Below, in pieces: positions 1 through 64,000 of a stretch of DNA of 64,000 nt (positions within the stretch are counted from its first letter, which is position 1; every line of letters starts with the position of its first letter). This stretch comes from Candidatus Hadarchaeota archaeon (GTDB lineage: Archaea; Hadarchaeota; Hadarchaeia; Hadarchaeales; JAGGTB01): positions 15,210 through 79,209 of the forward strand of contig CAZSNS010000001.1 of assembly GCA_964608515.1 (NCBI GenBank), given 5' to 3'. Below the pieces are notes generated by a model. The model ran no database searches. It was not told the DNA's origin and was given only the letters and a program-made list of their open reading frames with translations. Both the position numbers and the translations under genes were made by a program.

Positions 1-2
1 GA

Positions 3-698
3 AGGCAGAAGTTGATTTCGTCTTTTCTTATCACTTTGATACCTTGTTCGGCAAGGACGGTAGTTATTCTCGGAACTGTCGGGGTTTTTCTCGGGGTATT
101 ACCAGCTATGGTGATTTATGGGATTATATTGTTGTTGATTTTTTTGGTGGGGGTGACGCTTAATCGGTTTGTTCCGGGTGAAACTTCTGGAATGATTATG
201 GAACTTCCTCCTTTGAGGACTCCTTCGATAAAACCTGTCCTTTCGAAAACTTGGAATAGGATGGAGGAGTTTATTTATGTTGCGGCTCCTCTTCTGATTC
301 TTGGGAGTTTTTTGATTGCCTTTTTGAAGGTTTCTGGAGTTATGCAAGCGATAGTTGGTCCTCTTTCTCCTATTACAGCTGGTCTTTTGGGTTTGCCTCC
401 GGTTTTGATTATTCCTTTACTTTTCGGTATAATTAGGAAGGAAGGAGCGCTCGTGCTTTTGTTTGCTGTTCTTGGAACTTCTAATTTATTGGGTGGTGCC
501 TCTCCTATGTCCCCATTGAATATTTTCGTTTTTGCACTGGTTGTTGCTATTTATATTCCTTGTGTGGCGACTTTTGCTGTTTTGAAAAGGGAGTTAGGAT
601 GGAAAGAGGCGATTTTTATTAGCGTGTCTACGATTCTACTTGCTATTGTTATAGGAGCTGCTTTCAACTACATCAATCCTCTCGGTTTGGCGGCATGA
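3..698 (+). CDS. feoB: Ferrous iron transporter FeoB, C-terminal membrane portion (5' end outside window)
   Basis: Frame is open from the window edge, with no in-frame stop upstream of the TTG at 12. Polytopic hydrophobic sequence with the FeoB-type 'LIPCSARTVV' motif and G/P-rich TM helices. Confidence 0.75.
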   Translation, partial: RQKLISSFLITLIPCSARTVVILGTVGVFLGVLPAMVIYGIILLLIFLVGVTLNRFVPGETSGMIMELPPLRTPSIKPVLSKTWNRMEEFIYVAAPLLILGSFLIAFLKVSGVMQAIVGPLSPITAGLLGLPPVLIIPLLFGIIRKEGALVLLFAVLGTSNLLGGASPMSPLNIFVFALVVAIYIPCVATFAVLKRELGWKEAIFISVSTILLAIVIGAAFNYINPLGLAA

Positions 699-742
699 TG
701 AAGAGAATGGGAGATTAAATAAACTATTGATGGAGAGTTGAG

Positions 743-1525
743 ATGATGAGTGAGGGAAACGATCTTTCGGACTATATCGAAAAAGCTGATTTTAAGAAGA
801 TAACTAGAGAGGGAGAAAAAGAAGAGACCGAATCTGTCGCCGTTGAAAAGTCTTACGATTTGATAGTGAACGATAGGAGAATCACTTCGATAATGGCATC
901 TCCCGTGGATTTGGAAGAGTTGGGATATGGTTATTTAATATGTGAGGGGTTTGTGAGTTCTAAAGATCAAATCATTTCGATTCAGGTGGAGGATCAAGAG
1001 ATTCAAACATTTGTTGAAGAACCTGAAAAGATTGAGAGATGGTTAGAGTTAAGATCTTCCGGATGCGTAGGGGTTAATTGGAAAAAAACAAATGAGAATA
1101 TCCGAGTAGATTCAGGTTTAAAAATTTCTTCAAAAACTGTCTTTCAAGCCCTTCAATACCTTTTCACCGATCTATACGAAACAACCAGCGGTTCTCATTC
1201 TGCTAGTCTGATAAACAAAAACGGGAACTTGATAACACAATCAGTTGACGTAGGACGGCACAACACTTTCGACAAAGTAATAGGCAAGGCCCTACTCCAA
1301 AACGAAAACCTTGATAAAACCATAATATTATCCTCAGGAAGACAATCTGCCGGAATGGTGAGAAAGGCCGCTAGAGTTGGAATTCCTATAATTATTTCGA
1401 AAGCTGCCCCTTTGAGTTCTGGAATTCAAGCTGCGGAAGAAGCCGGTCTTACCTTGATCTGTTTCGCTAATGATGAAAAGTTCAATATTTATTCTGGGGA
1501 GCAAAGAATAAAGCTGGAGAAATAG
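743..1525 (+). CDS. fdhD: Formate dehydrogenase accessory sulfurtransferase FdhD
   Basis: 260 aa. Motifs 'RSSGCVGV' (Cys loop), 'GRHNTFDKVIG' and 'GRQSAGMVRKAARVGIPIIISKAAP'. Convergent with mobA. Confidence 0.8.
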   Translation: MMSEGNDLSDYIEKADFKKITREGEKEETESVAVEKSYDLIVNDRRITSIMASPVDLEELGYGYLICEGFVSSKDQIISIQVEDQEIQTFVEEPEKIERWLELRSSGCVGVNWKKTNENIRVDSGLKISSKTVFQALQYLFTDLYETTSGSHSASLINKNGNLITQSVDVGRHNTFDKVIGKALLQNENLDKTIILSSGRQSAGMVRKAARVGIPIIISKAAPLSSGIQAAEEAGLTLICFANDEKFNIYSGEQRIKLEK

Positions 1526-1537
1526 TGGCACGATAGC

Positions 1538-2149
1538 TTATTGATTTTTTTCTTTTCCGAATTCTTTTTCTACTTTTTCTAGAGTGTTCAAATTAAGAAA
1601 AGATTTTAGCTCGGGATCTATTTCTTTCATCTCTTCGATTGGTACGAACTTCACGTCTTCGAGTTTTTCAATTATTTTAGAAAGTTTCATTTCTTTTCTC
1701 TCCCAGGTTTTTTCGACTGCATTTCTCAGTTCTGTTGTGTTATAAACGGCGATTAATGGTTCTAAGTGTCCTTCCGGCCATTTTGGTACCGCTGCGCTAT
1801 GGTTTTTGGCTTTTGTGTGTAGTTTTTTCAGGACTTTTGGGTTTATTTTTGGATTGTCGCAGGATATGATTGCTACGTATTCGGATTTTATTTGGGGGAG
1901 TGAGCTTAGTAAGCCTACTATTGGTCCGTCTTCGGTGTGTTTGTCTTTTATGATTTTTGCGTTTGGGAAGAGTTCTTTTAGTTTGTTTTTTCCGGTTTTG
2001 TAAGATATTGCTAGTTCGTTTGATATTTTCTCGATGTCTTCTGCTACGTGTTTGATGAGGGGTTGGTCGTTTATTTCGAAGAATGCTTTTTTTCCTTGGA
2101 ATCTTTCGCTATATCCGCCTGCTAGGATTAATAGGGCAAGGTTTTCCAT
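1538..2149 (-). CDS. mobA: Molybdenum cofactor guanylyltransferase (MobA-like)
   Basis: 203 aa. N-terminal 'LILAGGYSERFQGKKAF' nucleotidyltransferase motif, with MobA-like length. Confidence 0.75.
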   Translation of the reverse strand: MENLALLILAGGYSERFQGKKAFFEINDQPLIKHVAEDIEKISNELAISYKTGKNKLKELFPNAKIIKDKHTEDGPIVGLLSSLPQIKSEYVAIISCDNPKINPKVLKKLHTKAKNHSAAVPKWPEGHLEPLIAVYNTTELRNAVEKTWERKEMKLSKIIEKLEDVKFVPIEEMKEIDPELKSFLNLNTLEKVEKEFGKEKNQ

Positions 2150-2254
2150 GTGTTTTCTACTTGGTTTGAGTGGTGGGTGGGTTAGTAAAGGTTTTGGAAG
2201 TGTTTATTGGAACAATTCTAAAAGCCACTTTGTGAAAAAGTAATAGGGGTTAGT

Positions 2255-3040
2255 TTGAAAAAGAAAGTCAGTCTTGTCCAGTTTTCTCGAGATAGGGAAG
2301 ATATGGAAAATAATTTGGAAAGAATGGAAGATCATATTCGCAATATCAACGATACTGATATAGTTTGTTTACCGGAGAACTGGTTTGGTGTTGAGCCTCT
2401 CAAGGAAAAAGAAGTCGAAAAAATTCTTTCGGATTTTCAAAAAATAGCATCTGATAAAAATATTACTCTACTCACAGGAGCAGGGTATATGCGTTATGGT
2501 GAGGAAATACTAGATTCTGGTTTTGTAATAGACAAAGATGGAAATGTTCTAGGTCGTGCTGATAAATTGTTTCCTTCGGAAGCTGTTGGAGAAACGGAGT
2601 TTTTGAAAGACGGAAATAGATCGATTGTTTTCGATGTCGATGGAATAAAAATAGGGGTTGTCGTGTGTGTAGATGCTGCTTATCCTGAAATTAGCAGAAG
2701 GTTGGCTTCTCGGGGAGCTCAACTTATTTTCAACCCTTCAAATATTCCTAAAAATCGGATGAATATGTGGAGGAGTATTGGTATTACCAGGGCTGTGGAA
2801 AATGGTGTTTTCTTTGCTTTTGTTAATAATACTTCGACCAATTATCCTGATGGGCGGGAAGTTGTCGGTCATAGTTTTATCTCTTCTCCGGATGGGGAGG
2901 TTTCGGGAGAAGCTGATGAGTCCGAGCAGGTTCTTACGGTTGAGGTCGATTTGGAAAAAATCAATGATTTGAAAGGGCGGTGGGGATTTTTAGAAAGGGT
3001 GATGGAGAGCGATTTTTTGAATAATTGGGATGAGGATTAG
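2255..3040 (+). CDS. Carbon-nitrogen hydrolase (nitrilase superfamily)
   Basis: 261 aa, TTG start. Glu-Lys-Cys pattern ('LPENW', 'ADKLFP', 'VVVCVDAAYPE'). Confidence 0.75.
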   Translation: MKKKVSLVQFSRDREDMENNLERMEDHIRNINDTDIVCLPENWFGVEPLKEKEVEKILSDFQKIASDKNITLLTGAGYMRYGEEILDSGFVIDKDGNVLGRADKLFPSEAVGETEFLKDGNRSIVFDVDGIKIGVVVCVDAAYPEISRRLASRGAQLIFNPSNIPKNRMNMWRSIGITRAVENGVFFAFVNNTSTNYPDGREVVGHSFISSPDGEVSGEADESEQVLTVEVDLEKINDLKGRWGFLERVMESDFLNNWDED

Positions 3041-3053
3041 GTTTAGAAAATTT

Positions 3054-3617
3054 TTATCTGGTAGGTAATTTTAGGATATCTGCTTTTGTGATTATACCAG
3101 CTGGTTTTCCTTTTTCTAGGACTAGTATGGCTGGGTTATGTTCTAATAAGTGAAATATGGTATCTAGATCTGTTTCAGTTCCAATGGTTGGGAATGGATC
3201 GTCCATAATTCTTTGAACCCCTTTTTCTGTCAGTTTGAACAGTTTTTCTCCTGTCGTTATTTCGCGTAAGATTGTTTCTTCGGATAAAGAACCGACTTGT
3301 TTATTGTTTTCGAATACGGGCATTTGAGAGATATCGTTGGATTCCATGAGGTTGATTGCTTTCTTTATCTTGTCACTTGCCTCCGTTGATATTATTGGAG
3401 TTTTCATAACTTGTTTCGCGGTGAGTTTTTCTCCTGAGGTTGCTTCCTTCAAAGCTTCGGATATTTTTTCAAGGGTGGATAGCTTAGGGTCTACTTTCCC
3501 AGCTTCAACTTTAGCTACGTATGCTTGGGTAACCCCTGCTTCCTCGGCGAGTTCGGTTTGTGTTAGACCGATTTTTTCTCTCAAAGAACGTATTTCTGTA
3601 GGGTGTAAAATTTTCAT
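3054..3617 (-). CDS. XRE-type HTH plus CBS-pair transcriptional regulator
   Basis: 187 aa. 'LREKIGLTQTELAEEAGVTQAYVAKVEAG' HTH followed by two CBS-like repeats. Confidence 0.75.
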   Translation of the reverse strand: MKILHPTEIRSLREKIGLTQTELAEEAGVTQAYVAKVEAGKVDPKLSTLEKISEALKEATSGEKLTAKQVMKTPIISTEASDKIKKAINLMESNDISQMPVFENNKQVGSLSEETILREITTGEKLFKLTEKGVQRIMDDPFPTIGTETDLDTIFHLLEHNPAILVLEKGKPAGIITKADILKLPTR

Positions 3618-3701
3618 AATTAACCCTTTTTATTCCCACTAGTTATATAAGTACAAAAACTAATAAGCGACCCGGAAAATAATGAAACCGTTTGGAAAAC
3701 C

Positions 3702-4898
3702 ATGAACAAGAATATAATCGTAGAAAAATCACACCGTCCACCAGCAGAAGAACATAATATAGAAATAGTTGAACGAAAAGGAAAAGGACATCCAGATACT
3801 CTCGCTGATGGAATATCAGAAGCAGTTAGCCAGGCCTTGAGTAAGGAGTATTTGGATAGATTTGATAATATTTTGCATCATAATACTGATAAGGTTTTGA
3901 TTGTTGGTGGGTCAGCTGAGCCTGAATTTGGTGGAGGTAAAGTTGATGATTCTGTTTATGTTGTTGTTGCGGGTAGGGGCACAGGCAAGGTTGGTGATGA
4001 AGAGGTTCCGATAAATAAAATTTCTACGGAGGCTGCGAGGGATTTTTTGGATGATTCTGTTCGGTTTTTAGATATGGAAAATCATGTGGATATAGAATCT
4101 CGGATAGGGAGTGGTTCTGTTGATTTGAAAGGTATTTTTGAAAGTCAGGGTGTTCCTCCTGCGAATGATACTTCGATAGGTGTTGGATATGCTCCTTTGT
4201 CGGAAACGGAAAAATTGGGTTTGGAGACTGAAGGGTTTCTCAATTCTGAAGAATTAAAGGATGATTATCCGGTTGTTGGTGAGGATGTTAAAGTTATGGT
4301 GCAGAGGGAGGATAGTGAAATTGATTTGACTGTTGCGATAGCAATGGTTTCTTCTTTCCTTGACGATTTAGATCATTATCTCTCCCTAAAAGAGGAGATA
4401 AGTGAGAAGATTTGCGATATGGCTTCTAAAGTTACGGACAAGACTGTCAATGTAAATGTGAATACTGCTGACGATCCTGAAGAAGGAATTGTTTACCAAA
4501 CCGTGACGGGAACTTCGGCAGAGCAGGGGGATGATGGAATGACTGGACGAGGTAATAGAGTAAATGGGTTGATAACTTTTGACCGTCCGATGTCTTTAGA
4601 GGCTGCCGCTGGTAAAAACCCGGTTAATCATGTTGGTAAATTATATAATGTTATGTCAGAGGAGATAGCTGAAGATATTTCTGATTTGGATGGAGTTAAG
4701 GAGGTTTTTGTTAGAACTCTCAGCCAAATTGGTGCTCCAATCGATCAGCCTAAAGTTTTGAATGTTAGAATAGTTCCGGAGGAAGGGTTTTCGGCAGAAG
4801 ATTTTGAATCTTCAGCTGAAGGTATAGCAAAAGAACATTTGAACAAGATCAAGGATATTTCTAATAGAATAGTTGAAGGGAAAGTCCGGGTTTATTGA
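3702..4898 (+). CDS. metK: Archaeal-type S-adenosylmethionine synthetase
   Basis: 398 aa. '[17 protein letters not shown]' and '[21 protein letters not shown]' are typical of the archaeal MAT family. Confidence 0.9.
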
Positions 4899-5056
4899 AC
4901 TTTTTTACTAAATTTTTTTCTGAAAATAGAATCCGATTTTAACGGTTTTTTGCAAAACGATTATAAGTTCTTAACTATATGAGATTTATGCACGAGAAGA
5001 TAAATAATTTTCAGGAGGCTGGGTGATTATTTATTCGCGAGTTAGATAGCGTAGAT

Positions 5057-5482
5057 ATGAAAATCGTCGAGATGCTTGTTAAAGATGGGAGGAAAACTCT
5101 TAGCGAAATTGCTGACGAAGTAGGTTTAAGCACGTCAGGTGTTAGAAGACGGATAAAAGAACTTGAAGACGAGGATATCCTCCAAGGGTATACCGCAAAA
5201 GTAGATCCGGAAAAGGCAGGGTATGATATTGCGGCTTTTCTAAACATAGATGTGAAATCTAGTGAAGCTCGTCGTGTCGCTGGTGTTTTGACTAGATGTA
5301 AGGGAGTTTGTGAAGTTCATAAGACTACGGGAAATCATGGATTAATAGCTAAATATAGGGCTGAGGATCGTGCTGAAATTAGCGAGTTTGTTGAAGATAG
5401 AGTCAGTAATTATCAGGGCGTCAAAGATGTTGATATTACTATGACGATTGAAACTTACAAGGAAGAGCTTTTAGATATTTAG
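5057..5482 (+). CDS. Lrp/AsnC-family transcriptional regulator (true start probably upstream, ATT at 5033)
   Basis: HTH 'GRKTLSEIADEVGLSTSGVRRRIKELE' plus a RAM/AsnC_trans-like C-terminus. The conserved family N-terminus 'ELDSVDMKIVEML' continues upstream of the first ATG. Confidence 0.85.
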   Translation: MKIVEMLVKDGRKTLSEIADEVGLSTSGVRRRIKELEDEDILQGYTAKVDPEKAGYDIAAFLNIDVKSSEARRVAGVLTRCKGVCEVHKTTGNHGLIAKYRAEDRAEISEFVEDRVSNYQGVKDVDITMTIETYKEELLDI

Positions 5483-5490
5483 GTGCATTT

Positions 5491-5712
5491 ATGAAAAATT
5501 CTGATAAGGGGAGATTGGACGAAGTTCTTTCCTCAATACGTCCGTATCTCAATTTTCCACAAGATCTTAAAGAAGTGGTTGATGAAACGGCTGGAGAGTC
5601 TTCAAGCTTAGAAGAGTTTGAGAAAAAATTTGAAAAATTAACTTCTGAGGAAGAGGATCCAACTAAGCAAGCGGATTATCGGATTTTTCTAAATAAGCTC
5701 AGAAGCAGATAG
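5491..5712 (+). CDS. Small acidic hypothetical protein
   Basis: 73-aa ORF starting 9 nt after the Lrp stop. No recognisable motif. Confidence 0.35.
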   Translation: MKNSDKGRLDEVLSSIRPYLNFPQDLKEVVDETAGESSSLEEFEKKFEKLTSEEEDPTKQADYRIFLNKLRSR

Positions 5713-5952
5713 TTATTCTTCTTCGTCTTCTTCTGCTTCTTCCATAGCTTCTTTAGCTTCGTCTCCTTCCAGCGGCATTTCTTTAAGTTTTTTCCTGAAT
5801 GTGTTTCCACATTCTTGACACTCTAGAGTCCCCATGATGATGAGGCTTCCACCCATCAAAGCCATCGGGCTTGTCAGGGGCCAGGTGTTTCCTGTTGGTT
5901 CTCCTTTTCCGCCGCATTCGGGACATTTGAAATTTTTTTTCTCTTTTCCCAT
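5713..5952 (-). CDS. Zinc-ribbon protein with acidic tail
   Basis: 79 aa. Two CxxC pairs ('CPECGG', 'CQECGN') and a poly-E/A C-terminus. Confidence 0.5.
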   Translation of the reverse strand: MGKEKKNFKCPECGGKGEPTGNTWPLTSPMALMGGSLIIMGTLECQECGNTFRKKLKEMPLEGDEAKEAMEEAEEDEEE

Positions 5953-6040
5953 GTTGATCGACCATGCATTTTTCGTGTGTTTGTGGTTTAAGGTTTACCG
6001 GTTTTAGTTTTTAGGTAAAGTTTTTCTACTTATTTGGATA

Positions 6041-6997
6041 ATGTGTTTAGTGGAGGTTTTGGATTTGGTTGTTTCTGATGTGGAGGAGATAGCTGGTAAG
6101 ATTGAGTCGATGGAGATTCGAGGGGCTAGAAGAATAGCTCAAGCTGCTGCTGAAGGTTTGAAGAAGGTGGTTGAGGATAGTGATGCTGACAGTGTTGCTG
6201 AGTTAGTTGATGAATTGGATGAAGCTTCGGAAGTTTTGTTAAATACTCGCCCTACTGCTGTTTCTTTGGCTAACTCTTTGCGTTTTGTCACTAAGAATTT
6301 AGAAGAGGTAGAAGATTTGTCTTCTTTGAGAGAGTTGGTTTTTTCTCGAGCTGATGATTTTATTGAGAGGACGGAAAAAGCTAAGGAGAAAATAGGGGAG
6401 ATTGGGGCTCGTCGGTTTTCTGATGGGGATAAAATTATGACTCATTGTAACAGTTCCAATGCTCTTGCAGTAATAAAACAAGCATTTGACGAAGGAAAAG
6501 ATATCGAAGTGATAGCGACGGAAGCGAGACCTAGAAAACAAGGACATATCACAGTTCGAGAACTGTCAGACCACGGAATTCCTGTAACTATGATTGTAGA
6601 TTCGGCAGCAAGGTATTTCATGAAACAAGTTGACAAAGTGATAGTAGGTGCTGACAGCATAGCGGCGAACGGAGCAGTAGTGAACAAGATCGGAACATCC
6701 CAGATCGCTCTTGCGGCTCATGAAGCAAGAGTAGTTACTTTTGTAGCAGCGGAAAGTTACAAATTCCACCCTTCCACACTCGTAGGCGAATTAGTCCAAA
6801 TAGAAGAAAGAGATAAAAAAGAAGTCGCTTCCCCGGACGAATTTCCAAACGTAGAAATAAGAAATCCGGCTTTCGATGTTACTCCATCGGAATATATTGA
6901 CCTAATAATAACTGAAAGAGGGATTATCCCTCCAGCAGCTGCATATGAGATTTTGCAAGAACAATTCGAATTAGGAGTGGAAGAAGGGTTGTTATAA
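6041..6997 (+). CDS. e2b2: eIF-2B alpha/beta/delta-family protein, likely ribose-1,5-bisphosphate isomerase
   Basis: 'IESMEIRGARRIA' and 'VIVGADSIAANGAVVNKIGT'. Length and N-terminus resemble archaeal R15P isomerase. The TTG at 6065, 8 nt after GGAGG (6052-6056), is a likelier start than the ATG at 6041. Confidence 0.65.
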   Translation: MCLVEVLDLVVSDVEEIAGKIESMEIRGARRIAQAAAEGLKKVVEDSDADSVAELVDELDEASEVLLNTRPTAVSLANSLRFVTKNLEEVEDLSSLRELVFSRADDFIERTEKAKEKIGEIGARRFSDGDKIMTHCNSSNALAVIKQAFDEGKDIEVIATEARPRKQGHITVRELSDHGIPVTMIVDSAARYFMKQVDKVIVGADSIAANGAVVNKIGTSQIALAAHEARVVTFVAAESYKFHPSTLVGELVQIEERDKKEVASPDEFPNVEIRNPAFDVTPSEYIDLIITERGIIPPAAAYEILQEQFELGVEEGLL

Positions 6998-7009
6998 CGA
7001 TCATTAGAA

Positions 7010-7285
7010 TTATTCGATTTTATAAACAGCGTCGCCTTCGCGAACTCTATCTTTAACCTTGATACCTACAGCCTCGCCAGGTCCGGCTTCTGCTACATCT
7101 TCGTGCTCGATTTGCATCGAGTTTATGTCTTGTTGAATGTCTGTGGTTGATCCTTCGATTGAGATTCTATCGCCAACTTCTAGTTCTCCACTGAGTTCTA
7201 TAACTCCAACACTAATATCTGTAAAATAATGGGTTACTTCCCCTATCTTCTCTTTCTCTACAGGTTCTTCAACCATATTACACAC
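7010..7285 (-). CDS. Small EF-Tu domain-2-like beta-barrel protein
   Basis: 91 aa. 'ELEVGDRISIEGSTTDIQQDINSMQIEHEDVAEAGPGEAVGIKV' resembles translation-factor domain II. Confidence 0.5.
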   Translation of the reverse strand: MCNMVEEPVEKEKIGEVTHYFTDISVGVIELSGELEVGDRISIEGSTTDIQQDINSMQIEHEDVAEAGPGEAVGIKVKDRVREGDAVYKIE

Positions 7286-7368
7286 CGATTAGAAATTATG
7301 CTTGCTGTTTTATTGGTTTTTTTATTATTTTCTCGATTTAGAAAAACAAATTAGAAACATCTCGAGAT

Positions 7369-7803
7369 TCATTTTTCAGGACTCGTCCCTTGTATTTGGA
7401 GTGTTCCGTCTTGAGATATTCCGACTTCTATCTTTCCTTTCAGTTTCTTATCTTTGAATGCCGAGTCTGCTTTTTTTCTAACTTTTCTCAATAGTTCGGG
7501 TCCTGAGAGGTTGATTTTTATGTTCTCTTCGTCTGCTTTTCGAAATATTATTCTTGGAATATCGTGAATATCTACTTCGCTATCGATTTCGAATTTGATG
7601 GGTGATTTTAGTAGTTCTGCGATTTCTAGTGTTTTTTCCGATTTTTCTATGTTTCGTCGTGCGTTTTTTTCAATTACGCTTATGTTCGATCTTGTTGTAT
7701 CCATTTTTTCTGCTATTTCTTTTTGTGTGTAACCTTCTTCTCTTAATTTTAAGATTTTCTTTTGTTTTTCTGTGAGCCAGTTTTCTTTTCCCAACTTTAT
7801 CAC
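7369..7803 (-). CDS. tfx: Tfx-family DNA-binding protein
   Basis: 144 aa. 'LTEKQKKILKLREEGYTQKEIAEKMDTTRSNISVIEKNARRNIEK' is a LuxR/sigma-70-r4-like HTH characteristic of archaeal Tfx. Confidence 0.8.
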   Translation of the reverse strand: MIKLGKENWLTEKQKKILKLREEGYTQKEIAEKMDTTRSNISVIEKNARRNIEKSEKTLEIAELLKSPIKFEIDSEVDIHDIPRIIFRKADEENIKINLSGPELLRKVRKKADSAFKDKKLKGKIEVGISQDGTLQIQGTSPEK

Positions 7804-7888
7804 GTTAATAGATGTGTTTAATATTTCTAGTGTTTTTCCCGTAAATGTTTACTTTGAAGCTGAGTAATAATTAGTGGAGGTTTAACAC

Positions 7889-8098
7889 ATCTCTCAAAAT
7901 GGGGATTCTATTGAAAGATCCGTTTTGAAAACTTTACTCTATAGGGTTTTGATGTTCATAGTAACGTTTTTAGTAGCGTTTGTTTTGACGGGGAATCTTC
8001 TAGCATCTACTGGAATTAGTATAGGTGCGAATGTCGTAAAGACGGTAACTTATTTTCTCTACGAACGAGTCTGGTCACGTGTTGATTGGGGAAAATGA
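7889..8098 (+). CDS. DUF2061-like small two-TM membrane protein (absent from the ORF track; start uncertain)
   Basis: The frame opens at 7886 and stops at 8096-8098. The translation '..ERSVLKTLLYRVLMFIVTFLVAFVLTGNLLASTGISIGANVVKTVTYFLYERVWSRVDWGK' matches the DUF2061 pattern (KxxxYRv...YxxHERvW..i.wG). GGAGG lies at 7876-7880. Confidence 0.6.
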   Translation: MSQNGDSIERSVLKTLLYRVLMFIVTFLVAFVLTGNLLASTGISIGANVVKTVTYFLYERVWSRVDWGK

Positions 8099-8136
8099 AG
8101 AAAAAGAAAAGTAGAAGAAGTAAGATTTGTTTTGAA

Positions 8137-9321
8137 TTATTTTACTTTTTGACCAACTGTTTTTCCTAATTCTCTAGCATCCTTCAATTCTTCTTCGGTA
8201 GGCTTCCCTCTGAATTTTGCTACCGGTTTTGCTAACTCCCAATCCATGTCTTCCGCGACTTCTTCCATCCGTTCTGTCGATCCGCCGGACCATCCATAGG
8301 ATCCAAATATTCCCATAACTCGATTTTTAAGTTTCTTCCTTTTCGCCATCGTAAGGAATTGGTCCACTGGTGGGAAAATTCTGGCGTCGTAAGTGGGACT
8401 TCCGACGATAAGTCCTTTTCTGCGCCAAGCTTCCGAAAGCAAATAACTTAGATGGGTTCTAGAAGCGTCTAAGATTTCTAAATCTTCACAACCACTCTCT
8501 TTCACACCTTTAGCGACAGCTTCCATCATCTCTTCAGTATTACCATACATCGAACCATAAACCAAAGTAACACCGTTCTCACCTTCAACACTACTATACT
8601 TATCGTAAAGCTTCACTACCTTCTCCACATCACTTCTCCAAACCGGTCCATGAGTCGGGGCTATCATTTCAACATCCAAATCCCCCAACTTTTCAAGAGC
8701 GGACTGAACAGCCGGACTATACATCGCCACAATATTCGCAAAATATCTCAAAATCTCATCTTCAAAGAACTCAACCTCATCATTGAAAAGCCCACCTTCA
8801 AGCGCGCCAAACTTACCGAAAGCATCACCAGAAAAAAGCAACTTATCATCAGCCTCATAAGACATCATAGTCTCCGGCCAATGCACGAAGGGTGTTTCGA
8901 AAAATTTGAGAGTTCTTTCCCCTAGATTCAGAGTGTCTCCAGTTTCAACTGTTCTCGTGTTTTCAGTGATTCCGAAAAAGTTTTCTAAAAACCCAGTGGC
9001 TTTCTCTGTCAAGATTATTTCCGCTTCTGGCGCTATTCTTCGCAATGTTGGTAAGGCTCCGCTATGGTCTGGCTCGTAATGGTGGGTTATTATATAATCT
9101 ATCTCACTCGGGTCCGCGATTTTGTCGATATTTTCCAACAATTTATCTTCAAAAGAAGTTTTTATCGTGTCAACCAAAGCAAGCTTTTCGTCATCAATGA
9201 GATAAGTATTATAACTTATACCGTAAGGTATCGGCCAAATTCCTTCGAAAAGGTCGGTTGTTCGATCGTTTGCACCTACCCAATAAATGTCGTCTTTGAT
9301 TTCTATCGGTTCCATTTTCAT
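8137..9321 (-). CDS. fprA: Flavodiiron protein (FprA-type, metallo-beta-lactamase plus flavodoxin)
   Basis: 394 aa. 'HHYEPDHSG' di-iron motif and a C-terminal flavodoxin 'LVYGSMYGNTEEM'. Confidence 0.85.
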   Translation of the reverse strand: MKMEPIEIKDDIYWVGANDRTTDLFEGIWPIPYGISYNTYLIDDEKLALVDTIKTSFEDKLLENIDKIADPSEIDYIITHHYEPDHSGALPTLRRIAPEAEIILTEKATGFLENFFGITENTRTVETGDTLNLGERTLKFFETPFVHWPETMMSYEADDKLLFSGDAFGKFGALEGGLFNDEVEFFEDEILRYFANIVAMYSPAVQSALEKLGDLDVEMIAPTHGPVWRSDVEKVVKLYDKYSSVEGENGVTLVYGSMYGNTEEMMEAVAKGVKESGCEDLEILDASRTHLSYLLSEAWRRKGLIVGSPTYDARIFPPVDQFLTMAKRKKLKNRVMGIFGSYGWSGGSTERMEEVAEDMDWELAKPVAKFRGKPTEEELKDARELGKTVGQKVK

Positions 9322-9399
9322 ACCTCCTTTTTGTAGTAGGTAGTTTGAGTGAATATTTAGGTTTAATTTTTTTAGGCCGAACCTAAATTCTTAATATGG

Positions 9400-9843
9400 T
9401 TGGTAGTTATTACAAAATCCAATCTCACCGAAAATGAGGGGCGTTATCTAAAATTCATCCTTCGGAAACAGTTTGAAGAATCGGAAAAAGTGACTACTTC
9501 TTCTCTGGCAGAATATTTCGAGGTTAGTCCACCTTCAGCGACTGAAGTTTTGAAAAAACTGGATAAGAAAGGTATTTTGAATTACGAATCTTACCGGGGA
9601 GTTCAATTGACCGAAAAAGGAATTTCAATAGCTCGAAATTTACTCAGACGACACAGGTTATTAGAACTTCTCTTCTCCAACCGTTTCGATTTTGATCCTG
9701 AAGAATCGTGTTTAGAAGCTTCAAAAATAGACCACCGCATTTCTGAAAAACTGACAAATTCGATCTGCCAATATTATAACCATCCTGAGACTTGTCCTTG
9801 TGAGAAAAAAATATACCCTAATTCCGTATGTCAGGAGGTATAA
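9400..9843 (+). CDS. DtxR/MntR-family metal-dependent repressor
   Basis: 147 aa, TTG start. wHTH plus 'RRHRLLELLF' helix, with a C-terminal Cys cluster. Confidence 0.75.
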   Translation: MVVITKSNLTENEGRYLKFILRKQFEESEKVTTSSLAEYFEVSPPSATEVLKKLDKKGILNYESYRGVQLTEKGISIARNLLRRHRLLELLFSNRFDFDPEESCLEASKIDHRISEKLTNSICQYYNHPETCPCEKKIYPNSVCQEV

Positions 9844-9846
9844 AAT

Positions 9847-10698
9847 TTGAACATAATCCACATAATCGAACACTCGGCACAAATAATCGGGATAGTTTTC
9901 GTACTGATGATTATCATAGAATATATCGAACTCAGAACACGCGGTAAAGTCAAAAACTGGCTCGGAAAAAGCAAAGGTCGACAATACTTAGCTTCTTCCA
10001 CACTTGGAGTAACACCGGGCTGTGCGGGAGCGTTCGGAGCTGTAACATTATATACTCATGGATTTCTAAGCATAGGGTCGATAACGGCGGCGATGATAGC
10101 AACTTCGGGAGACGGAGCATTTTTAATGCTTGCATTATTTCCCAAAAAGGCGGTTATCCTCTTTACTATACTTTTCCTCATCGGAATAGTAGGTGGATTT
10201 TTCACAGATAAGATAACAAAAAAACTCAACATTCAAAAATGCAAAAAATGCCAAATAAAAACACACATAACAGAAAAACAAGAACCCAAACAACTCACAC
10301 TAAAACATTTCTTCAAAGAACACGTATACCAACACATCATAAAAGACCACCTACCCAAAATAATACTCTGGGTAACAGGCGGTTTGTTAATAATCGAATT
10401 CCTAAACGCACAAATAGGACTAGAAACAATCCTACAAGGATTACCGATTTTAATACTCCTAGCAACCGCTGTAATAGTGGGTCTGATTCCTGGATCCGGT
10501 CCTAACATCCCGTTCGTGTTATTGTTTTCAACTGGAGCAATCCCATTCTCCGTCTTACTAGCAAACTCGATAGTCCAAGACGGGCACGGGCTCTTCCCAT
10601 TACTCTCTTTCACAGTTCGAGATTCTCTAATGGTAAAAATATTCAACGCACTAATCGGATTAACAATAGGACTGGCAGTAGTCGCACTAGGTTGGTAA
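9847..10698 (+). CDS. Polytopic membrane protein, putative metal (Mn) transporter
   Basis: 283 aa with about 8-10 TM segments. Starts 4 nt after the metal repressor gene. The family assignment is weak and made by eye. Confidence 0.45.
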   Translation: MNIIHIIEHSAQIIGIVFVLMIIIEYIELRTRGKVKNWLGKSKGRQYLASSTLGVTPGCAGAFGAVTLYTHGFLSIGSITAAMIATSGDGAFLMLALFPKKAVILFTILFLIGIVGGFFTDKITKKLNIQKCKKCQIKTHITEKQEPKQLTLKHFFKEHVYQHIIKDHLPKIILWVTGGLLIIEFLNAQIGLETILQGLPILILLATAVIVGLIPGSGPNIPFVLLFSTGAIPFSVLLANSIVQDGHGLFPLLSFTVRDSLMVKIFNALIGLTIGLAVVALGW

Positions 10699-10764
10699 AG
10701 ATTAAGCTTCGAAATCAGTAGTTTTTAAAGAAAATTAAAAGATATCACTAATCGCCTGTTATCC

Positions 10765-11247
10765 TTATGCCTCAGTACTCAACAGTATTTGATCGTTTGG
10801 CGTCCAAATCACTCTAAGCGAATCTCCAGAGCTAACACTACCGATGCCTGCAGTTTGAATATTGCTTATCTTTAGAGTGTCGCCGACCTTAAAGTCTATA
10901 TTCTCGTTTGCATATTCCTTATTTTCTCCGCCAGAAGTTAGAGTCTTAACATCTGCAGTTTCCAATGATATACCGTTGATTCTAATATCTACTTGATCAG
11001 GGGTAAATTTCTGATTATTGTTAGAACCGAAGGCTGAAAGTAAGGGATCTCCTCCGTTATGGGTTATTGTTATATTATCCGTAGTTACATCCGTATCCGG
11101 GGAAAATCCGCTGACGCCGATTCTTGCGTTTTTCGGTGCTTGTGGTGCGCTTCCGCTTAGACCTGCTGCGAGTACTCCTGCGATTACCATTACTAGTCCG
11201 ATTAGTACGATGGTTGCTACCATTGGTGATAGACCTTTTTGTTCCAT
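10765..11247 (-). CDS. Archaeal type IV pilin (Pilin_N/DUF1628 type)
   Basis: Class III signal 'MEQKG|LSPMVATIVLIGLVMVIAGVLAAG', 'ITHNGGD' core, and a C-terminal 'VIWTPNDQILL' shared with the paralogues at 15891, 16917 and 18339. Confidence 0.8.
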   Translation of the reverse strand: MEQKGLSPMVATIVLIGLVMVIAGVLAAGLSGSAPQAPKNARIGVSGFSPDTDVTTDNITITHNGGDPLLSAFGSNNNQKFTPDQVDIRINGISLETADVKTLTSGGENKEYANENIDFKVGDTLKISNIQTAGIGSVSSGDSLRVIWTPNDQILLSTEA

Positions 11248-11403
11248 TTTTTGACCTCGGGCTGGTTATTATTCTGTTGATATCTATTTTTAAACGTGAT
11301 GATGTGTTTATCAGGTTTTTTTATCGTAAATGATAATTGAAACTAGGAAAACCCAAATTTTTAAAAATACTGGGTCTTTTTCCTTTTTTTCACAAGTTAG
11401 ACC

Positions 11404-13221
11404 TTAAAAAGGCATCAAAGATATTATAAGGTCAGGATAGGCGAAAGCGAACCAACCAATTATAACCATAATTAGGGAGTGTTTTATCCCGACTAGTGGA
11501 TCTCCACTTGAAAATTCTCCAGCAACTATTCCCGAGAAAGCTCCTTGCAGTAAAATTGCGTGGTTAAACAACGTTTTCAGCATCTCTTTATTTAGTCCGG
11601 AAAGTCCGGGACCCATTCCTCCTCCTGCTGGTACGCCTCCAGCTCCACCCCCTCCTCCTGGTAGTGCTTCTAGGAATCCGTGAATTATTCCTATTCCGCT
11701 AAATAAGAAAACGAAAAAAATCATGTATACTATAATAACGTAAGTGAATGAAACGTTTGCTCTCTCCCGCTTCAAAGTAATCTCCATACTAACATCTCTA
11801 GTCAAAACATTCAAAACATCTGCAATATTTGCTGTTGCTCTTGCAGCTCGTTCCATTACAGTAACGATTCGGGATAAAAATCCGCTCCTGATTCGTTTCT
11901 CCATATTAGAAAGAGCTTTAGTAGTAGTCTCCCCCCATGTAATATCTCTTTTTATCTCTTGAACCTCAGAAGAGAGCTCACCAAACCTATCCGGACTACT
12001 TGACTTAATAGCACGAGGTGGTGAAAGACCGGAATTAACAGCATCTGAAATTGATCTTAAAAAATTCGGCATCGCTTCCATAATCTTCCCAACTCTCCTC
12101 CGCCTTTTCTCGTAAAAAATAGCGAAAGGACCTGTACAGATGAGTCCGCTAAAAACGGCAATCGTAGTATAATCCATACCGGTAATTAAGAATTGAAATC
12201 CTGCAAAAACAATGGCGGCTGGACCCGTAATCCACAAAATGTCGGTAGGTTTGTCCGTAAAATTTTCTATTGGTGAAGTTAGTAATTTTTTCATTTTTCT
12301 TTTAATGAGTTCCAAATAGTCTGAGAAAGTAGGTTCTTCTTCCCCTGTAATCTCTGCAAGCATACCTTCCCGGTCCTTTTCCGGTAAAGATCTGGAAATT
12401 CTAGCGACTAGTAGTATGAAAAGGAAAGAACCGAACGGAATACCCATATACACAATAATTTTTACGGGAAACATTGGAAGCGGTTGCAACATAGACATAG
12501 GAATCCAAACAACAAGCGCTAAATAAGGACCCAAACCCAAACCGATAACATAAATCTCAGCATAAAGAGCTAATTCTTCAAAAGCCCTCTTCTGACCTTC
12601 TTCAGCTTCTTCATAATACTTCTCTGCTCTTTCTTCCAAAAACTCACCAATATCAGCACCGGTCTCCACAACTGAAGCTAAAGGTTCTAAAAACTCCTTA
12701 AACTTAACAGAAGGAGTGTTTTGAGCTACATTAATAATCGCCTCCGAAGGACTATGACCGAAATAATCCACATTTCTAACAATCGCCTGAGCTTCTTTCG
12801 CGATCTCCCCGTATTCGTCTTCTCTCTTTGATAAAGTTCGGAAAATTTCTATAGTGCCAGCACCTCCCTTACTCATTGCTAATAAGAAAGCAGTTGCGTG
12901 AGGTAGAGCAGCTTCGATTTCTTCAGCCCGTCCATCAGCTATCATAACTGGGAAATAGAGGAAAAGTCGGTAAAGTCCGAATCCGCCTCCGATTGCTATC
13001 CCTGCAGATATTCCTAAGCTTTGGAGGAGGGGAAATATTCCTAAGAAGTTCCATAGTAGGAAAAAAGTGAAACCGCCGAAGAATACGCCTAATAATCCGG
13101 AAAGGGGTCCGTATGTTGCTAAATACTCTTCAGGGGTTTTTGCTATTCGAGCTTTTCTCAGATTCTCCCGGAGGTTGGAATTATCTCTACCTTGAAATAA
13201 GCCTTTTAAGAATCCGTTCAT
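11404..13221 (-). CDS. FlaJ/TadC-like type IV filament platform membrane protein
   Basis: 605 aa, polytopic, with two T2SS-F-like halves. Gly-rich loop 'LPGGGGGAGGVPAGGGMGPG'. Sits directly downstream of the ATPase. Confidence 0.8.
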   Translation of the reverse strand: MNGFLKGLFQGRDNSNLRENLRKARIAKTPEEYLATYGPLSGLLGVFFGGFTFFLLWNFLGIFPLLQSLGISAGIAIGGGFGLYRLFLYFPVMIADGRAEEIEAALPHATAFLLAMSKGGAGTIEIFRTLSKREDEYGEIAKEAQAIVRNVDYFGHSPSEAIINVAQNTPSVKFKEFLEPLASVVETGADIGEFLEERAEKYYEEAEEGQKRAFEELALYAEIYVIGLGLGPYLALVVWIPMSMLQPLPMFPVKIIVYMGIPFGSFLFILLVARISRSLPEKDREGMLAEITGEEEPTFSDYLELIKRKMKKLLTSPIENFTDKPTDILWITGPAAIVFAGFQFLITGMDYTTIAVFSGLICTGPFAIFYEKRRRRVGKIMEAMPNFLRSISDAVNSGLSPPRAIKSSSPDRFGELSSEVQEIKRDITWGETTTKALSNMEKRIRSGFLSRIVTVMERAARATANIADVLNVLTRDVSMEITLKRERANVSFTYVIIVYMIFFVFLFSGIGIIHGFLEALPGGGGGAGGVPAGGGMGPGLSGLNKEMLKTLFNHAILLQGAFSGIVAGEFSSGDPLVGIKHSLIMVIIGWFAFAYPDLIISLMPF

Positions 13222-13245
13222 TCTCTCGGCTCTCCTTCAAAAAAC

Positions 13246-15780
13246 TTATGAGATTTCTTCCAAAATTCTCTCGGAGTTATAGTAGTATTGTCTAATTGTT
13301 GATGCAATTTCTCCATACGAAGTAATATCGTTCTCCGCCAAATAACTTAGCACTTTTTCCCGATTGTTTAGCTCTCTTCGGATTTCGGAACTGTCTAACC
13401 CTTCGTTTTCTTGGATTTCTCTCAAATGTTTTGAGTCCTCTCTCTTATTGAAGATATCTCCTGATTTTTCCCATTCGTAAATTTCTGCAATTCTAATATC
13501 TCGAGTATCCGGGTCTAATCCGGTAATTTCTACTACTCTTTCGTTTCGACGAGCTCTTTTTCTCCCTAGATTAGTGATTTTTTGGAGGCAAATGATGTCT
13601 AAACCGGCGAACATACTTTTTGAGATGTTCATCGGGTCTCCTTGAATTCTGTTTGCAGCTCTTTGAACAGATCCGGCATGCATTGTACAGAAGGCTGTGT
13701 GTCCTGTAGATATTGCTTGGAACATAGCTCTGGCTTCTATTCCTCGAACTTCTCCTACGATTAGTATTTCTGGTCTTTGCCTCATTGCGATTTTTACGAG
13801 TTCATGCATGTCTATTTCTTTTGCACCTACTTCTTCTCTAGTTACGTTGGGTAGCCAGTTTTCTTGGTATAGGGATAATTCTCGAGTATCTTCAATTGAT
13901 ACAATTTTGGCATCGGGGGGGATGAAGAATCCTAGTGCGTTAAGTGTTGAAGTTTTTCCACTTGCTGTTCCTCCGATAATCATTGTGTTTTTCCCATGTT
14001 CTGAAGTCAGCCAGAGATAGGCTAACATTTGTGGGCTAAAAGTACCATATTTTATCAAATCTACTGGAGTGAAAGTGCTTCCCATGAATCTTCTTATACT
14101 GAACGAACTTCCTCTGGTGGTAACTTCTGTTCCGAAGGTAGCTTGGACTCTTGACCCGTCTGGAAGTGAAGATTCGGCTACGGGCTCTCCGTATGAGAGA
14201 TGTGATCCGCTTTTTTCTGCTAGTTGGGCGACGAACGAGTCTAGCTCGTCTCCGAATTTTACGTTTGTTCTAATATTGTAATACTTTCTATGGTATAGAT
14301 AGATAGGAACGTTTTTCCCATCACATGAAATATCCTCGATATCCTGATCTTTTAGAAGAGGGTTAAGCTTGTTGAGACCTAGGTTGTCTCTTTTGATGAA
14401 GTATAAAAGTTTGTAAGCGGTTCGGGGTTCTTTTATACCATGGTTTTTAACCACTTCGGCAAATTTTTCTTCAAGCACATTTTCTTTTTCACCCTCTTCA
14501 ATTTCTTCATAAGGCAAAACGTCTCGTAAACCAGTCCAAACCTTGCTCAACAATTCTTTCTCTTCTTCAGTTAGAACTGGCTCGACAAGATGGTAACGGA
14601 ACTCGCCAGTTTTTTCGTTACGTAAAATAACAGTGAAATTGAAAGGTTCTTCAATCCAATACCTTTCCACCTCGTCAAATTGGGACTTACCTTCAAAAAT
14701 CGAAATAGGACCGTCTTTTAAAGGATGGAAAGGTTCAAGCCCCGGAATTTCAACCTCCTTCACTTCCACCCCATATTCATCGACAAGACGCCTTAACTTT
14801 CCTAAACCATCTGCAGGATTCCAAAGTCTCTGAACGTCCAAATAAGATTGAGGTTCGCCTTTTTCCTCCTCAACCTCAGGAATAAACTCTTCCTGAGGGG
14901 ATTCAACCGGTTCAATCTCTTCCTCTTCTTCAATATCTTCGTCCTCCTCCAAATCGCTTAAAAACTTCGAATCTTCCTCCTCAGCAACAGGTTCCGGAAC
15001 TTCCGACTCTATCTCCTGATCAAACTCACCAGCCTTTTCTTCTAAACCACCCCCACCACCTTCAACCGATCCACCCCCACCTTCCCCTCCACCAATTCCA
15101 CCTTCTGTTTTTAACGGTCCTCCCTTCATTTCTTCTATTTCCCCGATTTCAGCCTCAATTCCAGGAGTTTCAAATATTCCCTTTTCGATCTTAATCTCAG
15201 GAGCTCCCCCACCTTCAGAACTCAGCTCTGCCTTATCCGCTTTGGTTTTCATATCACCATCAGTTTCCCGGTAAATCTTTTGTTTGATATTATCCCCCAA
15301 CTGAGAAATCTCTCTAGCCTCCTCCAGCAACGTTCGATAATCTTTCCTATCTAAAGCTTTCTTCATCTTAATCATTCTTCTTTCAGCTTCTCTGACAAGT
15401 TCCGGTGCATAATCTTCAGCTTCATCGGCTTTAATCTCCCTCAACTTTTGAAAAGCAGAACCGATCGTATCCTTCAAAACTCTAGCCGCCCGCTCCATCT
15501 TTTCCTTACGCTTCTCAGCACGTTTCCTAACCTTATCCGCAGCTTTCCTAATCTCATCAGAAATAGAAATAACCTTATCAAAATTATCAGACTTATAAGC
15601 CTCCTCAGCCTCCAAAAGCCAACTCTCGGCCTCCTCCGCCAACTCGTCAGAATAAGACTCTGCTTCGATTCCCTCTAACTTGTCGATAGCCTCCTCTAAC
15701 CCACTCACTAAATCCCTTAGAGATTCTAACTCCTCTTTAGCCTCAACTTGCGATGTAGAAGCCATACTATCGATATCCAT
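13246..15780 (-). CDS. FlaI/PilB-like type IV filament ATPase with long acidic N-terminal extension
   Basis: 844 aa. Walker A 'GGTASGKTST', Walker B 'EILIVGEVRG', His box 'TGHTAFCTMHAG'. The first ~335 aa are coiled-coil, acidic and poly-Gly. Confidence 0.9.
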   Translation of the reverse strand: MDIDSMASTSQVEAKEELESLRDLVSGLEEAIDKLEGIEAESYSDELAEEAESWLLEAEEAYKSDNFDKVISISDEIRKAADKVRKRAEKRKEKMERAARVLKDTIGSAFQKLREIKADEAEDYAPELVREAERRMIKMKKALDRKDYRTLLEEAREISQLGDNIKQKIYRETDGDMKTKADKAELSSEGGGAPEIKIEKGIFETPGIEAEIGEIEEMKGGPLKTEGGIGGGEGGGGSVEGGGGGLEEKAGEFDQEIESEVPEPVAEEEDSKFLSDLEEDEDIEEEEEIEPVESPQEEFIPEVEEEKGEPQSYLDVQRLWNPADGLGKLRRLVDEYGVEVKEVEIPGLEPFHPLKDGPISIFEGKSQFDEVERYWIEEPFNFTVILRNEKTGEFRYHLVEPVLTEEEKELLSKVWTGLRDVLPYEEIEEGEKENVLEEKFAEVVKNHGIKEPRTAYKLLYFIKRDNLGLNKLNPLLKDQDIEDISCDGKNVPIYLYHRKYYNIRTNVKFGDELDSFVAQLAEKSGSHLSYGEPVAESSLPDGSRVQATFGTEVTTRGSSFSIRRFMGSTFTPVDLIKYGTFSPQMLAYLWLTSEHGKNTMIIGGTASGKTSTLNALGFFIPPDAKIVSIEDTRELSLYQENWLPNVTREEVGAKEIDMHELVKIAMRQRPEILIVGEVRGIEARAMFQAISTGHTAFCTMHAGSVQRAANRIQGDPMNISKSMFAGLDIICLQKITNLGRKRARRNERVVEITGLDPDTRDIRIAEIYEWEKSGDIFNKREDSKHLREIQENEGLDSSEIRRELNNREKVLSYLAENDITSYGEIASTIRQYYYNSERILEEIS

Positions 15781-15840
15781 TATATAAAGGGGAATTCTTT
15801 TTTAAAAAAAAATTTCGGCACTATTTTATCAATTGATAGA

Positions 15841-15880
15841 CACAAAAAAACAAAAATAAAAAACCCCCAAAACTGGGGGG
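15841..15880 (-). terminator. Hairpin plus oligo-T terminator after the pilin gene, upstream of the ATPase gene
   Basis: Minus strand reads TAA-ACTCTCTAAT-CCCCCC-AGTTTT-GGGGG-TTTTTTATTTTTGTTTTTTTGTG. The stem is 15864-15880 and the T-tract is 15841-15863. Confidence 0.55.
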
Positions 15881-15890
15881 ATTAGAGAGT

Positions 15891-16487
15891 TTAAACTGTT
15901 TCCTCGAACAACGTTTCATCATCTGGTGTCCAGATGACTGCAACTGTATCTCCGGCACTCATTCCTGGATCAAGATTAGATATTCTGAGAAGGTCTCCCA
16001 GATAGAAATCTAAATTATCCTTAGTGGTAAAATTATCACCAGTTACACCAGAAAGATTATTAATATCAGCGTCCCATTGATCATTTTCTAGAACATAAGT
16101 GTTGTCTGATGCTCCTTCTTTTTCCTCTGTTCTAACGATAGCGGTACCATCAACGGTGGCTTTTAGTACATCAGCTGTTACTTTTTCTCCTGCGATTCTT
16201 GCTTCCATCTGATTCCAAACAACTTTGACATTATTGATTGTATTATCTGTTGGATCTACTTCAGCTTTGAGATACCATGATTCTTCGAAAGTTTTTCCTG
16301 CATCGTGGGTTAACTCTAACTGGTCACTTTCTGGACCTATTCCATCCACGCCGATTTCTGAACCTGATCCGCGTGGTTCGTCCTCTGAGCCTCCGGAGAG
16401 TCCGGCTGCGAGTACTCCTGCGATTACCATTACCATTGCTATTAGTACGATGGTTGCTACCATCGGGGAAAGTCCTCTATCTTTAAT
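15891..16487 (-). CDS. Archaeal type IV pilin (DUF1628 type), likely major pilin; predicted ATT start
   Basis: The track starts at 'MVATIVLIAMV', but the frame is open to 16490 and encodes '(I)KDRGLSPMVAT', identical to the 'DRGLSPMVAT' leader of the 16917 paralogue. GGGGGTG lies 6 nt upstream of the ATT. C-terminal 'VIWTPDDETLF'. Confidence 0.8.
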   Translation of the reverse strand: MKDRGLSPMVATIVLIAMVMVIAGVLAAGLSGGSEDEPRGSGSEIGVDGIGPESDQLELTHDAGKTFEESWYLKAEVDPTDNTINNVKVVWNQMEARIAGEKVTADVLKATVDGTAIVRTEEKEGASDNTYVLENDQWDADINNLSGVTGDNFTTKDNLDFYLGDLLRISNLDPGMSAGDTVAVIWTPDDETLFEETV

Positions 16488-16916
16488 ATTTTACACCCCC
16501 TGGGAATCCATTGGTTATTTTTTTCTTGAATTCCCCATTTAAACGTCAGGATTAGCTTATCAAAAGAGATAATAAACTCATTTCAACACGATTTTTTCTC
16601 GATAATTATTAAGCACTTCCTAAAACCTGTTCCATATAATTATTCTGGGAAGTCGATGGTCTTTTTTTCTGTAAAAAGAACTAGATTTGGAAATAAGGCA
16701 TTAAAAAATGCAGATCCGGTTTTATTGCCATTTTCTTTTCCATAATGTTACAAATGTGGTCAGAACTAGATCTATTGAAGAATAATAAATTCAAAAAATT
16801 GGAATTAGCTTAGGAAATCTTCTGACGAAAATGTGAAGATTAACTCTCTTTAAGACTTGAAATCAGAAGTTCATTGCAAAGAAGATAGGAAACCAAGTTA
16901 GTGAAATTGTTGAGAT

Positions 16917-17399
16917 TTATACCTCTTCCGTAAACAAAATCTGATCATTAGGGGTCCAAACCAGTGTGACTTCATCACCAGATTTTAACTGAGGTACCAT
17001 ATTCTCTAGCTCGAGTAGGTCACCGGCCTGAAGATCTAGTTGATTTTCTGGACCTTGTTTATGTATTCCTGCTTCGGTAGCTTTTGCCACGTCGGCTTCT
17101 ACGTTTTCTCCAGCTACTCTCAATTCTAAGTTACGCCAGACTATGTTGTCGTCACTATCCATATCGAAACTGTCTTTCAATATGTCTCCAGATTTCATAT
17201 GTATTTTGACATGGTCGCTTCCCGGTTCTAATCCTTCAATGCTCATTCCTGCTTGTCTAGGTTCGTTTTGGGTTCCTCCGCTTAGTCCGGCTGCGAGTAC
17301 TCCTGCGATTACCATTACCATTGCTATTAGTACGATGGTTGCTACCATCGGGGAAAGTCCTCTGTCGGTTTTTGGTAGTACTTTTTTGGTTCTTTTCAT
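16917..17399 (-). CDS. Archaeal type IV pilin (DUF1628 type)
   Basis: The internal ATG at 17399 gives 'MKRTKKVLPKTDRG|LSPMVATIVLIAMVMVIAGVLAAG'. The 39 upstream codons in the track are AT-rich promoter-like sequence (TTTATAAA at 17433-17440). C-terminal 'LVWTPNDQILF'. Confidence 0.8.
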   Translation of the reverse strand: MKRTKKVLPKTDRGLSPMVATIVLIAMVMVIAGVLAAGLSGGTQNEPRQAGMSIEGLEPGSDHVKIHMKSGDILKDSFDMDSDDNIVWRNLELRVAGENVEADVAKATEAGIHKQGPENQLDLQAGDLLELENMVPQLKSGDEVTLVWTPNDQILFTEEV

Positions 17400-17568
17400 A
17401 GTATTCTGCTTTAACTTGTCCGGAACTCTGTTTTTATAAATATTGTTGTATTTTTCGCTTTTGATTATCGGAATAAAACATAATTTTAACCGATAAAATT
17501 CGAATATTTTTTTCAAAATTTTTCTTTGGAGTTATAAATGAAAATTATCTAACCCTAACTGGGAAAAA

Positions 17569-18336
17569 ATGAAGATAAGATTTAAAGACAGAGTAATTCC
17601 GTTGGCTTTGTTGGCTGCTTCGATATTTATTTATATGACATATATTCTTCCAACTCTTTTAGGCACCCCTACAGCCTTAACTGCTGTGACTTCAAATTCG
17701 ATGCAACCTACTTTGGAGAGAGGGGATTTGGCGGTAATTGCGGGTTATAATGATTTTGAGGGGGTGAGTGAGAATGATATAGTTGTCTATTCTCTTGAGA
17801 ATTGGGGTTTTGTGGTTCATAGAGTTGTAAAGATTAATCCTGAAGAAGGGACTGTGAGAACGAAAGGTGATGCGAATTCTCAGATGGATAAGTGGAGTGT
17901 CGATTATAAGGATATAAGGGGGAGAGTGGTCTCTAAAATCCCTTATATAGGTTATATGGTGATGGCTGGGAAGTCGTTCTTATCTGATTTAGAGGGTTTA
18001 GGAATGCCTAGTCCGGTTTTGGGTGGGGCTCTGGCAGGTATCGCTGTGGTTTTGTTTCTTTCTGGGTTGGAGTCTCCTCCTTGGCGGGAGGGTGTGGGAC
18101 GTTCTCGTAAGGATAAGTGTAAAAGAGAAGTTACGAATTTTCTAAGTTCTGATGAGGATAAAAAGAGGGTAGATATTGATATTTCTCCTGAGAAATCTTT
18201 TTCGGCATTGAGAGAAGCTGTGAAATCTTGTGGTGTGAGTGATCAAGTGGGGGTGGTTGGGTGTGAGAATGAAGTTTATCTTGTTAAAAAAGGTGGGGGA
18301 AATATTTCAAATCTTTTGTCGTTGGATTCAGAGTAA
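17569..18336 (+). CDS. Sec11/archaeal-type signal peptidase I with extra C-terminal TM and cytoplasmic tail
   Basis: 'SNSMQPTLERGDL' (Ser box), 'VVHRVVK' (His box), 'TKGDANS'. Followed by a second TM and an ~85-aa tail. Confidence 0.8.
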   Translation: MKIRFKDRVIPLALLAASIFIYMTYILPTLLGTPTALTAVTSNSMQPTLERGDLAVIAGYNDFEGVSENDIVVYSLENWGFVVHRVVKINPEEGTVRTKGDANSQMDKWSVDYKDIRGRVVSKIPYIGYMVMAGKSFLSDLEGLGMPSPVLGGALAGIAVVLFLSGLESPPWREGVGRSRKDKCKREVTNFLSSDEDKKRVDIDISPEKSFSALREAVKSCGVSDQVGVVGCENEVYLVKKGGGNISNLLSLDSE

Positions 18337-18338
18337 GG

Positions 18339-18809
18339 TCAGATTTCTACCGATAAAAGAACTTGATTTGTGGGTGAATAAACAACGGATAATCTGTCAT
18401 TTTTTTCAAGTTGTAATTTGAAGTTAAGTTTATCTCCTGAGGTATAGGTGACCAGTCCTATTTCGTTATCTCCGTTTAGGTTTGCTTGGTCTACTGAGTT
18501 AATATTTACTTTTTCCCCGTTTTTTCTTATTTCTAAGTCTTTCCAAGCTATTTCGCCATTTTCTAGAACGAACGAGTTAGGTATGTCCCCCCCTCCCTGA
18601 TGGGATAAAGTTAGTGTGTTTTCTTCGTAATGGAGTCCTAGAGAGGGTGAAATTGAATCGCGGGGAGTTGCTTCTGGTATTAATGAGATTATGGAAGCAG
18701 CCAGGAGCATAGATAAACCTATTAATATAATAATGGCTACCATTACTGAAATTCCTGCTTCTTCCGACAAGTTCTTATCATTTTCATTTCCAATTTTAAT
18801 CAAATTCAA
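18339..18809 (-). CDS. Divergent DUF1628-type pilin
   Basis: TTG start 9 nt after GGAGG. 'EEAG|ISVMVAIIILIGLSMLLAA', 'LSHQGGGD', and C-terminal 'VVYSPTNQVLL'. Confidence 0.7.
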   Translation of the reverse strand: MNLIKIGNENDKNLSEEAGISVMVAIIILIGLSMLLAASIISLIPEATPRDSISPSLGLHYEENTLTLSHQGGGDIPNSFVLENGEIAWKDLEIRKNGEKVNINSVDQANLNGDNEIGLVTYTSGDKLNFKLQLEKNDRLSVVYSPTNQVLLSVEI

Positions 18810-18921
18810 TAGGTTACTCCTCCTACAGGGATTTTATTAAAATCGTTGGGGATTGGGAAATAATTTTAGTTTTCCACTTTCTTAGGTAATTTTTTCTTTT
18901 CATTCCTTAAGGACCCTTATA

Positions 18922-21900
18922 TCATCTGATTGAGGTGTTTATTTCTTGGGTTTGAATGTATTGGTAGACATCATTTTTCAGATCTCTTAAACCTTCGATT
19001 GAAATTCCTAGATCGTCGGTCTTTTCAGCTAAGTAATTTCTATCCTTCAAGTCTTTAACTACCTCTTCTAGATACTCAGCCCAAATCTGATTTCGACTAT
19101 GGTGAATTCCTTCTCTGATGTTTATGTCGAAATTATCTGCTCTGACTGTGTTTACTGTTTTGCTTGACGTGAAGAGGTTTAGTGGGACTGAACCGGTGAA
19201 GCTTTCCCAGGTTTCCTTTCCTCTGATTATCTTTTTGTTGAATTTAACCACTGTGAGAGGAATAGCTTCAATATGATAGTTTTCTATTTGTGGTGAGGTT
19301 GTTCCTGAATCACTATCTAAGTCCGAGGTTATTTGAACATATTTGTGAGGGTCTAACTCATCAATGCCATATTTACTCGTTCCAGAGTTCAACTGAAAAT
19401 CACCTAACCTGTCCCTTATTCTATCATCCTTAACATCGTCCAAATCCGCTCCTCTCGTCCTCCTATACAAAAGTTCAATCTCATTTTGCGACAAAGCTTC
19501 ATCAAAAATCATAAATTCATCAATAAGACCGTCAAAGTTTTCTATCATAAAATCACCAGCCGATGTGGGGATTTTACCCGTTCTATATTTTGTACCGGCT
19601 TCGGAATCATCTCTATAAAATTTCAAATATTTATTATCATAAGTGACGGCTATAAACATCCATCTATTCTCCTCCAAGTTAGCATAATTGGAGTTATCCT
19701 CCCATTTTCCGGAAAGTTCAAACCGAAGCTCATCGCCCAATGTTCTTAAAGTGTAAGCACTTTCTTTCCTTGCAAGGGTCACCGAGCGAGACAAGTTGTC
19801 GAACTGAGCCCAAAATGCTATAGTGATATTATTTTCTATGTCTAAAGAGTCATCATCTGGAACTATAAACTCATCTCCGAGTTCGAAATTTTCACCATTA
19901 TTTATTACGCCTTCATCACTTCTTTGAGTTCCATAAGTCTGTCCTTGATTGCCATTCCAAAAATCATCTCGATAATCGCTATGTGCATCTTCATCATCAA
20001 ATGTCCACCAAGATACAGGAGTTTCGGGGGGTGACGCTCCTTTAATTTCTGCTTTTATTTCTTCGTTAGAATCGATTGTTACGTCAGCGATGAGATTTTC
20101 CCAGCCCATACGCCATTTCATGGTTTTCCAAGATGTGGAATATTTTCCGGAAGTATAACCATTAGAAAGTTTTACTAAATTATCCGAAGTTTCTGTGTTT
20201 TTGAAATAACCTTTTTCCCAATCTTCTTTCAATTCCCAACTCATTTTGGAATAAGTTCCTCTATATTTTAGTTCATAAGAGTTTATTTTGAGCCTGTGAG
20301 AACTATTATCGTTTTCAAGAAGTGAAACAATCCGTACGTATTGGTGGTTTTCTGGTGCAGGTAGATTGTCCTTATACGTATTTATCCCATTTTCGAGAGT
20401 AATAGAAACACTATTATCCACATTATTTCCGTCCTGACTAACTTGTATCTTCATGGTAATTTTTTCATTTTTCCCGATTTCCACATCGGTTTTCAAGCTT
20501 CCCCAGTTCACAACATTTTCAAGATTTATCCATTCAGTTTCGTGTAAACCTGAACTATTACCTTCCTTAAGAACTAAAGAATCATTTCTAGTAACGGTAT
20601 TTTCGAAAACTCCACTAGTCCAGTCACAAGCTTGAGACCAACCGAGAACAGGATAAGGACCTTTAACATCAATTAGATTCGGTTTTTCTCTAATAAGCCA
20701 AGTATTGTCCTGATTTAAGAAAGTGCCACCTCCTTCATAGACATAAGTTTGTGATGGATATTCGACGTTTCTGGCTTGGAATTCTATTGTTCCCCAACGT
20801 TGAATTGGTGAAGCGTTTATTTTGATCCAGAAAAGGCTCGGAGTCTCAGCGGTATTTTCACCATGTAATCTCACCATGTATTGTATGTATCGATTATCTG
20901 GGAGGTGTTCGTTCTCGAAATCATTTTTATGATGTATCCATTTAGACCAATTATCAAGGTCGAGGTCTCCGTTCTCTAGATAGGGGGTGTTATCGTTTCC
21001 GGTTCTAAAGTAAACTTCCATATTGGTATTCTCCGGGGTTTTTGCTTTCCATTTTTGTTTGGTCCAGTCAATTGTTTCTCCGGCGTCGAAGGTTGATGAT
21101 TCGATAATACCTTGAGGTAAGGAAGGAACGACATATTCTATGTAAAATTCCAAATAATCTTCCATTAACAAGAAGTTTTCCTCATTATTTTCTACTAGAA
21201 GTCGGATTTTGATATTGTCTGTGGAACTGATGTAGTTTTCAGGATCAGTGAGGATGTTTTCTTTCCAAGTCTCCTCAAAGTTACTCACGTTTTCGGAATT
21301 TAAGTTCTCCCATACTGAATGGGAATAATCCCGTATTTGTAAGGTATAGCGAGCTTTGTTTTCCGATTTTAGATTCAGAGAGATTTTGATATTATCGACA
21401 AGGTATTGTTCGTTTTCGATTCTTTCAGAATCGTGACGGACGTCCAAATTATAGAAATACTGTAATGTTCGGAGCGTAGTGAGATCAATATGAATGTTTT
21501 CAGGAGATAAATCATTACCTTGAAGATCTTCGAATTTGATGCTAACGTTCTCTCCGTCAAGATATGAATTGTCAATAAAGCTAGTGACTAGTTGGTCTGT
21601 TTTGGGTAGGTTGTCTATGTATTCCCAGGAGTTTGTGGAGTTGTTCCAGACGTAGATTCCGAAGTTTTCTCCGGTGTCTGAGTATCCTTTTATTCTTATT
21701 TGGTATGCGTCTGCGTTGTCTGGTATTCCGGTCATTCTGTGTTCCCAGCGGAGGTAGTTTCCAATGTTTTCGCTCTTTATTCTCGAATAGTCTACTAATA
21801 ATTGGGTTTCGTTGAGGTCGTTTTCTAATTGTTTGTATCTTATGTGAACGTTATCGTTTTGGACGTAATCCTTGTCTAGTAGTTGGTTGAAGTTTTCTAG

Positions 21901-24900
21901 AGTGTTGGAAGTTAATGTTCCTGTTTTGTTCCAGTTTCCGGATTTGAAGTTTTCTAGATAAACTTCCACATTTTCTGAGTCGCCTGCTAGGTAGTGTTCG
22001 ATTTGGAGTGTATAATTGTCACCTTTGGGGATTTCTCCAATATTGTGTTGGACATCCATTCTATAGGCAGGATAGTTTATCTTGTATAAGAGATAATCTT
22101 CTTGAGATCGGAAAGGAGTTGTCATATTCTCCCCGATTAGTCTGACTCTGATGTTATCATTTCCTGAGATATAGTCGGCTATATTTGTCACTATCGTGTT
22201 TTCAAATGTTTTTTCTGATCCGTTGATGTTTGTTGTTTGTAGGTTTTCCCAGGCTGGTGTGTTCCAGTTGTAGATTTGCCATGTGTAGTTTGCTTGATTT
22301 TCGGATTTTAGGTTGAGAGTCAATTTTATATTTTCTATAGTATCTGGGGCTACAGAGACTTGTTCTGAATCATGGAAGAGATCCAGATAATAATGGTAAT
22401 ATGTTGACCGGACAGAACTATAATCTATATAAATATTTTCTGGTGATAAGTCGTTACCTGTTTCGTCGTCGAATTTTATGCTAACGTTCTCTCCGTCAAA
22501 ATAAGTATTATCGATTGGATAAGTGACTAGTTGGTCTGTTTTGGGTAGGTTGTCTATGTATTCCCAGGTGTTGGTGGAGTTGTTCCAGACGTAGATTCCG
22601 AAGTTTTCTCCGGTGTCTGAGTATCCTTTTATTCTTATTTGGTATGCGTCTGCGTTGTCTGGTATTCCGGTCATTCTGTGTTCCCAGCGGAGGTAGTTTC
22701 CAATGTTTTCGCTCTTTATCCTTGAATAATCGACCATTAGGTTTGTCTCTTCGAAATCATTTTCTTCCTGAACATACCTTATTCGTACATTGTCTCCTAG
22801 AATATGGCTGGAATCAACAGGGTAAGTAAAGTTTTCTAGATTGGTGGAGCTTAGACTTCCTATCGAGTTCCATCCTCCAGAATTGTTCTCAATATATACG
22901 TTTATCGTGTCGCCGTAGAGTTGTTTAACTTCTTCAGTAGTTAGCGCCCGTTCATATATTTTGACATCATCGAGGGTGCCTTGTGTATAACTTTCGTAAT
23001 GATCCATTAGATAAATATTATCTTGGTAACTTACATCATCCGTTGTGTCCGAGCTCGTGGCTCTAAGTTTTCCATCTACATAAAATTTAATTTCATTTGT
23101 GGACTGGTCTCTAACTCCTACGATATGATGCCATGTTCCGTCCAAAATATTCGATTGAGATGTAGTTACTTTGGCTTCGGTTCCTCCAGCATCTCTTAAC
23201 CATGTCCAAGCATCCGATCCGTCAAATCCTATCATAAAGAAGGGAGTTTGTCCGCTAGTAGAATGATAATTTCCGATAAAAGCGTTATTATTTGTGGAAG
23301 TATCGGATGATTTTATCCAAAAAGATATGGAGAATTCTTCTCCACTTCCCGCATATGGTTGCGTATCGGAAATTTCGACGTAATCATCACTTCCATCAAA
23401 TTCTAAAGCTTGATTATACTTGCCTTCAGTCCAAGTGGCGCCGTTGATTGTCCCGTCATTACCGTCAGCAGTGTCGTATATTGTTGTTCCTTCTCCTTCG
23501 TTCATTTTCCATTCGGAGAGCAAGTTCCCTATTTCGCTTGCATCACCGTCAATATAATGTTCGATTTGGAGGGTGTAATTGTCTCCCTTAGGGATTTCTG
23601 TAATATTGTGTTGAACGTCCATTCGGAAAGCAGTGTAATTAATTCTGTATTGTAGGTAATCTTCTTGAGAACGGAATGATTTCTTTTGGTTTTCCCCAAT
23701 GAGTCTGACTCGTAAGTTTTCATTATTTGAGACATAGTTTGTTGGGTTGGAGGTTATCGTGTTTTCAAATGTTTTTTCTGAACCGTTGATGTTTGTTGTT
23801 TGTAGGTTTTCCCAGGCTGGTGTGTTCCAGTTGTAGATTTGCCATGTGTAATCTGCTCTGTTTTCGGATTTTAGATTGAGTGTTAATTTTATGTTTTCTA
23901 TATCGCTTTGAGCTCCTGAAATTTTTTCTGAGTCGTGGTAAAGGTCTAAAGAATAGCGGAAATAATGACAGTTTATAGTAATATCATTGATTGTGGGTGT
24001 GTCTCTAGAATCTTCTGTAGATAGGGTCAATTCGCTTATTCTTATATATCTGGCATCTTTGAGAGAGGAAATATCGTAAGTATTTGTCCCGTCCGTCAAG
24101 CTTTTAGTTATATTATCTTTTACTGTTTGGAAACTGTTATCACTCACTTGGAGAGTTATAGATGCCGAAGTATTCTCAGGTATATTAGCAGTGACTTTAA
24201 GGTTGTCCCACTCAACTTTTTCACCGAAATTATGAGGACTGGATTTCCACCGGTTTTTCTTGATATGGGCGAGTTCATCGTGTGATATTTTCCTGATTTC
24301 TTCGGGTGTTAGGGCGGCGTTGTAAATTTGGAATTCGTCTATTGTGTGTTCTATATCGTTTCCTCTTAGTGTTATCTCGCCGTTTAGATCTGCTAGATTG
24401 GCACTGATTGTTCTGCTGGCTTCTAGATTTCCATTTACATATTCTCTAACTTCGCTTCCGTCGTAGACTCCAGTGTAATGATTCCATTCTCCTAGATTCA
24501 CTCCCATATCTGTGTTTCGAGCCCAGAAGCCTCCATCGCTTGTGTTTAAGCCGTTACTTTCATCTTCTGCGATCCATCTTGTGTAAATTCCTTTGATGCT
24601 GTCACTTACTGTTTCAGTCCTTATGGTGTACGTGTCTCCGTCAGGTTGTTTCACTTGCCATGAGACATAGTTTGACCAGTTTACATTCTGGTTTTCGATA
24701 TAGAACCAGAAAGAGATTGTAACTGGAGCTTCGCTAACTGCTTTATCTAGACTCGTAGATTTTGGAATACTTACAGAATCATCTACCCCGTCAAAGTCAA
24801 GGGATTGACCATATTGACCGCCCTTTATTCTAGTACCGTCGTTTATCGTGCCTTGATTATTTCCAAAGTTGTCATGAACGGTTGAACCTGAACCTGATTC

Positions 24901-27900
24901 AAAAGGATAATAAATAGTTCCGGTAGACCAGAGGCTTTTAATCTCATTTTCAGTTAGGACCCGGTTAAATATTTGAGTGTCATCTAGTTTACCCAAAAAT
25001 GCTTGTCCTATGTCAAAACCTCCTTCAACTGAATCTTGTTCTTGCCCCAACACTAGAGAACCTCCCGATTCGAGTGAATAACCCGATTTTAGAGTTCCGG
25101 AATATTCGAGCGATCCGTCTTTGTAGAGTTTTGTACTTCCGTCGGAGCTTCTCCAAGTAACTGTAATGTGGTGCCAATTTCCGTCGTTTGCTGATACTCC
25201 AGTATCGACATATGATCCGTTTATATAGATTCTAAAGCTGTTATAATCGAAGATTAAAAATTCGTTATTACTTCCTGAGACTGCATAAGAGATAGGTGTT
25301 CCGTTCTTAGATGTATTTGAGGAGTTCATCCAAAAACTAGCTGTTATTTCGTTGGAAGGGAAGGTATTAACGGGATTTTTAACCATGTAATCATCTTTTC
25401 CGTCAAAGAATAGCCCGGTCCCGATTTTGCCAGTTGTCCAGTTATGAGACCCGTAAGTTTCAATATTGTAATAATGCAGTGCTGGTGAGTGCGTGGAATA
25501 ATCCGTTGTTAGGTGAGAGTTTATTCGTATGTATCGAGCGTCAGAAAGTCCAGATAATGCGTCCGTTGTTATTCCATCGTTAAGAGTAATCCAACCAGTT
25601 TCATCTTCAATTGTGGAAAAACCATCGTTGCTGACTTGAACTTTTGCTTCAATATTTTCTCCAGAAGCTATTGTTGCATTTGCTTCAAGTTGTTTCCATT
25701 CCACTTTTCTTCCGAAATCATGACTGTGAGTGGTGTGTGAACCATCTTTTATTGTGTAAAGTTCATTCTCGTAAATTTTTGAAATTTCTGTTCGGTTGAT
25801 TGAGCGGTCGAAGAGTTGGACTTCGTCTATAACACCGTTGGTCATGTAATGTTTGTTTGGAGTTGCACCAGATCCTATTAGTAGGTCACTTGAACCGGTG
25901 TCCATAGTGTTGGTCATAGTACTATCACTGGTTATTAGGGTATTGTCAAAGTAGATTTCAGTTCCAGTCGAATCTTTTCTTATGATTATTTGATGCCATT
26001 CCCCAATTCCGAAGTTTACTCCTGAAGTTGCGTGTAATGATTCCGTACCACCTCCCGTTCGGTATTGGAATAATATTCCAGAACCGTCACTATCTACTAA
26101 AACTCTGGGATACCAACCGTCTCCATTAATCCCTCGCACTATACCATGATAACCGCTAGCATCTTCTCCACCAGCAGAGCCTTGTCTTTTAAACCATGCC
26201 GTAATTGTGATTTCGTCATTGATACTAGTGAGACTTGGACTGTTATTGATTCTAGTATAATCCCATTTCCCATTGAAGAAAATACCATTATCATACTTTC
26301 CTGTTGTCCAATTGTTCGGCCGGTGGCATTGTAGTTCAAAAGAATTTAGTATGGGGGTGTGTCGAGAATCATTTGTCGATAGACGGAAAAAGACTCGTCC
26401 ATATCGGGCGTCGGGGAGGGTGGAGATATCGTTTGAACCGTTGGAAAGGTTCATCCATCCGGTGTCATCTTTTATTGTGACGAATTCGTCAGTACTGGTT
26501 TGAACTCTGGCTTCTATAGTTTCTCCGGTATCGATTGAGGCCTCTATGTAGAGGTTGTCCCAGTCTGTTGGCGTTTCGAAGTCGTAAATTTTTGTTCTCC
26601 AAATATTTTTCCTTATATGAGCGAGCTCATCATGTGCGAGAGTGTTTATCTCATTAGGTGAGAGTGCTTTGTTGAATATTTTAACTTCATCGATTCTTCC
26701 GTCGATTGGGTCTGTGCCTGGAGAGTCGTATCTATCCCCTATTGAAAGTTTTTCACTTCCAAAGCTCTGACTGACTGAAGCGGTTGCTTTCAAATCTCCA
26801 TCAAGATAAAATCTAGCTTCAGAATTCGGGGCGTCATAAACTCCTACTAGATGGATCCATTCCCCTTGCGGTATTGCTTCTCCACTTACTGTCGCATTTC
26901 CGTCAAAAGTGGAAAAACCATAAATATCATCGTCCGCATCCCAATAAAGTGTCATAGTGTCTCCGTTGCTACCATCCTGAACGTCAACAAATCTATTCCA
27001 ACTTGTATCTCCTGCGCCATCTACATAGACCCTGGCTGATATAGTGGCAGTATTTCCACTTTTTAGTACATCTTCAGTCACTTTAACGTGATCATCTACT
27101 CCATCAAAGTTTAGAGAACTTCCATAATATCCAGCACTTGTTCTAGTAGCTCCATTTATCGCTCCGTCATTATTCCCATAATTGTCGTAGGCAGTAGTTG
27201 GGGAACTAGTTTCGAATGGATAGTAAGCTGTTCCTGTAGACCAAAGACTTTTAACCTCATTTTGAGTTAAGGGTCTTTCAAAGATTTGAAATTCATCGAT
27301 TTTTCCATTAAAGTATTCGTGTGGTCCTCTATCTCCGTCGTAGGAACTTGCTTCTGATCCTGTGGCCATAAAGCCGTATCTGGTGGTTCCATCTCCTAAG
27401 CTGTTTCCACCCCAACTTTTTTCGCTGTCCAGAGTTCCATCTACGTATATTTTTTTGGTGGAAGTATCTGGATTGTAGGTGGCTGTTACGTGATGCCATT
27501 CTCCATCGTCAACATCGATGCTTCCTGACATATCGTCGACCCCACTACCGTCGTCTGTGTTCCAAGTTACTTTTCCGTTAGTTCCTGAACTTCCGACTCC
27601 GAATCTGAATATTTCGCTTCTATCATAACTTGCAATTATACCTGTCGGGTCGGTTGTTTTTATCCAAGCTGAGACTGTGATACCATCGGGGAAGTAGGTG
27701 TAACTGTTTTGAAGAGCTCCGTAGTCATCTTTTCCGTCGAACTCCATACCCACTCCACATTTTCCAGGAGTCCAATTATGAGATCCATAAGTGGATAAAC
27801 TATAGTTCCGCAAAACTGGAGAATGTAAAGAACTGTCAGTTAGGAGTCGCGATTTAACTCTTACATAACGAGAATCGGAAAGTCCCGATAAGTCTTTTGT

Positions 27901-30900
27901 AGAAGTTCCGTCGGTAAGATTTAACCAACTCGTCTCGTCCTTAATTGTGCTAAAAGCATCATCACTAACTTGCACTTTCGCCCTAATATCCTCATTAGAA
28001 TCAATGGTTGAACGCGCTTCAAGAGTGTTCCAACTAACCGTCTGTTCATAATCATAATTTTTCGTGATGTGAAAACCGTTTTCGATTGTATAAAGTTCGT
28101 TTTCGTAAAGTTTTTGAATCTCGGAAGTAGTTAGATCACGTTCGAATATATTCACCTCGTCGATTTCTCCATTGAAAAAACTGGAAGGAGTGCCATCTAC
28201 ATCTCGAGCTCCGATTCCTAGATTTCTATCTGTGTTTACTATATTTCCATCACCTTCGCTTGGATCTACAGTCACCACATGACTACCGTTAATATACCCT
28301 TTTCCAACGTCTCCATCCCAAGTAGTTGCCACGAACGTCCATTCATCTGCGTTTATGGATCCTTCCCCAGAAAACATCCACCCGTTACACCAACTACTAC
28401 AACCGCTAGCATTGATAGCTAAAGATATACCATCGGTCCCAGCCGCCATCTCGTATGTACCCTCCTTATTCATCACCATGTTGCTGGTCCCAGAAGCACT
28501 CGTTTTAATCCAAGCCGCCATAGTAATTTTGTCAGTATCTAGCGAAGAACTGTCAGGGACTTCGACATAATCCCCTCTTCCATCAAACTCAAGAGCTTCC
28601 CCATAATAACCAGTTACCCAGTTATTCGGCCGATAACATTGTAGTTCGAAATTGTTTAATATCGGTGTGTTTCTCGAGTCTGTTGTTGATAGTTTGAAAA
28701 ATACTCTGCCGTAACGGGCGGTGGTGAGAGAGGATATGTCATTCACTCCGTCAGAAACTGTGAACCAACCAGTGTCACCATCTACTGTAGAGAAATCATC
28801 ACTACTGGATTGAACTTTAGCTTCTATAGTTTCTCCATTAAGGGAAGCGTTTATAACCAGATTATCCCAATCCATCGGATTTTCAAAATCATAAACTTTA
28901 GACCTCCACACATTCTTCTTAATATGAGCAAGCTCATCATGAGCTAGACTATTTATTTCCGACGGTGTTAGAGAGCGGGGATAAACTTGAAATTCATCAA
29001 TCATCGCATCCACTCCATTATAATCCGGAGAGTTCCCAATGTGCAGGTTTTGATTATTCGTAACCAAATCCGCTGAATGATTAGTTTGCGAATCCAACGT
29101 TCCATCAAGATAAACACTGATTGTTCCACTATCACCAGTCGAATTAATAATAACATGCGTCCACTCACCAACCGGGACGGTACCAGTTTGAGTAGGACCA
29201 ACTTGACTGCCACTGGCAGTAGAGTGCTTTACGTGCAAACCCATATCATCTGGCCTTAACCAAACTCCAGGAGTCCTTCCTCCACCCGTGGGTCCATCTC
29301 CCTTTATCATAACTTGACGCCAGCTTCCAGTGGGTCCTTCTTGGGGTTTTATCCAGAAACTATAAGTGTATGATTCAAGGTCTAAGCTTGTATCGTCAGG
29401 GATTTCTACGATATCTCCTGAAGCGTTAAAGTCGAGAGATCTTCCGTAGTAACCAGCTGAGGTTCTTGTAGCCCCGTTATTTGTTCCATTATTGTTCCCA
29501 AAGTTGTCAAGAATAGTTGAACCTGAAGAAGCTTCGAAAGGATAGTAGGCAGTTCCGGTCGACCATAGACTTTTGACTTCGCTTCCTGTAAGTTCTCTAT
29601 TAAATATTTGAACTTCGTCAATTTTACCGTTGAAGTTACCCCAAGTGGATTTTCCTATGTGTAAAGGATTGTTTGTTTCCGAACTTGTGTCAGAATTCGA
29701 ATAGTCTTGTATTTTCTCCCCGTTATAATATATACTCCCTCCAGACCCAACATCCCAGGTTACTGTTACATGTTGCCATTCATCTTCACTCAGTACAGCA
29801 GAAGATGTTCCTCCATTGTTTCCACCCCAAGTTCTAATCCATATCTTCCCCCCATCCTCCTGATTTATTAAATACTCACTACTTTTTTGTAAAATTCCAA
29901 CTTCTTCTGACAAATCCTTAGGATAAACCCAAAACGAAACAGTCATTTCTTCACCAGTTTCCCCAAATGATACACTTGAATCATCCGGAACATTGACTCG
30001 ATCGTCCTTCCCGTCGAAGAATAGTCCTGTTCCACATTTTCCTTTTTCCCAGTTGAAAGATCCGTAGGCGGAAATACGATAATCATGTACAGCGGGTGAA
30101 TGTGTCGAATTATTTGATAAAAGCCGGGTTTTTATTCGCACATATCTTGCGTTGTCAAGTTGAGTGATAGTATAGGGGGATGTTTCACTCTCCAGATTTA
30201 ACCATCCGGTTTCGTCTTGTATCGAAGAAAATCCGTCATTGCTTACTTGTATTTTTGCTTTGACGTCTTCTCCAGATTCTATGGTTGTGTCCCATTCGAA
30301 TTGTTTCCATTCCACTTTTCTCCCGAAATCATAATGGTTGGTGGTGTGGAATGCGTTTCTAATATCGTTGAAATCTTCGACCATTAGACTGATACTACTA
30401 TCGGAGGGTTTTTGCCAACCTATCCTAACTCCGTCACCCCCACCCCCTTCTTCCATTCTTACTTTGATTTTATGATAACCTTTGCTTAGACTTATTGTTC
30501 CGTTGTGGCTCCAATCGTTGGCGATTCCGTGCCCTCCGTACCAATTAGCGACGTTTGTTCCATCTATGAACAAGTCGGAAGCGTCGTCTGAGTCTATTGC
30601 GAAAGTGTATGTTCCTGATTCTGGAGCATATATGTGACCTTCTGCTTTCCAGGCATATCCGTCCGCTGGTAGGTATGTGGGTTTTGCGTTCCAGCTGCTG
30701 TCGTGCCATCGTATTTGTTCTCTAGCCCAACTGCCGTGACCTCCGAAGGTAACGCCGTTGTTTTTGTCGTTGAAGAATTCGTCAAACTCGGATTCGGTAG
30801 ATGGATGACTGTTATTGCTGTAATATGTGGAAGTTTCGTACCACTCGTAGTTCATCGCCATGAATTCAGTATTGTATAACTTCTGCGTTTCCGAATGTGT

Positions 30901-33900
30901 TAGCGCGCGATCGAAAATCTGGACCTCGTCTATCGTTCCGGTATAGTTCCACTCAGGATATGAAACATCGTCAGTTCCTATTTTTATAGATGATTCGCTG
31001 GCGTAATTCCCGTTCCAACCTGTTTCTGTGGCTTCTAAGCTACCGTTTATGTATAATTTTAATTCACCAGCTCCAACGTCAGCTATTCCGACACCATGGT
31101 ACCAATTACTCGTACCCAGAGATGCTGAAACTCTGCCGGTACTGTTTCCGTTGTTAGAATTGAAAACTAAATTCGAACCGTCAACATACAAACTCAAACC
31201 ACTGTACTGGGGAGGATTTCCACCTACAATCTGACCGTCATTCTTTTTATTAAACCATGCGGAAAAAGTATAACTCTGACCTTGACTATTACTCCATCCT
31301 GTATCAACATAATCATTCCAACTGGTGAAGTGTAGACCGTTATCGTATTTTCCCTTCGTCCAGCTGGAGGATCGGTAACATTGGAGTTCAAAGAAGGATA
31401 GTGATGGCGTGTTTCTTGTGTCGTTGGTTGAAAGTCGGAAGGATACGCGACCGTAACGGGCTGGAGTTAAGCTGGAAATATCATTAGAACCATCGTTAAC
31501 GGAGAACCAGCCAGTATCCCCAGCTATCGAGGAAAATTCATCCGTACTAGATTGAACTCTCGCTTCTATAGTTTCACCAGACCCAATCGAAGCGTTTATA
31601 TACAAATCGTCCCATTCCATTGGTTTTTCGAAATCGTATATTTTTGATCTCCAAATGTTATTCTTGATATGTGCAAGTTCATCTTTAGCCATATAACCTG
31701 TTTCTTGGGGGGTTAATGGTCTCGCATAAATGCCGACCTCATCGATTTTGCCATGATAACCATATGTAGATGAGGTACTATCGCCAGGCATTCCGATTCG
31801 GAGAGGGTTGGCGGTGGCAGTGATACTTGAAGGTCCGGAAGAAGTATTGGAATCTTCTTGCCCGTTAATATAGATTTTCAAATCCGTTCCGTTGTAAACT
31901 CCCATAACATGATACCAGTTATTTGCAGATAGGTTAGTGCTGGATTCGACCGAATACCTACTCCCATCACCATATACCTTAAATAAAACATTTGAATCGT
32001 TTAAACCTAAGCTATAACCTTCTACATTCGAATAATCGTATTTAGAAGCGATAAATTGTTCTCCAGATGAAACTGATGTTGGTCTTATCCAAGCTTCCAC
32101 CGTTAGATTATTGGACAAATTCAAGGTAGAATCATCAGGAACCTCCACATAATCATCACCAGCAAAACTCAAAGAACGACCATAAGAACCACCACTCTCT
32201 CTTGACGCTCCATTTATTGTACCATCGTTATTCCCAAAATTATCATAAACCGTTGAACCAGAAGTCTCTTCAAACGGATAATAAGCAGTGCCTGAAGACC
32301 AGAGACTTTTAATTTCGTTTATAGAAAGAGCTCTATCAAATATTTTCACTTCGTCAATTTCCCCGTTAAAAAAGTATCGGGGTCCATAAGGATCTGCTCC
32401 GACATAATAAGGAGTGTCACTCAATCCATTACCTATACTAATGTTTCTTTCCCCGACTTTCGCTCCATCTACATAAAACTTCGCCCAGTTATCTTCCACA
32501 TCAAACGTTAAAGCTGCATGATGCCAAGTATCGGCTGAAATAGCAGAACTAGTACAAACACTATCGTAAGCATATCCACACAAAGTTCCATCAGTTTTTA
32601 GCCAAATACCCATTTCAGGACCCCAATAATCAGAGAAAAGAGCCATTTGCTGAGAGGGAGTGGCGTCCGGGGTTTTGAACCATAACGAGATTGTGGAAGT
32701 GCCAGTGTCTGGATCCCAATTGCTTATACTTCCTAAATCAACATAATCTCCTGTATTTATTTCCCCACTCGTCCCTTGTTGAATTGCGACAGTTGAAAAA
32801 CCAGTATCAGCGTGACCTCTCTCAGAGTCACCCACCTGATCTTCTTCAGCGTAATAAGTAGTTTCAGAAGAGTTATAAGTTCCAGCACCTCTAGCCCAAT
32901 ACCCATCTACCCCTGTCCCCGTGTATCCGTCTATTACTACGTCGGGGGCAGAGGAAAAGGAATAAGAAAAGGTTTCAGAAGAATCATCTACTCCATCATT
33001 ATTTCCATCTGTCGGGTGTTTATCTACATGATAATCCGTCACGTTGGCATATCCCTTTCCTCCGATATCTTCAAAAGCGATCCATCCAATATTTTCAGAA
33101 ATCGTAGTTTTTCTTGATTCTCCAATTTCTAATTCGAGCTGGAAACTGTTAGAGGAGAGACTATTAGCAACAGAACTCGTAAACCAACCATTATTATAAG
33201 TATTCACAGTATGGAGCAACGCTGGCGCGGTTGAAAAAGAGTGCGAGAAATTAACAGTTTCACCACCAAAGCTTTCCCCACCCCTATGAACACTTGAGGT
33301 CTCCAAATGCCCAGCCTCTATCTTCGTCCCATCGGATAAAACATGGTCCCCTTCCTCCATAACAATATACCCGATGTCCTCAGAGCTATGGCCTTGGTCG
33401 TCGGGTTCTTCCATGAAGATTTCGAAACTATTAGAGGTTACGTTTCTAACTCTAACGTCTATTGATTGTCCACCGTTTCGAGTTTCTATAAAAGCAACCA
33501 CGACGGGGTCGGTAAAGTTATGATCTAAATTAACCGTATTTACGGTACCTCCGTCTATAGTTGTGGAAAGATTTACTTGACCGGATTCCATAAAAGTAGT
33601 GTTCTTTTTAGAACGCACCGCACTACCACACTTTCCATCAGTATAAGGATAATAATTAACATCCAAAGAATGAACTCTAGGCGAAACGCTCGTATCACTA
33701 GTTGACAAGTCAGAAACGAGACGCACATATCGACCATTCGGCAAATTCGATATAGAGTAAGAGTTCTTACCGTCATCCAAAGAAATTGTCTCTGTAGTTA
33801 CTCCCGAACTATGATTTCCATCATCATCAACTTGAACATCCACAGAAACCGACCCACTTCCGCCTAACGTCGTCGTCGTTTCTAAATTCCTCCAATCCGC

Positions 33901-36900
33901 TTTCCTAGCGCCTACATCCCGCCATTCAGATGTATGTGTTCCAGTACCATGATGAAAATTTACATAAACCGTATAATCCTCCACCTCCCCAAAATTCATG
34001 GTTTCGCAAGAACTTGGATATCCATTAAATTCTTCTGATACTCTCATTAGTGTGGGTCCGCCTACTGCGTCGTTGGGTACGGTTATGGTTCCGGATACTG
34101 TACCTCCGTCAGTATCTGTGCTTCCTAGGTCGGTGGCCTCTCCAGATTCGAGACTCCCGTCCTGATCCCAGTCAATCCAGACTCTTCCATATTGAGTCCA
34201 ACTGCTTTCTAATCCTATCGTTACTGTTATGTTGTAACTTTCCCCTCTTGTTACAGGAGTAACTATGTCAGTGAAGTCCTCGTAACCGTCGGTAGTGTCT
34301 GGACCGGGTTCTGAAGCCCAATTGATGGTGTTGAATTCTACTCGTCTAATCCAATCATCATCATTTCCCTCGTCTCCAGAACTACAATAACTAGATGCAT
34401 TCACATCCGCGTCTCTTCTCTCTCCTACATAAACTGTATAATCTTCTACTTCCCCCCAACTCATATCTTCGCAAGAACTTGGATATTCATAATATTTTTC
34501 TGATACTCTCATTAGTGTGGGTCCGCCTACTGCGTCGTTGGGTACGGTTATGGTTCCGGATACTGTTCCTCCGTCGCTACTAGTGCTTCCTAGGTCGGTT
34601 GCTTCTTCTGATTCGAGACTTCCATCGTGATCCCAGTCGATCCAGACTCTTCCGTATTGGGTCCATGAGTCTGACATACCTATTGTTACTGTTATTGTGT
34701 AACTGTTTCCTCTTCTTACGGAAGTAATTGCGTCGGTGTGGTCTTCGTAGCCGTCGGTAGTGTCTGGACCGGGTTCTGATTGTATATTGATGGTGTTGAA
34801 TTCTACTCGTCTAATCCAGTCATCATCATTTCCACCGTCTCCTGAACTGCAATAAAGCGAGGCGTCTATATCTACATCCTCTAGTTTCTCCATTGGAGTG
34901 TCTAAAGCGATAGAACTACCAGTGGTAGTTGTGTCTACGAAAGTTCCACTTTCCCAATCAGAATGTTTGTCCCAAGAAGTTGAGGAAAGCGATAAACTTC
35001 CATCATTCCCGTGACTCGTTTGATCGTTAACTGTTCCTCCATTAATTTCCTCAAATTTCCAAAAACCAGCTAGATCTTCGCCTTTAAGAGAAATACTTCC
35101 AGAACTTTTATACGGAGTTATGCCTGTGTTCCATGATCCTTCTAGCCAGTCCGATTGTGAGCTCCATTGTGGTTGTGATCGGATAGGTCCATGATTGTTA
35201 CGGTCTGTTTTATCGTGCACAGTGTGTCCGCTTCCTTCGTCGAGTTTCCAGAATGCTTGCATGTTTTCTGCGGTGAGTGAGATGCTTCCAGGGTTTAGCC
35301 CCGTGGCGACATCTGGACCGTAAGTCCCGTTTTTCCATTCTGTTTGAGTGTTCCACAGGTAGTCTCCTGCCAGGATTGTCCCATGATTATTCCAGTTTGT
35401 ATTGTCTTTTGCGATATGTCCTTGGTTTTCTTCGAATTTCCAAATCCCTTGACCGTCTTCTCCTAATAGTTGTAAACTTCCTGTGTTTTTGTAGGGGGTG
35501 ATGCCTGTGTTCCATGATCCTTTTAGCCAGTCTGATTGTGAGTTCCATGATGGTTTTGATAGGATTGTTCCGTGATTGTTGTAGTCTGTGTTGTCGTGGG
35601 CGGTGTGTCCTGTTCCTTCGTCGAATTTCCACAGTCCTTGTGTGTTTTCTGCGATGAGTGATATGTCTCCTGGGTTTAACCCTGTGGCTATATCTGGAAG
35701 ATAAGTCCCGTTTTTCCACTCAGTTTGATTGTCCCATTCATGCTCACCTGCCATTATCGTTGCGTCATTGTTCCAATCAGTATTATCATACGCTGTAGGT
35801 CCTTGATTCTCTTCAAATTTCCAAATGCTTCTTGCATTTTCTCCTAGTAGTTGTAAACTTCCTGTGTTTTTGTAGGGGGTGATGCCTGTGTTCCATGATC
35901 CTTTTAGCCAGTCTGATTGTGAGTTCCATGATGGTTTTGATAGGATTGTTCCGTGATTGTTGTAGTCTGTGTTGTCGTGGGCGGTGTGTCCTGTTCCTTC
36001 GTCGAATTTCCACAGTCCTTGTGTGTTTTCTGCGATGAGTGATATATCTCCTGGGTTTAACCCTGTGGCTATGTCTGGAAGGTAAGTTCCATCTTCCCAA
36101 TCAGTTTGGGTGTCCCACCAATAATCTCCGGCAAGAATGGTTCCGTCATTGTTCCAATCGGTATTATCATGAGCCACATGACCTTGGTTTTCTTCGAATT
36201 TCCAAACACCCTGAGCGTTTTCACCCAACAACTTGAGGGTTCCAGGAGTTTTATAAGGAGTTATGGAAGTATCCCAACCTTCACCAGTCCAATCAGACAA
36301 AGAATCAAAAAATAAATTATCGAAACTCTTTATTACCCTTTCAGAATCGACTTCGTAATATTGTCCGTCGTCTGTGTCTAGGTAGTCGGTTGTTGTCCCT
36401 GGTACTTCTGTTCCGTTTTCGATTGTGGTTTTGTTTTCGTATAGGTTGTCGATTCCTCCGTAGTTTTTTTCGTAAATGTTTTCGTATGCGTTGTTGTCTG
36501 CTTGGGCGTTGGGGAAGTTTTTTGTGTTTCCCTCGTGGATTGTTTCGTCTTGTACGTATCTGAATTTTGGAGGGATTGTGTTTTCGCTAATGTTTTCGTA
36601 AACTCCGTTTGGGGTTTGGGCGTTTTCGTAGTTTGTTGTGCCGGGGTCTCCTAATTGTTTGAGTCCGGTGATTAGGGGGTCGGGTTCTAAACTTACCGGA
36701 TAATCCGTATTTTCGGTCCAAAAACTAGAATCGACTTCGTAATATTGTCCGTCGTCTGTGTCTAGGTAGTCGGTTGTTGTCCCTGGTACTTCTGTTCCGT
36801 TTTCGATTGTGGTTTTGTTTTCGTATAGGTTGTCGATTCCTCCGTAGTTTTTTTCGTAAATGTTTTCGTATGCGTTGTTGTCTGCTTGGGCGTTGGGGAA

Positions 36901-37665
36901 GTTTTTTGTGTTTCCCTCGTGGATTGTTTCGTCTTGTACGTATCTGAATTTTGGAGGGATTGTGTTTTCGCTAATGTTTTCGTAAACTCCGTTTGGGGTT
37001 TGGGCGTTTTCGTAGTTTGTTGTGCCGGGGTCTCCTAATTGTTTGAGTCCGGTGATTAGGGGGTCGGGTTCTAAACTTACCGGATAATCCGTATTTTCTG
37101 AAATATAATCCGGTACGACTTCGTAATAATTTCCATCGTTAGAATCTAGATAATTTGTACTGGTAAGGTTTTCACCTTTTATTAACCTAGTCTTATTTTC
37201 GTCAAGGTTGTCTGGGTCGGGTCTGATTCCGTTTTCCAAAATTACACTGCCAGTGGCTTCGTTTTCACCGAAGGTATAATTTTCAGGTTTTTCTGGAGGT
37301 TTTACTATTTGTGAGGGGATACCTGTTTTAATTATCCAGTTTTCTTGAATCCATGATACATCTTTTCTCCTCAGTTGTGGGTCTATTAAAATCCTGCCGG
37401 ATCCTTTGGCTCCGGGCACTAAAGGCCCGGTCTTACTGTACATGGGTATGGATGTGCCTACTGATTCTCCTTCGGTCAAGTTTTCGATACTATTTTGTAT
37501 TTGTGTGAAACGTTCGGAAACTTCCTCCATCGTTTCTCCCTCGGATTTGTGAATTTCCGATTCCATGTAATTGGGATACCAAGTTATGAAAAAAAGAATA
37601 GCTATACTTATAGCGACAAGCGCAGCTGTAACAGCTACTTGTCCCCGTTGCCTGGAGAATACCAT
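18922..37665 (-). CDS. Giant (6,247 aa) pilin-like modular surface protein, a putative mega-adhesin
   Basis: A single uninterrupted 18,744-nt frame in AT-rich DNA. N-terminus 'MVFSRQRG|QVAVTAALVAISIAILFF'. Contains 13 LamG/ConA-like domains (motif '..G.IDE[VF].I[FY].R.L[ST]..E'), 2 GEVED, 1 PA14, H-type-lectin-like repeats, and 11 copies of an unnamed ~100-aa module. Confidence 0.95.
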   Translation of the reverse strand: MVFSRQRGQVAVTAALVAISIAILFFITWYPNYMESEIHKSEGETMEEVSERFTQIQNSIENLTEGESVGTSIPMYSKTGPLVPGAKGSGRILIDPQLRRKDVSWIQENWIIKTGIPSQIVKPPEKPENYTFGENEATGSVILENGIRPDPDNLDENKTRLIKGENLTSTNYLDSNDGNYYEVVPDYISENTDYPVSLEPDPLITGLKQLGDPGTTNYENAQTPNGVYENISENTIPPKFRYVQDETIHEGNTKNFPNAQADNNAYENIYEKNYGGIDNLYENKTTIENGTEVPGTTTDYLDTDDGQYYEVDSSFWTENTDYPVSLEPDPLITGLKQLGDPGTTNYENAQTPNGVYENISENTIPPKFRYVQDETIHEGNTKNFPNAQADNNAYENIYEKNYGGIDNLYENKTTIENGTEVPGTTTDYLDTDDGQYYEVDSERVIKSFDNLFFDSLSDWTGEGWDTSITPYKTPGTLKLLGENAQGVWKFEENQGHVAHDNTDWNNDGTILAGDYWWDTQTDWEDGTYLPDIATGLNPGDISLIAENTQGLWKFDEGTGHTAHDNTDYNNHGTILSKPSWNSQSDWLKGSWNTGITPYKNTGSLQLLGENARSIWKFEENQGPTAYDNTDWNNDATIMAGEHEWDNQTEWKNGTYLPDIATGLNPGDISLIAENTQGLWKFDEGTGHTAHDNTDYNNHGTILSKPSWNSQSDWLKGSWNTGITPYKNTGSLQLLGEDGQGIWKFEENQGHIAKDNTNWNNHGTILAGDYLWNTQTEWKNGTYGPDVATGLNPGSISLTAENMQAFWKLDEGSGHTVHDKTDRNNHGPIRSQPQWSSQSDWLEGSWNTGITPYKSSGSISLKGEDLAGFWKFEEINGGTVNDQTSHGNDGSLSLSSTSWDKHSDWESGTFVDTTTTGSSIALDTPMEKLEDVDIDASLYCSSGDGGNDDDWIRRVEFNTINIQSEPGPDTTDGYEDHTDAITSVRRGNSYTITVTIGMSDSWTQYGRVWIDWDHDGSLESEEATDLGSTSSDGGTVSGTITVPNDAVGGPTLMRVSEKYYEYPSSCEDMSWGEVEDYTVYVGERRDADVNASSYCSSGDEGNDDDWIRRVEFNTINWASEPGPDTTDGYEDFTDIVTPVTRGESYNITVTIGLESSWTQYGRVWIDWDQDGSLESGEATDLGSTDTDGGTVSGTITVPNDAVGGPTLMRVSEEFNGYPSSCETMNFGEVEDYTVYVNFHHGTGTHTSEWRDVGARKADWRNLETTTTLGGSGSVSVDVQVDDDGNHSSGVTTETISLDDGKNSYSISNLPNGRYVRLVSDLSTSDTSVSPRVHSLDVNYYPYTDGKCGSAVRSKKNTTFMESGQVNLSTTIDGGTVNTVNLDHNFTDPVVVAFIETRNGGQSIDVRVRNVTSNSFEIFMEEPDDQGHSSEDIGYIVMEEGDHVLSDGTKIEAGHLETSSVHRGGESFGGETVNFSHSFSTAPALLHTVNTYNNGWFTSSVANSLSSNSFQLELEIGESRKTTISENIGWIAFEDIGGKGYANVTDYHVDKHPTDGNNDGVDDSSETFSYSFSSAPDVVIDGYTGTGVDGYWARGAGTYNSSETTYYAEEDQVGDSERGHADTGFSTVAIQQGTSGEINTGDYVDLGSISNWDPDTGTSTISLWFKTPDATPSQQMALFSDYWGPEMGIWLKTDGTLCGYAYDSVCTSSAISADTWHHAALTFDVEDNWAKFYVDGAKVGERNISIGNGLSDTPYYVGADPYGPRYFFNGEIDEVKIFDRALSINEIKSLWSSGTAYYPFEETSGSTVYDNFGNNDGTINGASRESGGSYGRSLSFAGDDYVEVPDDSTLNLSNNLTVEAWIRPTSVSSGEQFIASKYDYSNVEGYSLGLNDSNVLFKVYGDGSRYSVESSTNLSANNWYHVMGVYNGTDLKIYINGQEDSNTSSGPSSITATANPLRIGMPGDSTSSTYGYHGKIDEVGIYARPLTPQETGYMAKDELAHIKNNIWRSKIYDFEKPMEWDDLYINASIGSGETIEARVQSSTDEFSSIAGDTGWFSVNDGSNDISSLTPARYGRVSFRLSTNDTRNTPSLSFFELQCYRSSSWTKGKYDNGLHFTSWNDYVDTGWSNSQGQSYTFSAWFNKKNDGQIVGGNPPQYSGLSLYVDGSNLVFNSNNGNSTGRVSASLGTSNWYHGVGIADVGAGELKLYINGSLEATETGWNGNYASESSIKIGTDDVSYPEWNYTGTIDEVQIFDRALTHSETQKLYNTEFMAMNYEWYETSTYYSNNSHPSTESEFDEFFNDKNNGVTFGGHGSWAREQIRWHDSSWNAKPTYLPADGYAWKAEGHIYAPESGTYTFAIDSDDASDLFIDGTNVANWYGGHGIANDWSHNGTISLSKGYHKIKVRMEEGGGGDGVRIGWQKPSDSSISLMVEDFNDIRNAFHTTNHYDFGRKVEWKQFEWDTTIESGEDVKAKIQVSNDGFSSIQDETGWLNLESETSPYTITQLDNARYVRIKTRLLSNNSTHSPAVHDYRISAYGSFNWEKGKCGTGLFFDGKDDRVNVPDDSSVSFGETGEEMTVSFWVYPKDLSEEVGILQKSSEYLINQEDGGKIWIRTWGGNNGGTSSAVLSEDEWQHVTVTWDVGSGGSIYYNGEKIQDYSNSDTSSETNNPLHIGKSTWGNFNGKIDEVQIFNRELTGSEVKSLWSTGTAYYPFEASSGSTILDNFGNNNGTNNGATRTSAGYYGRSLDFNASGDIVEIPDDTSLDLESYTYSFWIKPQEGPTGSWRQVMIKGDGPTGGGRTPGVWLRPDDMGLHVKHSTASGSQVGPTQTGTVPVGEWTHVIINSTGDSGTISVYLDGTLDSQTNHSADLVTNNQNLHIGNSPDYNGVDAMIDEFQVYPRSLTPSEINSLAHDELAHIKKNVWRSKVYDFENPMDWDNLVINASLNGETIEAKVQSSSDDFSTVDGDTGWFTVSDGVNDISSLTTARYGRVFFKLSTTDSRNTPILNNFELQCYRPNNWVTGYYGEALEFDGRGDYVEVPDSSSLDTDKITMAAWIKTSASGTSNMVMNKEGTYEMAAGTDGISLAINASGCSSWCNGWMFSGEGSINADEWTFVATTWDGDVGKGYINGSHVVTVDPSEGDGNIVNTDRNLGIGARDVDGTPSSFFNGEIDEVNIFERDLTTSEIQKLYENELYTIENGFHITKNYDYEQTVSWNTLEARSTIDSNEDIRAKVQVSDDAFSTIKDETSWLNLTDGTSTKDLSGLSDSRYVRVKSRLLTDSSLHSPVLRNYSLSTYGSHNWTPGKCGVGMEFDGKDDYGALQNSYTYFPDGITVSAWIKTTDPTGIIASYDRSEIFRFGVGSSGTNGKVTWNTDDGSGVDDMSGSIDVDDGEWHHVTATYNPDTSTKKIYVDGTLDSEKSWGGNSLGDGTTRYGFMATGSEASSYDGDRGPHEYFNGKIDEFQIFERPLTQNEVKSLWSTGTAYYPFETSSPTTAYDNYGNNDGAINGATRTSAGYYGSSLNFDGVDDHVKVTEDVLKSGNTATISARVYVDGAGDTSWNRFVDVQDGSNGDTMTLYWDADDDIYGFSTFDGNATVSGEAIPQGEWIHLVGVYDAPNSEARFYLDGDLKATASVSQSFGSEKLSIGDRYDSPGTDPIDGRIDEVKIFNKALSPNEINTLAHDELAHIRKNIWRTKIYDFETPTDWDNLYIEASIDTGETIEARVQTSTDEFVTIKDDTGWMNLSNGSNDISTLPDARYGRVFFRLSTNDSRHTPILNSFELQCHRPNNWTTGKYDNGIFFNGKWDYTRINNSPSLTSINDEITITAWFKRQGSAGGEDASGYHGIVRGINGDGWYPRVLVDSDGSGILFQYRTGGGTESLHATSGVNFGIGEWHQIIIRKDSTGTEIYFDNTLITSDSTMTNTMDTGSSDLLIGSGATPNKHYMTNGVIDEVQLFDRSINRTEISKIYENELYTIKDGSHTTHSHDFGRKVEWKQLEANATIASGENIEAKVQVSNDGFSTIEDETGWITLNDGITTDALSGLSDARYIRINSHLTTDYSTHSPALHYYNIETYGSHNWTTGKIGTGLFFDGKDDYMVKNPVNTFPSNEITASFWMNSSNTSKNGTPISYAVSGSNNEFLIFDYNSFRIYINGSYVDTGVSANDGNWHHITVTWRSSDGSTKLYKDGSLEYSGTLKSGYSLESGGSLVLGQEQDSVEGGFDIGQAFLGKLDDTQIFNRVLTENEIKSLWSTGTIYYPFESGSGSTVHDNFGNNQGTINDGTRIKGGQYGQSLDFDGVDDSVSIPKSTSLDKAVSEAPVTISFWFYIENQNVNWSNYVSWQVKQPDGDTYTIRTETVSDSIKGIYTRWIAEDESNGLNTSDGGFWARNTDMGVNLGEWNHYTGVYDGSEVREYVNGNLEASRTISANLADLNGEITLRGNDIEHTIDEFQIYNAALTPEEIRKISHDELAHIKKNRWKSSPHNFGEKVEWDNLKVTANIPENTSASITLQVSDNSFQTVKDNITKSLTDGTNTYDISSLKDARYIRISELTLSTEDSRDTPTINDITINCHYFRYSLDLYHDSEKISGAQSDIENIKLTLNLKSENRADYTWQIYNWNTPAWENLQTTNINGSEKTFENTITSNPTNYVSNNENLRVRLIGENQKKSFRSQEDYLQYRINYTAFRMDVQHNITEIPKGDNYTLQIEHYIDGDASEIGNLLSEWKMNEGEGTTIYDTADGNDGTINGATWTEGKYNQALEFDGSDDYVEISDTQPYAGSGEEFSISFWIKSSDTSTNNNAFIGNYHSTSGQTPFFMIGFDGSDAWTWLRDAGGTEAKVTTSQSNILDGTWHHIVGVRDQSTNEIKFYVDGKLRATSSDTTDDVSYQDNIYLMDHYESYTQGTLDDVKIYERALTTEEVKQLYGDTINVYIENNSGGWNSIGSLSSTNLENFTYPVDSSHILGDNVRIRYVQEENDFEETNLMVDYSRIKSENIGNYLRWEHRMTGIPDNADAYQIRIKGYSDTGENFGIYVWNNSTNTWEYIDNLPKTDQLVTYPIDNTYFDGENVSIKFDDETGNDLSPENIYIDYSSVRSTYYHYYLDLFHDSEQVSVAPDTIENIKLTLNLKSENQANYTWQIYNWNTPAWENLQTTNINGSEKTFENTIVTNIADYISGNDNIRVRLIGENMTTPFRSQEDYLLYKINYPAYRMDVQHNIGEIPKGDNYTLQIEHYLAGDSENVEVYLENFKSGNWNKTGTLTSNTLENFNQLLDKDYVQNDNVHIRYKQLENDLNETQLLVDYSRIKSENIGNYLRWEHRMTGIPDNADAYQIRIKGYSDTGENFGIYVWNNSTNSWEYIDNLPKTDQLVTSFIDNSYLDGENVSIKFEDLQGNDLSPENIHIDLTTLRTLQYFYNLDVRHDSERIENEQYLVDNIKISLNLKSENKARYTLQIRDYSHSVWENLNSENVSNFEETWKENILTDPENYISSTDNIKIRLLVENNEENFLLMEDYLEFYIEYVVPSLPQGIIESSTFDAGETIDWTKQKWKAKTPENTNMEVYFRTGNDNTPYLENGDLDLDNWSKWIHHKNDFENEHLPDNRYIQYMVRLHGENTAETPSLFWIKINASPIQRWGTIEFQARNVEYPSQTYVYEGGGTFLNQDNTWLIREKPNLIDVKGPYPVLGWSQACDWTSGVFENTVTRNDSLVLKEGNSSGLHETEWINLENVVNWGSLKTDVEIGKNEKITMKIQVSQDGNNVDNSVSITLENGINTYKDNLPAPENHQYVRIVSLLENDNSSHRLKINSYELKYRGTYSKMSWELKEDWEKGYFKNTETSDNLVKLSNGYTSGKYSTSWKTMKWRMGWENLIADVTIDSNEEIKAEIKGASPPETPVSWWTFDDEDAHSDYRDDFWNGNQGQTYGTQRSDEGVINNGENFELGDEFIVPDDDSLDIENNITIAFWAQFDNLSRSVTLARKESAYTLRTLGDELRFELSGKWEDNSNYANLEENRWMFIAVTYDNKYLKFYRDDSEAGTKYRTGKIPTSAGDFMIENFDGLIDEFMIFDEALSQNEIELLYRRTRGADLDDVKDDRIRDRLGDFQLNSGTSKYGIDELDPHKYVQITSDLDSDSGTTSPQIENYHIEAIPLTVVKFNKKIIRGKETWESFTGSVPLNLFTSSKTVNTVRADNFDINIREGIHHSRNQIWAEYLEEVVKDLKDRNYLAEKTDDLGISIEGLRDLKNDVYQYIQTQEINTSIR
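18925..19265 (-). other. Giant protein C-terminal core segment homologous to 44151..44915
   Basis: 'HHSRNQIWAEYLEEVVKDLKDRNYLAEKTDDLGISIEG' versus 'THRKTTEAWENYLEVRKDELTQEGYDVQADGLKLTINS'. Confidence 0.55.
19460..20015 (-). other. LamG13, inserted inside an 'RY[VGI]R'-type module
   Basis: 'PVSWWTFDDEDAHS...GLIDEFMIFDEALSQNEIELLYRR', flanked by the two halves of a module. Confidence 0.7.
20640..20805 (-). other. Giant protein middle core segment homologous to 44151..44915
   Basis: 'WGTIEFQARNVEYPSQTYVYEGGGTFLNQDNTWLIREKPNLI' versus 'YGYLEFAANNFFYSDQTYIYESGAVVVSENNSWMRSSPTLI'. Confidence 0.55.
21130..23970 (-). repeat. C-terminal 313-aa super-repeat: copy 1 interrupted by LamG12, copy 2 complete, copy 3 partial
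   Basis: DNA offset is 939 bp (21602 vs 22541) and 1563 bp (22201 vs 23764). About 150 bp is perfectly identical around 21630-21780 vs 22570-22720. Confidence 0.85.
22906..23525 (-). other. LamG12, inserted inside super-repeat copy 1
   Basis: 'IEHYIDGDASEIG[NLLSEWKMNEGEGTTIYD...GTLDDVKIYERALTTEEVKQLYGDT]INVYIENNSGGW' versus the uninterrupted 'IEHYLAGDSENVEVYLENFKSGNW'. Confidence 0.8.
24265..32770 (-). other. LamG array: LamG1-11 interleaved with ~100-aa 'RY[VGI]R' modules, organised as about 4 super-repeats
   Basis: Recurrent junctions: 'SLWS[ST]GT.YYPFE' (4x), 'HDELAHI[KR][KN]N' (4x), 'K[LI]YENELYTI' (2x). Confidence 0.85.
30385..30870 (-). other. PA14 domain
   Basis: 'YLPADGYAWKAEGHIYAPESGTYTFAIDSDDASDLFIDGTNVANWYGGHG...GYHKIKVRMEEGGGGDGVRIGWQKP'. 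Confidence 0.75.
32780..33590 (-). other. Three H-type-lectin-like beta-sandwich repeats
   Basis: 'NLDHNFTDPVVVAF...VRNVTSNSFEIFMEE', 'VNFSHSFSTAPALLHTV...SLSSNSFQLELE', 'ETFSYSFSSAPDVVIDGY'. Confidence 0.5.
33961..34875 (-). other. Two tandem GEVED domains
   Basis: 'YCSSGD..DDDWIRRVEFNTIN...YGRVWIDWD.DGSLES...GGPTLMRVSE....SSCE.M.[WF]GEVEDYTVYV' occurs twice (about 34425-34875 and 33961-34410). Confidence 0.75.
34900..36310 (-). repeat. Seven ~63-aa Trp-rich units (alternating A/B types, pair period 381 bp)
   Basis: Units start 'G[VLI]WKF[DE]E..G..A.DNTD.NN.GTI'. 35468-35664 is identical to 35849-36045. Confidence 0.85.
36343..37098 (-). repeat. In-frame tandem duplication, period 384 bp (128 aa), 372 bp perfectly identical
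   Basis: 36343-36714 is identical to 36727-37098. Encodes 'NTDYPVSLEPDPLITGLKQLGDPGTTNYENAQ...DDGQYYEVDS' twice. Confidence 0.9.
37366..37665 (-). other. Giant protein aa 1-100: class-III-signal / pilin-like N-terminal module
   Basis: Aligns with the N-terminus of the 44151..44915 protein: RG, a hydrophobic helix, 'YPxY', 'F..IQ..', 'EGE', 'PLV...K.G'. Confidence 0.6.
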
Positions 37666-37849
37666 TTCTTATCAGTTCCTAAAACGCGATATAAACCTTT
37701 AGTACTCATATACATCTTTTGCATTGTAAACCTTTTCTAATTCTTTTTACACTCAAAAACAATTAATTCTTTCAAGACCTGAATGACTTCTGTAAATCTA
37801 TAAAAACTAGACAAGTGGAATTTGCAAGATAAGGGATTAAATAATAGTT

Positions 37850-38311
37850 TTACTCATATTCGGGTCTCATCAAAATATTCTTGTCAGTAATTATAGTATT
37901 AGTAGTGGATTTATATTTCAAAACCAAATGATAATATTTTCTAGGTTCTAGCTCGACTCCATTGTCCGAAGTCCGATAAATTTTTACCTCTTCCGCTCGC
38001 GTAAACTCGTCGTTCGGATCTTGATCGCTCAAAGCCTGATTGTCTTTCCCTAACTTATTATTCGATGTTGTGGGGTTTATAAAAGAAGTTGCGCTGTCTC
38101 TGCCTTCGGTGACAGAGATTCTCAACTCTTTCCAAACAAGATCGTCTCCTCCATTGTGGGCCATTTTAATCGCTTTTCCCTCTGACGTAAGTTGAATATC
38201 GGCTCGAGGTCTAGTATTAAAAATAAAAATTCCACCTATGAGAATGATACCCAAGACCAGTCCCATAAGTAAAATCAGTGCTTTATTTCCTTCCAAGAAC
38301 AATATTTTCAC
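37850..38311 (-). CDS. Pilin-like small exported protein (DUF1628-core-like)
   Basis: 153 aa. N-terminal hydrophobic helix 'ALILLMGLVLGIILIGGIFIF', 'MAHNGGDDLVWKELRISV' core motif as in the pilins. Directly upstream of the giant gene. Confidence 0.55.
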   Translation of the reverse strand: MKILFLEGNKALILLMGLVLGIILIGGIFIFNTRPRADIQLTSEGKAIKMAHNGGDDLVWKELRISVTEGRDSATSFINPTTSNNKLGKDNQALSDQDPNDEFTRAEEVKIYRTSDNGVELEPRKYYHLVLKYKSTTNTIITDKNILMRPEYE

Positions 38312-38428
38312 CTCTCTTAAACATAATTTTTAAATTATCAGCTTATTTACCGTCCTTCAATGATACCTGCTCTTTTTCTGTTAAGTTTTTGTAAAAGTCG
38401 TCCAACAAATACATATTCTCCAGATTTT

Positions 38429-41392
38429 CTAAGATTTTCTGACAAGGTAAAGCTTTCCATCCTTCTCCTTTACCCCGACTACATTCTCCCCACCCAGTTC
38501 TCTAATCGTAGACCTAACGGATTTCATAGCTTGTCTGAGAGGCATTTTCGTCTTTATCCCTGCCTGTTTTTTCCCTGATTTTAAGAACTTTTTAATAGTG
38601 GTAGCCCATTTCTTCTTCCTATCCATTTTTTTACCTCCCTTAGTACTTCTTTCCTTTTTCGCTTCGCTTCCGCCGCCGAGTTCTAACCAGCCGGTAAATA
38701 TTAACAGAGCGAAAACAACGGCTATAGCCCCTGCTGCTATTCCTCCAATAAGGAACCAATTAAGCCCTGTTCCCTCTTTGTATGTCATGTTTTCTTTTGC
38801 TTCATCGGAAAGATTTGAATAAAGTTCGTTTTTCTCGTCTTCTTTTAGAGTTTCTGATTCGAATATTTCGTCTTTAGTTGTGCTTGATAGTTTTTTGAAA
38901 ATTTCGTCCAGTTCTTCAAATTTTTCTTGTGTTATTAGAGCTCTTACCGTTCTCACGGTTTCTTCTGTAGTCATTGAGCTGAGTAAATCCGCGGCTTTTG
39001 CGGGGGTTTCCGGTAATCCTGAAACTTCTAAAATGATGTCCACTCTTGTTGGAATGTTCATAGCTGTAAGTATTTCCCCAGCCAAGGGGCTGTTAATTGT
39101 CACTGCTTCCTCCATTACTCTTGCGGCGGGGTTGATATCAGCATCTGCTAGACTAGTTGCTGCTTCTTCTGCGTCAGCTTGGAGAATCATATTTGCTAAG
39201 GCGTTTGTTTGTTCTGCTTCTACTCCGTTGTTGATGAGTTGTGTTAATGTGCCCATCGTGAACTGGGCTGTTTCGGTAGACCAGCTTCCCCAAGTGTCGT
39301 TGGCGTAGTATCTCGTCCGCCAATGGTAGGTCTGTTCGGCTTCAAGACTGTCTCCGCCGTATACTATTTCGTACCTATCGTCAGGCGTTACTGATATGTT
39401 TTGCTCGGTATAATCCCACATTTCAGCACCATTTTCACTTGTGCCCACTTGGATTTGTATCCTACTTGCTGAGGTATCATTCGGAACAACATATTTTGAA
39501 GATAAAGTCGGTTTTGGAACTTTGACACTTGATGGATTTTCCACCCCTTCCGTTTCGAGATTTTCCGGTGGGAGTGGCGGTCTTGTAGGTGGGATAACTT
39601 TTACATTTGTTGTCTTGTAATCTGAATCGGGAATTGAGTCATTTGAAACTTTTAGCTTAACTTTAACTGTTACAGGATTATTCACTTGTTCAGGGGCGTG
39701 GAATTTGCAATTTATACTATTTTCTTTGGTTAATTTCGCTTCGTTTGTAGGATCTTCTGTAATACTCCAATTATATCTTTTTATATCTCCACTGCTTTGA
39801 GTTCCGTCAAGAGTTAGACTCTGATCTTCCAAAACCTCATAAGGACCGTTGGGTCTAGCGACGAGAGCATCTTTTATTATTACTTCGAAAGTCTCTGAAC
39901 TACTATCATTCTCCCCATCGGTAACAGTTAATTTTAACTCCACTGTTTTGTCGTTTTCTAATCCGTCTAGAGCGTGAAATGCTGGAGTAGGGGAATTATC
40001 ACTAGTTAAGTACGCTTCTCCCGTGGGGTCTTCGATAATTTTCCACTTAAAACTTAGATCATCCCCCTCACTATTTGTTCCATCAAGAGAAATACTCTGA
40101 TTTTCAACCACTTTATAAGGACCGTCAGGTTCGGCGACTACCCTATTTTTAACCTTTACTTCTGTGGCTTTTGAGTGAGCTTTATCGTTTTCATCCGAAA
40201 CTGTCAACTCTACAGTTACCCGTTGCGAGGTTTTGACGCTACCTTCCGCCAGAAAAGTAGGAGTGTCAGTATCTGCTTCCACTAACCGAGCCCCTCCAGT
40301 CGGATCATCCGTTATACCCCATTCATAATTATCAATATAACCGCTACTATCTGCCCCATCAAGAGGAACACTTCCACCCTCCACCACTCTATACGGACCA
40401 TCTGGCCTGGCTTGGAGCTTGTCCCTCACCTTTATTTTGACAATTTCACTATCCGATTCACCATCTTGAGAAACACGCAGTCTGACCTTGATTGTCTTGT
40501 CTTCATTCACCTCTTCGGGGGCAAAAAACCTAGCGTTTTCCTTATCCGCCATATCAATGTCCGCATTGTCCGTAGGGTCATATGCTCTCGTCCAGAAATA
40601 ATTATCGATTTCACCACCATCAGCACCACTACTTTCACCTCCCTTTAACAGAATATTTTCATTTTCACCCATAGAATCAGCAACATCAGGTTTAGCTACC
40701 AACTGATCTTTTATTTCGACTTTTGTAGTTTCCGAGTCCACATGTGTTCCATTATCTACGACGAGTCTAACTTTTACATTTCCATCCTCTGTAACCATTG
40801 GAGCTTGTAATTTAGGATTCGTTTCACTCTTGCTAGAAAATTGAACATTATCGGACCCCGCTTCCTTAGAAAAGTTTTTCTCTTTAAAAGTCCAAGTATA
40901 TTCAAGCCCATTTCCTCCTCCGCTACTATCCTCTCCATATAACGTAACATTATCTCCTTCCACAACCTCATAAGGTCCATTAGGGCGAGATAAAAGCTCG
41001 TCTTTTATTTTAACGGTGGTTTTATCCTCATCCATCACATCGTTTTCATTCCAAACTTTCAATTTTACAGTTACTTCTCTGTTTCCATCAACCTCTTTAG
41101 GGGGAAGAAAGGTTGGTGTTAGAGTACTTTCTCCATCTAAATCAGAACCATAATCCTCCCCGTCGATTTTCCAAACAATCCCATCTTCCACGTAATTTTC
41201 AGATCCTGTCCCGGAGAGCGTTACTGTCTCATCGATTTTATCAGGATTTTCACCTTCACTAACATAATAAGTATCCTTGTCAATTTCAGCGTGCGGACTC
41301 CCCGCTAAGGCAACGGGGATCTGAAGTGATAAAATTATAAGTATGACTAGGGTTATGACGACTGTCAGTTTTGCTGGGGGAGATTTATTCAA
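38429..41392 (-). CDS. PKD/Ig-like repeat type I membrane protein with basic cytoplasmic tail
   Basis: 987 aa. Sec signal 'LSLQIPVALA|GSP'. Six ~95-aa repeats ('[AS]RP[DN]GPY.VVE...L.G..S.G....Y.W.I'). An FN3-like domain ('YHWRTRYYANDTWGSWS'), a helical region, TM 'WFLIGGIAAGAIAVVFALLIF', and a Lys-rich tail. Confidence 0.85.
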   Translation of the reverse strand: MNKSPPAKLTVVITLVILIILSLQIPVALAGSPHAEIDKDTYYVSEGENPDKIDETVTLSGTGSENYVEDGIVWKIDGEDYGSDLDGESTLTPTFLPPKEVDGNREVTVKLKVWNENDVMDEDKTTVKIKDELLSRPNGPYEVVEGDNVTLYGEDSSGGGNGLEYTWTFKEKNFSKEAGSDNVQFSSKSETNPKLQAPMVTEDGNVKVRLVVDNGTHVDSETTKVEIKDQLVAKPDVADSMGENENILLKGGESSGADGGEIDNYFWTRAYDPTDNADIDMADKENARFFAPEEVNEDKTIKVRLRVSQDGESDSEIVKIKVRDKLQARPDGPYRVVEGGSVPLDGADSSGYIDNYEWGITDDPTGGARLVEADTDTPTFLAEGSVKTSQRVTVELTVSDENDKAHSKATEVKVKNRVVAEPDGPYKVVENQSISLDGTNSEGDDLSFKWKIIEDPTGEAYLTSDNSPTPAFHALDGLENDKTVELKLTVTDGENDSSSETFEVIIKDALVARPNGPYEVLEDQSLTLDGTQSSGDIKRYNWSITEDPTNEAKLTKENSINCKFHAPEQVNNPVTVKVKLKVSNDSIPDSDYKTTNVKVIPPTRPPLPPENLETEGVENPSSVKVPKPTLSSKYVVPNDTSASRIQIQVGTSENGAEMWDYTEQNISVTPDDRYEIVYGGDSLEAEQTYHWRTRYYANDTWGSWSTETAQFTMGTLTQLINNGVEAEQTNALANMILQADAEEAATSLADADINPAARVMEEAVTINSPLAGEILTAMNIPTRVDIILEVSGLPETPAKAADLLSSMTTEETVRTVRALITQEKFEELDEIFKKLSSTTKDEIFESETLKEDEKNELYSNLSDEAKENMTYKEGTGLNWFLIGGIAAGAIAVVFALLIFTGWLELGGGSEAKKERSTKGGKKMDRKKKWATTIKKFLKSGKKQAGIKTKMPLRQAMKSVRSTIRELGGENVVGVKEKDGKLYLVRKS

Positions 41393-41566
41393 TTGATTGA
41401 TTCCCTCCTTTATTTAAGCCCCCAGATAAGCTCTGGTTGGTTATCTTTAGGCTGTTTATATTTTGTCCGCGGTTGAAAAATAAAAAGTACCGATGCAAAT
41501 ACCAAGAATGATAACAGACTAGTTTTCCCAATCTTAGATTAAGCAACTTTACTCAACCTCAAATGT

Positions 41567-42091
41567 TTAGAAATATGGTCCTATTTGGGAATCTCCTTTT
41601 TTCTCCCGATCATTTTTACGTGCGGTTTGTGAAGATGTGGTTTTGTTAGCTTTTTGTCTTAGTAGGAAAGTTAGTTTTAGTAGTGTTACCAGGGTCGTAA
41701 ATTTGGTGAAAAAGTTTTCATCTTTTCCCCTCAACATTTCTCTTATTATTTTTTCTGATGCGATGTTTTTTTCTTCTATTTTTTTTCCTATTTCTTTCAA
41801 AACTTCGATGCTTGGTATGTCGGCTTGGGTTGATCCGTCCACTAAGATTTTCACTTTTTCGGGGGATGTTACTATAAACTCTAAGGTTTCTTCTAAGTCT
41901 CCGGAAGACATTTTTATTGAAGTTTCTTGAATATCCAGAGTTAAACCAAAATCTGTTTCAGACATTATCATGTTCCCGATCATAACTTCCGACCAGGAAA
42001 TTTTTTCATTTTTCACTTTGGGATTTCTTTCACCTTCAAGAGATAATTCACTCATTTCCACGTTTCCCTCCGGGTCATCAGTTTTCCCCAT
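41567..42091 (-). CDS. Hypothetical protein downstream of archaellin 1 (paralogue of 60176..60583)
   Basis: 174 aa. Shares 'KV.ILVDGS / RVKLLPDSS' and 'E[KR]..I.S.E....L.GK[DE]N.F......L.T.LK' with the ORF downstream of archaellin 2. Confidence 0.5.
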   Translation of the reverse strand: MGKTDDPEGNVEMSELSLEGERNPKVKNEKISWSEVMIGNMIMSETDFGLTLDIQETSIKMSSGDLEETLEFIVTSPEKVKILVDGSTQADIPSIEVLKEIGKKIEEKNIASEKIIREMLRGKDENFFTKFTTLVTLLKLTFLLRQKANKTTSSQTARKNDREKKGDSQIGPYF

Positions 42092-42285
42092 ATTTTTCCT
42101 CTGTCAATCTCTTATTCTAGAAATTTTATCTTAAAAAAGCCTCGTTAAGATTATTGAAAATCATAATAACTAATAATATGAAAAAAAATCCCTAAAAAAT
42201 ATCAAAAACAAATTAAGGTACTAAAAAATTATAAAATTTACTTTAAAACAAAAATAAAGTCTTAAACTCAATAAAAGAAGGTGAG

Positions 42286-42325
42286 CGGGGGATTTTTACC
42301 CCCCCTAAAAAAATAAAAAAATTCC
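42286..42325 (-). terminator. Oligo-T tract plus G/C hairpin downstream of archaellin 1
   Basis: Minus strand after the TAA reads TTTTTTATTTTTTTA-GGGGGGG-TAAAAAT-CCCCC. Confidence 0.4.
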
Positions 42326-42337
42326 AAATAACGGAGT

Positions 42338-42997
42338 TTAAAGCTTTGTCACTTGTGTGTCTTCTAGTGCCGGAGGTACTAGCAGTGTTAATTGTGTATC
42401 AATACCTACTTGAGGCATCAATGTCAGTTTGACTTCCTCGTCCGCTGTTAAATTATTTCCCTTTTCATCTTCGATATTCTCTGTGTTGATCCATATGGAT
42501 GCTTTGGATCCAGTTTTTCCTAGCATGTAAGAGTCTCCTTCTTGATTGAATTTAACCACGTTATACTCATTGTCTTGTAACAGGTTCGCATTCCCGTGGT
42601 CTCCAGGTTGGATGCCGACTCCGCTCGTATAAGCGTCTTTGAGCTGTAGTATTCGTGTGACTCCAGACTCTTCGGACATGTATTGTATTGCAACTTCATT
42701 GAAGTTAACTCCTGAGCTTCCTGCTCTTAGCGAGACTACGATTTGTACGTTATCGATTTCGTTTTCGTTTTTTATGTAACCTTTCGTGTCTATGACTTTT
42801 AGTCCGTTTGATACTTCTCTGATGGCTTCTTCTCCTGTTTTTCGTGCTTGTTCTCGTAAAGCTCCGCTGGTTCGTATGATTACTCCAGCCGCTACGGAGG
42901 CTACCAGAATTAGGGCTATGAAGATAATCAACGTACCGATACCGACAAGCCCACGCTCATCGTCGGTAAAGCTTTTTGCTTCTGTAGTTGTTTGCAT
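42338..42997 (-). CDS. arlB: Archaellin (FlaB/ArlB) copy 1
   Basis: 'DDERG|LVGIGTLIIFIALILVASVAAGVIIRTSGALREQARKTGEEA' is a haloarchaeal-type archaellin N-terminus. 219 aa. Confidence 0.9.
   Translation of the reverse strand: MQTTTEAKSFTDDERGLVGIGTLIIFIALILVASVAAGVIIRTSGALREQARKTGEEAIREVSNGLKVIDTKGYIKNENEIDNVQIVVSLRAGSSGVNFNEVAIQYMSEESGVTRILQLKDAYTSGVGIQPGDHGNANLLQDNEYNVVKFNQEGDSYMLGKTGSKASIWINTENIEDEKGNNLTADEEVKLTLMPQVGIDTQLTLLVPPALEDTQVTKL
42710..42964 (-). repeat. Inverted repeat arm A (archaellin 5' coding segment)
   Basis: The reverse complement equals 59447-59701 with one mismatch (42950/59461); 240 bp is perfect. Confidence 0.9.
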
Positions 42998-43313
42998 GCT
43001 TTCATCTCACCTCCGTTAGTTCTCATTTCATAGTCTATTTCTGCGATAAAAATACTAAAAAGGCTTCTATACTATTATCATGTTCTGATTATCAGTTTTT
43101 GTAAACAAAATAACCTTTTCTGTACTTATTTTTTAAAAAAAGGGCTAAAAATGTTTATATTTTTATCAAAAGTGATTATCATTCTTGATATTTACTTTTT
43201 CGATGTTTTTAATCTTTTATTTTTCAGTAAAATCAGTCAAAATTTTAAGTTTATCATTGATAATCATTTAGTTTGGGAAGAATATAATTTCGAACGATTT
43301 GAGTTGAGAAAAA

Positions 43314-44111
43314 ATGAAAAGAATGCCGACTGGCATGAATGTTTTAGATAAGGAGATGGGAGGTGGAGTTCCTAGAGGGTCTTTTAATTTGCTTTACGGG
43401 AAAACAGGAACTAGAAAAAGTGAGTTTGCTCATACGATCGCATATAATTGTATAACAATTGAACAAGACCCGAGTATGGCTCAAAATTTGGATGGTCTTG
43501 TTCTACCACGAAAGATTTGGTATACTGTTTTTGAAGGAAATAGGGAAGATATATTACGAAATGTTAAAGGTACTTTCTCTGAAGAGTTTTATGATAAGTT
43601 TTCAAATAATGTTTCTTTTAAAATTTTTAAGATGGCTGAACCTGTGTCGGACTTACCAGGGTGGATGACTCCCTCCAGTGGTGAGACTGGAGAAAGTTTG
43701 GAGAGAAGAAAAAAAGTTATTTCTAAATTAATAGAATTTCTTCAGGAGAATCTGGATTCAAATCTGGTTTTTTTACATTATTTTACAGATATGGTTAGGA
43801 TTTTTGAAGGGGATATTGAAACTGATATAACTGCATTTCTTCAATTTATTCAGAGGTTATGTAGGAAACAAAATGGAGTTATATTCGCTCCTCTTACTAG
43901 AGATATTGCATCTCGTGATTTGGAAGAATCGGTAATTTCTAGTTCGGATGGAGTTTTTGAATTTGAAACTAGCGGGAAGGAGTTAAGAAAAAGGCAAAAT
44001 ATTATGCATGTTAGAAAATGTCAAGGGGTTCCTTCAGATCTTAATGAACCATTTAGAGTGGATCGCACCTCTTCAGGTATAGAACTTGAAAGAGTTAGAA
44101 CTCTAATGTGA
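43314..44111 (+). CDS. KaiC/RecA-superfamily ArlH-like protein with degenerate Walker A
   Basis: 'TGMNVLDKEMGGGVPRGSFNLLYGKTGTRKSEFAH' parallels ArlH 'LNRKLGGGIPVGSIVLLEGEDGSGKSAFSQ'. The P-loop reads GKTGTRKS, with Arg where the conserved Gly is expected. Confidence 0.6.
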   Translation: MKRMPTGMNVLDKEMGGGVPRGSFNLLYGKTGTRKSEFAHTIAYNCITIEQDPSMAQNLDGLVLPRKIWYTVFEGNREDILRNVKGTFSEEFYDKFSNNVSFKIFKMAEPVSDLPGWMTPSSGETGESLERRKKVISKLIEFLQENLDSNLVFLHYFTDMVRIFEGDIETDITAFLQFIQRLCRKQNGVIFAPLTRDIASRDLEESVISSSDGVFEFETSGKELRKRQNIMHVRKCQGVPSDLNEPFRVDRTSSGIELERVRTLM

Positions 44112-44150
44112 AAGTTTATATTTGTGATTAAGTTTTTGGAAGTTATAAGA

Positions 44151-44915
44151 ATGCAAATATTAAGGGATGATCGTGGAATTTCGGTCGTGGTGGGTACATT
44201 ACTTGTTATATCCATCATCCTTGCTGCGTTTGCTGCTATATATCCGGCATATTCTCGAGTGAGTGTATATTCTTCTGAAGCCGATCATATGCAAGAAATA
44301 GCTAATAGTTTTATAGATATTCAAACTGAAGTTGAGCGAATTTCGGAGGGGGAGACGAGATCTTTTAATATAAGTATGGCAGCTGAAATACCTCCTCTTG
44401 TGAGTTATTCTAAGAGCGGTGGGGTTCTCTCATCTAAAGATATAGATTATGGGTATTTGGAGTTTGCTGCTAACAACTTTTTCTATTCTGACCAGACTTA
44501 TATTTATGAAAGCGGTGCGGTAGTCGTAAGTGAAAATAATTCTTGGATGAGGTCCAGTCCTACATTAATATATATTGAGAATTTGACTGGAAATAATATT
44601 TTTGTTAAGGTAAGTAAGATCCAGATTCAAGGAGATGATTCGACCGTTAGTGGTTCCGGTTCTTACAAAGTGGAAATTACCTGTGAAGACTATATTAATA
44701 AACCAATTAGAATAGTTTCTAAAGTTGAAGAAAATTTTTCAAAATACACACATCGTAAGACGACGGAAGCTTGGGAAAACTATCTGGAAGTTAGAAAAGA
44801 CGAACTTACACAAGAAGGATATGATGTGCAGGCAGATGGACTAAAATTGACTATTAATTCAGATGGATTAATATGGTATCGGGAAACTATAAAGAAAATC
44901 TCCATCAAAATCTAA
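44151..44915 (+). CDS. Pilin-like (class III signal) protein, the short paralogue of the giant protein's core
   Basis: The ATG at 44151 gives 'MQILRDDRG|ISVVVGTLLVISIILAAFAAIY' (the track starts at GTG 44124). Its full length aligns with three separated pieces of the giant ORF. Confidence 0.7.
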   Translation: MQILRDDRGISVVVGTLLVISIILAAFAAIYPAYSRVSVYSSEADHMQEIANSFIDIQTEVERISEGETRSFNISMAAEIPPLVSYSKSGGVLSSKDIDYGYLEFAANNFFYSDQTYIYESGAVVVSENNSWMRSSPTLIYIENLTGNNIFVKVSKIQIQGDDSTVSGSGSYKVEITCEDYINKPIRIVSKVEENFSKYTHRKTTEAWENYLEVRKDELTQEGYDVQADGLKLTINSDGLIWYRETIKKISIKI

Positions 44916-44937
44916 TTTTTAATACGGTTCTGAAGTT

Positions 44938-46623
44938 TTAGAGTAGTAAGAATCCACCCAATACATCTTTCACTAAATATGCTACTATTACTCCCACCCA
45001 TGATAGAAAAACGACATGTGCGTAGGATCCGACTTCGTTCCCACCCCTTATTGAGGTTATGTAATAAGATGCTAGGAATGCGTTCGTGAATATTATTATT
45101 ACTAAGAGGAAGTTTATCGCAGGTAGATCGTAAACTTGTGTGTGAAATGCTCCGGCGATTTGACCGGGTTGTACTAGTGATAATACCATTCTTATCATTT
45201 CTTCTCCGAATTTGAACCCTATGAAGATCGTAGCGACAGCGGCTATCGTTATTGTATAAAGAACACCGGTTAGTCCGTTTCCAAACCCGTCTCTTCTTTG
45301 CCGAAGTCTGGAGATTCGTTTGAAGTTTTCGGTAACTATGTCCCCCATTTTTTTGGGTTCACCCCCTTCGGTAGTCCCTTCGAAATACATATCATTAAAC
45401 CTGGAGATAAGATAACTACCCGTGTCCGCTGAGAAGAAGTCCCAAGCTAGTTTTTCTTCAGCTCTCATTCTCAACCTTTTATACAAATCCTTTATATTGG
45501 AGGTGAGAGCTCCGAAATCCTTGTCCTTAAGCGTTTCCAAAACATTTACAGTATTTGCATCTCTGGCCGACGCTGATGTTGAAAGTGTTCGTATAAAACC
45601 GGGATAGTTATTATCTCTTCTCTGGATTTTGTTTTCCTCTTGCCAGGTTAACAGTCCAGGAATCGCCAACGGTGTAAGAGGTATTGCTAACCAAAACGAG
45701 ATTGGCAAAGATAATTGAGGTATTATCTCGAAAAATATTTGACCCACAACAAAACCGCTAAGGCCGAAAAATAGTATTATTGAGATGATTTGTGCTCGTC
45801 CTAGGTAATCAAAACGGTCGGTTTTTCCTTTTGCTTCCGTCCAAATCGGATCCTCTGGGACTGTAACTTTTGTAGCGAGGATGAATCCGATTTCTGCTGC
45901 TGCGAAAATTCCTGCTGAGGCACCTACTAGGAGGAGTGGGTTTAAGCCGGTGAGGAACGGGACTATTAGACTGAATAGTATGATGAACACTATTCCGATT
46001 ATCATTGAGATGAATAAGTCTCGATAGTCTTGAAGACCTGTTATTGAGTCTTCATACATAGCTTCATAATCGGAAATCACGACTTCTTGTTCATCGAGTA
46101 GAAAGTCTCTTACATCTTCTCCGGCTGTGGCGGTTCTTCCGAGCCTGTCCAGAAAGTCGGCAAGTATTTCGCTTGGGGTTCGCTCTGAGATGTAATGGCA
46201 AGCCTCCTCCAGACTTCTGTTCCACGTATCCACCAATTCTACTACTTTTCCGATTTCTTCAGCTAGCGCCCCGTATTTATCCTCTTGGTTCGCTAATGAT
46301 CTAAAAATTTCAAGCCTACTAATGTCGGCAGTTGCCAAAACACCAGCATGCGTGATAAACAAGTGAATATTTTGCTCAATTTCTCTCTTTCTGTTATCCG
46401 CCCAGATTTTAGGATAAAAAATCCCGATTACAGGGAAGAAAACACTCATCACATAAAGTAAATATTTCGTAGGTCCGAGGAGGTCAGAGAAAAGGATTGA
46501 TATTATTATTGCGACTATTCCCATGGCGAGGAAGGGTATTATTAGTTTTGATAAGTACTCGCCTAGAGAGTAACCCATTAATTTGTATGCTCTTCTCCAG
46601 TTCCTTCTGTCTTCTTCAGGCAT
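44938..46623 (-). CDS. arlJ: Archaellum platform protein ArlJ (FlaJ)
   Basis: 561 aa, polytopic, with two T2SS-F-like halves. Last gene of the arl operon. Confidence 0.85.
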   Translation of the reverse strand: MPEEDRRNWRRAYKLMGYSLGEYLSKLIIPFLAMGIVAIIISILFSDLLGPTKYLLYVMSVFFPVIGIFYPKIWADNRKREIEQNIHLFITHAGVLATADISRLEIFRSLANQEDKYGALAEEIGKVVELVDTWNRSLEEACHYISERTPSEILADFLDRLGRTATAGEDVRDFLLDEQEVVISDYEAMYEDSITGLQDYRDLFISMIIGIVFIILFSLIVPFLTGLNPLLLVGASAGIFAAAEIGFILATKVTVPEDPIWTEAKGKTDRFDYLGRAQIISIILFFGLSGFVVGQIFFEIIPQLSLPISFWLAIPLTPLAIPGLLTWQEENKIQRRDNNYPGFIRTLSTSASARDANTVNVLETLKDKDFGALTSNIKDLYKRLRMRAEEKLAWDFFSADTGSYLISRFNDMYFEGTTEGGEPKKMGDIVTENFKRISRLRQRRDGFGNGLTGVLYTITIAAVATIFIGFKFGEEMIRMVLSLVQPGQIAGAFHTQVYDLPAINFLLVIIIFTNAFLASYYITSIRGGNEVGSYAHVVFLSWVGVIVAYLVKDVLGGFLLL

Positions 46624-46632
46624 TTCTAATCA

Positions 46633-48330
46633 CTAAATTGAGAATGGTAATCCTTCTTCTCCTTCACGTTGATAAGCTCTTATTACGTCGACGACTTCAT
46701 GATAGTCCAAAATGTTTTTGGTGATGGCTTTCTTGATTACCCAAGCTCTCTTATCTATCTCTTCATAAATGTCTCGAGGATCTTCATAACCAAGGGTGGT
46801 TGCTACTTTAGTTTCGAGAATATACGAGTTATTCTCCCCAGTAAAGGTAAGCTTATCTTTCGCAGGATCTCTACTGAAAACTTGTCTCGTGAGGATTCCG
46901 CCAGCCTCATCCGAATAACCCTCAATTTCTCTAACTTCAGTGACTCTTCTCAACTCTTTATTTTCCGTTTTGATAAAGTTTTGAAACACACAAATATTCA
47001 GATTACCGAAGAAAGTCTCCGGAACATTTAGAGGATCCCCTGTGAAACGATGAATTAACGCTACAATATTACCAGCATGGAAGGTGAACAAGGTAGGATG
47101 ACCCGTCTGCATAGCTTGGAAAACGTTGAAAGCCTCTTTTCCTCTGACCTCCCCAATCAAAATATAATCGGGTCTTGACCTTAACGATGCTTTCACCAGA
47201 TCGAAAACAGAAACCTCCCCTCCACTTTCGCTACTACTTTCTCTCGCTATGAGCCTCTGCCATGCTTTATGAGGAATTTTCAATTCAGGTGTTTCCTCAG
47301 CAGTGTAAATTTTGGACCCCCCTCGGATAAAAGCAGATATTGCATTCAACGTCGTAGTTTTCCCTGCAGCTGTTTCCCCAGCAATACATCCAGAAACATT
47401 ACTTTCCAAACATAACCAGAGATAAGCAGCCAGTTCAGCACTCATAGTCCCCCATTTTACAATTTCAAAAATAGATGGAGGAGTTTCTTCGAACTGTCGA
47501 ATAGTTACGCTCGGCCCTCGAACAGACACGTCGTCAGGATAAATGATGTTAAGTCTTGAACTATCTGGCAAAACAGAGTCTAGAATTGGATTTTTATCAC
47601 TAACTCTATCTCCGACTCTTTTTGCTAAAATGTTTAACAATTCTTTATATTCTTCTTCGTCCCCAAACTCAATATTAGTCCGCATCAACCTGAAACGTTT
47701 ATTAAAAACATAAACCCTATTTGGACCTACAATATGGATATCTTCATTAGTCATATCCTTCAGCAAAGGCTCCAACGGTCCTAGGCCGGCAATGTCTCTT
47801 TTAAGCTTATATAAGATTTTTTCGTATAACGCTGGTGAGATTTGGAATTCTTTATCGCTATTACTTAGTTTGTCAAGTATTCCTCCTTCGCTCTCCCCTT
47901 TCTCAACTATTCTCTCATAGATTTCTTCCAATCTTTTTTCATATTCTTCTTCTTTTTCAACAGGAGGAAATTCATCCGCATTTGCTACAATTCTCTCTCT
48001 GATATTCTGGTAAAGCTGTGTTTCCTCCTCATCGAGATTTGGTTCCACAACAAAGTATCTGTTAGTATCTTCGGGCTTAGCATAAACATGAGAAAACAAA
48101 GGACCTTCAGTGTTATAAATCGCGTTTGCTTTACTTATTTCAGAGATACTATGAGTTTCAGGCTTCTCCACAAGTTCCGGATAAACTCCATATTCTTTTT
48201 TAAATTCCGCTAAATGTTGTTTAAGATGAGAATATTTATCAGCTAATTCCTTTAACTCTTTATCAACCGTACTTTTTCCTAGCAATCCCTCTCTTAGAAT
48301 ACTTCTTCCGTCCGATCTAGCCGTGCTCAT
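46633..48330 (-). CDS. arlI: Archaellum ATPase ArlI (FlaI), copy 2
   Basis: 565 aa. Walker A 'GETAAGKTTT', Walker B 'ILIGEVRG', 'TGHPTLFTFHAG'. Confidence 0.9.
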   Translation of the reverse strand: MSTARSDGRSILREGLLGKSTVDKELKELADKYSHLKQHLAEFKKEYGVYPELVEKPETHSISEISKANAIYNTEGPLFSHVYAKPEDTNRYFVVEPNLDEEETQLYQNIRERIVANADEFPPVEKEEEYEKRLEEIYERIVEKGESEGGILDKLSNSDKEFQISPALYEKILYKLKRDIAGLGPLEPLLKDMTNEDIHIVGPNRVYVFNKRFRLMRTNIEFGDEEEYKELLNILAKRVGDRVSDKNPILDSVLPDSSRLNIIYPDDVSVRGPSVTIRQFEETPPSIFEIVKWGTMSAELAAYLWLCLESNVSGCIAGETAAGKTTTLNAISAFIRGGSKIYTAEETPELKIPHKAWQRLIARESSSESGGEVSVFDLVKASLRSRPDYILIGEVRGKEAFNVFQAMQTGHPTLFTFHAGNIVALIHRFTGDPLNVPETFFGNLNICVFQNFIKTENKELRRVTEVREIEGYSDEAGGILTRQVFSRDPAKDKLTFTGENNSYILETKVATTLGYEDPRDIYEEIDKRAWVIKKAITKNILDYHEVVDVIRAYQREGEEGLPFSI

Positions 48331-48346
48331 TCTAAATCACCTCTTA

Positions 48347-49123
48347 TCATTCTTCCAACTCCTTTTGGATGTGTAATTTCCCTTTTTGTTTAATTTCGCG
48401 AATTAGGTTTCTCACTGGTTTATCTAGGGGGACTCCGTAAGAAGCAAGTAAGTTAACTAATTTTTTGACAGTGAGATTTATGTCACTGCTACCCTTTTTC
48501 TTAATTTCGCGAATTAGGTTTCTCACTGGTTTATCTAGGGGGACTCCGTAAGAAGCAAGTAAGTTAACTAATTTTTTGACAGTGAGATTTATGTCACTGC
48601 TACCTTTTTGTTTAATTTCGCTCTTGGCGGGGTGTTTTGTGTTTTGTTTTTTCTTTTCTCTCGTCGGAAGGCTAGAATCTCTGCTTTTTTGTGTTTTGGG
48701 CTCTTTTCTATTTTCTTCTTTTGTTAGAACGGATTCTTCGCTTTCTTCGGCTATTGTTTTTTGTTTTTTCTCCCCTTCGTTTTCTTCTGTTGGTTGAATG
48801 GAATCTTCTTTTTTCTTGAGTTTGGGTTGTTTTTCATTTTCTTCTTTTGAGGGCAAGGAATCTTCGGTTTTTTCAGGTTTGGGTATTTCTTTTTGATCAG
48901 TTTGATCTTTTCCAGGAGTTTTTCTCTCTTCTGAATACTCAGTTTCTTCATCTTCGTCCTCTTTGAATTTAGGATCCTTGGAAACTATCGCTCTTGTTTC
49001 TCCGATTTTCTTTATGTGTTTCTTTTCGTCAGGACCTATTTTTGCTTCTTCACTAAGTTCGTATTCTTTTTCTTTTGATTTTGAAGCGGTTTGGTTTGCT
49101 TTGTTTTTGTTTCCTTTTTCCAT
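48347..49123 (-). CDS. Lys/Glu-rich low-complexity protein with duplicated 37-aa C-terminal motif
   Basis: 258 aa. Degenerate 'S[LI]..[KE]EENEK.PK' repeats, then 'KGSSDINLTVKKLVNLLASYGVPLDKPVRNLIREIK' twice. Confidence 0.55.
   Translation of the reverse strand: MEKGNKNKANQTASKSKEKEYELSEEAKIGPDEKKHIKKIGETRAIVSKDPKFKEDEDEETEYSEERKTPGKDQTDQKEIPKPEKTEDSLPSKEENEKQPKLKKKEDSIQPTEENEGEKKQKTIAEESEESVLTKEENRKEPKTQKSRDSSLPTREKKKQNTKHPAKSEIKQKGSSDINLTVKKLVNLLASYGVPLDKPVRNLIREIKKKGSSDINLTVKKLVNLLASYGVPLDKPVRNLIREIKQKGKLHIQKELEE
48382..48620 (-). repeat. 111-bp tandem repeat, about 2.1 copies
   Basis: 48390-48493 is identical to 48501-48604. A third partial start lies at 48603-48620. Confidence 0.9.
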
Positions 49124-49134
49124 TCTCTCACCTC

Positions 49135-50841
49135 CTAAAAGGTGAAGTCAAATTTTTTGCTTAATTCGTCTATGCCGCCGCTTTGGTAGGTATTGATTAC
49201 TTTTATTGCTTCATCATATCCTACAAGATTTTTCGCCAGTGCTTTTCTTATCACGTCGGCTCTCGTGTCGAGTTCGTCATATATTTTTCTAGGGTCGGAA
49301 TAACCCATTGATTCTGCTACTTTTTCCTCTAAAACAAATGAATTATTTCTACCTAGGAATCTAGTTATATCTCGGACAGGATCCCAGTCAAATACTTGTC
49401 TTGTAACGAGTCCTCCCATTTGTTTCGAAAAACCTTCTATTTCTCTAACTGAAGTGATTCTCCTCAACTCTTTCCCTTGCCTTTTGATAAAGTTTTGAAA
49501 CATTGCGACATTCAAATTCCCAAGAAAAGCTTCAGGGACATTCAAAGGTTCACCAGTAAAACGATGAACAAGCGCCACAATATTACCGGCATGGAAAGTG
49601 AACATAGTAGGATGTCCAGTCTGCATAGCCTGGAAAACATTGAATGCCTCTTTACCCCTAACCTCCCCAATTATAAGATTATCCGGTCGAGCTCTTAATG
49701 AAGCTATAACTAGATCGAAAAGATCAACATCTTGGGCTTCACTATCCCCCTCTCTCGTTTTGAGTCTTTGCCAAGCCTCGTGCGGAATTTTTAGTTCTAA
49801 GGTTTCTTCAGCTGAAACTATTTTGTTATCTTTTGGTATGAACGTGGTTGCTGCGTTAAGAGTTGTAGTTTTCCCAGCTGCTGTTTCACCAGCTATAGTC
49901 ATACTCATATTTGTTTCGACACAAAGCCACAAGTAAGCTGCTAATTCAGGACTCATTGTCCCCCATTTTACGATTTGAAATACGGAGGGTGGTATCTCTT
50001 CGAATTGACGTATAGTTAGTGTAGGACCTTCTATTGATACATCATCGGGGAATATTATATTCAAACGAGATCCATCTGGAAGTGAAGTGTCGACAATAGG
50101 ATTGCCCTGGCTGACAGGACTTCCAACTCTTTCGGACATTGATTTTAGCCAGCGTTTGTATTCTTCTTCAGTTCCCAAATCAATATTACTTTCCATCATC
50201 CCGAAAATTTTATTGTTAATATGAACTTCGTCAGAACTAACGACATGGATGTCTTCGTTTGTTCTGTCTTTAAGAAGTGGGTCGAGAGGCCCCATACTTA
50301 CAATATTTCTCTTTAGTAGGTAGAGCATTTTATCATAGATTTCTTGAGGAACCTTAAATTTGGAACCGTTTAGATTAAATTTATTTAGGATTCCCGATTC
50401 TTTTTCCCCTACTGAAACTATATTCTCATATGTTTCTTCTAAGCCCTCTTCAGATGCTGCACCTTCTTCCTTCATAGAAGCTGTTAGTGAGTTTTCAAAA
50501 ACTTCATTTTCTATTTGATCATAGAGTTCTTTTTCTTCTTCTGTTAGAAAAGGCTCTATTACGTAGTACATATTGCCGGTATTCCTGTCGCCTTTACTTA
50601 AATGAGCGAAGATAATGTCGTCGGTCTGATAGAGTATATCATCTTTTTCTTCATAGTCTCTGACCTTTACGTTATTATCAGGATAATCTACTAATTCGGG
50701 CATTTTCCCTGTTTCTTTCTTGTATTTTATCAGATGGTTCTTCAGATGCTTGTACTTATTCGCTAGTTTTTTCAAGTCTTTAGAAATTCTGGCTTTGCGG
50801 ACTTTTCCTTCGCCCGCTTCTTGTTGTTTTGCAGTTGCCAT
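49135..50841 (-). CDS. arlI: Archaellum ATPase ArlI (FlaI), copy 1
   Basis: 568 aa. Walker A 'GETAAGKTTT', Walker B 'LIIGEVRG', 'TGHPTMFTFHAG'. Directly downstream of arlH. Confidence 0.9.
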   Translation of the reverse strand: MATAKQQEAGEGKVRKARISKDLKKLANKYKHLKNHLIKYKKETGKMPELVDYPDNNVKVRDYEEKDDILYQTDDIIFAHLSKGDRNTGNMYYVIEPFLTEEEKELYDQIENEVFENSLTASMKEEGAASEEGLEETYENIVSVGEKESGILNKFNLNGSKFKVPQEIYDKMLYLLKRNIVSMGPLDPLLKDRTNEDIHVVSSDEVHINNKIFGMMESNIDLGTEEEYKRWLKSMSERVGSPVSQGNPIVDTSLPDGSRLNIIFPDDVSIEGPTLTIRQFEEIPPSVFQIVKWGTMSPELAAYLWLCVETNMSMTIAGETAAGKTTTLNAATTFIPKDNKIVSAEETLELKIPHEAWQRLKTREGDSEAQDVDLFDLVIASLRARPDNLIIGEVRGKEAFNVFQAMQTGHPTMFTFHAGNIVALVHRFTGEPLNVPEAFLGNLNVAMFQNFIKRQGKELRRITSVREIEGFSKQMGGLVTRQVFDWDPVRDITRFLGRNNSFVLEEKVAESMGYSDPRKIYDELDTRADVIRKALAKNLVGYDEAIKVINTYQSGGIDELSKKFDFTF

Positions 50842-50852
50842 TTCATAATCCC

Positions 50853-51572
50853 CTAAACTACTCCTCTTGATTCTATGACTATGCCAGCGCCTGCTTTTAC
50901 TGAATACCCTATTGAATCTCCGACTTGCTTGCCCATTCCTGAAAATCTTTTTACGTCCATGGTTTTCTGCAATTCTCCTCCAACTTTTACAGTTTGCAGT
51001 TGGAGATATACATCGGCTACTGACCTTATGGGGGATAGAGTTTCTTCGCTGAGATCTGTGTGATCAAGAGTTATTATCACTGTTTTTTCGGAACGAGTTA
51101 GTTTTTTAAGGAAGGACACAATTTTTGACGAGATGTCCTTCTCGCGATTTTTTTCTTTTAATTCTTTGAATTCGACGTCATTTCTGAGAAGATGATTGAA
51201 ACCATCTAATATTGTTACTTCTCCGTTCCACATTTTTTCAGCGTTGATCAATTTTTCTACGTATTCATCCTCTTGGCGGAAAGAAACACCTAAGAAAGCC
51301 AGCTTGTTTGAGAGAAGATGGCTTTCCATATCGTATTCTAGTGAAGACATTTGGTCTAGGAATCCCATTAGGTCTAGCTCATGGGTTAGGTAGCAGACTG
51401 TGGTTCCGGTGTCGCATAGTCCGTAGGTGAATCTTTGTGAAAATGCGCTTTTTCCTGATCCGTCTTCACCTTCTAACAGTACTATGCTTCCTACTGGTAT
51501 TCCTCCGCCTAGTTTTCGGTTTAAACTGTCCCTTTCCTCTAGTCCGAGTGGGTATAATCTCTCTTTAGGCAT
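50853..51572 (-). CDS. arlH: Archaellum protein ArlH (FlaH), KaiC-like
   Basis: 239 aa. 'LGGGIPVGSIVLLEGEDGSGKSAF' is an intact Walker A. Confidence 0.85.
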   Translation of the reverse strand: MPKERLYPLGLEERDSLNRKLGGGIPVGSIVLLEGEDGSGKSAFSQRFTYGLCDTGTTVCYLTHELDLMGFLDQMSSLEYDMESHLLSNKLAFLGVSFRQEDEYVEKLINAEKMWNGEVTILDGFNHLLRNDVEFKELKEKNREKDISSKIVSFLKKLTRSEKTVIITLDHTDLSEETLSPIRSVADVYLQLQTVKVGGELQKTMDVKRFSGMGKQVGDSIGYSVKAGAGIVIESRGVV

Positions 51573-51586
51573 TTATTTTTTCCCTC

Positions 51587-52063
51587 CTAACTTGTTCTAA
51601 ATTTAAGAGTATCTTCATTATTATACACCATTACTTTGACACTATGATCTGTTCCGTGTAAATTCTCTAAATATGACTCGGGATAATTCGTTATAATCTT
51701 TAAAACCCTAGAAGGTGCCCAAGAATCTCCATTCACTACTATTAAATTCTCGATATTCTCACCACTTAGATATCTTCCGTCAACAAAGATATCTATAATA
51801 CTTTTATCCTTAGGAATTGATCTCGATCCAATATTTTTTACATAAAGGACAAGGACATTATCTGAATCTATATTCTCTGTCATATATTCGGGATCATTTA
51901 TGATTTCAATATCAGTTTCAATTTGTCTAGAAACTGCAGAACCTTGCTTTTCGATAGAACCAGAAATCATTCCTGCACTCTGCATAACCATACCTCCAAC
52001 CGTAACTGCTATACTGAGAGAAACCACGAGCACTATCAGTTGAGATATAGAAGCGTCAGCCAT
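51587..52063 (-). CDS. arlG: Archaellum protein ArlG (FlaG)
   Basis: 158 aa. N-terminal TM 'ISQLIVLVVSLSIAVTVGG' plus a beta-rich domain ('LYVKNIGSRSI'). Operon position after arlF. Confidence 0.7.
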   Translation of the reverse strand: MADASISQLIVLVVSLSIAVTVGGMVMQSAGMISGSIEKQGSAVSRQIETDIEIINDPEYMTENIDSDNVLVLYVKNIGSRSIPKDKSIIDIFVDGRYLSGENIENLIVVNGDSWAPSRVLKIITNYPESYLENLHGTDHSVKVMVYNNEDTLKFRTS

Positions 52064-52541
52064 CTAAAACCCCCTCTATGTCTTCATAATCGGAAATACC
52101 ATACTCAGAAACCACTTTAACTCGGGATGCCGCTGTATTTACGAAGTTGAATATATTGTCGGTCGTGAGTTCTAAATTTTCTCCAGGAAACCAAATCTTG
52201 GTATCTTGATTGTTGTCGACAATTTTCTTAATATTATCTTTAGGATAAAAAGTACCATCTATAATCAGATCGGTATAAACTTTATTTAGCTGGGTAGATC
52301 CCGTATTTTTTACCGTTACTACCAAATTATCACCATTACTTTTCACATTCTCAATCCTCAAATCCGTTTGTACCTTGAATATCATCTTTGTGTTTTGCTC
52401 ATTTCTTGCGTTTGTGTATTGATCGTAAGACTTTTCGAAAGAACTGGCGAAAACACTAAGGGAAAACAGCAGAGCTAACACAAGCGCCGCAGTTCCTATG
52501 ATGGAACCATATCCTTTTTCATCCACCTGCCCACCTACCAT
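52056..52541 (-). CDS. arlF: Archaellum protein ArlF (FlaF)
   Basis: 161 aa. N-terminal TM, 'LVVTVKNTGSTQL'. 8-nt overlap with arlG. Confidence 0.7.
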   Translation of the reverse strand: MVGGQVDEKGYGSIIGTAALVLALLFSLSVFASSFEKSYDQYTNARNEQNTKMIFKVQTDLRIENVKSNGDNLVVTVKNTGSTQLNKVYTDLIIDGTFYPKDNIKKIVDNNQDTKIWFPGENLELTTDNIFNFVNTAASRVKVVSEYGISDYEDIEGVLDG

Positions 52542-52735
52542 GTTTGTTTTTAGCTCTGTATTTTTTCCGGTCAGTCAACTGACCACCTCTATTGATTAAT
52601 TTGTTTCAATTTCAGTCGATTTTATTTAATAAAAAGTGCGACGAAAATATCAAAGTTGAGAGAGGAGAAAATAAAAGGTTAGAAAGAAGAAGAGTGCCTT
52701 TACTGTTCCCCGTTTCTAAATTAAGGCTTTTAATG

Positions 52736-53236
52736 TTATTTTTTTACTTTTTCCATTATTTCCTGGCGAACTTCTTCGTCAGCTCTGTCTGAAAGTTGTA
52801 GTATATATCCTAGAGAGCGCATGTGGTCTTGTAGGGATAATTCTCCGGTTTCTTTGCTTTCTTGTTTTTCCGATTGAGATTCTTCGGACTCACTGTCACC
52901 TACTTTATAGCTTTTCTCACCCATTTTTATTTCTGAAACTGGCTTTTCGTCTGTCGATTTGAAGAAATACCGTGTGTAAGACATTAGTTGGCTTCTTACT
53001 CTTCTTCCTATCCATCCCATTTCTATATAGTATGAGAATGCGTCTAAAACTCCTTCTAGATTAGTTTTTGACAGCAGGAAGTCCATCCATTCTAGAGTAA
53101 GTACTTCTTTTTGCGGACCTCCTTCCATGTCTGAAACTCTAAGATATGGTTTTTCTAGATGGGATAGATCCTCTTCAGTTTCTTTAATTTTTTTAGCTGG
53201 TGATTCAGCAAGTTCAGATTCTAAGTATTCTGTCAT
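52736..53236 (-). CDS. arlD: Archaellum protein ArlD/E (FlaD/E domain)
   Basis: 'LEWMDFLLSKTNLEGVLDAFSYYIEMGWIGRRVRSQLMSY'. The start ATG at 53236 overlaps the upstream stop (TAATG), so the track's 53275 start is probably too long. Confidence 0.75.
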   Translation of the reverse strand: MTEYLESELAESPAKKIKETEEDLSHLEKPYLRVSDMEGGPQKEVLTLEWMDFLLSKTNLEGVLDAFSYYIEMGWIGRRVRSQLMSYTRYFFKSTDEKPVSEIKMGEKSYKVGDSESEESQSEKQESKETGELSLQDHMRSLGYILQLSDRADEEVRQEIMEKVKK

Positions 53237-54153
53237 TAAAAACCACCTTCCATGGTTTCGCAGTTGTAAACCCATTCTTCTTCGGATGAATCCCAGTCTC
53301 TATCTGTTACTTTTACTTTCTGATCTTCAGGGGTATATACGGTTTCTCCAACTTCCCATTTCGGTGCTGGGATCTCCCTTTTAGGTTCTTCCGCAGGTTC
53401 TTCTGCAGGTTCTTCGAGCGCTTCTTCGTATTCGCTTTCAAGACCAGAAACTTCTTCTACTACTTCCGTTTCCATTGCTTCTTCTAATTCATCTATCCTA
53501 TTTTCCAGTTCATTTATCCTTTCAGGTTCTGCTGCGCCACCTTTAACGCCTTCTGATTCAAGTCTTTCGATTCGCTGTTCCAGTTTCTTCATTGCTTGTG
53601 GTGGGACAGCTTTTTCAGCTTTTTCTCCGGTCAGTTCTTTGAATATTTCGAAGACGTCTTCGCCAAGCATATCTTTGTCTATTTCTTCGACGTCTTCGTC
53701 GTAAGGGTTAAGTCCGCGGAATAGTATTTCGTAGACTTTGAATAATTTTTGTGCACGATTTCCTACTTCGGATATTTGTTCACTCATTTCTCTTTTTTGT
53801 CTTTCTAACTTTGAGATTCTCGACGATAGGTCGTCTAGTTCGTCTTCTAGTTCTCTTATTTCTCCTTCGTCAATACCTCCGCTTTCGTCGAAAGATGAGT
53901 CTTGTCCGCCTGTTGATTCGCTGGGTGTAGGTTCCGCTGCTGTTTCTAGTTCTTCTCCAGTTTCTAGTTCTTCTTCAGTTTCTAGTGTTTCTTCCTCTTC
54001 TTCTGGCTCTTCTAGTTCTAGTTCGAATTCTTCTGATAAGTCTTCATCGCCACTTTCAGGAACTTCTTCCAAGGTTAATTCATCCTCCTCAATTTCTTCT
54101 TCTTTTTCGGCTCCCGAAACTCTTTCCAATAGGTTATCAAGTAGGGATGCCAA
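53236..54153 (-). CDS. arlC: Archaellum accessory coiled-coil protein (FlaC/ArlC-like)
   Basis: 305 aa and extremely acidic. 'ISKLERQKREMSEQISEVGNRAQKLFKVYEILFRGLNPY' is a FlaC-type motif. Confidence 0.65.
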   Translation of the reverse strand: MASLLDNLLERVSGAEKEEEIEEDELTLEEVPESGDEDLSEEFELELEEPEEEEETLETEEELETGEELETAAEPTPSESTGGQDSSFDESGGIDEGEIRELEDELDDLSSRISKLERQKREMSEQISEVGNRAQKLFKVYEILFRGLNPYDEDVEEIDKDMLGEDVFEIFKELTGEKAEKAVPPQAMKKLEQRIERLESEGVKGGAAEPERINELENRIDELEEAMETEVVEEVSGLESEYEEALEEPAEEPAEEPKREIPAPKWEVGETVYTPEDQKVKVTDRDWDSSEEEWVYNCETMEGGF

Positions 54154-54234
54154 TTATAACACCTATTAGCAGGTATTCTTTCATCCTGTTTTTACTCCAA
54201 CTAACCCTTATGTCAGGTCTTTATTAATAAATAT

Positions 54235-54500
54235 TTAGTAAAATATCAAAAACGATATTTACTTCTGATGTTTAGATAATATTAGTAAAATAATATTTAC
54301 AAAATTAATGTTTATTCGATGACTTAAAAGGATGTGTGATTTTTGACTATATATTGTGGAGTTTACTCTAGGATCGCCCGGGTTTTTTATTGATTTCTCG
54401 GAGGGTACCTTAAAATTCGGGAATAATTAAATAAATTTTTCATTACTAAACCTAAATTAACTAAAGATTTATATACAATAAGTAAAATTTATTTTACTAG
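54235..54500. promoter_or_regulatory. Divergent arl/regulator promoter region with four copies of [T/A]AGTAAAAT, including a palindrome
   Basis: TTAGTAAAATA at 54235-54245 and 54283-54293. The palindrome AGTAAAAT-TT-ATTTTACT lies at 54481-54498, just upstream of the SD of the HTH gene. Confidence 0.35.
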
Positions 54501-54517
54501 GAAAGGAGGTGTAGTGT

Positions 54518-54934
54518 TTGGGAGAAACCAAAAACCTACTTGACACAAAAAAATCCAGAAAAGATGATGAAAATGCCAAAGTAAAGGAGATCTCACAGGT
54601 CGCAGAAGCTTCAAACTCGGAACTAGAAGAGTTAGTCAATGATACAATAGGACCACTAGCTGATGATTACTCTATCAGAATCCTATCCGCAACTCAAGAG
54701 GAAGGAAAAACAGTCAGAGAACTTAGCAAAGAATTGGATATCCCGATAGCAACCTGTTATAGAAGAGCCGGAGAATTACTAAATGCAGAACTTCTAGTAA
54801 ATGAAGAGAAAAAGCTAACTCAAGAAGGAAAAAGAGCGAGCGTTCTAAGATCAAATGCTTCCAGAGTCGAAGTCTCCTTCAAATTTGAAGACGACGAACT
54901 AAAAGTGACAATCGAGCCTGTCAAAAAGAAATAA
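54518..54934 (+). CDS. ArsR-like winged-helix transcriptional regulator
   Basis: 138 aa. 'YSIRILSATQEEGKTVRELSKELDIPIATCYRRAGELLNAELL'. Confidence 0.7.
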   Translation: MGETKNLLDTKKSRKDDENAKVKEISQVAEASNSELEELVNDTIGPLADDYSIRILSATQEEGKTVRELSKELDIPIATCYRRAGELLNAELLVNEEKKLTQEGKRASVLRSNASRVEVSFKFEDDELKVTIEPVKKK

Positions 54935-55015
54935 AGACAAACGACTGCGTAATTTCATAATGGAACCAAAGTCTAAGAATCGAAATAAGCAACCCAATCA
55001 CAAAGAGGTAAAAAC

Positions 55016-56965
55016 ATGAAAACAATAGAAGAGGAGATAATAGAAGAAAATGAACCCCCAGCCAATATCCTAATAGCTGGCATCAATTCAGACGGCCAAA
55101 TTATTTTCGTTAACGAAGAATGTGAAAAATCAACAGGTTATTCAAGCGATCAATTAATAGGCCGTTCTTTTTGGGATTTGGCTCCTTCTGATGCCGGTGA
55201 GGGGATAGAGAGTGTTTTCTCTGGGTCAGCTGAGGAATTACCTTCTTCTCTTGAGATGCCGTGGATTGCAGAGGATGGTGAAGAACACGACATTGTCTGG
55301 GAACTGATACAATTTAGGAGGTCTGAGAGTGATATTGGAATGATTGTTGCTGCTGGTATAGATAGTACTGTCTGGAAGCACGAACGTGAAGATTTGGAAA
55401 ATAGATTAGAGGAGTTTAAGCAAATTTATCATGAATTAGCTGCTGAATCTTTGATCGGTGTTTTCATTATACAACCTACTCCGGAAGGATTGGTAATCAG
55501 ATTTGCTAATTCAGAGCTTGCAAACATGTTTGGATTTGAAAAAGATGAATTACTAGGGAAGAGTTTCGGAAATCTTATCCATCCTGATTATATATCCGAA
55601 ATCGAGGAGAGAATAAAAGAGATCAAAGAAGAGAAAGAAGGTAAAATATTCAAGGTTAAAGGTAGGAAGAAAAACAACGAAGAATTTTGGTTAAAAAACC
55701 GCTTGTCGTTTATTACATATGAAGGAAATCCAGCACTTCTTGGAATGGCGGAGGAAGTTAAGATGGAAAAGAGAACGGAGCAAGAAGAAGATGAAAATGA
55801 CTCGGAGAAGTATAAGGCCATTGCGGATTTCGCGAAGGTTGGTCTAGGAATTATTCAAGACGGTGATATAGTTTATTTGAATGACCAGATGGCTAAAAAT
55901 TTTGAGTGTTCTAAGGAAGAGTTACATGAACTAGGATTTTCTCATTTCGTGCATCCGGAGGATAAGGAAGAACTTGAAATTACTTTTCAAGACAAGATTC
56001 CTAGAGAAAAATTGCCATATACTTCTAGTTATCGAGTTATTACAAAGGAAGGAAAAGTAAAATATCTTTCTTTACATGCCACCGAGGTTGAATATGAGGG
56101 ACGTCCAGCTACTCAGCTGGTGATTAAGGATGTTACGGAGCAAAAAGAAACTGAAAAAAGACTTAGAGATCAGAGAAAGGAACTGAGACAAGCCTACAAG
56201 CACTTGCGAGAGACGGAAAGTAAGTTAACGAGAAAGACAAAAGAACTTAGAAGAGCTAACGAAATGAGAGCTAAGTTTATGGATGTTTTAGCTCATGAAC
56301 TCAGGTCTTATCTTACACCTGTAGGAGCTTACATAGGAACCATCAAGCTCGGTGAATTAGGAGAAGTGTCTTCCGAGCAAAAACAAAAGTTGGAAGAGGC
56401 TTCAAAGAAGCTCGATAAAATTGATCAATTAGTCGAGGACACTCTGGATTTATCAAGGATGGAAGCGGATAGAGTAAAATTATCTAGTGAATCGATATTT
56501 TTACCCGACATGATTGATGAAATAGTTGGAGATTTCGAACCGGAGATAGATGATAAAAATCATCAACTCGTCACGGATATTTCCGAAGATGTTCCAGTTA
56601 TCGAAGGAGATCCACGTCTCTTGGAAAAAGTTTTCAGTAATTTAATTTCCAATGCTATCCAATATACGCCAGAAGATGGTAGAATCGAAGTAGAGGTTTC
56701 ACAAGCGAGAAATAATGGTGTTCACTTTAAGGTAAAAGATACAGGAATAGGAATTCCAGAAGAGGAACAAGATAAAATTTTCGAGAAATTCTATCGAGTT
56801 AAAGAAAATTCTAATGATGAACCTCGCGGACTCGGTATGGGATTGGCTATGGCAAAACATTTCGTAGAACTACATGGCGGAGAAATATGGGTCGAAAGCG
56901 ACGTTGGTGAAGGTAGCACTTTCCATGTGAAGCTTCCTAAAAAGAAGGAATCCTCAGAAAAATAG
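55016..56965 (+). CDS. Cytoplasmic PAS-PAS-PAS sensor histidine kinase
   Basis: 649 aa with no TM. H-box 'FMDVLAHELRSYLTP', N-box 'SNLISNAIQYT', G-boxes 'DTGIGIP' and 'GLGMGLAMAK'. Confidence 0.9.
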   Translation: MKTIEEEIIEENEPPANILIAGINSDGQIIFVNEECEKSTGYSSDQLIGRSFWDLAPSDAGEGIESVFSGSAEELPSSLEMPWIAEDGEEHDIVWELIQFRRSESDIGMIVAAGIDSTVWKHEREDLENRLEEFKQIYHELAAESLIGVFIIQPTPEGLVIRFANSELANMFGFEKDELLGKSFGNLIHPDYISEIEERIKEIKEEKEGKIFKVKGRKKNNEEFWLKNRLSFITYEGNPALLGMAEEVKMEKRTEQEEDENDSEKYKAIADFAKVGLGIIQDGDIVYLNDQMAKNFECSKEELHELGFSHFVHPEDKEELEITFQDKIPREKLPYTSSYRVITKEGKVKYLSLHATEVEYEGRPATQLVIKDVTEQKETEKRLRDQRKELRQAYKHLRETESKLTRKTKELRRANEMRAKFMDVLAHELRSYLTPVGAYIGTIKLGELGEVSSEQKQKLEEASKKLDKIDQLVEDTLDLSRMEADRVKLSSESIFLPDMIDEIVGDFEPEIDDKNHQLVTDISEDVPVIEGDPRLLEKVFSNLISNAIQYTPEDGRIEVEVSQARNNGVHFKVKDTGIGIPEEEQDKIFEKFYRVKENSNDEPRGLGMGLAMAKHFVELHGGEIWVESDVGEGSTFHVKLPKKKESSEK

Positions 56966-57143
56966 AGCAATTCTTTTCAATTTTTAAAATTTTAAGACTT
57001 CTTCTTGAGGAGTCTGATAGACTCTATTTTTCTTATTTTCTTGTTTTTCTTTTTATTCGAAAAGAACTTTACAAGAGGAAAGGAATAAAATATAATTAAC
57101 AAAAAACAAAAAAATGTGTAAAAAAATTTAGAATGGTTAAAAA

Positions 57144-58268
57144 ATGCAGGAAAAGAATAACTTAAGTTCGGCAAGACCTACGATTTTGGTCGTAGATGAT
57201 GATCAATCAATAATAGATGCCGTAAAAACTACCCTTGAGTCAAGAGATTATAAGGTTATATCGGCTTCTTCAGGGGAGGAAGCATTAGAAGAATTTGAAG
57301 ATGACCAGATAGACATAGCCTTTTGTGATATTAAAATGCCTGGAATGGATGGAATAGAGCTTTTGAAAAGGATTCAGGAAATTAGCCCAGAAACGCAATG
57401 TATCATGATGACTGCATATGCGTCGGTGGATAGTGCTGTGGAAGCTATGAGGGAGGGCGCAGAAGACTACTTGCGTAAGCCGTTTGAGGTTGAGGATATA
57501 AAATCTACCGTTCTTGGAGCCTTGGAGGATTTAGAGTTTGAGGAAAAACAGAAGGATTTGGTATCTCCGCCTGAGTTAGAATGGGAATCTCCAGTTGAGG
57601 CTTTTGAAAGCTGGGTGGAAAGAGATAGGAAGGGTTTAGTCGTTTCTTCTCAAGAATCCATAGATATCGAGAGTAATAATGTTAAGAATATCGTTCTTTC
57701 GGATGAAGAAGGGGAAAATAGGATAAATCCTGGAAAACTTGAAGAATTACAAGATTTTGTAAAAAATTTTGCTGCTGAAGAGAATGATTCTGTTATTTTG
57801 ATTGAGGATCTGGATTATTTGCTAAGTGAGAACTCTCTTTCTTCTCTGAAGAAATTTATAGGGGAGTTGGAAGATGAATTATCGTCTTATAATGCAATAC
57901 TCATTTTTTCAGGTCATCCTGAAGAGATGGAAGATGGGGAAATCGCTGAGTTAGAATATTTAATATCCGATATGCCGGCCAGTACAATTTCTAATTCGCT
58001 TTCTAATCAGTTAAGAAGAAGGATAATATCACAATTGGAGCAGGAAGATGGTATTAGCTTTACGACATTAGCTAGAAGAACAGGTATTAATGATTCTCCG
58101 AAAATGAGTTTTCACTTGAGAAAACTGGAATCTTGGGGAGTAATAGAGAAGGATGATGAGAAAAAATATTATCTAACCGAAATGGGAAAAAACGCTGCTG
58201 AAATTCTAGAAGAAATAAAAAATCGACAAACCGGAGAGCCTGGTGGAGCTTTATGGATGCCTGAGTGA
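57144..58268 (+). CDS. Response regulator: receiver + DUF835-like + C-terminal winged HTH
   Basis: 'ILVVDDDQS...DIAFCDIKMPGMDG...KPF'. The middle reads 'VILIEDLDYLLSENSLSSLKKFIGEL..AILIFSGHPEEM'. The C-terminus reads 'ISFTTLARRTGINDSPKMSFHLRKLESWGVIE'. Confidence 0.8.
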   Translation: MQEKNNLSSARPTILVVDDDQSIIDAVKTTLESRDYKVISASSGEEALEEFEDDQIDIAFCDIKMPGMDGIELLKRIQEISPETQCIMMTAYASVDSAVEAMREGAEDYLRKPFEVEDIKSTVLGALEDLEFEEKQKDLVSPPELEWESPVEAFESWVERDRKGLVVSSQESIDIESNNVKNIVLSDEEGENRINPGKLEELQDFVKNFAAEENDSVILIEDLDYLLSENSLSSLKKFIGELEDELSSYNAILIFSGHPEEMEDGEIAELEYLISDMPASTISNSLSNQLRRRIISQLEQEDGISFTTLARRTGINDSPKMSFHLRKLESWGVIEKDDEKKYYLTEMGKNAAEILEEIKNRQTGEPGGALWMPE

Positions 58269-58390
58269 ATTTCTACCTGGCTTATCATATTTCTTATTAA
58301 AAACTATGTGAAAGTAATTCCTTCCAATATAAGATTTGATGATTGGAAGGATGTATTCTATATATGAGGGGATAAATTAGTCGGAGTTTC

Positions 58391-59143
58391 TCAAATTCCT
58401 TTCAAAAATTCAGCATGTTGCGCTGATGCTCTTCTTGTAGTTCCTGTTTCGTCATATAGTAGGATAAAACCGAGTATATTTGCTTTTCTCACTAATGTAC
58501 CGTCGAAATTATCGGATTCACTAAATACGCCCACGGCTTCTTTGCCTGCAGATACTGGATATGTGTTTCTGTTTTTCCAATCGTGATAAATTCCGGTGAA
58601 AGCCTCTTTCGCTTTTCCTATAGTTGAGAATTTTAGGATGGAGAAAACTACCTTGGCCTCTCCTTTTGCGAATATTCTAGCAAAAGCTTCTTCAAACCCC
58701 CATTCTTTCGGTCTTTCTTTCACTGCTCTGTTCCAAGCTACTATTTCGGGGGGGAGTTCATCTTCTTCGGATATTTTCCAATTTTCTGGAAGGTCTTCAA
58801 CTCTAGGTATAAGCTCGGAGGGATGTTTTGATATGACTTCTTGACTTCCTCCTTTGATTATTGATGGTCCTGCTTTGAACATATCTATTATTGTGAAGAC
58901 AAGGATAGTGTTGGCGGCTCCTAGTATTATTATGAAGTATTCTGGAGGTAGTGGTGTTTGGAAGTCTGTTAAGATCACGATTAGTGACAATGCGACTATG
59001 AGTGCCATTGATGATAGTAATAGGATGGGGAAAAGTAAGTCTGAAATTGTTTTAAAATTTAAGGTAGTTTTTTGAGATTCTGAGTTTGCTTCCTGTTTGA
59101 TAGAATTTTCAGGATTTTGTTTTTGAATGTTTTTGTTCATCAT
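58391..59143 (-). CDS. Hypothetical membrane protein (2 TM plus soluble C-terminal domain)
   Basis: 250 aa. Two hydrophobic helices after a polar N-terminus. No recognisable motif. Confidence 0.5.
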   Translation of the reverse strand: MMNKNIQKQNPENSIKQEANSESQKTTLNFKTISDLLFPILLLSSMALIVALSLIVILTDFQTPLPPEYFIIILGAANTILVFTIIDMFKAGPSIIKGGSQEVISKHPSELIPRVEDLPENWKISEEDELPPEIVAWNRAVKERPKEWGFEEAFARIFAKGEAKVVFSILKFSTIGKAKEAFTGIYHDWKNRNTYPVSAGKEAVGVFSESDNFDGTLVRKANILGFILLYDETGTTRRASAQHAEFLKGI

Positions 59144-59413
59144 TTCTATTGGATGGTTTGTTTATTACTGTTATTTTACTTTCAAGGAGAAATTATCGAT
59201 TTTAATAATCATCTAATATTTAATATGAGCATTTTTATAACCCTATTTTGATAATGAGGGGTTTTAAACCGTTTTTTTGGAAATAAGAGGATGGTATCAA
59301 CTTTGATAATAGGGACAGAATCCTTTTTATCCTTACTAAGGATAGAAAAGCCTAACCATAGGAATTACTATGAAAAGATTTTTGGAAAACACGTCCATGG
59401 GGGTGAAAACGAT

Positions 59414-60073
59414 ATGAGAGCAAATTTCCAATCGAACAGTCTTTCTGACGATGAGCGTGGTCTTGTCGGTATCGGTACGTTGATTATCTTCATAGCCCTA
59501 ATTCTGGTAGCCTCCGTAGCGGCTGGAGTAATCATACGAACCAGCGGAGCTTTACGAGAACAAGCACGAAAAACAGGAGAAGAAGCCATCAGAGAAGTAT
59601 CAAACGGACTAAAAGTCATAGACACGAAAGGTTACATAAAAAACGAAAACGAAATCGATAACGTACAAATCGTAGTCTCGCTAAGAGCAGGAAGCTCAGG
59701 AATTAACTTCAAAGACGTTGCAATACAATACATGTCCGAGAGTTCTGGAGTCACACGAATACTACAGCTCAAAAATCATTATTTTGCGAACAGTGGCATT
59801 GCTCCTGAAAACCACGGGAATGCGAACCGATTACAAGACAACGAGTATAACGTGGTTAAAATCAATCAAGACGGAGACACTTACATGCTAGGAAAAACTG
59901 GATCCAAAGCATCAATATGGATCAACACAGACATTATCGAAAATGAAGGCCCCAGTAATTTAACAGCGGACGAGGAAGTCAAACTGACATTGATGCCTCA
60001 AGTAGGTATCGACACACAATTAACACTGCTAGTACCTCCGGCACTAGAAGACACAAAAGTGACAAAGCTTTAG
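59414..60073 (+). CDS. arlB: Archaellin (FlaB/ArlB) copy 2
   Basis: The ATG at 59414, after GGGGGTGA, gives 'MRANFQSNSLSDDERG|LVGIGTLIIFIALILVA'. The track's upstream 41 codons have no counterpart in archaellin copy 1. Core divergent from copy 1, ends near-identical. Confidence 0.9.
   Translation: MRANFQSNSLSDDERGLVGIGTLIIFIALILVASVAAGVIIRTSGALREQARKTGEEAIREVSNGLKVIDTKGYIKNENEIDNVQIVVSLRAGSSGINFKDVAIQYMSESSGVTRILQLKNHYFANSGIAPENHGNANRLQDNEYNVVKINQDGDTYMLGKTGSKASIWINTDIIENEGPSNLTADEEVKLTLMPQVGIDTQLTLLVPPALEDTKVTKL
59447..59701 (+). repeat. Inverted repeat arm B (archaellin 5' coding segment)
   Basis: Equals the reverse complement of 42710-42964 with one mismatch. Confidence 0.9.
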
Positions 60074-60175
60074 AACGGGAAGATAACGTATGCTCTCAGA
60101 ATGGGAGCTATTTAGGCTCCTTCGCCCTAGAGGAAAATGGGTTAGTTTAAAGATGAAAATAGTGGTGGATATCCA

Positions 60176-60583
60176 GTGAGTTTCGATAGGAGTTTTGATT
60201 GGGCAGAGATCATAGTGAGGATTTTGACGAGTGAAGAGACCAAGGTTAATCTTTCGTTGATGGAAAGTAAGAATGTGGTGAGTTTGGTAACGGAAGAAGA
60301 AAGAGTGAAGTTGTTACCTGATTCATCGGAGAACGTAGGGATAGTTGTTCAAGGGATTTATCAAACTGAAGTATCGAGGGAAAAGGTATTGAGTGAAATA
60401 ATCGATAGGATTGAGAAGAGAAATTTAATTGATTCGAAGGAGATGAAGGAAGTTTTGCAAGGAAAAGAAAATCTCTTTGGAGCTCTTGTCAAGCTCACCA
60501 CTGTTTTAAAGAAGAATTGTCGGGTTCAAACTGTAAAAAATCAAGAGCTTGGCGTTGGACATTTTAATGAAGGGATTCGGTGA
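60176..60583 (+). CDS. Hypothetical protein downstream of archaellin 2 (paralogue of 41567..42091)
   Basis: 135 aa. Same position relative to the archaellin gene as 41567..42091, with shared C-terminal motif 'E.L.GKENLF..LVKLTTVLKK'. Confidence 0.5.
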   Translation: MSFDRSFDWAEIIVRILTSEETKVNLSLMESKNVVSLVTEEERVKLLPDSSENVGIVVQGIYQTEVSREKVLSEIIDRIEKRNLIDSKEMKEVLQGKENLFGALVKLTTVLKKNCRVQTVKNQELGVGHFNEGIR

Positions 60584-60640
60584 TTTTTTTACTTTTTTAT
60601 TTTTAAAAGAAATTTCTTTCAAGTGTTCGGAGGTTAGTTC

Positions 60641-61018
60641 TTAGGGTCTTCCTATGATTCTTCTTACTCGTTTTATGAATTTATCTTTCGTGAACGGTCT
60701 TCTTTTTACAATATAGTCTATAACACCGGTGGATTCTAGATCGGGTTCGCTTTCAAGAGCTGATAAGAATACGACTTTTTGGTCTGGATCTTCTGCGTGT
60801 ATTCTTTCGTAAGTGTCCCATCCGTCCATCCCTGGCATCATCATGTCTAGGAGGATTAGGTCAGGGTTGACTTTTTCTAGTTTGTTTAGACATTTTTCTC
60901 CGCTTGTTGCTGTGACTACTTTGTATCCTTCCGAGTCTAGGAAGGTGGATGCGAGTTCGAGGAAGCTTTCGTCATCATCGACAATCATTACTGTCTTAGG
61001 CAAGTTATTTTCCCCCAA
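60641..61018 (-). CDS. Single-domain CheY-like response regulator
   Basis: 125 aa. 'VMIVDDDESF', 'DLILLDMMMPGMDG', 'VVFLSAL'. Confidence 0.85.
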   Translation of the reverse strand: MGENNLPKTVMIVDDDESFLELASTFLDSEGYKVVTATSGEKCLNKLEKVNPDLILLDMMMPGMDGWDTYERIHAEDPDQKVVFLSALESEPDLESTGVIDYIVKRRPFTKDKFIKRVRRIIGRP

Positions 61019-61171
61019 TTAGTTTTATTGGCATGCTTTTATATCTTCCATCTTCCTTTTGTTTTTTACCTTTAACAAATTTCTTTATTTTTCATATTTT
61101 GAGTTTTCTGATTTCTTTTAGGAAATTTAAACTTTGAAACTTATATTGTGAGTAAAAAGATAAGATAATGG

Positions 61172-61753
61172 GTGATATTGTTGTACGAGTTTTTAGAAAA
61201 AATTAACACATTAAAAAGAACTCCTCGGATGGGTTGGATAGAGAGCGGAGTAGATCCTTCTGATTCGGAAGATGTAGCGCAACATAGTTTTGAAACTGCA
61301 ACGATTACTCTGTTATTATCCTATTCGGTGGAAAAAGATATAGATAAAGAGAAAGCGATTCAAATGTCCGTGATACATGATTGGGCTGAATCGGTAACTG
61401 GTGACCTTTCTAAGGAACGTTCTGAAGCGATAGGGGATGAAGCCAAGATGAAAATGGAAGAGTCGGTTATGGAAGAATCTTTGATAGGTGATTTATCTTT
61501 TGGAGAGTCACTTCTTGACCTTTGGCGAGAGTATACAAAGGGTGAGACTTTAGAATCTAAACTTGTTTTTATAGCTGATCGTTTGTCTATTTTGATGGAG
61601 GCTAGTTATCTTTTCAGACAAGGGAAAAAGTCAGAAAAATTAAAAGAAATATGGAGTGAAGTGAGTTCGGAGTTAGATTCATATACCGAGGAATTTCCGG
61701 TTTTGGCTGATTTGTTAAAAAATCTAGAAGGGAATTACCCCTTCCATGAATAG
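61172..61753 (+). CDS. HD-domain phosphohydrolase (YfbR-like 5'-nucleotidase family)
   Basis: 'LKRTPRMGW...ESVAQHSFETA...VIHDWAESVTGD'. Confidence 0.75.
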   Translation: MILLYEFLEKINTLKRTPRMGWIESGVDPSDSEDVAQHSFETATITLLLSYSVEKDIDKEKAIQMSVIHDWAESVTGDLSKERSEAIGDEAKMKMEESVMEESLIGDLSFGESLLDLWREYTKGETLESKLVFIADRLSILMEASYLFRQGKKSEKLKEIWSEVSSELDSYTEEFPVLADLLKNLEGNYPFHE

Positions 61754-61754
61754 T

Positions 61755-63686
61755 TTAGAAATTAAATTTCTCTGGCCCTTGATAGTTTACTTTTTTTGCT
61801 AATTCTTTGAGGCATTCTGGATTACTTGCTGTTGTCATATCTCCGAGTTCTTCGTCTCTGGCTAGGCCTTTTAAGAATCTTCGGATAACTTTTCCGCTTT
61901 CTGTTTTTGGCACGTCAGAAACGAAGTAAATTTCTCCTGGGGTTGCTACTGGTCCTACTTTTTCTCGAACTTTTTGTTTGATTTTATTTTCTAGGTCTTC
62001 TTCTTGTTTTTCGGTTTCGGTGAGTTTTTTGGTTACTGCGAATACGGCTGGGACTTCTCCTTTCACATCGTGTGGTTCTCCTACTACTGCGACTTCGACG
62101 ATTTCGTCAAGTTCGCTTATTGCATCTTCTATTTCGGCGGTTCCAAGTCGGTGTCCGGAGACTTCTAGAAGGTCGTCTATTCTTCCTGTGACTTGAATTA
62201 GTGGTTTGTTTTCGATTGTTAATTCTGTTTTTCGTCCTCCGTCTCCTGAGAAGTAGATTTCGTCTCCGTATTCTGACCAGTATTCTTGTTTGTATTTTTC
62301 AGGTGCGTTGTATATTCCTCTTAGCATTCCTGGACCGAAAGGATGTTTTTGAACTATTTTTCCGCTTTCGTTTTGTTCTACTGGTTCTCCTGTAGCATCT
62401 AAGACATCGTATTGGATTCCGGGAAGCGCTGGGCCTGCTACTCCTGGTACGAATGGTCCTATTCCGGGTAGTGATGTGAGTAGTATTCCGCCTGTTTCTG
62501 TTTGCCAGTAGGTGTCGACGATTGGGCATCTTTTTCCTCCGACTTTTTCGAAGTACCAGTTCCATGTGTTTGGATCTATTGGTTCTCCTACTGAGCCTAG
62601 GATTCTTAGTGATTCTAGGTCGTGTTTTTCTATCCACTCGTTTCCTTGTTTTCTTAAGGCTCTGATTGCGGTGGGTGCTGTGTAGAAGATGTTGGCTCCG
62701 TATTTTTCGATGATTTTCCATAGTCTATCGGGTTCCGGGTGGTATGGGCTGCCTTCGTACCATAGGGTTGTTCCTCCGTTCAGTAGGGGGCCGTACATTG
62801 TGTAGCTGTGTCCTGTTATCCATCCGATGTCTGCGGTTGAGAAGAATACGTCTTGTTGGTGTAGGTCGAAGACCCATTTTGTGGTTATTGCTGCTTGTGC
62901 TGCGTAAGCTCCGCATGAGTGTTTTATTCCTTTTGGTTTTCCAGTAGTTCCGCTGGTGTAGAGTAAGAATCCTGTGTCTTCAGCTTCTATCGGTTCTGGG
63001 TCGCAGTGTGGGTTTTCATCTTCCACCAGATTTTCGTAAAAATAATCTCTCCCATCTTCCATAGGAGGGTTTGAATCAAGTCTATCGATTACAATGCAGT
63101 TTTCTGCGTTGGCGTCTTCTAAGGTTTGTCCGATATTTTCTTTTAGTTTCGTTTCTTCACCGTTTCTGTAGAATCCGTCTGCTGTGATGAGGGTTTTCGA
63201 TCCTGCGTCTTTCATCCTATCCTTGACTGCGTTAGGACTGAACGCGGTGTAGATGATTGAATGCCAAGCGCCTATTCTTTGACATGCCAGAGCGGCTATT
63301 GCGGTTTCGGGAATCATAGGCATCCAAAAAGTGACTGGATCGCCTTTTCCAATTCCCATATTTTTTAGAGCATTTGCGAACTTATTGACTTCCCGATATA
63401 AATCTTGATAAGTCAATATTCGATGTTCTTCTTCAATCGGTTCGGGTTCCCAAATTATAGCAGCTTTATGACGATTATCTTTCAAATGACGATCTATACA
63501 ATTGTATGAAAGATTTGTTTTACTTCCTAAGAACCAGTTGAAATAAGGAGGATTCCATTCTTCAATCTCCTCCCATTCCTCAAACCAAGTAAGAGCTTCC
63601 TTCGCTTTTTTAGCCCAGAATTTTTTCGGATTTTCTTGAGCCTCTTTATATACTTCAGAATCACTGATATGGGTTATTTCCTTCAT
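61755..63686 (-). CDS. acs: Acetyl-CoA synthetase (AMP-forming); N-terminus probably extends to an ATT at 63782
   Basis: 'YTSGTTGKPKG', 'WYFEKVGGKRCPIVDTYWQTETGG', 'GRIDDLLEVSGHRLGTAEIE', 'PKTESGKVIRR'. The upstream in-frame 'DNVYWPTED' resembles conserved ACS N-terminal sequence. Confidence 0.9.
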   Translation of the reverse strand: MKEITHISDSEVYKEAQENPKKFWAKKAKEALTWFEEWEEIEEWNPPYFNWFLGSKTNLSYNCIDRHLKDNRHKAAIIWEPEPIEEEHRILTYQDLYREVNKFANALKNMGIGKGDPVTFWMPMIPETAIAALACQRIGAWHSIIYTAFSPNAVKDRMKDAGSKTLITADGFYRNGEETKLKENIGQTLEDANAENCIVIDRLDSNPPMEDGRDYFYENLVEDENPHCDPEPIEAEDTGFLLYTSGTTGKPKGIKHSCGAYAAQAAITTKWVFDLHQQDVFFSTADIGWITGHSYTMYGPLLNGGTTLWYEGSPYHPEPDRLWKIIEKYGANIFYTAPTAIRALRKQGNEWIEKHDLESLRILGSVGEPIDPNTWNWYFEKVGGKRCPIVDTYWQTETGGILLTSLPGIGPFVPGVAGPALPGIQYDVLDATGEPVEQNESGKIVQKHPFGPGMLRGIYNAPEKYKQEYWSEYGDEIYFSGDGGRKTELTIENKPLIQVTGRIDDLLEVSGHRLGTAEIEDAISELDEIVEVAVVGEPHDVKGEVPAVFAVTKKLTETEKQEEDLENKIKQKVREKVGPVATPGEIYFVSDVPKTESGKVIRRFLKGLARDEELGDMTTASNPECLKELAKKVNYQGPEKFNF

Positions 63687-63786
63687 GTCTTCGGTAGGCC
63701 AGTAAACGTTGTCTTTTTCTGGATCTTCTTTTACCCATTGTTTTCCTGAGTTTTCTAAATGGTTAGTTATATTTTTGCTAATTTTT

Positions 63787-63969
63787 TCAACCTCCGTTTT
63801 TTCTTCCTTCTTTTTTTTCTTTATTCAGTTTCTTGAAGTTTTCCTTCTCTGATATATTTGTTTCTTTTTTATTTATTAGTGAGTCCAGTCCTCGGTCTTT
63901 TAGCATCGTTTTTATTTCGTCGTCTGTAACCGTGTCTTTTTGTGGAGGTTCTTTTGTTTTTTTATCCAA
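63787..63969 (-). CDS. Lys-rich small hypothetical ORF
   Basis: 60 aa and low complexity, with no motif. Could be non-coding leader sequence of acs. Confidence 0.25.
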   Translation of the reverse strand: MDKKTKEPPQKDTVTDDEIKTMLKDRGLDSLINKKETNISEKENFKKLNKEKKEGRKNGG

Positions 63970-64000
63970 AAATAAGGAAGACGTTCCTCCGACGCAAAGT

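Follow-up and report, generated by a model that had tools for sequence, protein, structure and literature searches.

Within the window, a stretch of 64,000 nucleotides from a Candidatus Hadarchaeota archaeon, genes of a type IV pilus surround one uninterrupted 18,744-nt open reading frame whose product has 6,247 amino acids (698.8 kDa, i.e., 0.7 MDa; pI 4.4). What does a protein of this size do in a pilus locus? An earlier note on this DNA had proposed that it is handled as a pilin and displayed as a lectin-rich adhesin. Our analysis supports this proposal, as far as sequence can, by a split DUF7289 domain, by the class III signal motif of that family and by synteny, evidence that is independent of, and stronger than, the N-terminal motif used before. 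The DUF7289 identity and the recurrent synteny therefore point to a pilus cluster of the clade 2/system 2 type whose modular minor pilin is extremely expanded.

The pilus cluster and its neighbors

All genes that had been listed between positions 10765 and 41392 were found at their coordinates and strands (minus throughout except for the peptidase), and the HMM searches recommended in the earlier note matched them to the expected Pfam and TIGRFAM families (Table 1). The block can be assigned to the PilB3-type clusters for archaeal type IV pili, of the euryarchaeal kind named "clade 2" (Makarova, Koonin and Albers, 2016; PMC4858521) or "system 2" (Sivabalasarma and Albers, 2026; bioRxiv 10.64898/2026.04.22.720090). 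Its genes encode an ATPase of the PilB3-like type, a platform made from a single gene, four PilA-like pilins and a fifth, divergent protein that is pilin-like.

Table 1. Genes of the pilus cluster and its surroundings, and segments of the giant protein
Feature	Position	Strand	Evidence or content
PilA-like pilin 1, 160 aa	10765..11247	-	Pilin_N E=5e-8; TIGR02537
Single-gene membrane platform (FlaJ/TadC/PilC-like), 605 aa	11404..13221	-	T2SSF E=1e-29, two T2SSF stretches
PilB3-type secretion ATPase, 844 aa	13246..15780	-	T2SSE, PilB3_N and PilB3_C
PilA-like pilin 2	15891..16487	-	restored class III signal; 46% identity to pilin 1
PilA-like pilin 3	16917..17399 (ORF to 17516)	-	Pilin_N E=2e-6; pilin alignment
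Archaeal-type signal peptidase I	17569..18336	+	TIGR02228 75.3 bits vs cutoff 51.85
Divergent pilin 4, 156 aa	18339..18809	-	Pilin_N E=4.5e-4, under cutoff; pilin alignment
Giant DUF7289-family modular pilin-like protein, 6,247 aa, 698.8 kDa	18922..37665	-	
Giant, core piece 3, aa 6135-6247	18925..19263	-	C-terminal half of DUF7289 beta-sandwich, with invariant Trp
Giant, insertion 2, aa 5671-6134 (464 residues)	19264..20655	-	beta modules and one LamG domain
Giant, core piece 2, aa 5621-5670	20656..20805	-	family motif QTYVYEGGG
Giant, insertion 1, aa 102-5620 (5,519 residues)	20806..37362	-	
Giant, core piece 1, aa 1-101	37363..37665	-	signal RQRG/QVAV, long alpha-1 helix, first two beta strands
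Divergent pilin-like protein directly upstream of giant gene	37850..38311	-	weak Pilin_N E=0.006; pilin alignment
PKD/Ig-repeat surface protein, 987 aa	38429..41392	-	K319L-like_PKD and Ig_Rha78A_N
KaiC/RecA-like ATPase	43314..44111	+	AAA_25 and KaiC matches
Small DUF7289 paralogue, 263 aa	44124..44915	+	PF23960 E=1.7e-8, 34.8 bits vs cutoff 27

Pilins 1 and 3 (the latter as the full ORF 16917–17516) match Pilin_N (PF07790, formerly DUF1628) above the curated cutoff, and pilin 4 scores 21.4 bits, below the cutoff of 25.2. Pilin 1 has the class III signal MEQKG/LSPMVATIVLI (the slash marks the predicted cleavage site), is conserved in a related contig (L001) and weakly matches the archaeal pilus subunit 8fj5_A. 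Pilin 2 as listed (15891–16463) has no Pfam match because the ORF caller begins the ORF inside the signal peptide: in-frame codons upstream of the ATG encode KDRG/LSPM..., and the true start is probably an ATT at 16487, with GGGGGTG 6 nt upstream, rather than the ATG at 16463. A hairpin with a T-run, 3' of this gene, forms a terminator-like site (15879–15864). Pilin 3 likely starts at the ATG at 17399, and pilin 4 has a TTG start with a Shine-Dalgarno-like AGGAGG ahead. The shared motifs described earlier are present as such in three pilins, almost identical in their N-terminal 35 residues and with V[IV]WTP.D in common near the C-terminus; the fourth is more divergent (VVYSPTN). The protein encoded directly upstream of the giant gene is only weakly pilin-like by profile, and the two genes stand in the same "pilin then DUF7289" order as in homologous cassettes. 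The platform also gives ArlJ/UpsF-like matches below cutoff.

The absence of a prepilin peptidase gene from the window was upheld, every ORF with several transmembrane segments being explained otherwise; a MinD gene is likewise absent from the window. The signal peptidase I has an extra C-terminal transmembrane segment and a ~60-aa tail that resembles (E=7e-7) the PKD/Ig protein. The latter has a Sec-type signal (...VALA/G) and a C-terminal transmembrane anchor and is regarded here as an S-layer-like accessory. The Sec11-type peptidase is not a conserved component of such systems: a homologue was found in 0 of 83 related pilus loci, and it is therefore not a family partner.

A DUF7289 domain opened by two insertions

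The sole hydrophobic segment of the giant (21 residues) lies at its N-terminus and is not followed by an AXA site; a TATA-like TTTATATC stands ~20–30 nt upstream of the ATG. What the earlier note missed is that the giant is a DUF7289 protein. Its segments aa 1–101, 5621–5670 and 6135–6247 splice into a complete 264-aa DUF7289 (PF23960) domain that keeps the invariant and nearly invariant residues of the family, including the nearly invariant E125 and the invariant G127 in core piece 2. Judged from its sequence, the giant is thus the DUF7289-family minor pilin of the locus, a small conserved pilin-like protein whose head loops are expanded by lectin-type modules of 5,519 and 464 residues, i.e., ~6,000 residues of predicted sugar-binding modules in two surface loops.

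Several comparisons bear on this identification. The small paralogue in the window is the unexpanded form of the core; in BLASTP it is 35% identical to aa 7–90 (E=1e-12) and 40% identical to aa 5624–5668 (E=5e-8) of the giant. A search with the spliced core found 90 proteins among 1.84 billion representatives, including end-to-end matches to proteins of 250–300 aa (P0011, for example, aligns query 6–262 with target 4–262, E=1.8e-28). A profile that includes the spliced core retrieved 320 proteins; among the 120 matches listed, the majority carry PF23960. AlphaFold2 models the spliced core with a pLDDT of 93.4 and a pTM of 0.88 as a helix (3–61) with a beta-sandwich after it, and the two splice junctions (101/102 and 151/152) fall between strands. 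It should be noted that the spliced core scores 17.2 bits against a Pfam DUF7289 cutoff of 27, that the giant has no Pilin_N match, and that Foldseek with the core model found no similar solved pilin (best E=0.04, TM below 0.2).

Insertion 1 contains two identical 128-aa copies, about seven 63-aa copies, three ~320-aa units that include GH114_assoc-like domains, and a series in which ~12 LamG domains and a beta module of ~95 aa alternate. The inserts total 13–14 LamG domains, pentaxin-like and sialidase-lectin-like modules and, all in insertion 1, one PA14 domain, two GEVED domains and a weak H-type lectin match. An array built as an insertion has to return with both ends to one loop, which is unusual for ~5,500 residues and might hinder packing.

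The signal and the expansion recur in the family. In an alignment of 90 N-termini, 80 of 81 members have G or A where the giant has Gly8 (−1); R or K occupies position −2 in 51, and at position +1 V or I occurs 73 times and Q 4 times. Thirty of 89 relatives have at least 700 aa (the longest 1,916); most of these align in two parts, one covering the N-terminal ~100 residues and the other the last ~160, and by this pattern are apparently expanded at the same site as the giant. CBM96 and/or the PilY-associated DUF2341 occur in four of the six longest relatives scanned.

The gene neighborhoods are recurrent as well. In five of six contexts examined, a Pilin_N gene lies immediately upstream of the expanded DUF7289 homologue; four contexts have a T2SSF platform, three of these also a PilB3-type ATPase, and five have KaiC-like and/or ParA/MinD genes. 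The ATPase of our locus is 47–56% identical to those adjoining expanded DUF7289 genes in two contigs (L011 and L012). The check on related genomes proposed before thus had a divided outcome: expanded homologues do stand in pilin/platform/PilB3-ATPase cassettes, but an orthologue of the giant itself was not found in the searched databases. The KaiC/RecA-like ATPase, with homologues in 19 related loci, is a recurrent companion of PilB3-type loci, and a KaiC-like gene adjoins DUF7289 genes in several homologous contexts. Small DUF7289 genes are also found without an ATPase within 10 kb, and only ~11 of 80 PilB3-type metagenome loci have a strong (E<1e-10) DUF7289 gene within the available flanks.

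Display at a filament tip or at the cell surface

We consider it fairly probable that the locus is a PilB3-type pilus cluster with the loop-expanded DUF7289 minor pilin as tip adhesin. The giant is most likely a tip-displayed glycan adhesin, where we infer both the location and the binding. It would be exported co-translationally via Sec, and its single N-terminal helix would keep it in the membrane until a PibD/FlaK-type prepilin peptidase encoded elsewhere cuts it, presumably after Gly8. Its intact pilin module would then nucleate or join the first layer of the filament, and PilA-like pilins polymerising beneath would raise the lectin array from the cell as a polyvalent glycan-binding tip adhesin. 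A tip of 0.7 MDa would need to cross the cell envelope or lie outside it.

A rather unlikely reading is that the giant remains at the cell surface, its N-terminal helix being processed or serving just as an anchor. It would then be mounted on a very short stub of the pseudopilus or bindosome-like kind, or directly in the membrane beside the platform, and would be a cell-bound glycan adhesin or envelope-associated matrix protein, not the tip of a long pilus. The helix is indeed its only anchor, raising a 0.7-MDa head through the S-layer would pose a steric problem, and small DUF7289 genes are often paired with KaiC-like ATPases rather than pilins. Bindosome substrate-binding proteins, which have class III signals and give type IV machineries a function although they form no long filaments, are known and have been proposed to be widespread (bioRxiv 10.64898/2026.04.22.720090). 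However, a mere anchor needs no pilin-like module, and that of the giant is intact and constrained (pLDDT 93, family residues kept); moreover, the 4–5 PilA-like pilin genes around it, one with a terminator-like hairpin, imply a real filament, and expanded homologues directly follow a pilin gene in five of six cases.

Outside pilus loci, giant adhesins that carry lectin or Ig repeats are frequent. The giant could accordingly be an ordinary Sec-exported adhesin with an uncleaved signal-anchor, handled by signal peptidase I, whose gene lies ~600 bp from the 3' end of the giant gene, or by other factors without involvement of the pilus machinery, its position in the cluster being incidental; it gives no direct above-cutoff match to Pilin_N or DUF7289. 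This we regard as very unlikely, given that three separate segments rebuild a DUF7289 domain, which matches family members with E=1.8e-28, that the leader fits the DUF7289 class III motif and has no AXA-type site past the hydrophobic stretch, that expanded homologues are repeatedly found inside pilin/platform/ATPase cassettes, and that the peptidase is missing from 83 of 83 related loci.

That the frame is a decaying gene or an artefact of repeat mis-joining or expansion, from which no such protein is made, is extremely improbable: the source is a metagenome-assembled genome, the gene is internally repetitive over long stretches (one tandem duplication of 384 bp is 100% identical), and in another assembly from this organism a contig (3.8 kb) ends within it, but 6,247 codons are open in AT-rich DNA, the three core pieces are collinear, in frame and predicted to fold as one domain once spliced, two further data sets have an identical 3' end (the C-terminal 651 aa are 100% identical in the independent assembly GCA_905333185.1), and upstream of the ATG lies a TATA element that resembles a promoter. 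An 18.7-kb open frame cannot arise by chance in DNA of 39% G+C; the repeat copy number could be wrong, which would leave the conclusion unchanged.

Relation to known systems

The giant would be by far the largest pilin-like adhesin that we found, and it is more than three times as long as the longest relative found. The novelty claimed earlier goes too far: the size and the insertion architecture are new, but the arCOG02911 "minor pilin" family and "large adhesin-like" or "PilY-like" proteins of archaeal system 2 loci had been described or predicted before (PMC4858521; bioRxiv 10.64898/2026.04.22.720090); like the latter, the giant is encoded inside a pilus locus and has a predicted role in adhesion. 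DUF2341 proteins are predicted tip adhesins (PMC4858521, section 9), and expanded DUF7289 relatives (P0032, P0036 and P0047) carry DUF2341 and CBM96 as well, whereas the giant has neither, its inserts being LamG, PA14, GEVED and pentaxin-like arrays.

The DUF7289 family probably corresponds to arCOG02911, a FlaFind-positive "minor pilin" family of 250–550 aa predicted to be common to clade 2 systems (PMC4858521, section 11). Both have a class III signal motif, an all-beta head, variable length and a tendency to duplicate (two DUF7289 copies in the window), and both are encoded with PilA-like pilins, a PilB3/PilB4-type ATPase and TadC. Unlike these proteins, the giant has its extra length in two loop insertions.

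Bacterial modular type IV pilins include PilB (vWA) and PilC (ConA-like lectin) from Streptococcus sanguinis, CofB, ComZ and GspK; the largest modular pilin in a 2021 survey of bacteria had 860 aa (PMC8179133; PMC9934059). There too a pilin module displays functional modules, lectin-type (ConA-like/LamG) ones among them, and steric constraints lead one to expect them at the tip, filament tips being the only place where bulky modular pilins fit (PMC8179133). The comparison with S. sanguinis-style grafting drawn earlier is not apt: the modules of the giant sit in loops of the pilin head, not on its end as in PilB and PilC; in this respect it resembles ComZ and GspK, whose extra domains are inserted into the pilin beta-sheet. 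It further differs in its unrelated, archaeal pilin family and in having ~45 inserted modules rather than one or a few, and the function of PilB and PilC has been demonstrated, whereas the giant is known here from its gene.

With the PilB3-PilC3 adhesion pilus (PilA1-6) of Haloferax volcanii, the locus shares an ATPase with PilB3_N and PilB3_C, a single-gene platform and major pilins of the DUF1628/Pilin_N type. The pilB3 locus of H. volcanii encodes no pilins (PMC4858521), whereas here 4–5 pilins, the minor pilin, the PKD surface protein and signal peptidase I are all clustered, and the ATPase has an added acidic, coiled-coil N-terminal extension of ~330 aa.

DUF7289 core and inserted modules of the giant protein

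The 18.7-kb open reading frame of the pilus locus encodes a protein of 6,247 residues (698.8 kDa, pI 4.4), here called the giant, with a single hydrophobic segment at residues ~7–34. When searched in three pieces spanning the whole protein, it had no match to PF23960 (DUF7289) at E ≤ 0.01. A small paralogue encoded in the same window scores above the cutoff of this family and aligns with the giant by BLASTP in two collinear stretches, paralogue residues 17–100 with giant residues 7–90 (35% identity, E = 1e-12) and paralogue residues 109–152 with giant residues 5624–5668 (40% identity, E = 5e-8). A core of 264 residues was made by splicing giant residues 1–101, 5621–5670 and 6135–6247; it scores 17.2 bits against PF23960, below the Pfam gathering cutoff of 27. 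An exhaustive search with this core among 1.84 billion representative proteins (E ≤ 1e-3) matched 90 proteins, and the core is homologous end to end to bona fide DUF7289 members of 250–300 residues. For example, core residues 6–262 align with residues 4–262 of a 264-residue protein (P0011) at E = 1.8e-28, and there are many more such full-length matches. A profile that included the core retrieved 320 proteins, with PF23960 annotated on most of the 120 listed, and two expanded relatives (P0032 and P0023) are above the PF23960 cutoff.

The conserved features of DUF7289 are a Glu after the transmembrane helix, a 'Y.YE.GG' motif and a C-terminal Trp. In an alignment of 38 sequences (A1), G127 and W212 (core numbering) are invariant and E42, E125 and P143 nearly so, and the giant keeps all of them. 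AlphaFold2, run on the core with the 38-sequence alignment, predicted a 59-residue N-terminal helix (residues 3–61) followed by a beta-sandwich, with 13 strands (pLDDT 93.4, pTM 0.88) and with both splice junctions between strands; for the paralogue, run as a single sequence, the pLDDT was 36. Core homology and predicted model together argue that the giant is an intact DUF7289 domain with two loop insertions of 5,519 (residues 102–5620) and 464 residues (residues 5671–6134).

By self-comparison and iterated HMMs the inserts were resolved into two 128-residue repeats (100% identical), about seven 63-residue repeats, two GEVED domains, an H-type lectin (weak match), 13–14 LamG domains that alternate with 11 copies of a ~95-residue beta module, one PA14 domain, and three ~320-residue units with GH114_assoc-like domains. 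The copies of the beta module are found between residues 1257 and 6144; the module has no Pfam family above threshold, its weak match being F5/8-type-C-like (E = 0.018). It ends in '...ARY[GI]R[VI]...L.T.D...TP.L..[FY].[LI]', and the same motif opens two unrelated fragments (P0066 and P0067). Both 128-residue repeats are encoded by a 384-bp tandem duplication of 100% identity, which is either a very recent expansion or possibly an assembly copy-number uncertainty; two further arrays (periods 381 and 465 bp) show 84–85% identity.

Features of the pilus locus and of neighbouring archaellum genes (window coordinates)
Feature	Coordinates	Strand	Assignment or remark
Pilin 1	10765-11247		Pilin_N (PF07790, formerly DUF1628), above cutoff
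Platform, 605 aa	11404-13221		T2SSF in two stretches; single gene
ATPase, 844 aa	13246-15780		T2SSE flanked by PilB3_N and PilB3_C
Pilin 2	15891-16463	-	Apparent ATT start at 16487
Pilin 3	16917-17516		Pilin_N (PF07790), above cutoff
Signal peptidase I	17569-18336	+	TIGR02228, 75.3 bits (cutoff 51.85)
Its C-terminal tail	18106-18291	+
Pilin 4	18339-18809		Pilin_N, below cutoff
Giant	18922-37665	-	DUF7289 domain with two loop insertions
Beta module, giant residues 2017-2111	31333-31617		One of 11 copies
384-bp tandem duplication	36343-37098		Within the giant gene
Weak pilin-like protein (fifth)	37850-38311
PKD/Ig-repeat protein, 987 aa	38429-41392		Sec-type signal; C-terminal TM helix
Its C-terminal tail	38435-38620	-
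Small ORF after archaellin	41567-42091
Archaellin	42339-42981
KaiC/RecA-like and small DUF7289 gene pair	43314-44915	+	Second gene 12 bp on
Small DUF7289 paralogue, 263 aa	44124-44915	+	PF23960, 34.8 bits (cutoff 27)
Tandem FlaI/ArlI region of the archaellum operon	46633-50841	-
Lys/Glu-rich protein, 258 aa	48347-49123
Archaellin	59430-60072
Small ORF after archaellin	60176-60583

Pilus type and genomic context of expanded relatives

The gene list of the earlier note agrees exactly with the ORF map, and its family assignments were borne out by Pfam and NCBIfam profiles. A PilB3-type ATPase with extended termini, a single-gene platform and PilA-like (DUF1628) pilins identify the locus as one of a known type, that of euryarchaeal clade 2 or 'system 2'. 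Within the 64-kb window there is no FleN/MinD-family ATPase; ParA/MinD genes adjoin homologous cassettes. The first 330 residues or so of the window ATPase form a highly acidic extension with coiled-coil and Gly-rich sequence, which is absent from the 553–612-residue ATPases of the homologous cassettes and is conserved in L001, a contig from a Candidatus Hadarchaeota MAG (by label). This contig was the one close relative found in a genome scan with the ATPase (92% identity); it keeps the ATPase-platform-pilin-exporter synteny and stops just upstream of the ATPase, so that it is silent on the giant. The metagenome scan yielded relatives at 40–49% identity only.

The cutoff for Pilin_N is passed by two of the pilins, and three more are related to them through alignment. 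Of the four paralogous pilins described earlier, three are 41–46% identical overall, with nearly identical first 35 residues; the fourth is more distant, as is the fifth pilin-like protein. Pilin 2 seems leaderless because the ORF caller demands ATG, GTG or TTG. The in-frame codons 5′ of its first ATG read stop-N-I-K-D-R-G-L-S-P-M, and an ATT codon follows 6 nt after a Shine-Dalgarno-like GGGGGTG (minus strand, 16463–16500); starting there would restore the leader 'KDRG/LSPMVATIVLI' (slash, candidate cut site), and the non-canonical ATT thus appears to be the start. Scans for sigma-70 promoters, which are inapplicable to archaea, and for terminators gave background levels, the sole feature noted being a hairpin with a T-run 3′ of this gene.

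Of the 89 relatives of the giant compared, 30 have at least 700 residues. In most of these the match to the core is split into an N-terminal stretch of ~100 residues and a second one covering the last ~160, which puts their additional sequence where the giant has its first insertion. The longest has 1,916 residues; the giant thus exceeds more than threefold the length of any relative found in this census, which comprises the 90 nearest representatives and not all of PF23960. In four of the six longest relatives scanned the insert contains CBM96 and/or DUF2341, and DUF2341 has been linked to PilY-type tip adhesins (Makarova et al., PMC4858521). Expansion is a habit of the DUF7289 family, with the giant as its extreme case.

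Genomic context of six expanded DUF7289 homologues
Homologue	Length	Neighbouring genes
P0083	1,916 aa	PilB3 ATPase, T2SSF, Pilin_N, DUF7289, KaiC-like, ParA/MinD
P0032	1,659 aa	PilB3 ATPase, T2SSF, Pilin_N, DUF7289, KaiC-like
P0036	1,754 aa	Pilin_N, DUF7289, T2SSF, PilB3 ATPase, ParA/MinD
P0005	956 aa	Pilin_N, DUF7289, T2SSF (contig end)
P0065	1,380 aa	Pilin_N, DUF7289, KaiC-like, ParA/MinD (contig end)
P0047	1,494 aa	Two further DUF7289 genes, KaiC-like, ParA/MinD

The ATPases of these cassettes are 47–56% identical to that of the window, and their order 'pilin then DUF7289' is kept in the window by the weak pilin-like gene and the giant. Two small DUF7289 members adjoin a 515-residue Pilin_N protein with no ATPase within 10 kb, and among 80 metagenome loci of the PilB3 type, a good many of which are short, about 11 carry a strong (E < 1e-10) DUF7289 gene; the association of DUF7289 with pili is therefore recurrent, not obligatory. 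Related loci with KaiC-like homologues number 19, and the pair of KaiC/RecA-like ATPase and small DUF7289 genes seen in the window recurs beside PilB3-type pilus loci elsewhere. In the window this pair has an archaellin gene on one side and the FlaJ gene of the archaellum on the other; genes of pilus and archaellum are thus interleaved.

Pilin-like character and a possible tip subunit

The giant begins with 'MVFSRQRG/QVAVTAALVAISIAILFFITWY'. Its prepilin-like start, pointed out in the earlier note, holds up: 'RQRG/QVAVTAALV' fits the archaeal class III signal pattern, reportedly described by Szabo and colleagues in 2007, with a [KRDE][GA] leader and a hydrophobic helix of ~20 residues at the extreme N-terminus. 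When the N-termini of the giant and 89 relatives were aligned, the residue corresponding to giant Gly8 (position −1) was G or A in 80 of the 81 sequences having a residue there, 51 sequences had R or K at position −2, and at position +1 73 had V or I and 4 had Q. The family consensus, D-E-R-G/V-S-x-V-L-G-A followed by the transmembrane helix, indicates that the leader of DUF7289 proteins is of the class III type, and the predicted core model has a pilin's long alpha-helix at the N-terminus and beta-rich head.

Profile and structure searches were less telling. The giant matches neither Pilin_N (PF07790) nor TIGR02537, and the small paralogue gave sub-threshold matches to Pilin_N (E = 0.02), TIGR02537 (E = 0.044) and the UpsA N-terminus (E = 0.003). 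Foldseek with the core model found no solved pilin or head-like structure in the PDB and no meaningful match; the best PDB matches of the family profile were archaeal pilins, sub-threshold and non-significant. An unlikely rival explanation makes the giant an unrelated Sec-dependent adhesin; the leader and the DUF7289 homology speak against it. DUF7289 would fit arCOG02911, going by the published description of that family as FlaFind-positive, all-beta, 250–550 residues long and duplication-prone (Makarova et al., PMC4858521, section 11), common to both euryarchaeal clade 2 system types and predicted to be a minor pilin (Makarova et al., PMC4858521).

What the analysis shows is DUF7289 homology, the class III motif, a predicted pilin-like fold, insertions placed in loops, and synteny. 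The best-supported route from these to a function is that of a tip adhesin. The giant would be exported co-translationally by Sec, retained in the membrane by its N-terminal helix and cut after Gly8 by a peptidase of the PibD/FlaK type whose gene lies elsewhere; its intact pilin module would then act as the first, priming subunit, beneath which PilA-like pilins would polymerise so that the lectin array reaches the tip. Indeed, as the earlier note had stated, the window holds no prepilin peptidase gene: no peptidase A24 was found, and a peptidase hidden among the window's membrane proteins was ruled out, the candidates being FeoB, an ArsP_2 exporter and others. In bacterial modular pilins bulky modules fit at the tip only, and in ComZ and GspK an extra domain is inserted into the pilin beta-sheet (PMC8179133), much as the giant's modules are inserted into DUF7289. 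Since the 5,519-residue array exits and re-enters one loop, it would have to form a closed loop or a hairpin.

We put it at slightly below an even chance that the giant is a genuine prepilin-peptidase-processed tip subunit of a type IV pilus and that the DUF7289 loop after core residue ~100 is a 'display socket'. Less probably, it may be an adhesin bound to the cell, sitting in the membrane or on a stub. A further, improbable rival makes the giant an assembly artefact; the same sequence, with an identical 3′ end of the giant gene, is present in GCA_905333185.1 and run ERR5414701. The N-terminal 105 residues of the giant found nothing in an index of 5.8 billion proteins, in which its cluster is represented by a 651-residue C-terminal fragment, and its C-terminal 687 residues matched itself, unrelated LamG proteins and the expanded DUF7289 protein P0005, with no orthologue there.

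If the tip-subunit reading is right, the giant would be the largest pilin known, surpassing its longest relative found here ~3-fold and the biggest modular pilin of a 2021 bacterial survey ~7-fold; in that survey the most extreme multi-domain case has 860 residues (PMC8179133). The display socket would be an evolutionary hot-spot taking adhesion modules of any size, DUF7289 would be for archaea what tip adhesin-pilins are for bacteria, and no upper size limit would be set on the first subunit by the type IV machinery. Assembly onto a pilus would mean that the extracellular part of a pilin is essentially unconstrained in size, and would bear on subunit recognition and extraction by platform and ATPase via the N-terminal helix only, as well as on how a filament tip crosses the archaeal envelope. 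DUF7289 would then gain a testable role as an adhesin-display scaffold with a defined insertion hot-spot, usable for cargo display on archaeal pili. The ~14 LamG domains and the PA14, GEVED and H-lectin-like modules point to polyvalent attachment to glycans, putatively of particles, biofilm matrix or partner cells, by a poorly known uncultured archaeal lineage. The earlier note's claim that such a protein in its own pilus locus was undescribed stands for the scale and the insertion architecture and not for the principle, 'large adhesin-like' or 'PilY-like' proteins having already been noted in system 2 loci (bioRxiv 10.64898/2026.04.22.720090). New here are the giant's identification as a pilin module of the DUF7289 family that carries insertions, the hot-spot at which such insertions recur, and the scale.

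Signal peptidase, PKD protein and archaellum genes

The TIGR02228 score confirms the proposed Sec11-type archaeal signal peptidase I in the locus; 'SNSMQPT', 'VHRVV' and 'KGDAN', all visible in the sequence, are what we take to be its catalytic Ser, His and Asp boxes. It was rejected as a conserved, dedicated processor of these pilus systems, with homologues in none of 83 related loci, and is therefore a lineage-specific addition. With its AXA-type Sec signal, the PKD protein would be a more plausible client of the peptidase than the pilins. The two proteins have in common a C-terminal tail of ~62 residues, which comes after a transmembrane helix in both (24% identity; reciprocal best matches in the six-frame window, with a pairwise E of 7e-7). 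No Pfam family was assigned to this tail, which may be a cytoplasmic docking domain that both proteins share.

About 16.4 kb apart, two archaellin genes are the arms (91–95% identical) of an inverted repeat that encloses the entire archaellum operon together with several regulators. After each archaellin gene comes a small ORF, and these two ORFs are homologous; the segment could be invertible. Within the archaellum operon, FlaI/ArlI paralogues of 565 and 568 residues (57% identical) stand in tandem, with a Lys/Glu-rich protein that has a perfectly duplicated segment of ~36 residues between them; a single FlaJ gene follows.

Follow-up and report, generated by a model that had tools for sequence, protein, structure and literature searches.

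An archaeal surface protein of 6,247 residues that appears to carry its sugar-binding modules in two loops of a small DUF7289 pilin-like core

The giant ORF of the window (here, the whole 64,000-nucleotide stretch of DNA that was analysed) encodes a protein of 6,247 aa, which looks like an archaeal surface protein with a small DUF7289 pilin-like core, from which two loops exit with about 6,000 residues of sugar-binding modules. The core is represented by three pieces, a, b and c, separated by inserts 1 and 2 (Table 1). The word insert is used here as an architectural term: the small form of the domain may be ancestral, the large ones having arisen by insertion, or it may be derived by deletion. 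DUF7289 (PF23960) is an uncharacterised family, for which a literature search yielded no paper. The domain, found in archaea, is about 250 aa long. Its N-terminus resembles a class III (prepilin-type) signal peptide and is followed by a helix of about 57 residues and then by a beta-rich head, whose end coincides exactly with the C-terminus.

The match of the giant to this family was assessed with a profile of 262 nodes built from 31 diverse small members. The three pieces are collinear, tile profile nodes 1–261 and are all significant, the best score among 300 residue shuffles and the reversed sequence being 4.5 bits. Piece a begins with the N-terminus that resembles a class III signal peptide (MVFSRQRG/QVAVTAALVAISIAILFFITW) and also comprises the long helix alpha-1 and strands beta-1 and beta-2. 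Piece b contains strands beta-3 to beta-7 with the family motif GxxEFxxxNxxYPSQTYVYExG. Piece c contains the remaining strands, helix alpha-2 with the invariant tryptophan of the family, and the C-terminal strand, which is also the end of the protein. The conserved Trp and Gly columns of the family are retained in the giant. Hence homology over the whole domain, as judged by sequence comparison, places the giant in the DUF7289 family.

The same order of pieces is seen in the pairwise BLASTP comparison with the 263-aa ORF (44124..44915) of the uninterrupted DUF7289 member from the window, whose likely start is the ATG at 44151. The matches are to piece a (aa 2–90, E = 3e-12), piece b (aa 5624–5668, E = 1e-7) and piece c (aa 6140–6211, E = 0.28), the last one being not significant in this pairwise setting. 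With HHalign, piece c alone matches the family with the probability of 94.9% (E = 4e-8), and the concatenated core does so with the probability of 99.9% (E = 8e-34, 253 columns). Thus the observation of the earlier note, that three short pieces of the giant align in order with the small protein, is borne out, including the similarity of pieces b and c; the gaps between the pieces, estimated there at about 5,520 and 460 aa, are 5,518 and 471 aa. The small protein was also called a paralogue of the giant. It indeed belongs to the same family, but it is a distant member (28–29% identity; 29% over 245 aa in the end-to-end alignment with the concatenated core) and not a close paralogue.

An alternative description of piece c as a mere repeat module was considered and rejected. 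The region aa 6090–6220 is BLAST-similar to aa 1296–1429; this similarity comes from a module ending at about aa 6134 and is weak past that point, and piece c alone matches the family profile.

The PF23960 model produced no match above its gathering cut-off of 27 bits for the halves of the giant, its N-terminal 207 aa or the concatenated core, and Pfam applied to the concatenated core gave nothing even at E ≤ 10. Neither the Pfam DUF7289 model nor the pilin family models detect the giant: each piece of the divided core is too short to score, and annotation based on domains will overlook proteins of this kind.

Table 1. Coordinates of the giant gene, its parts and the neighbouring genes in the window
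Feature	Coordinates (strand)	Residues	Basis and remarks
Giant ORF	18922..37665 (-)	6,247 aa	ATG start
Core piece a	37378..37665 (-)	aa 1–96	Profile nodes 1–96, 63.1 bits
Insert 1	20824..37377 (-)	aa 97–5614 (5,518 aa)	
Core piece b	20665..20823 (-)	aa 5615–5667	Profile nodes 93–145, 39.5 bits
Insert 2	19252..20664 (-)	aa 5668–6138 (471 aa)	
Core piece c	18925..19251 (-)	aa 6139–6247	Match 6139–6246, profile nodes 154–261, 29.3 bits
Uninterrupted DUF7289 member	44151..44915 (+)	254 aa	PF23960, 34.8 bits (cut-off 27)
KaiC-like ATPase	43314..44111 (+)		AAA_25/KaiC, weak DUF7125; usual neighbour of DUF7289 genes
Protein directly upstream of the giant	37850..38311 (-)	153 aa	Pilin_N below threshold, E = 0.006, 17.9 bits (cut-off 25.2)
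Protein directly downstream of the giant	18339..18809 (-)	156 aa	Pilin_N below threshold, E = 0.00045, 21.4 bits (cut-off 25.2)
Span with the ATPase and platform genes and, on either side of or between them, three small candidate pilins	10765..17516 (-)		
Candidate pilin	16917..17516 (-)		Pilin_N 28.8 (cut-off 25.2); TIGR02537 also above cut-off
Candidate pilin	15891..16463 (-)		No family match; N-terminal sequence and weak similarity to a pilin of locus L008
PilB3-type type IV pilus assembly ATPase	13246..15780 (-)		T2SSE, PilB3_N and PilB3_C
FlaJ/TadC/PilC-type platform protein	11404..13221 (-)		NCBIfam ArlJ/UpsF matches
Candidate pilin	10765..11247 (-)		TIGR02537 19.1, just below cut-off 20

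The inserts are made up of lectin and repeat modules, as had been supposed. Insert 1 opens with a linker and six repeats of about 126 aa (aa 152–892), followed by two GEVED-containing repeats (aa ~927–1235). An H-type lectin match (aa ~1470–1531) is situated within an otherwise unassigned stretch (aa 1350–1637). Further, twelve Laminin_G_3 domains alternate with a beta module of about 118 aa, and there is a PA14 domain at aa 2323–2422. The insert is completed by GH114_assoc-like repeats (aa 4563–5542) and one copy of the 118-aa module. Insert 2 is formed by two to three copies of the latter and one Laminin_G_3 domain (aa 5931–6062). In total, the interior of the giant holds 13 Laminin_G_3 domains, 12 copies of the ~118-aa module, two GEVED repeats, PA14, the H-type lectin and the GH114_assoc-like repeats. 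Pfam detects neither DUF2341 nor the PilY1 propeller.

The core is called pilin-like because of its N-terminal motif, its long helix and its gene neighbourhood. The motif, read directly from the sequence and not by a dedicated predictor such as FlaFind, is a charged stretch, [KR]G and about 20 hydrophobic residues. It is SRQRG/QVAVTAALVAISIAILFFITW in the giant and DDRG/ISVVVGTLLVISIILAAFAAI in the small protein, that is, RG/QVAV... and RG/ISVV... at the start of the hydrophobic part. Predicted models of the small protein and of the giant's core have the long alpha-1 helix and the beta-rich head expected of archaeal pilins. At the same time, Pilin_N (PF07790) and TIGR02537 match neither the giant nor its concatenated core, the only pilin match of the small member is UpsA below threshold (E = 0.003, 17.7 bits with the cut-off of 130), and Foldseek against the PDB finds no solved pilin, nor any other structure at E ≤ 0.001, for either model. 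A sequence search of the PDB gave no match as well.

The genes around the giant are those of a type IV pilus. Only one candidate pilin near it (16917..17516) exceeds the Pfam Pilin_N cut-off. The protein encoded directly downstream is homologous to small pilins of related loci. In the protein encoded directly upstream, no stretch passes Pilin_N on its own; in the related loci L005–L008, the large DUF7289 gene comes after a Pilin_N gene of about 150 aa. The combination of the ATPase, the platform protein, a Pilin_N pilin, an insert-bearing DUF7289 protein and a KaiC-like protein is found in L005, L006/L007 and L008, so that pilus ATPase and platform neighbours accompany the family there as in the window. 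The KaiC-like ATPase of the window is 25–64% identical to the KaiC-like genes adjoining DUF7289 genes in L003, L005, L006 and L008. An A24 prepilin peptidase gene was not found within the 64-kb window. The small DUF7289 member adjoins the archaellum operon, not pilins.

We consider it probable that the giant is a DUF7289 core with two loop inserts that is docked in a PilB3-type pilus and whose lectin loop serves as an adhesin. The N-terminus would be processed by a prepilin peptidase, and through its helix the giant would dock into a type IV pilus assembled by the PilB3-type ATPase, the platform protein and the candidate small pilins encoded nearby. The most likely position would be the pilus tip or the priming end, since the shaft has no room for a load of about 700 kDa; the giant would then act as a pilus-tip adhesin. 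About 45 lectin-type modules would make up a long loop, fixed at its two ends and presumably binding glycans on surfaces or on other cells. The 254-aa member beside the KaiC-like ATPase may be a cargo-free version of the same subunit.

The lack of matches between the giant and any pilin family model, the fold resembling no solved pilin, and the position of the small member near the archaellum genes would also fit an adhesin anchored in the membrane or envelope outside any pilus. Its hydrophobic helix would be the anchor, or else part of a short pseudopilus or a bindosome-like stub, with the DUF7289 head being the base from which the lectin loop projects. We regard this as rather unlikely, as the linkage to the PilB3-type ATPase, the platform protein and a Pilin_N pilin is conserved in at least four independent loci, and the helix has the length typical of pilin alpha-1.

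The split architecture is not restricted to one protein. The family counts 339 hits, and an exhaustive HMMER survey of it yielded 128 full-length representatives (127 library proteins and the giant). The insert positions were derived from chained domain hits, because hmmalign on whole proteins mis-placed the giant. Inserts were found in 53 of the 128 representatives, and in 50 of these they occupy the hairpin that accommodates insert 1, hereinafter site 1. The inserts of the relatives are 125–1,626 aa long and contain CBM96, DUF2341 and Laminin_G_3. The site 1 carriers are proteins of 387–1,916 aa and form a continuous size series, so that the intermediate-size members sought do exist. The giant is the largest case (5,518 and 471 aa) and the sole representative with two inserts. 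One relative, P0093, has a 487-aa insert with Laminin_G_3 at the giant's site 2, and two more, P0042 and P0047, have an insert at a third site (nodes ~187–204). The junction sequence of piece b recurs in 16 relatives. The family proteins mostly end 1–3 aa past the profile end, and the giant ends 1 aa past its core. The inserted relatives match the C-terminal half of PF23960. Judging from these alignments, site 1 is a family-wide permissive site, where about 40% of the representatives carry carbohydrate-binding cargo. Since many relatives use it, DUF7289 with cargo at site 1 looks like an archaeal way to mount adhesins on type IV pili.

The loop character of the inserts was assessed with AlphaFold. 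The small protein is modelled (pLDDT 91.6, pTM 0.83) with a helix of 57 residues (7–63) followed by 13 strands. In this model, site 1 falls in a 5-residue link (97–101) between strands 91–96 and 102–107, and site 2 in the link 145–149 between strands 140–144 and 150–161. The concatenated core of the giant (pLDDT 92.2, pTM 0.86) has the same order of helices and strands, with the helix at 4–62 and the strands of piece a at 68–74 and 89–95; both junctions are coil, where the confidence falls to about 74–85. The core model was built with an alignment of small homologues as a guide and hence is not an independent test. It was the fully concatenated core that was modelled, because MAFFT mis-aligned piece c in a construct retaining insert 2. 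In the giant, the chain exits the DUF7289 head after beta-2 (5,518 aa) and after beta-7 (471 aa), returning both times, so that the N-terminal 96 aa and the last ~630 aa make one complete domain. The proposal of the earlier note, loop insertions into a small folded scaffold, is thus largely supported: both predicted junctions lie in short connections between strands and not in the hydrophobic core.

It is improbable that site 1 is instead an expanded linker between an N-terminal module of the helix and a small hairpin, on the one hand, and a separate C-terminal domain, on the other. This description draws on Pfam DUF7289, which covers only the C-terminal part in many relatives, and on the pairing of strands beta-2 and beta-3 being putative. 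However, the pTM values of both models indicate that all parts are confidently placed relative to each other, the link at site 1 is just 5 residues long in the uninterrupted members, and, whichever way the C-terminal part is defined, site 2 and the third site of P0042 and P0047 lie within it.

The gene itself is an open frame of 18.7 kb without a break. The NCBI record holds the identical 6,247-aa product on an 88.6-kb contig. Inside the ORF, a 384-bp stretch is duplicated perfectly in tandem, and there are arrays of 84–85% identity; because of these near-perfect DNA repeats, the assembly may not give insert 1 its exact length. It is hardly credible that such repeats, together with a second assembly that ends inside the gene at about aa 5553, point to a chimera of the 5' end of a small DUF7289 gene, an unrelated adhesin and the 3' end of another gene, given the uninterrupted frame, an independent contig that is 100% identical over window positions 17284–21007 and covers piece b, insert 2 and piece c, and the split architecture shared by 52 other representatives from unrelated samples. 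As for orthologues of the giant, none was found: a search with piece a joined to the stretch from b to c retrieved nothing but part of this very gene (651 aa), the concatenated-core query had no match, and the last 638 aa, scanned against metagenomes, had only weak Laminin_G matches.

The giant follows the same principle as the bacterial domain-inserted tip pilins, and it is the scale that is notable. Domain insertion is established for the tip pilins ComZ and GspK (PMC6561018), and GspK/PilK, ComZ and TadG/CpaL are proposed to be located at the tip, adding function (PMC6561018, PMC8179133, PMC13533445). GspK/PilK, Thermus ComZ and TadG/CpaL resemble the giant in having a pilin-type helix and a beta head, a foreign domain between strands, and a C-terminal strand or strands that return to the head. 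On the other hand, the giant is archaeal, has another head fold, and its chain exits after beta-2 rather than late in the sheet; it has neither a Pfam nor a Foldseek match to GspK or ComZ. Proteins of the ComZ type have a single foreign domain (about 380 aa in ComZ), whereas the giant has inserts of up to 5,518 aa, with about 45 modules in all, at two sites. The comparison with GspK and ComZ points to a common design principle and does not imply common ancestry.

The modular pilins of Streptococcus sanguinis, PilB with a vWA module and PilC with a concanavalin-A-like lectin, are also proposed to be located at the tip (PMC8179133, PMC9934059). There, too, a pilin module presents an adhesion module, and the lectin superfamily of PilC is the same as in the giant. 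However, their modules are grafted at the C-terminal end, whereas in the giant all cargo is internal, with a single residue between the core and the stop codon; hence the giant is not a modular pilin sensu Raynaud et al. 2021. The largest case in the modular-pilin survey has 860 residues (PMC8179133), compared to 6,247 here.

Large adhesins encoded in type IV pilus loci are also known as PilY1/PilC and as the archaeal DUF2341 'PilY-like' proteins, some DUF7289 relatives having DUF2341 within the insert. The DUF2341 proteins are predicted tip adhesins (PMC4858521), and large adhesin-like proteins have been noted in archaeal 'system 2' pilus loci (bioRxiv 10.64898/2026.04.22.720090). PilY1 is held at the tip by its C-terminal beta-strand added to a minor pilin (PMC13533445), which resembles the C-terminal strands of the giant completing its own pilin-like head. 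PilY1, however, is no pilin and donates the strand in trans, whereas the giant combines the adhesin and the pilin-like scaffold in one chain.

If the docked reading is correct, DUF7289 gains a concrete and testable role as a scaffold coupling large adhesins to PilB3-type archaeal pili, which could explain how the 'large adhesin-like proteins' of these loci are attached. Pilus decoration by cargo held inside the pilin head would then have appeared not only in bacteria (GspK, ComZ) but also in archaea by convergent design, the archaeal case having a head fold without a solved relative and one hairpin reused repeatedly. With its halves 5,518 residues apart, the 260-residue domain is an extreme natural example of discontinuous domain assembly. 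A further idea, which we consider unlikely, is that the beta-2/beta-3 hairpin is a dedicated cargo-display site of PilB3-type pili and the return of the C-terminal strand an in-cis checkpoint: the head would be complete, and able to prime or cap the pilus, only once the whole adhesin (up to 5,500 residues) had been made and exported. This would be a single-chain archaeal counterpart of the in-trans addition of a C-terminal beta-strand by which PilY1 licenses pilus assembly, and the domain insertion of the giant would rank among the largest observed in any fold.

As for the small protein, a word-indexed search found only three close homologues. A three-member alignment of the family, searched against genome contigs, matched one locus only, in a MAG that bears the label Candidatus Hadarchaeota.

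The giant is a single uninterrupted 6,247-aa ORF in archaeal chromosomal DNA (G+C about 39%), which also carries an archaeal-type AdoMet synthetase, aIF-2B, TFX and the archaellum operon. Pairwise BLASTP of the small protein, a Pfam match to the uncharacterised archaeal pilin-like family DUF7289 (34.8 bits, curated cut-off 27), finds piece a (E = 3e-12) and piece b (E = 1e-7) of the giant, but piece c only at E = 0.28. Because of this weak score the wider family was sought with HMMER in an exhaustive scan of 1.84 billion representative proteins, yielding 339 members at E <= 0.001, and a profile was built on the alignment of 31 diverse uninterrupted members. Exactly three stretches of the giant match this profile, collinearly and together tiling it (see the table); no domain exceeds 4.5 bits in 300 shuffled versions of the giant or in the reversed sequence. 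In HHalign, the concatenated pieces match the family with a probability of 99.9% (E = 8e-34, 253 aligned columns), and the last 126 aa alone with 94.9% (E = 4e-8). The concatenated core aligns with the small protein end to end at 29% identity (28-29%, no closer than to other family members). Membership in DUF7289 is seen through the custom profile only, not with the Pfam model. The giant consists of a single DUF7289 domain that is split along the chain by two internal arrays of cargo modules. The earlier note had read it as a pilin-like protein of about 260 aa, matching the small protein in three ordered pieces and opened by two huge insertions; both the observation and the interpretation hold, the gaps measuring 5,518 and 471 aa. 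Piece c was also considered as a tail of the repeat modules, as aa 6090-6220 resemble aa 1296-1429, and this was rejected: the likeness is due to a module ending at about aa 6134 and fades beyond.

Features of the pilus cluster and its surroundings (nucleotide positions in the window) and parts of the giant (residues)
Feature	Window position	Giant residues	Profile nodes	Remark
Small gene, pilin-like N-terminus	10765-11247			just under TIGR02537 cut-off
FlaJ/TadC-type platform protein	11404-13221
PilB3-type ATPase	13246-15780
Small gene, pilin-like N-terminus	15891-16463			no family match
Small gene, pilin-like N-terminus	16917-17516			Pilin_N above Pfam cut-off
Signal peptidase-like gene	17569-18336 (+)			S24/S26-type (type I)
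Small gene, pilin-like N-terminus	18339-18809			Pilin_N below Pfam cut-off
Giant ORF	18922-37665 (-)
Piece a		1-96	1-96	63.1 bits
Insert 1, element 1		152-892		six ~126-aa repeats
Insert 1, element 2				two GEVED repeats
Insert 1, element 3		~1470-1531 (match)		H-type lectin
Insert 1, element 4				twelve Laminin_G_3 domains interleaved with ~118-aa beta module
Insert 1, element 5				PA14 domain
Insert 1, element 6				GH114_assoc-like repeats
Piece b		5615-5667	93-145	39.5 bits
Insert 2				more 118-aa module copies and thirteenth Laminin_G_3
Piece c		6139-6246	154-261	29.3 bits
~118-aa module	~19231-33981	1229-1349, 1995-2110, 2431-2547 ... 5514-5632, 5695-5816, 6076-6145		12 occurrences, these included
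Small gene, pilin-like N-terminus	37850-38311			Pilin_N below Pfam cut-off
987-aa protein	38429-41392 (-)
174-aa ORF	41567-42091 (-)			no convincing family match
Stand-alone archaellin	42338-42997 (-)			Arch_flagellin
KaiC-like ATPase	43314-44111
Small protein	44151-44915 (+)			DUF7289
FlaI-type (T2SSE) ATPase	46633-48330 (-)			565 aa
FlaI-type (T2SSE) ATPase	49135-50841 (-)			568 aa
FlaC-like protein	53236-54153 (-)			long Glu-rich runs
Stand-alone archaellin	59291-60073 (+)			Arch_flagellin

The AlphaFold2 model of the small protein (31-sequence alignment; pLDDT 91.6, pTM 0.83) has a helix at residues 7-63, strands at 69-75, 91-96, 102-107, 116-120, 123-127, 131-135, 140-144, 150-161 and beyond, another helix at 202-221 and lastly a long strand at 232-253. 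In this confident model, the giant's site 1 maps to the five-residue link 97-101 between two strands, and site 2 to the five-residue link 145-149. In the giant's core, joined from residues 1-100, 5619-5672 and 6133-6247 and modelled with guidance from the alignment of the small proteins, helices and strands follow one another as in the small protein (pLDDT 92.2, pTM 0.86), with coil and a confidence dip at both junctions.

The family survey chained the profile hits within the giant and each of the 150 top-ranking representatives, an insert being counted if at least 40 aa long. Both profile ends are covered in 128 proteins, 53 of which have an internal insert. Fifty inserts, the giant's first among them, fall at profile nodes ~90-109, with flanks alike in all (...G.LSV.P before the insert, ...G.veF...N..YP.QtYvYE.GAVI after it), and the protein mostly ends 1-3 residues past the profile end. 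The site-1 hairpin is permissive across the family. The inserts there form a continuous series (125-1,626 aa; whole proteins 387-1,916 aa long), supplying the intermediate-size members for which the earlier note had called. Among the surveyed proteins, the second site is shared with one relative only (P0093, a 487-aa insert), and the giant alone has two inserts and is over three times as long as the second-largest member. A third site, at nodes ~187-204, is used in P0042 and P0047; P0040 is also broken there according to a three-sequence profile. Inserted and plain members are interspersed on a crude and weak neighbour-joining tree of the cores (~20 parsimony changes), which suggests repeated gain or loss of cargo.

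The inserted sequence consists of lectin and repeat modules, as first proposed. The ~118-aa module alternates with Laminin_G_3, and one copy forms the end of each insert, directly ahead of the return to the core. It has no Pfam match above threshold; the sole similarity is a weak one to discoidin/NedA-like galactose-binding domains. Inserts in relatives contain CBM96, DUF2341 and Laminin_G_3. Given Laminin_G_3, H-type lectin, CBM96 and the like, the cargo is, by predicted domains, overwhelmingly carbohydrate-binding. At the DNA level, the giant ORF features a perfect (100%) 384-bp tandem duplication (36343-37098) and two further arrays with periods of 381 and 465 bp and 84-85% identity (35106-36206, 33961-34855), reflecting either very recent duplications or an assembly-error-prone region.

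The giant ORF sits within a type IV pilus gene cluster, where only one of the five small pilin-like genes passes the Pfam cut-off for Pilin_N. The signal peptidase-like gene, which lies among the pilin genes directly after the giant's downstream pilin and is arranged likewise in locus L002, is not an A24 prepilin peptidase, the type expected for class III signal peptides; no gene for the latter is present within the window. The 987-aa protein (hydrophobic N-terminus, three PKD-like domains and one Rha78A-like Ig domain), encoded upstream of both the giant and the small pilin next to it, and the adjoining 174-aa ORF may likewise belong to the surface components of the locus. In relatives' loci L005, L006/L007 and L008 a large DUF7289 gene follows a ~150-aa Pilin_N pilin and is accompanied by a PilB3-type ATPase, a T2SSF platform gene and a KaiC-like (DUF7125) ATPase, to which that of the window is 25-35% identical. 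These loci are the 'clade 2 / system 2' PilA-type pilus of Euryarchaeota, where large adhesin-like proteins have been noted, not dissected (PMC4858521; bioRxiv 10.64898/2026.04.22.720090). In L004 an 804-aa DUF7289 member lies between a further 321-aa DUF7289 gene and, directly upstream, a 2,555-aa protein that starts with a Pilin_N domain (307-7974 of that locus), so the window is not alone in having pilin-headed proteins of very large size.

Insertion into a pilin head is a known principle. In bacteria, a foreign domain is inserted and the C-terminal strand returns: in GspK an alpha-domain lies between beta-3 and beta-4, in ComZ a ~380-aa beta-solenoid precedes the last strand, and TadG/CpaL is another case (PMC6561018, PMC13533445). 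The giant shares this principle with them. Modular pilins carry a lectin or vWA module appended at the C-terminus, the largest surveyed having 860 aa (PMC8179133), whereas the giant is not such a C-terminal graft. It belongs to none of these families; neither sequence searches nor Foldseek brought up any similarity. PilY1 adds a C-terminal strand in trans (PMC13533445), to which the in-cis return of the strand in the giant could, hypothetically, be a functional parallel. New here are an uncharacterised archaeal pilin-like scaffold with inserts recurring at one hairpin, the continuous size series in DUF7289 and its extreme two-insert member.

We propose that the class III-type N-terminus (RG|QVAV...) would be cleaved, the long helix would dock into the pilus, probably at its tip, and the lectin array, anchored at its two ends, would mediate adhesion to glycans. 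The architecture is very probably as described, pilus-borne adhesion is narrowly favoured, and the two combined make a fairly likely account. An envelope-anchored adhesin outside any pilus is rather unlikely; DUF7289 genes are linked to pilus genes. It is improbable that site 1 is an expanded linker between two separate modules and not a true insertion. The breaks lie where loop insertion into a small scaffold predicts, in short inter-strand links or coil, as judged from the order of helices and strands in the models, that of the core being alignment-guided. That the ORF is an assembly chimera is hardly credible. The identical 6,247-aa product is recorded at NCBI on an 88.6-kb contig, and a second assembly is 100% identical over window positions 17284-21007, although the latter breaks inside the giant's repeats.

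The gene of the small protein (254 aa) adjoins the KaiC-like ATPase and the archaellum operon, an order kept in the relative L003. The operon has two FlaI-type ATPase genes, with a 258-aa ORF without family match between them; the duplication is kept in L003, where a 167-aa gene separates copies of 573 and 568 aa. Two archaellin genes stand outside the operon, one of them between the giant's cluster and the KaiC-like/DUF7289 pair. The small protein has its nearest relative in L001, from a MAG labelled Candidatus Hadarchaeota (78% DNA identity). Many of the window's proteins, such as the FlaC-like one, are strongly acidic, and the source organism may be a halophilic member of the Hadarchaeota.
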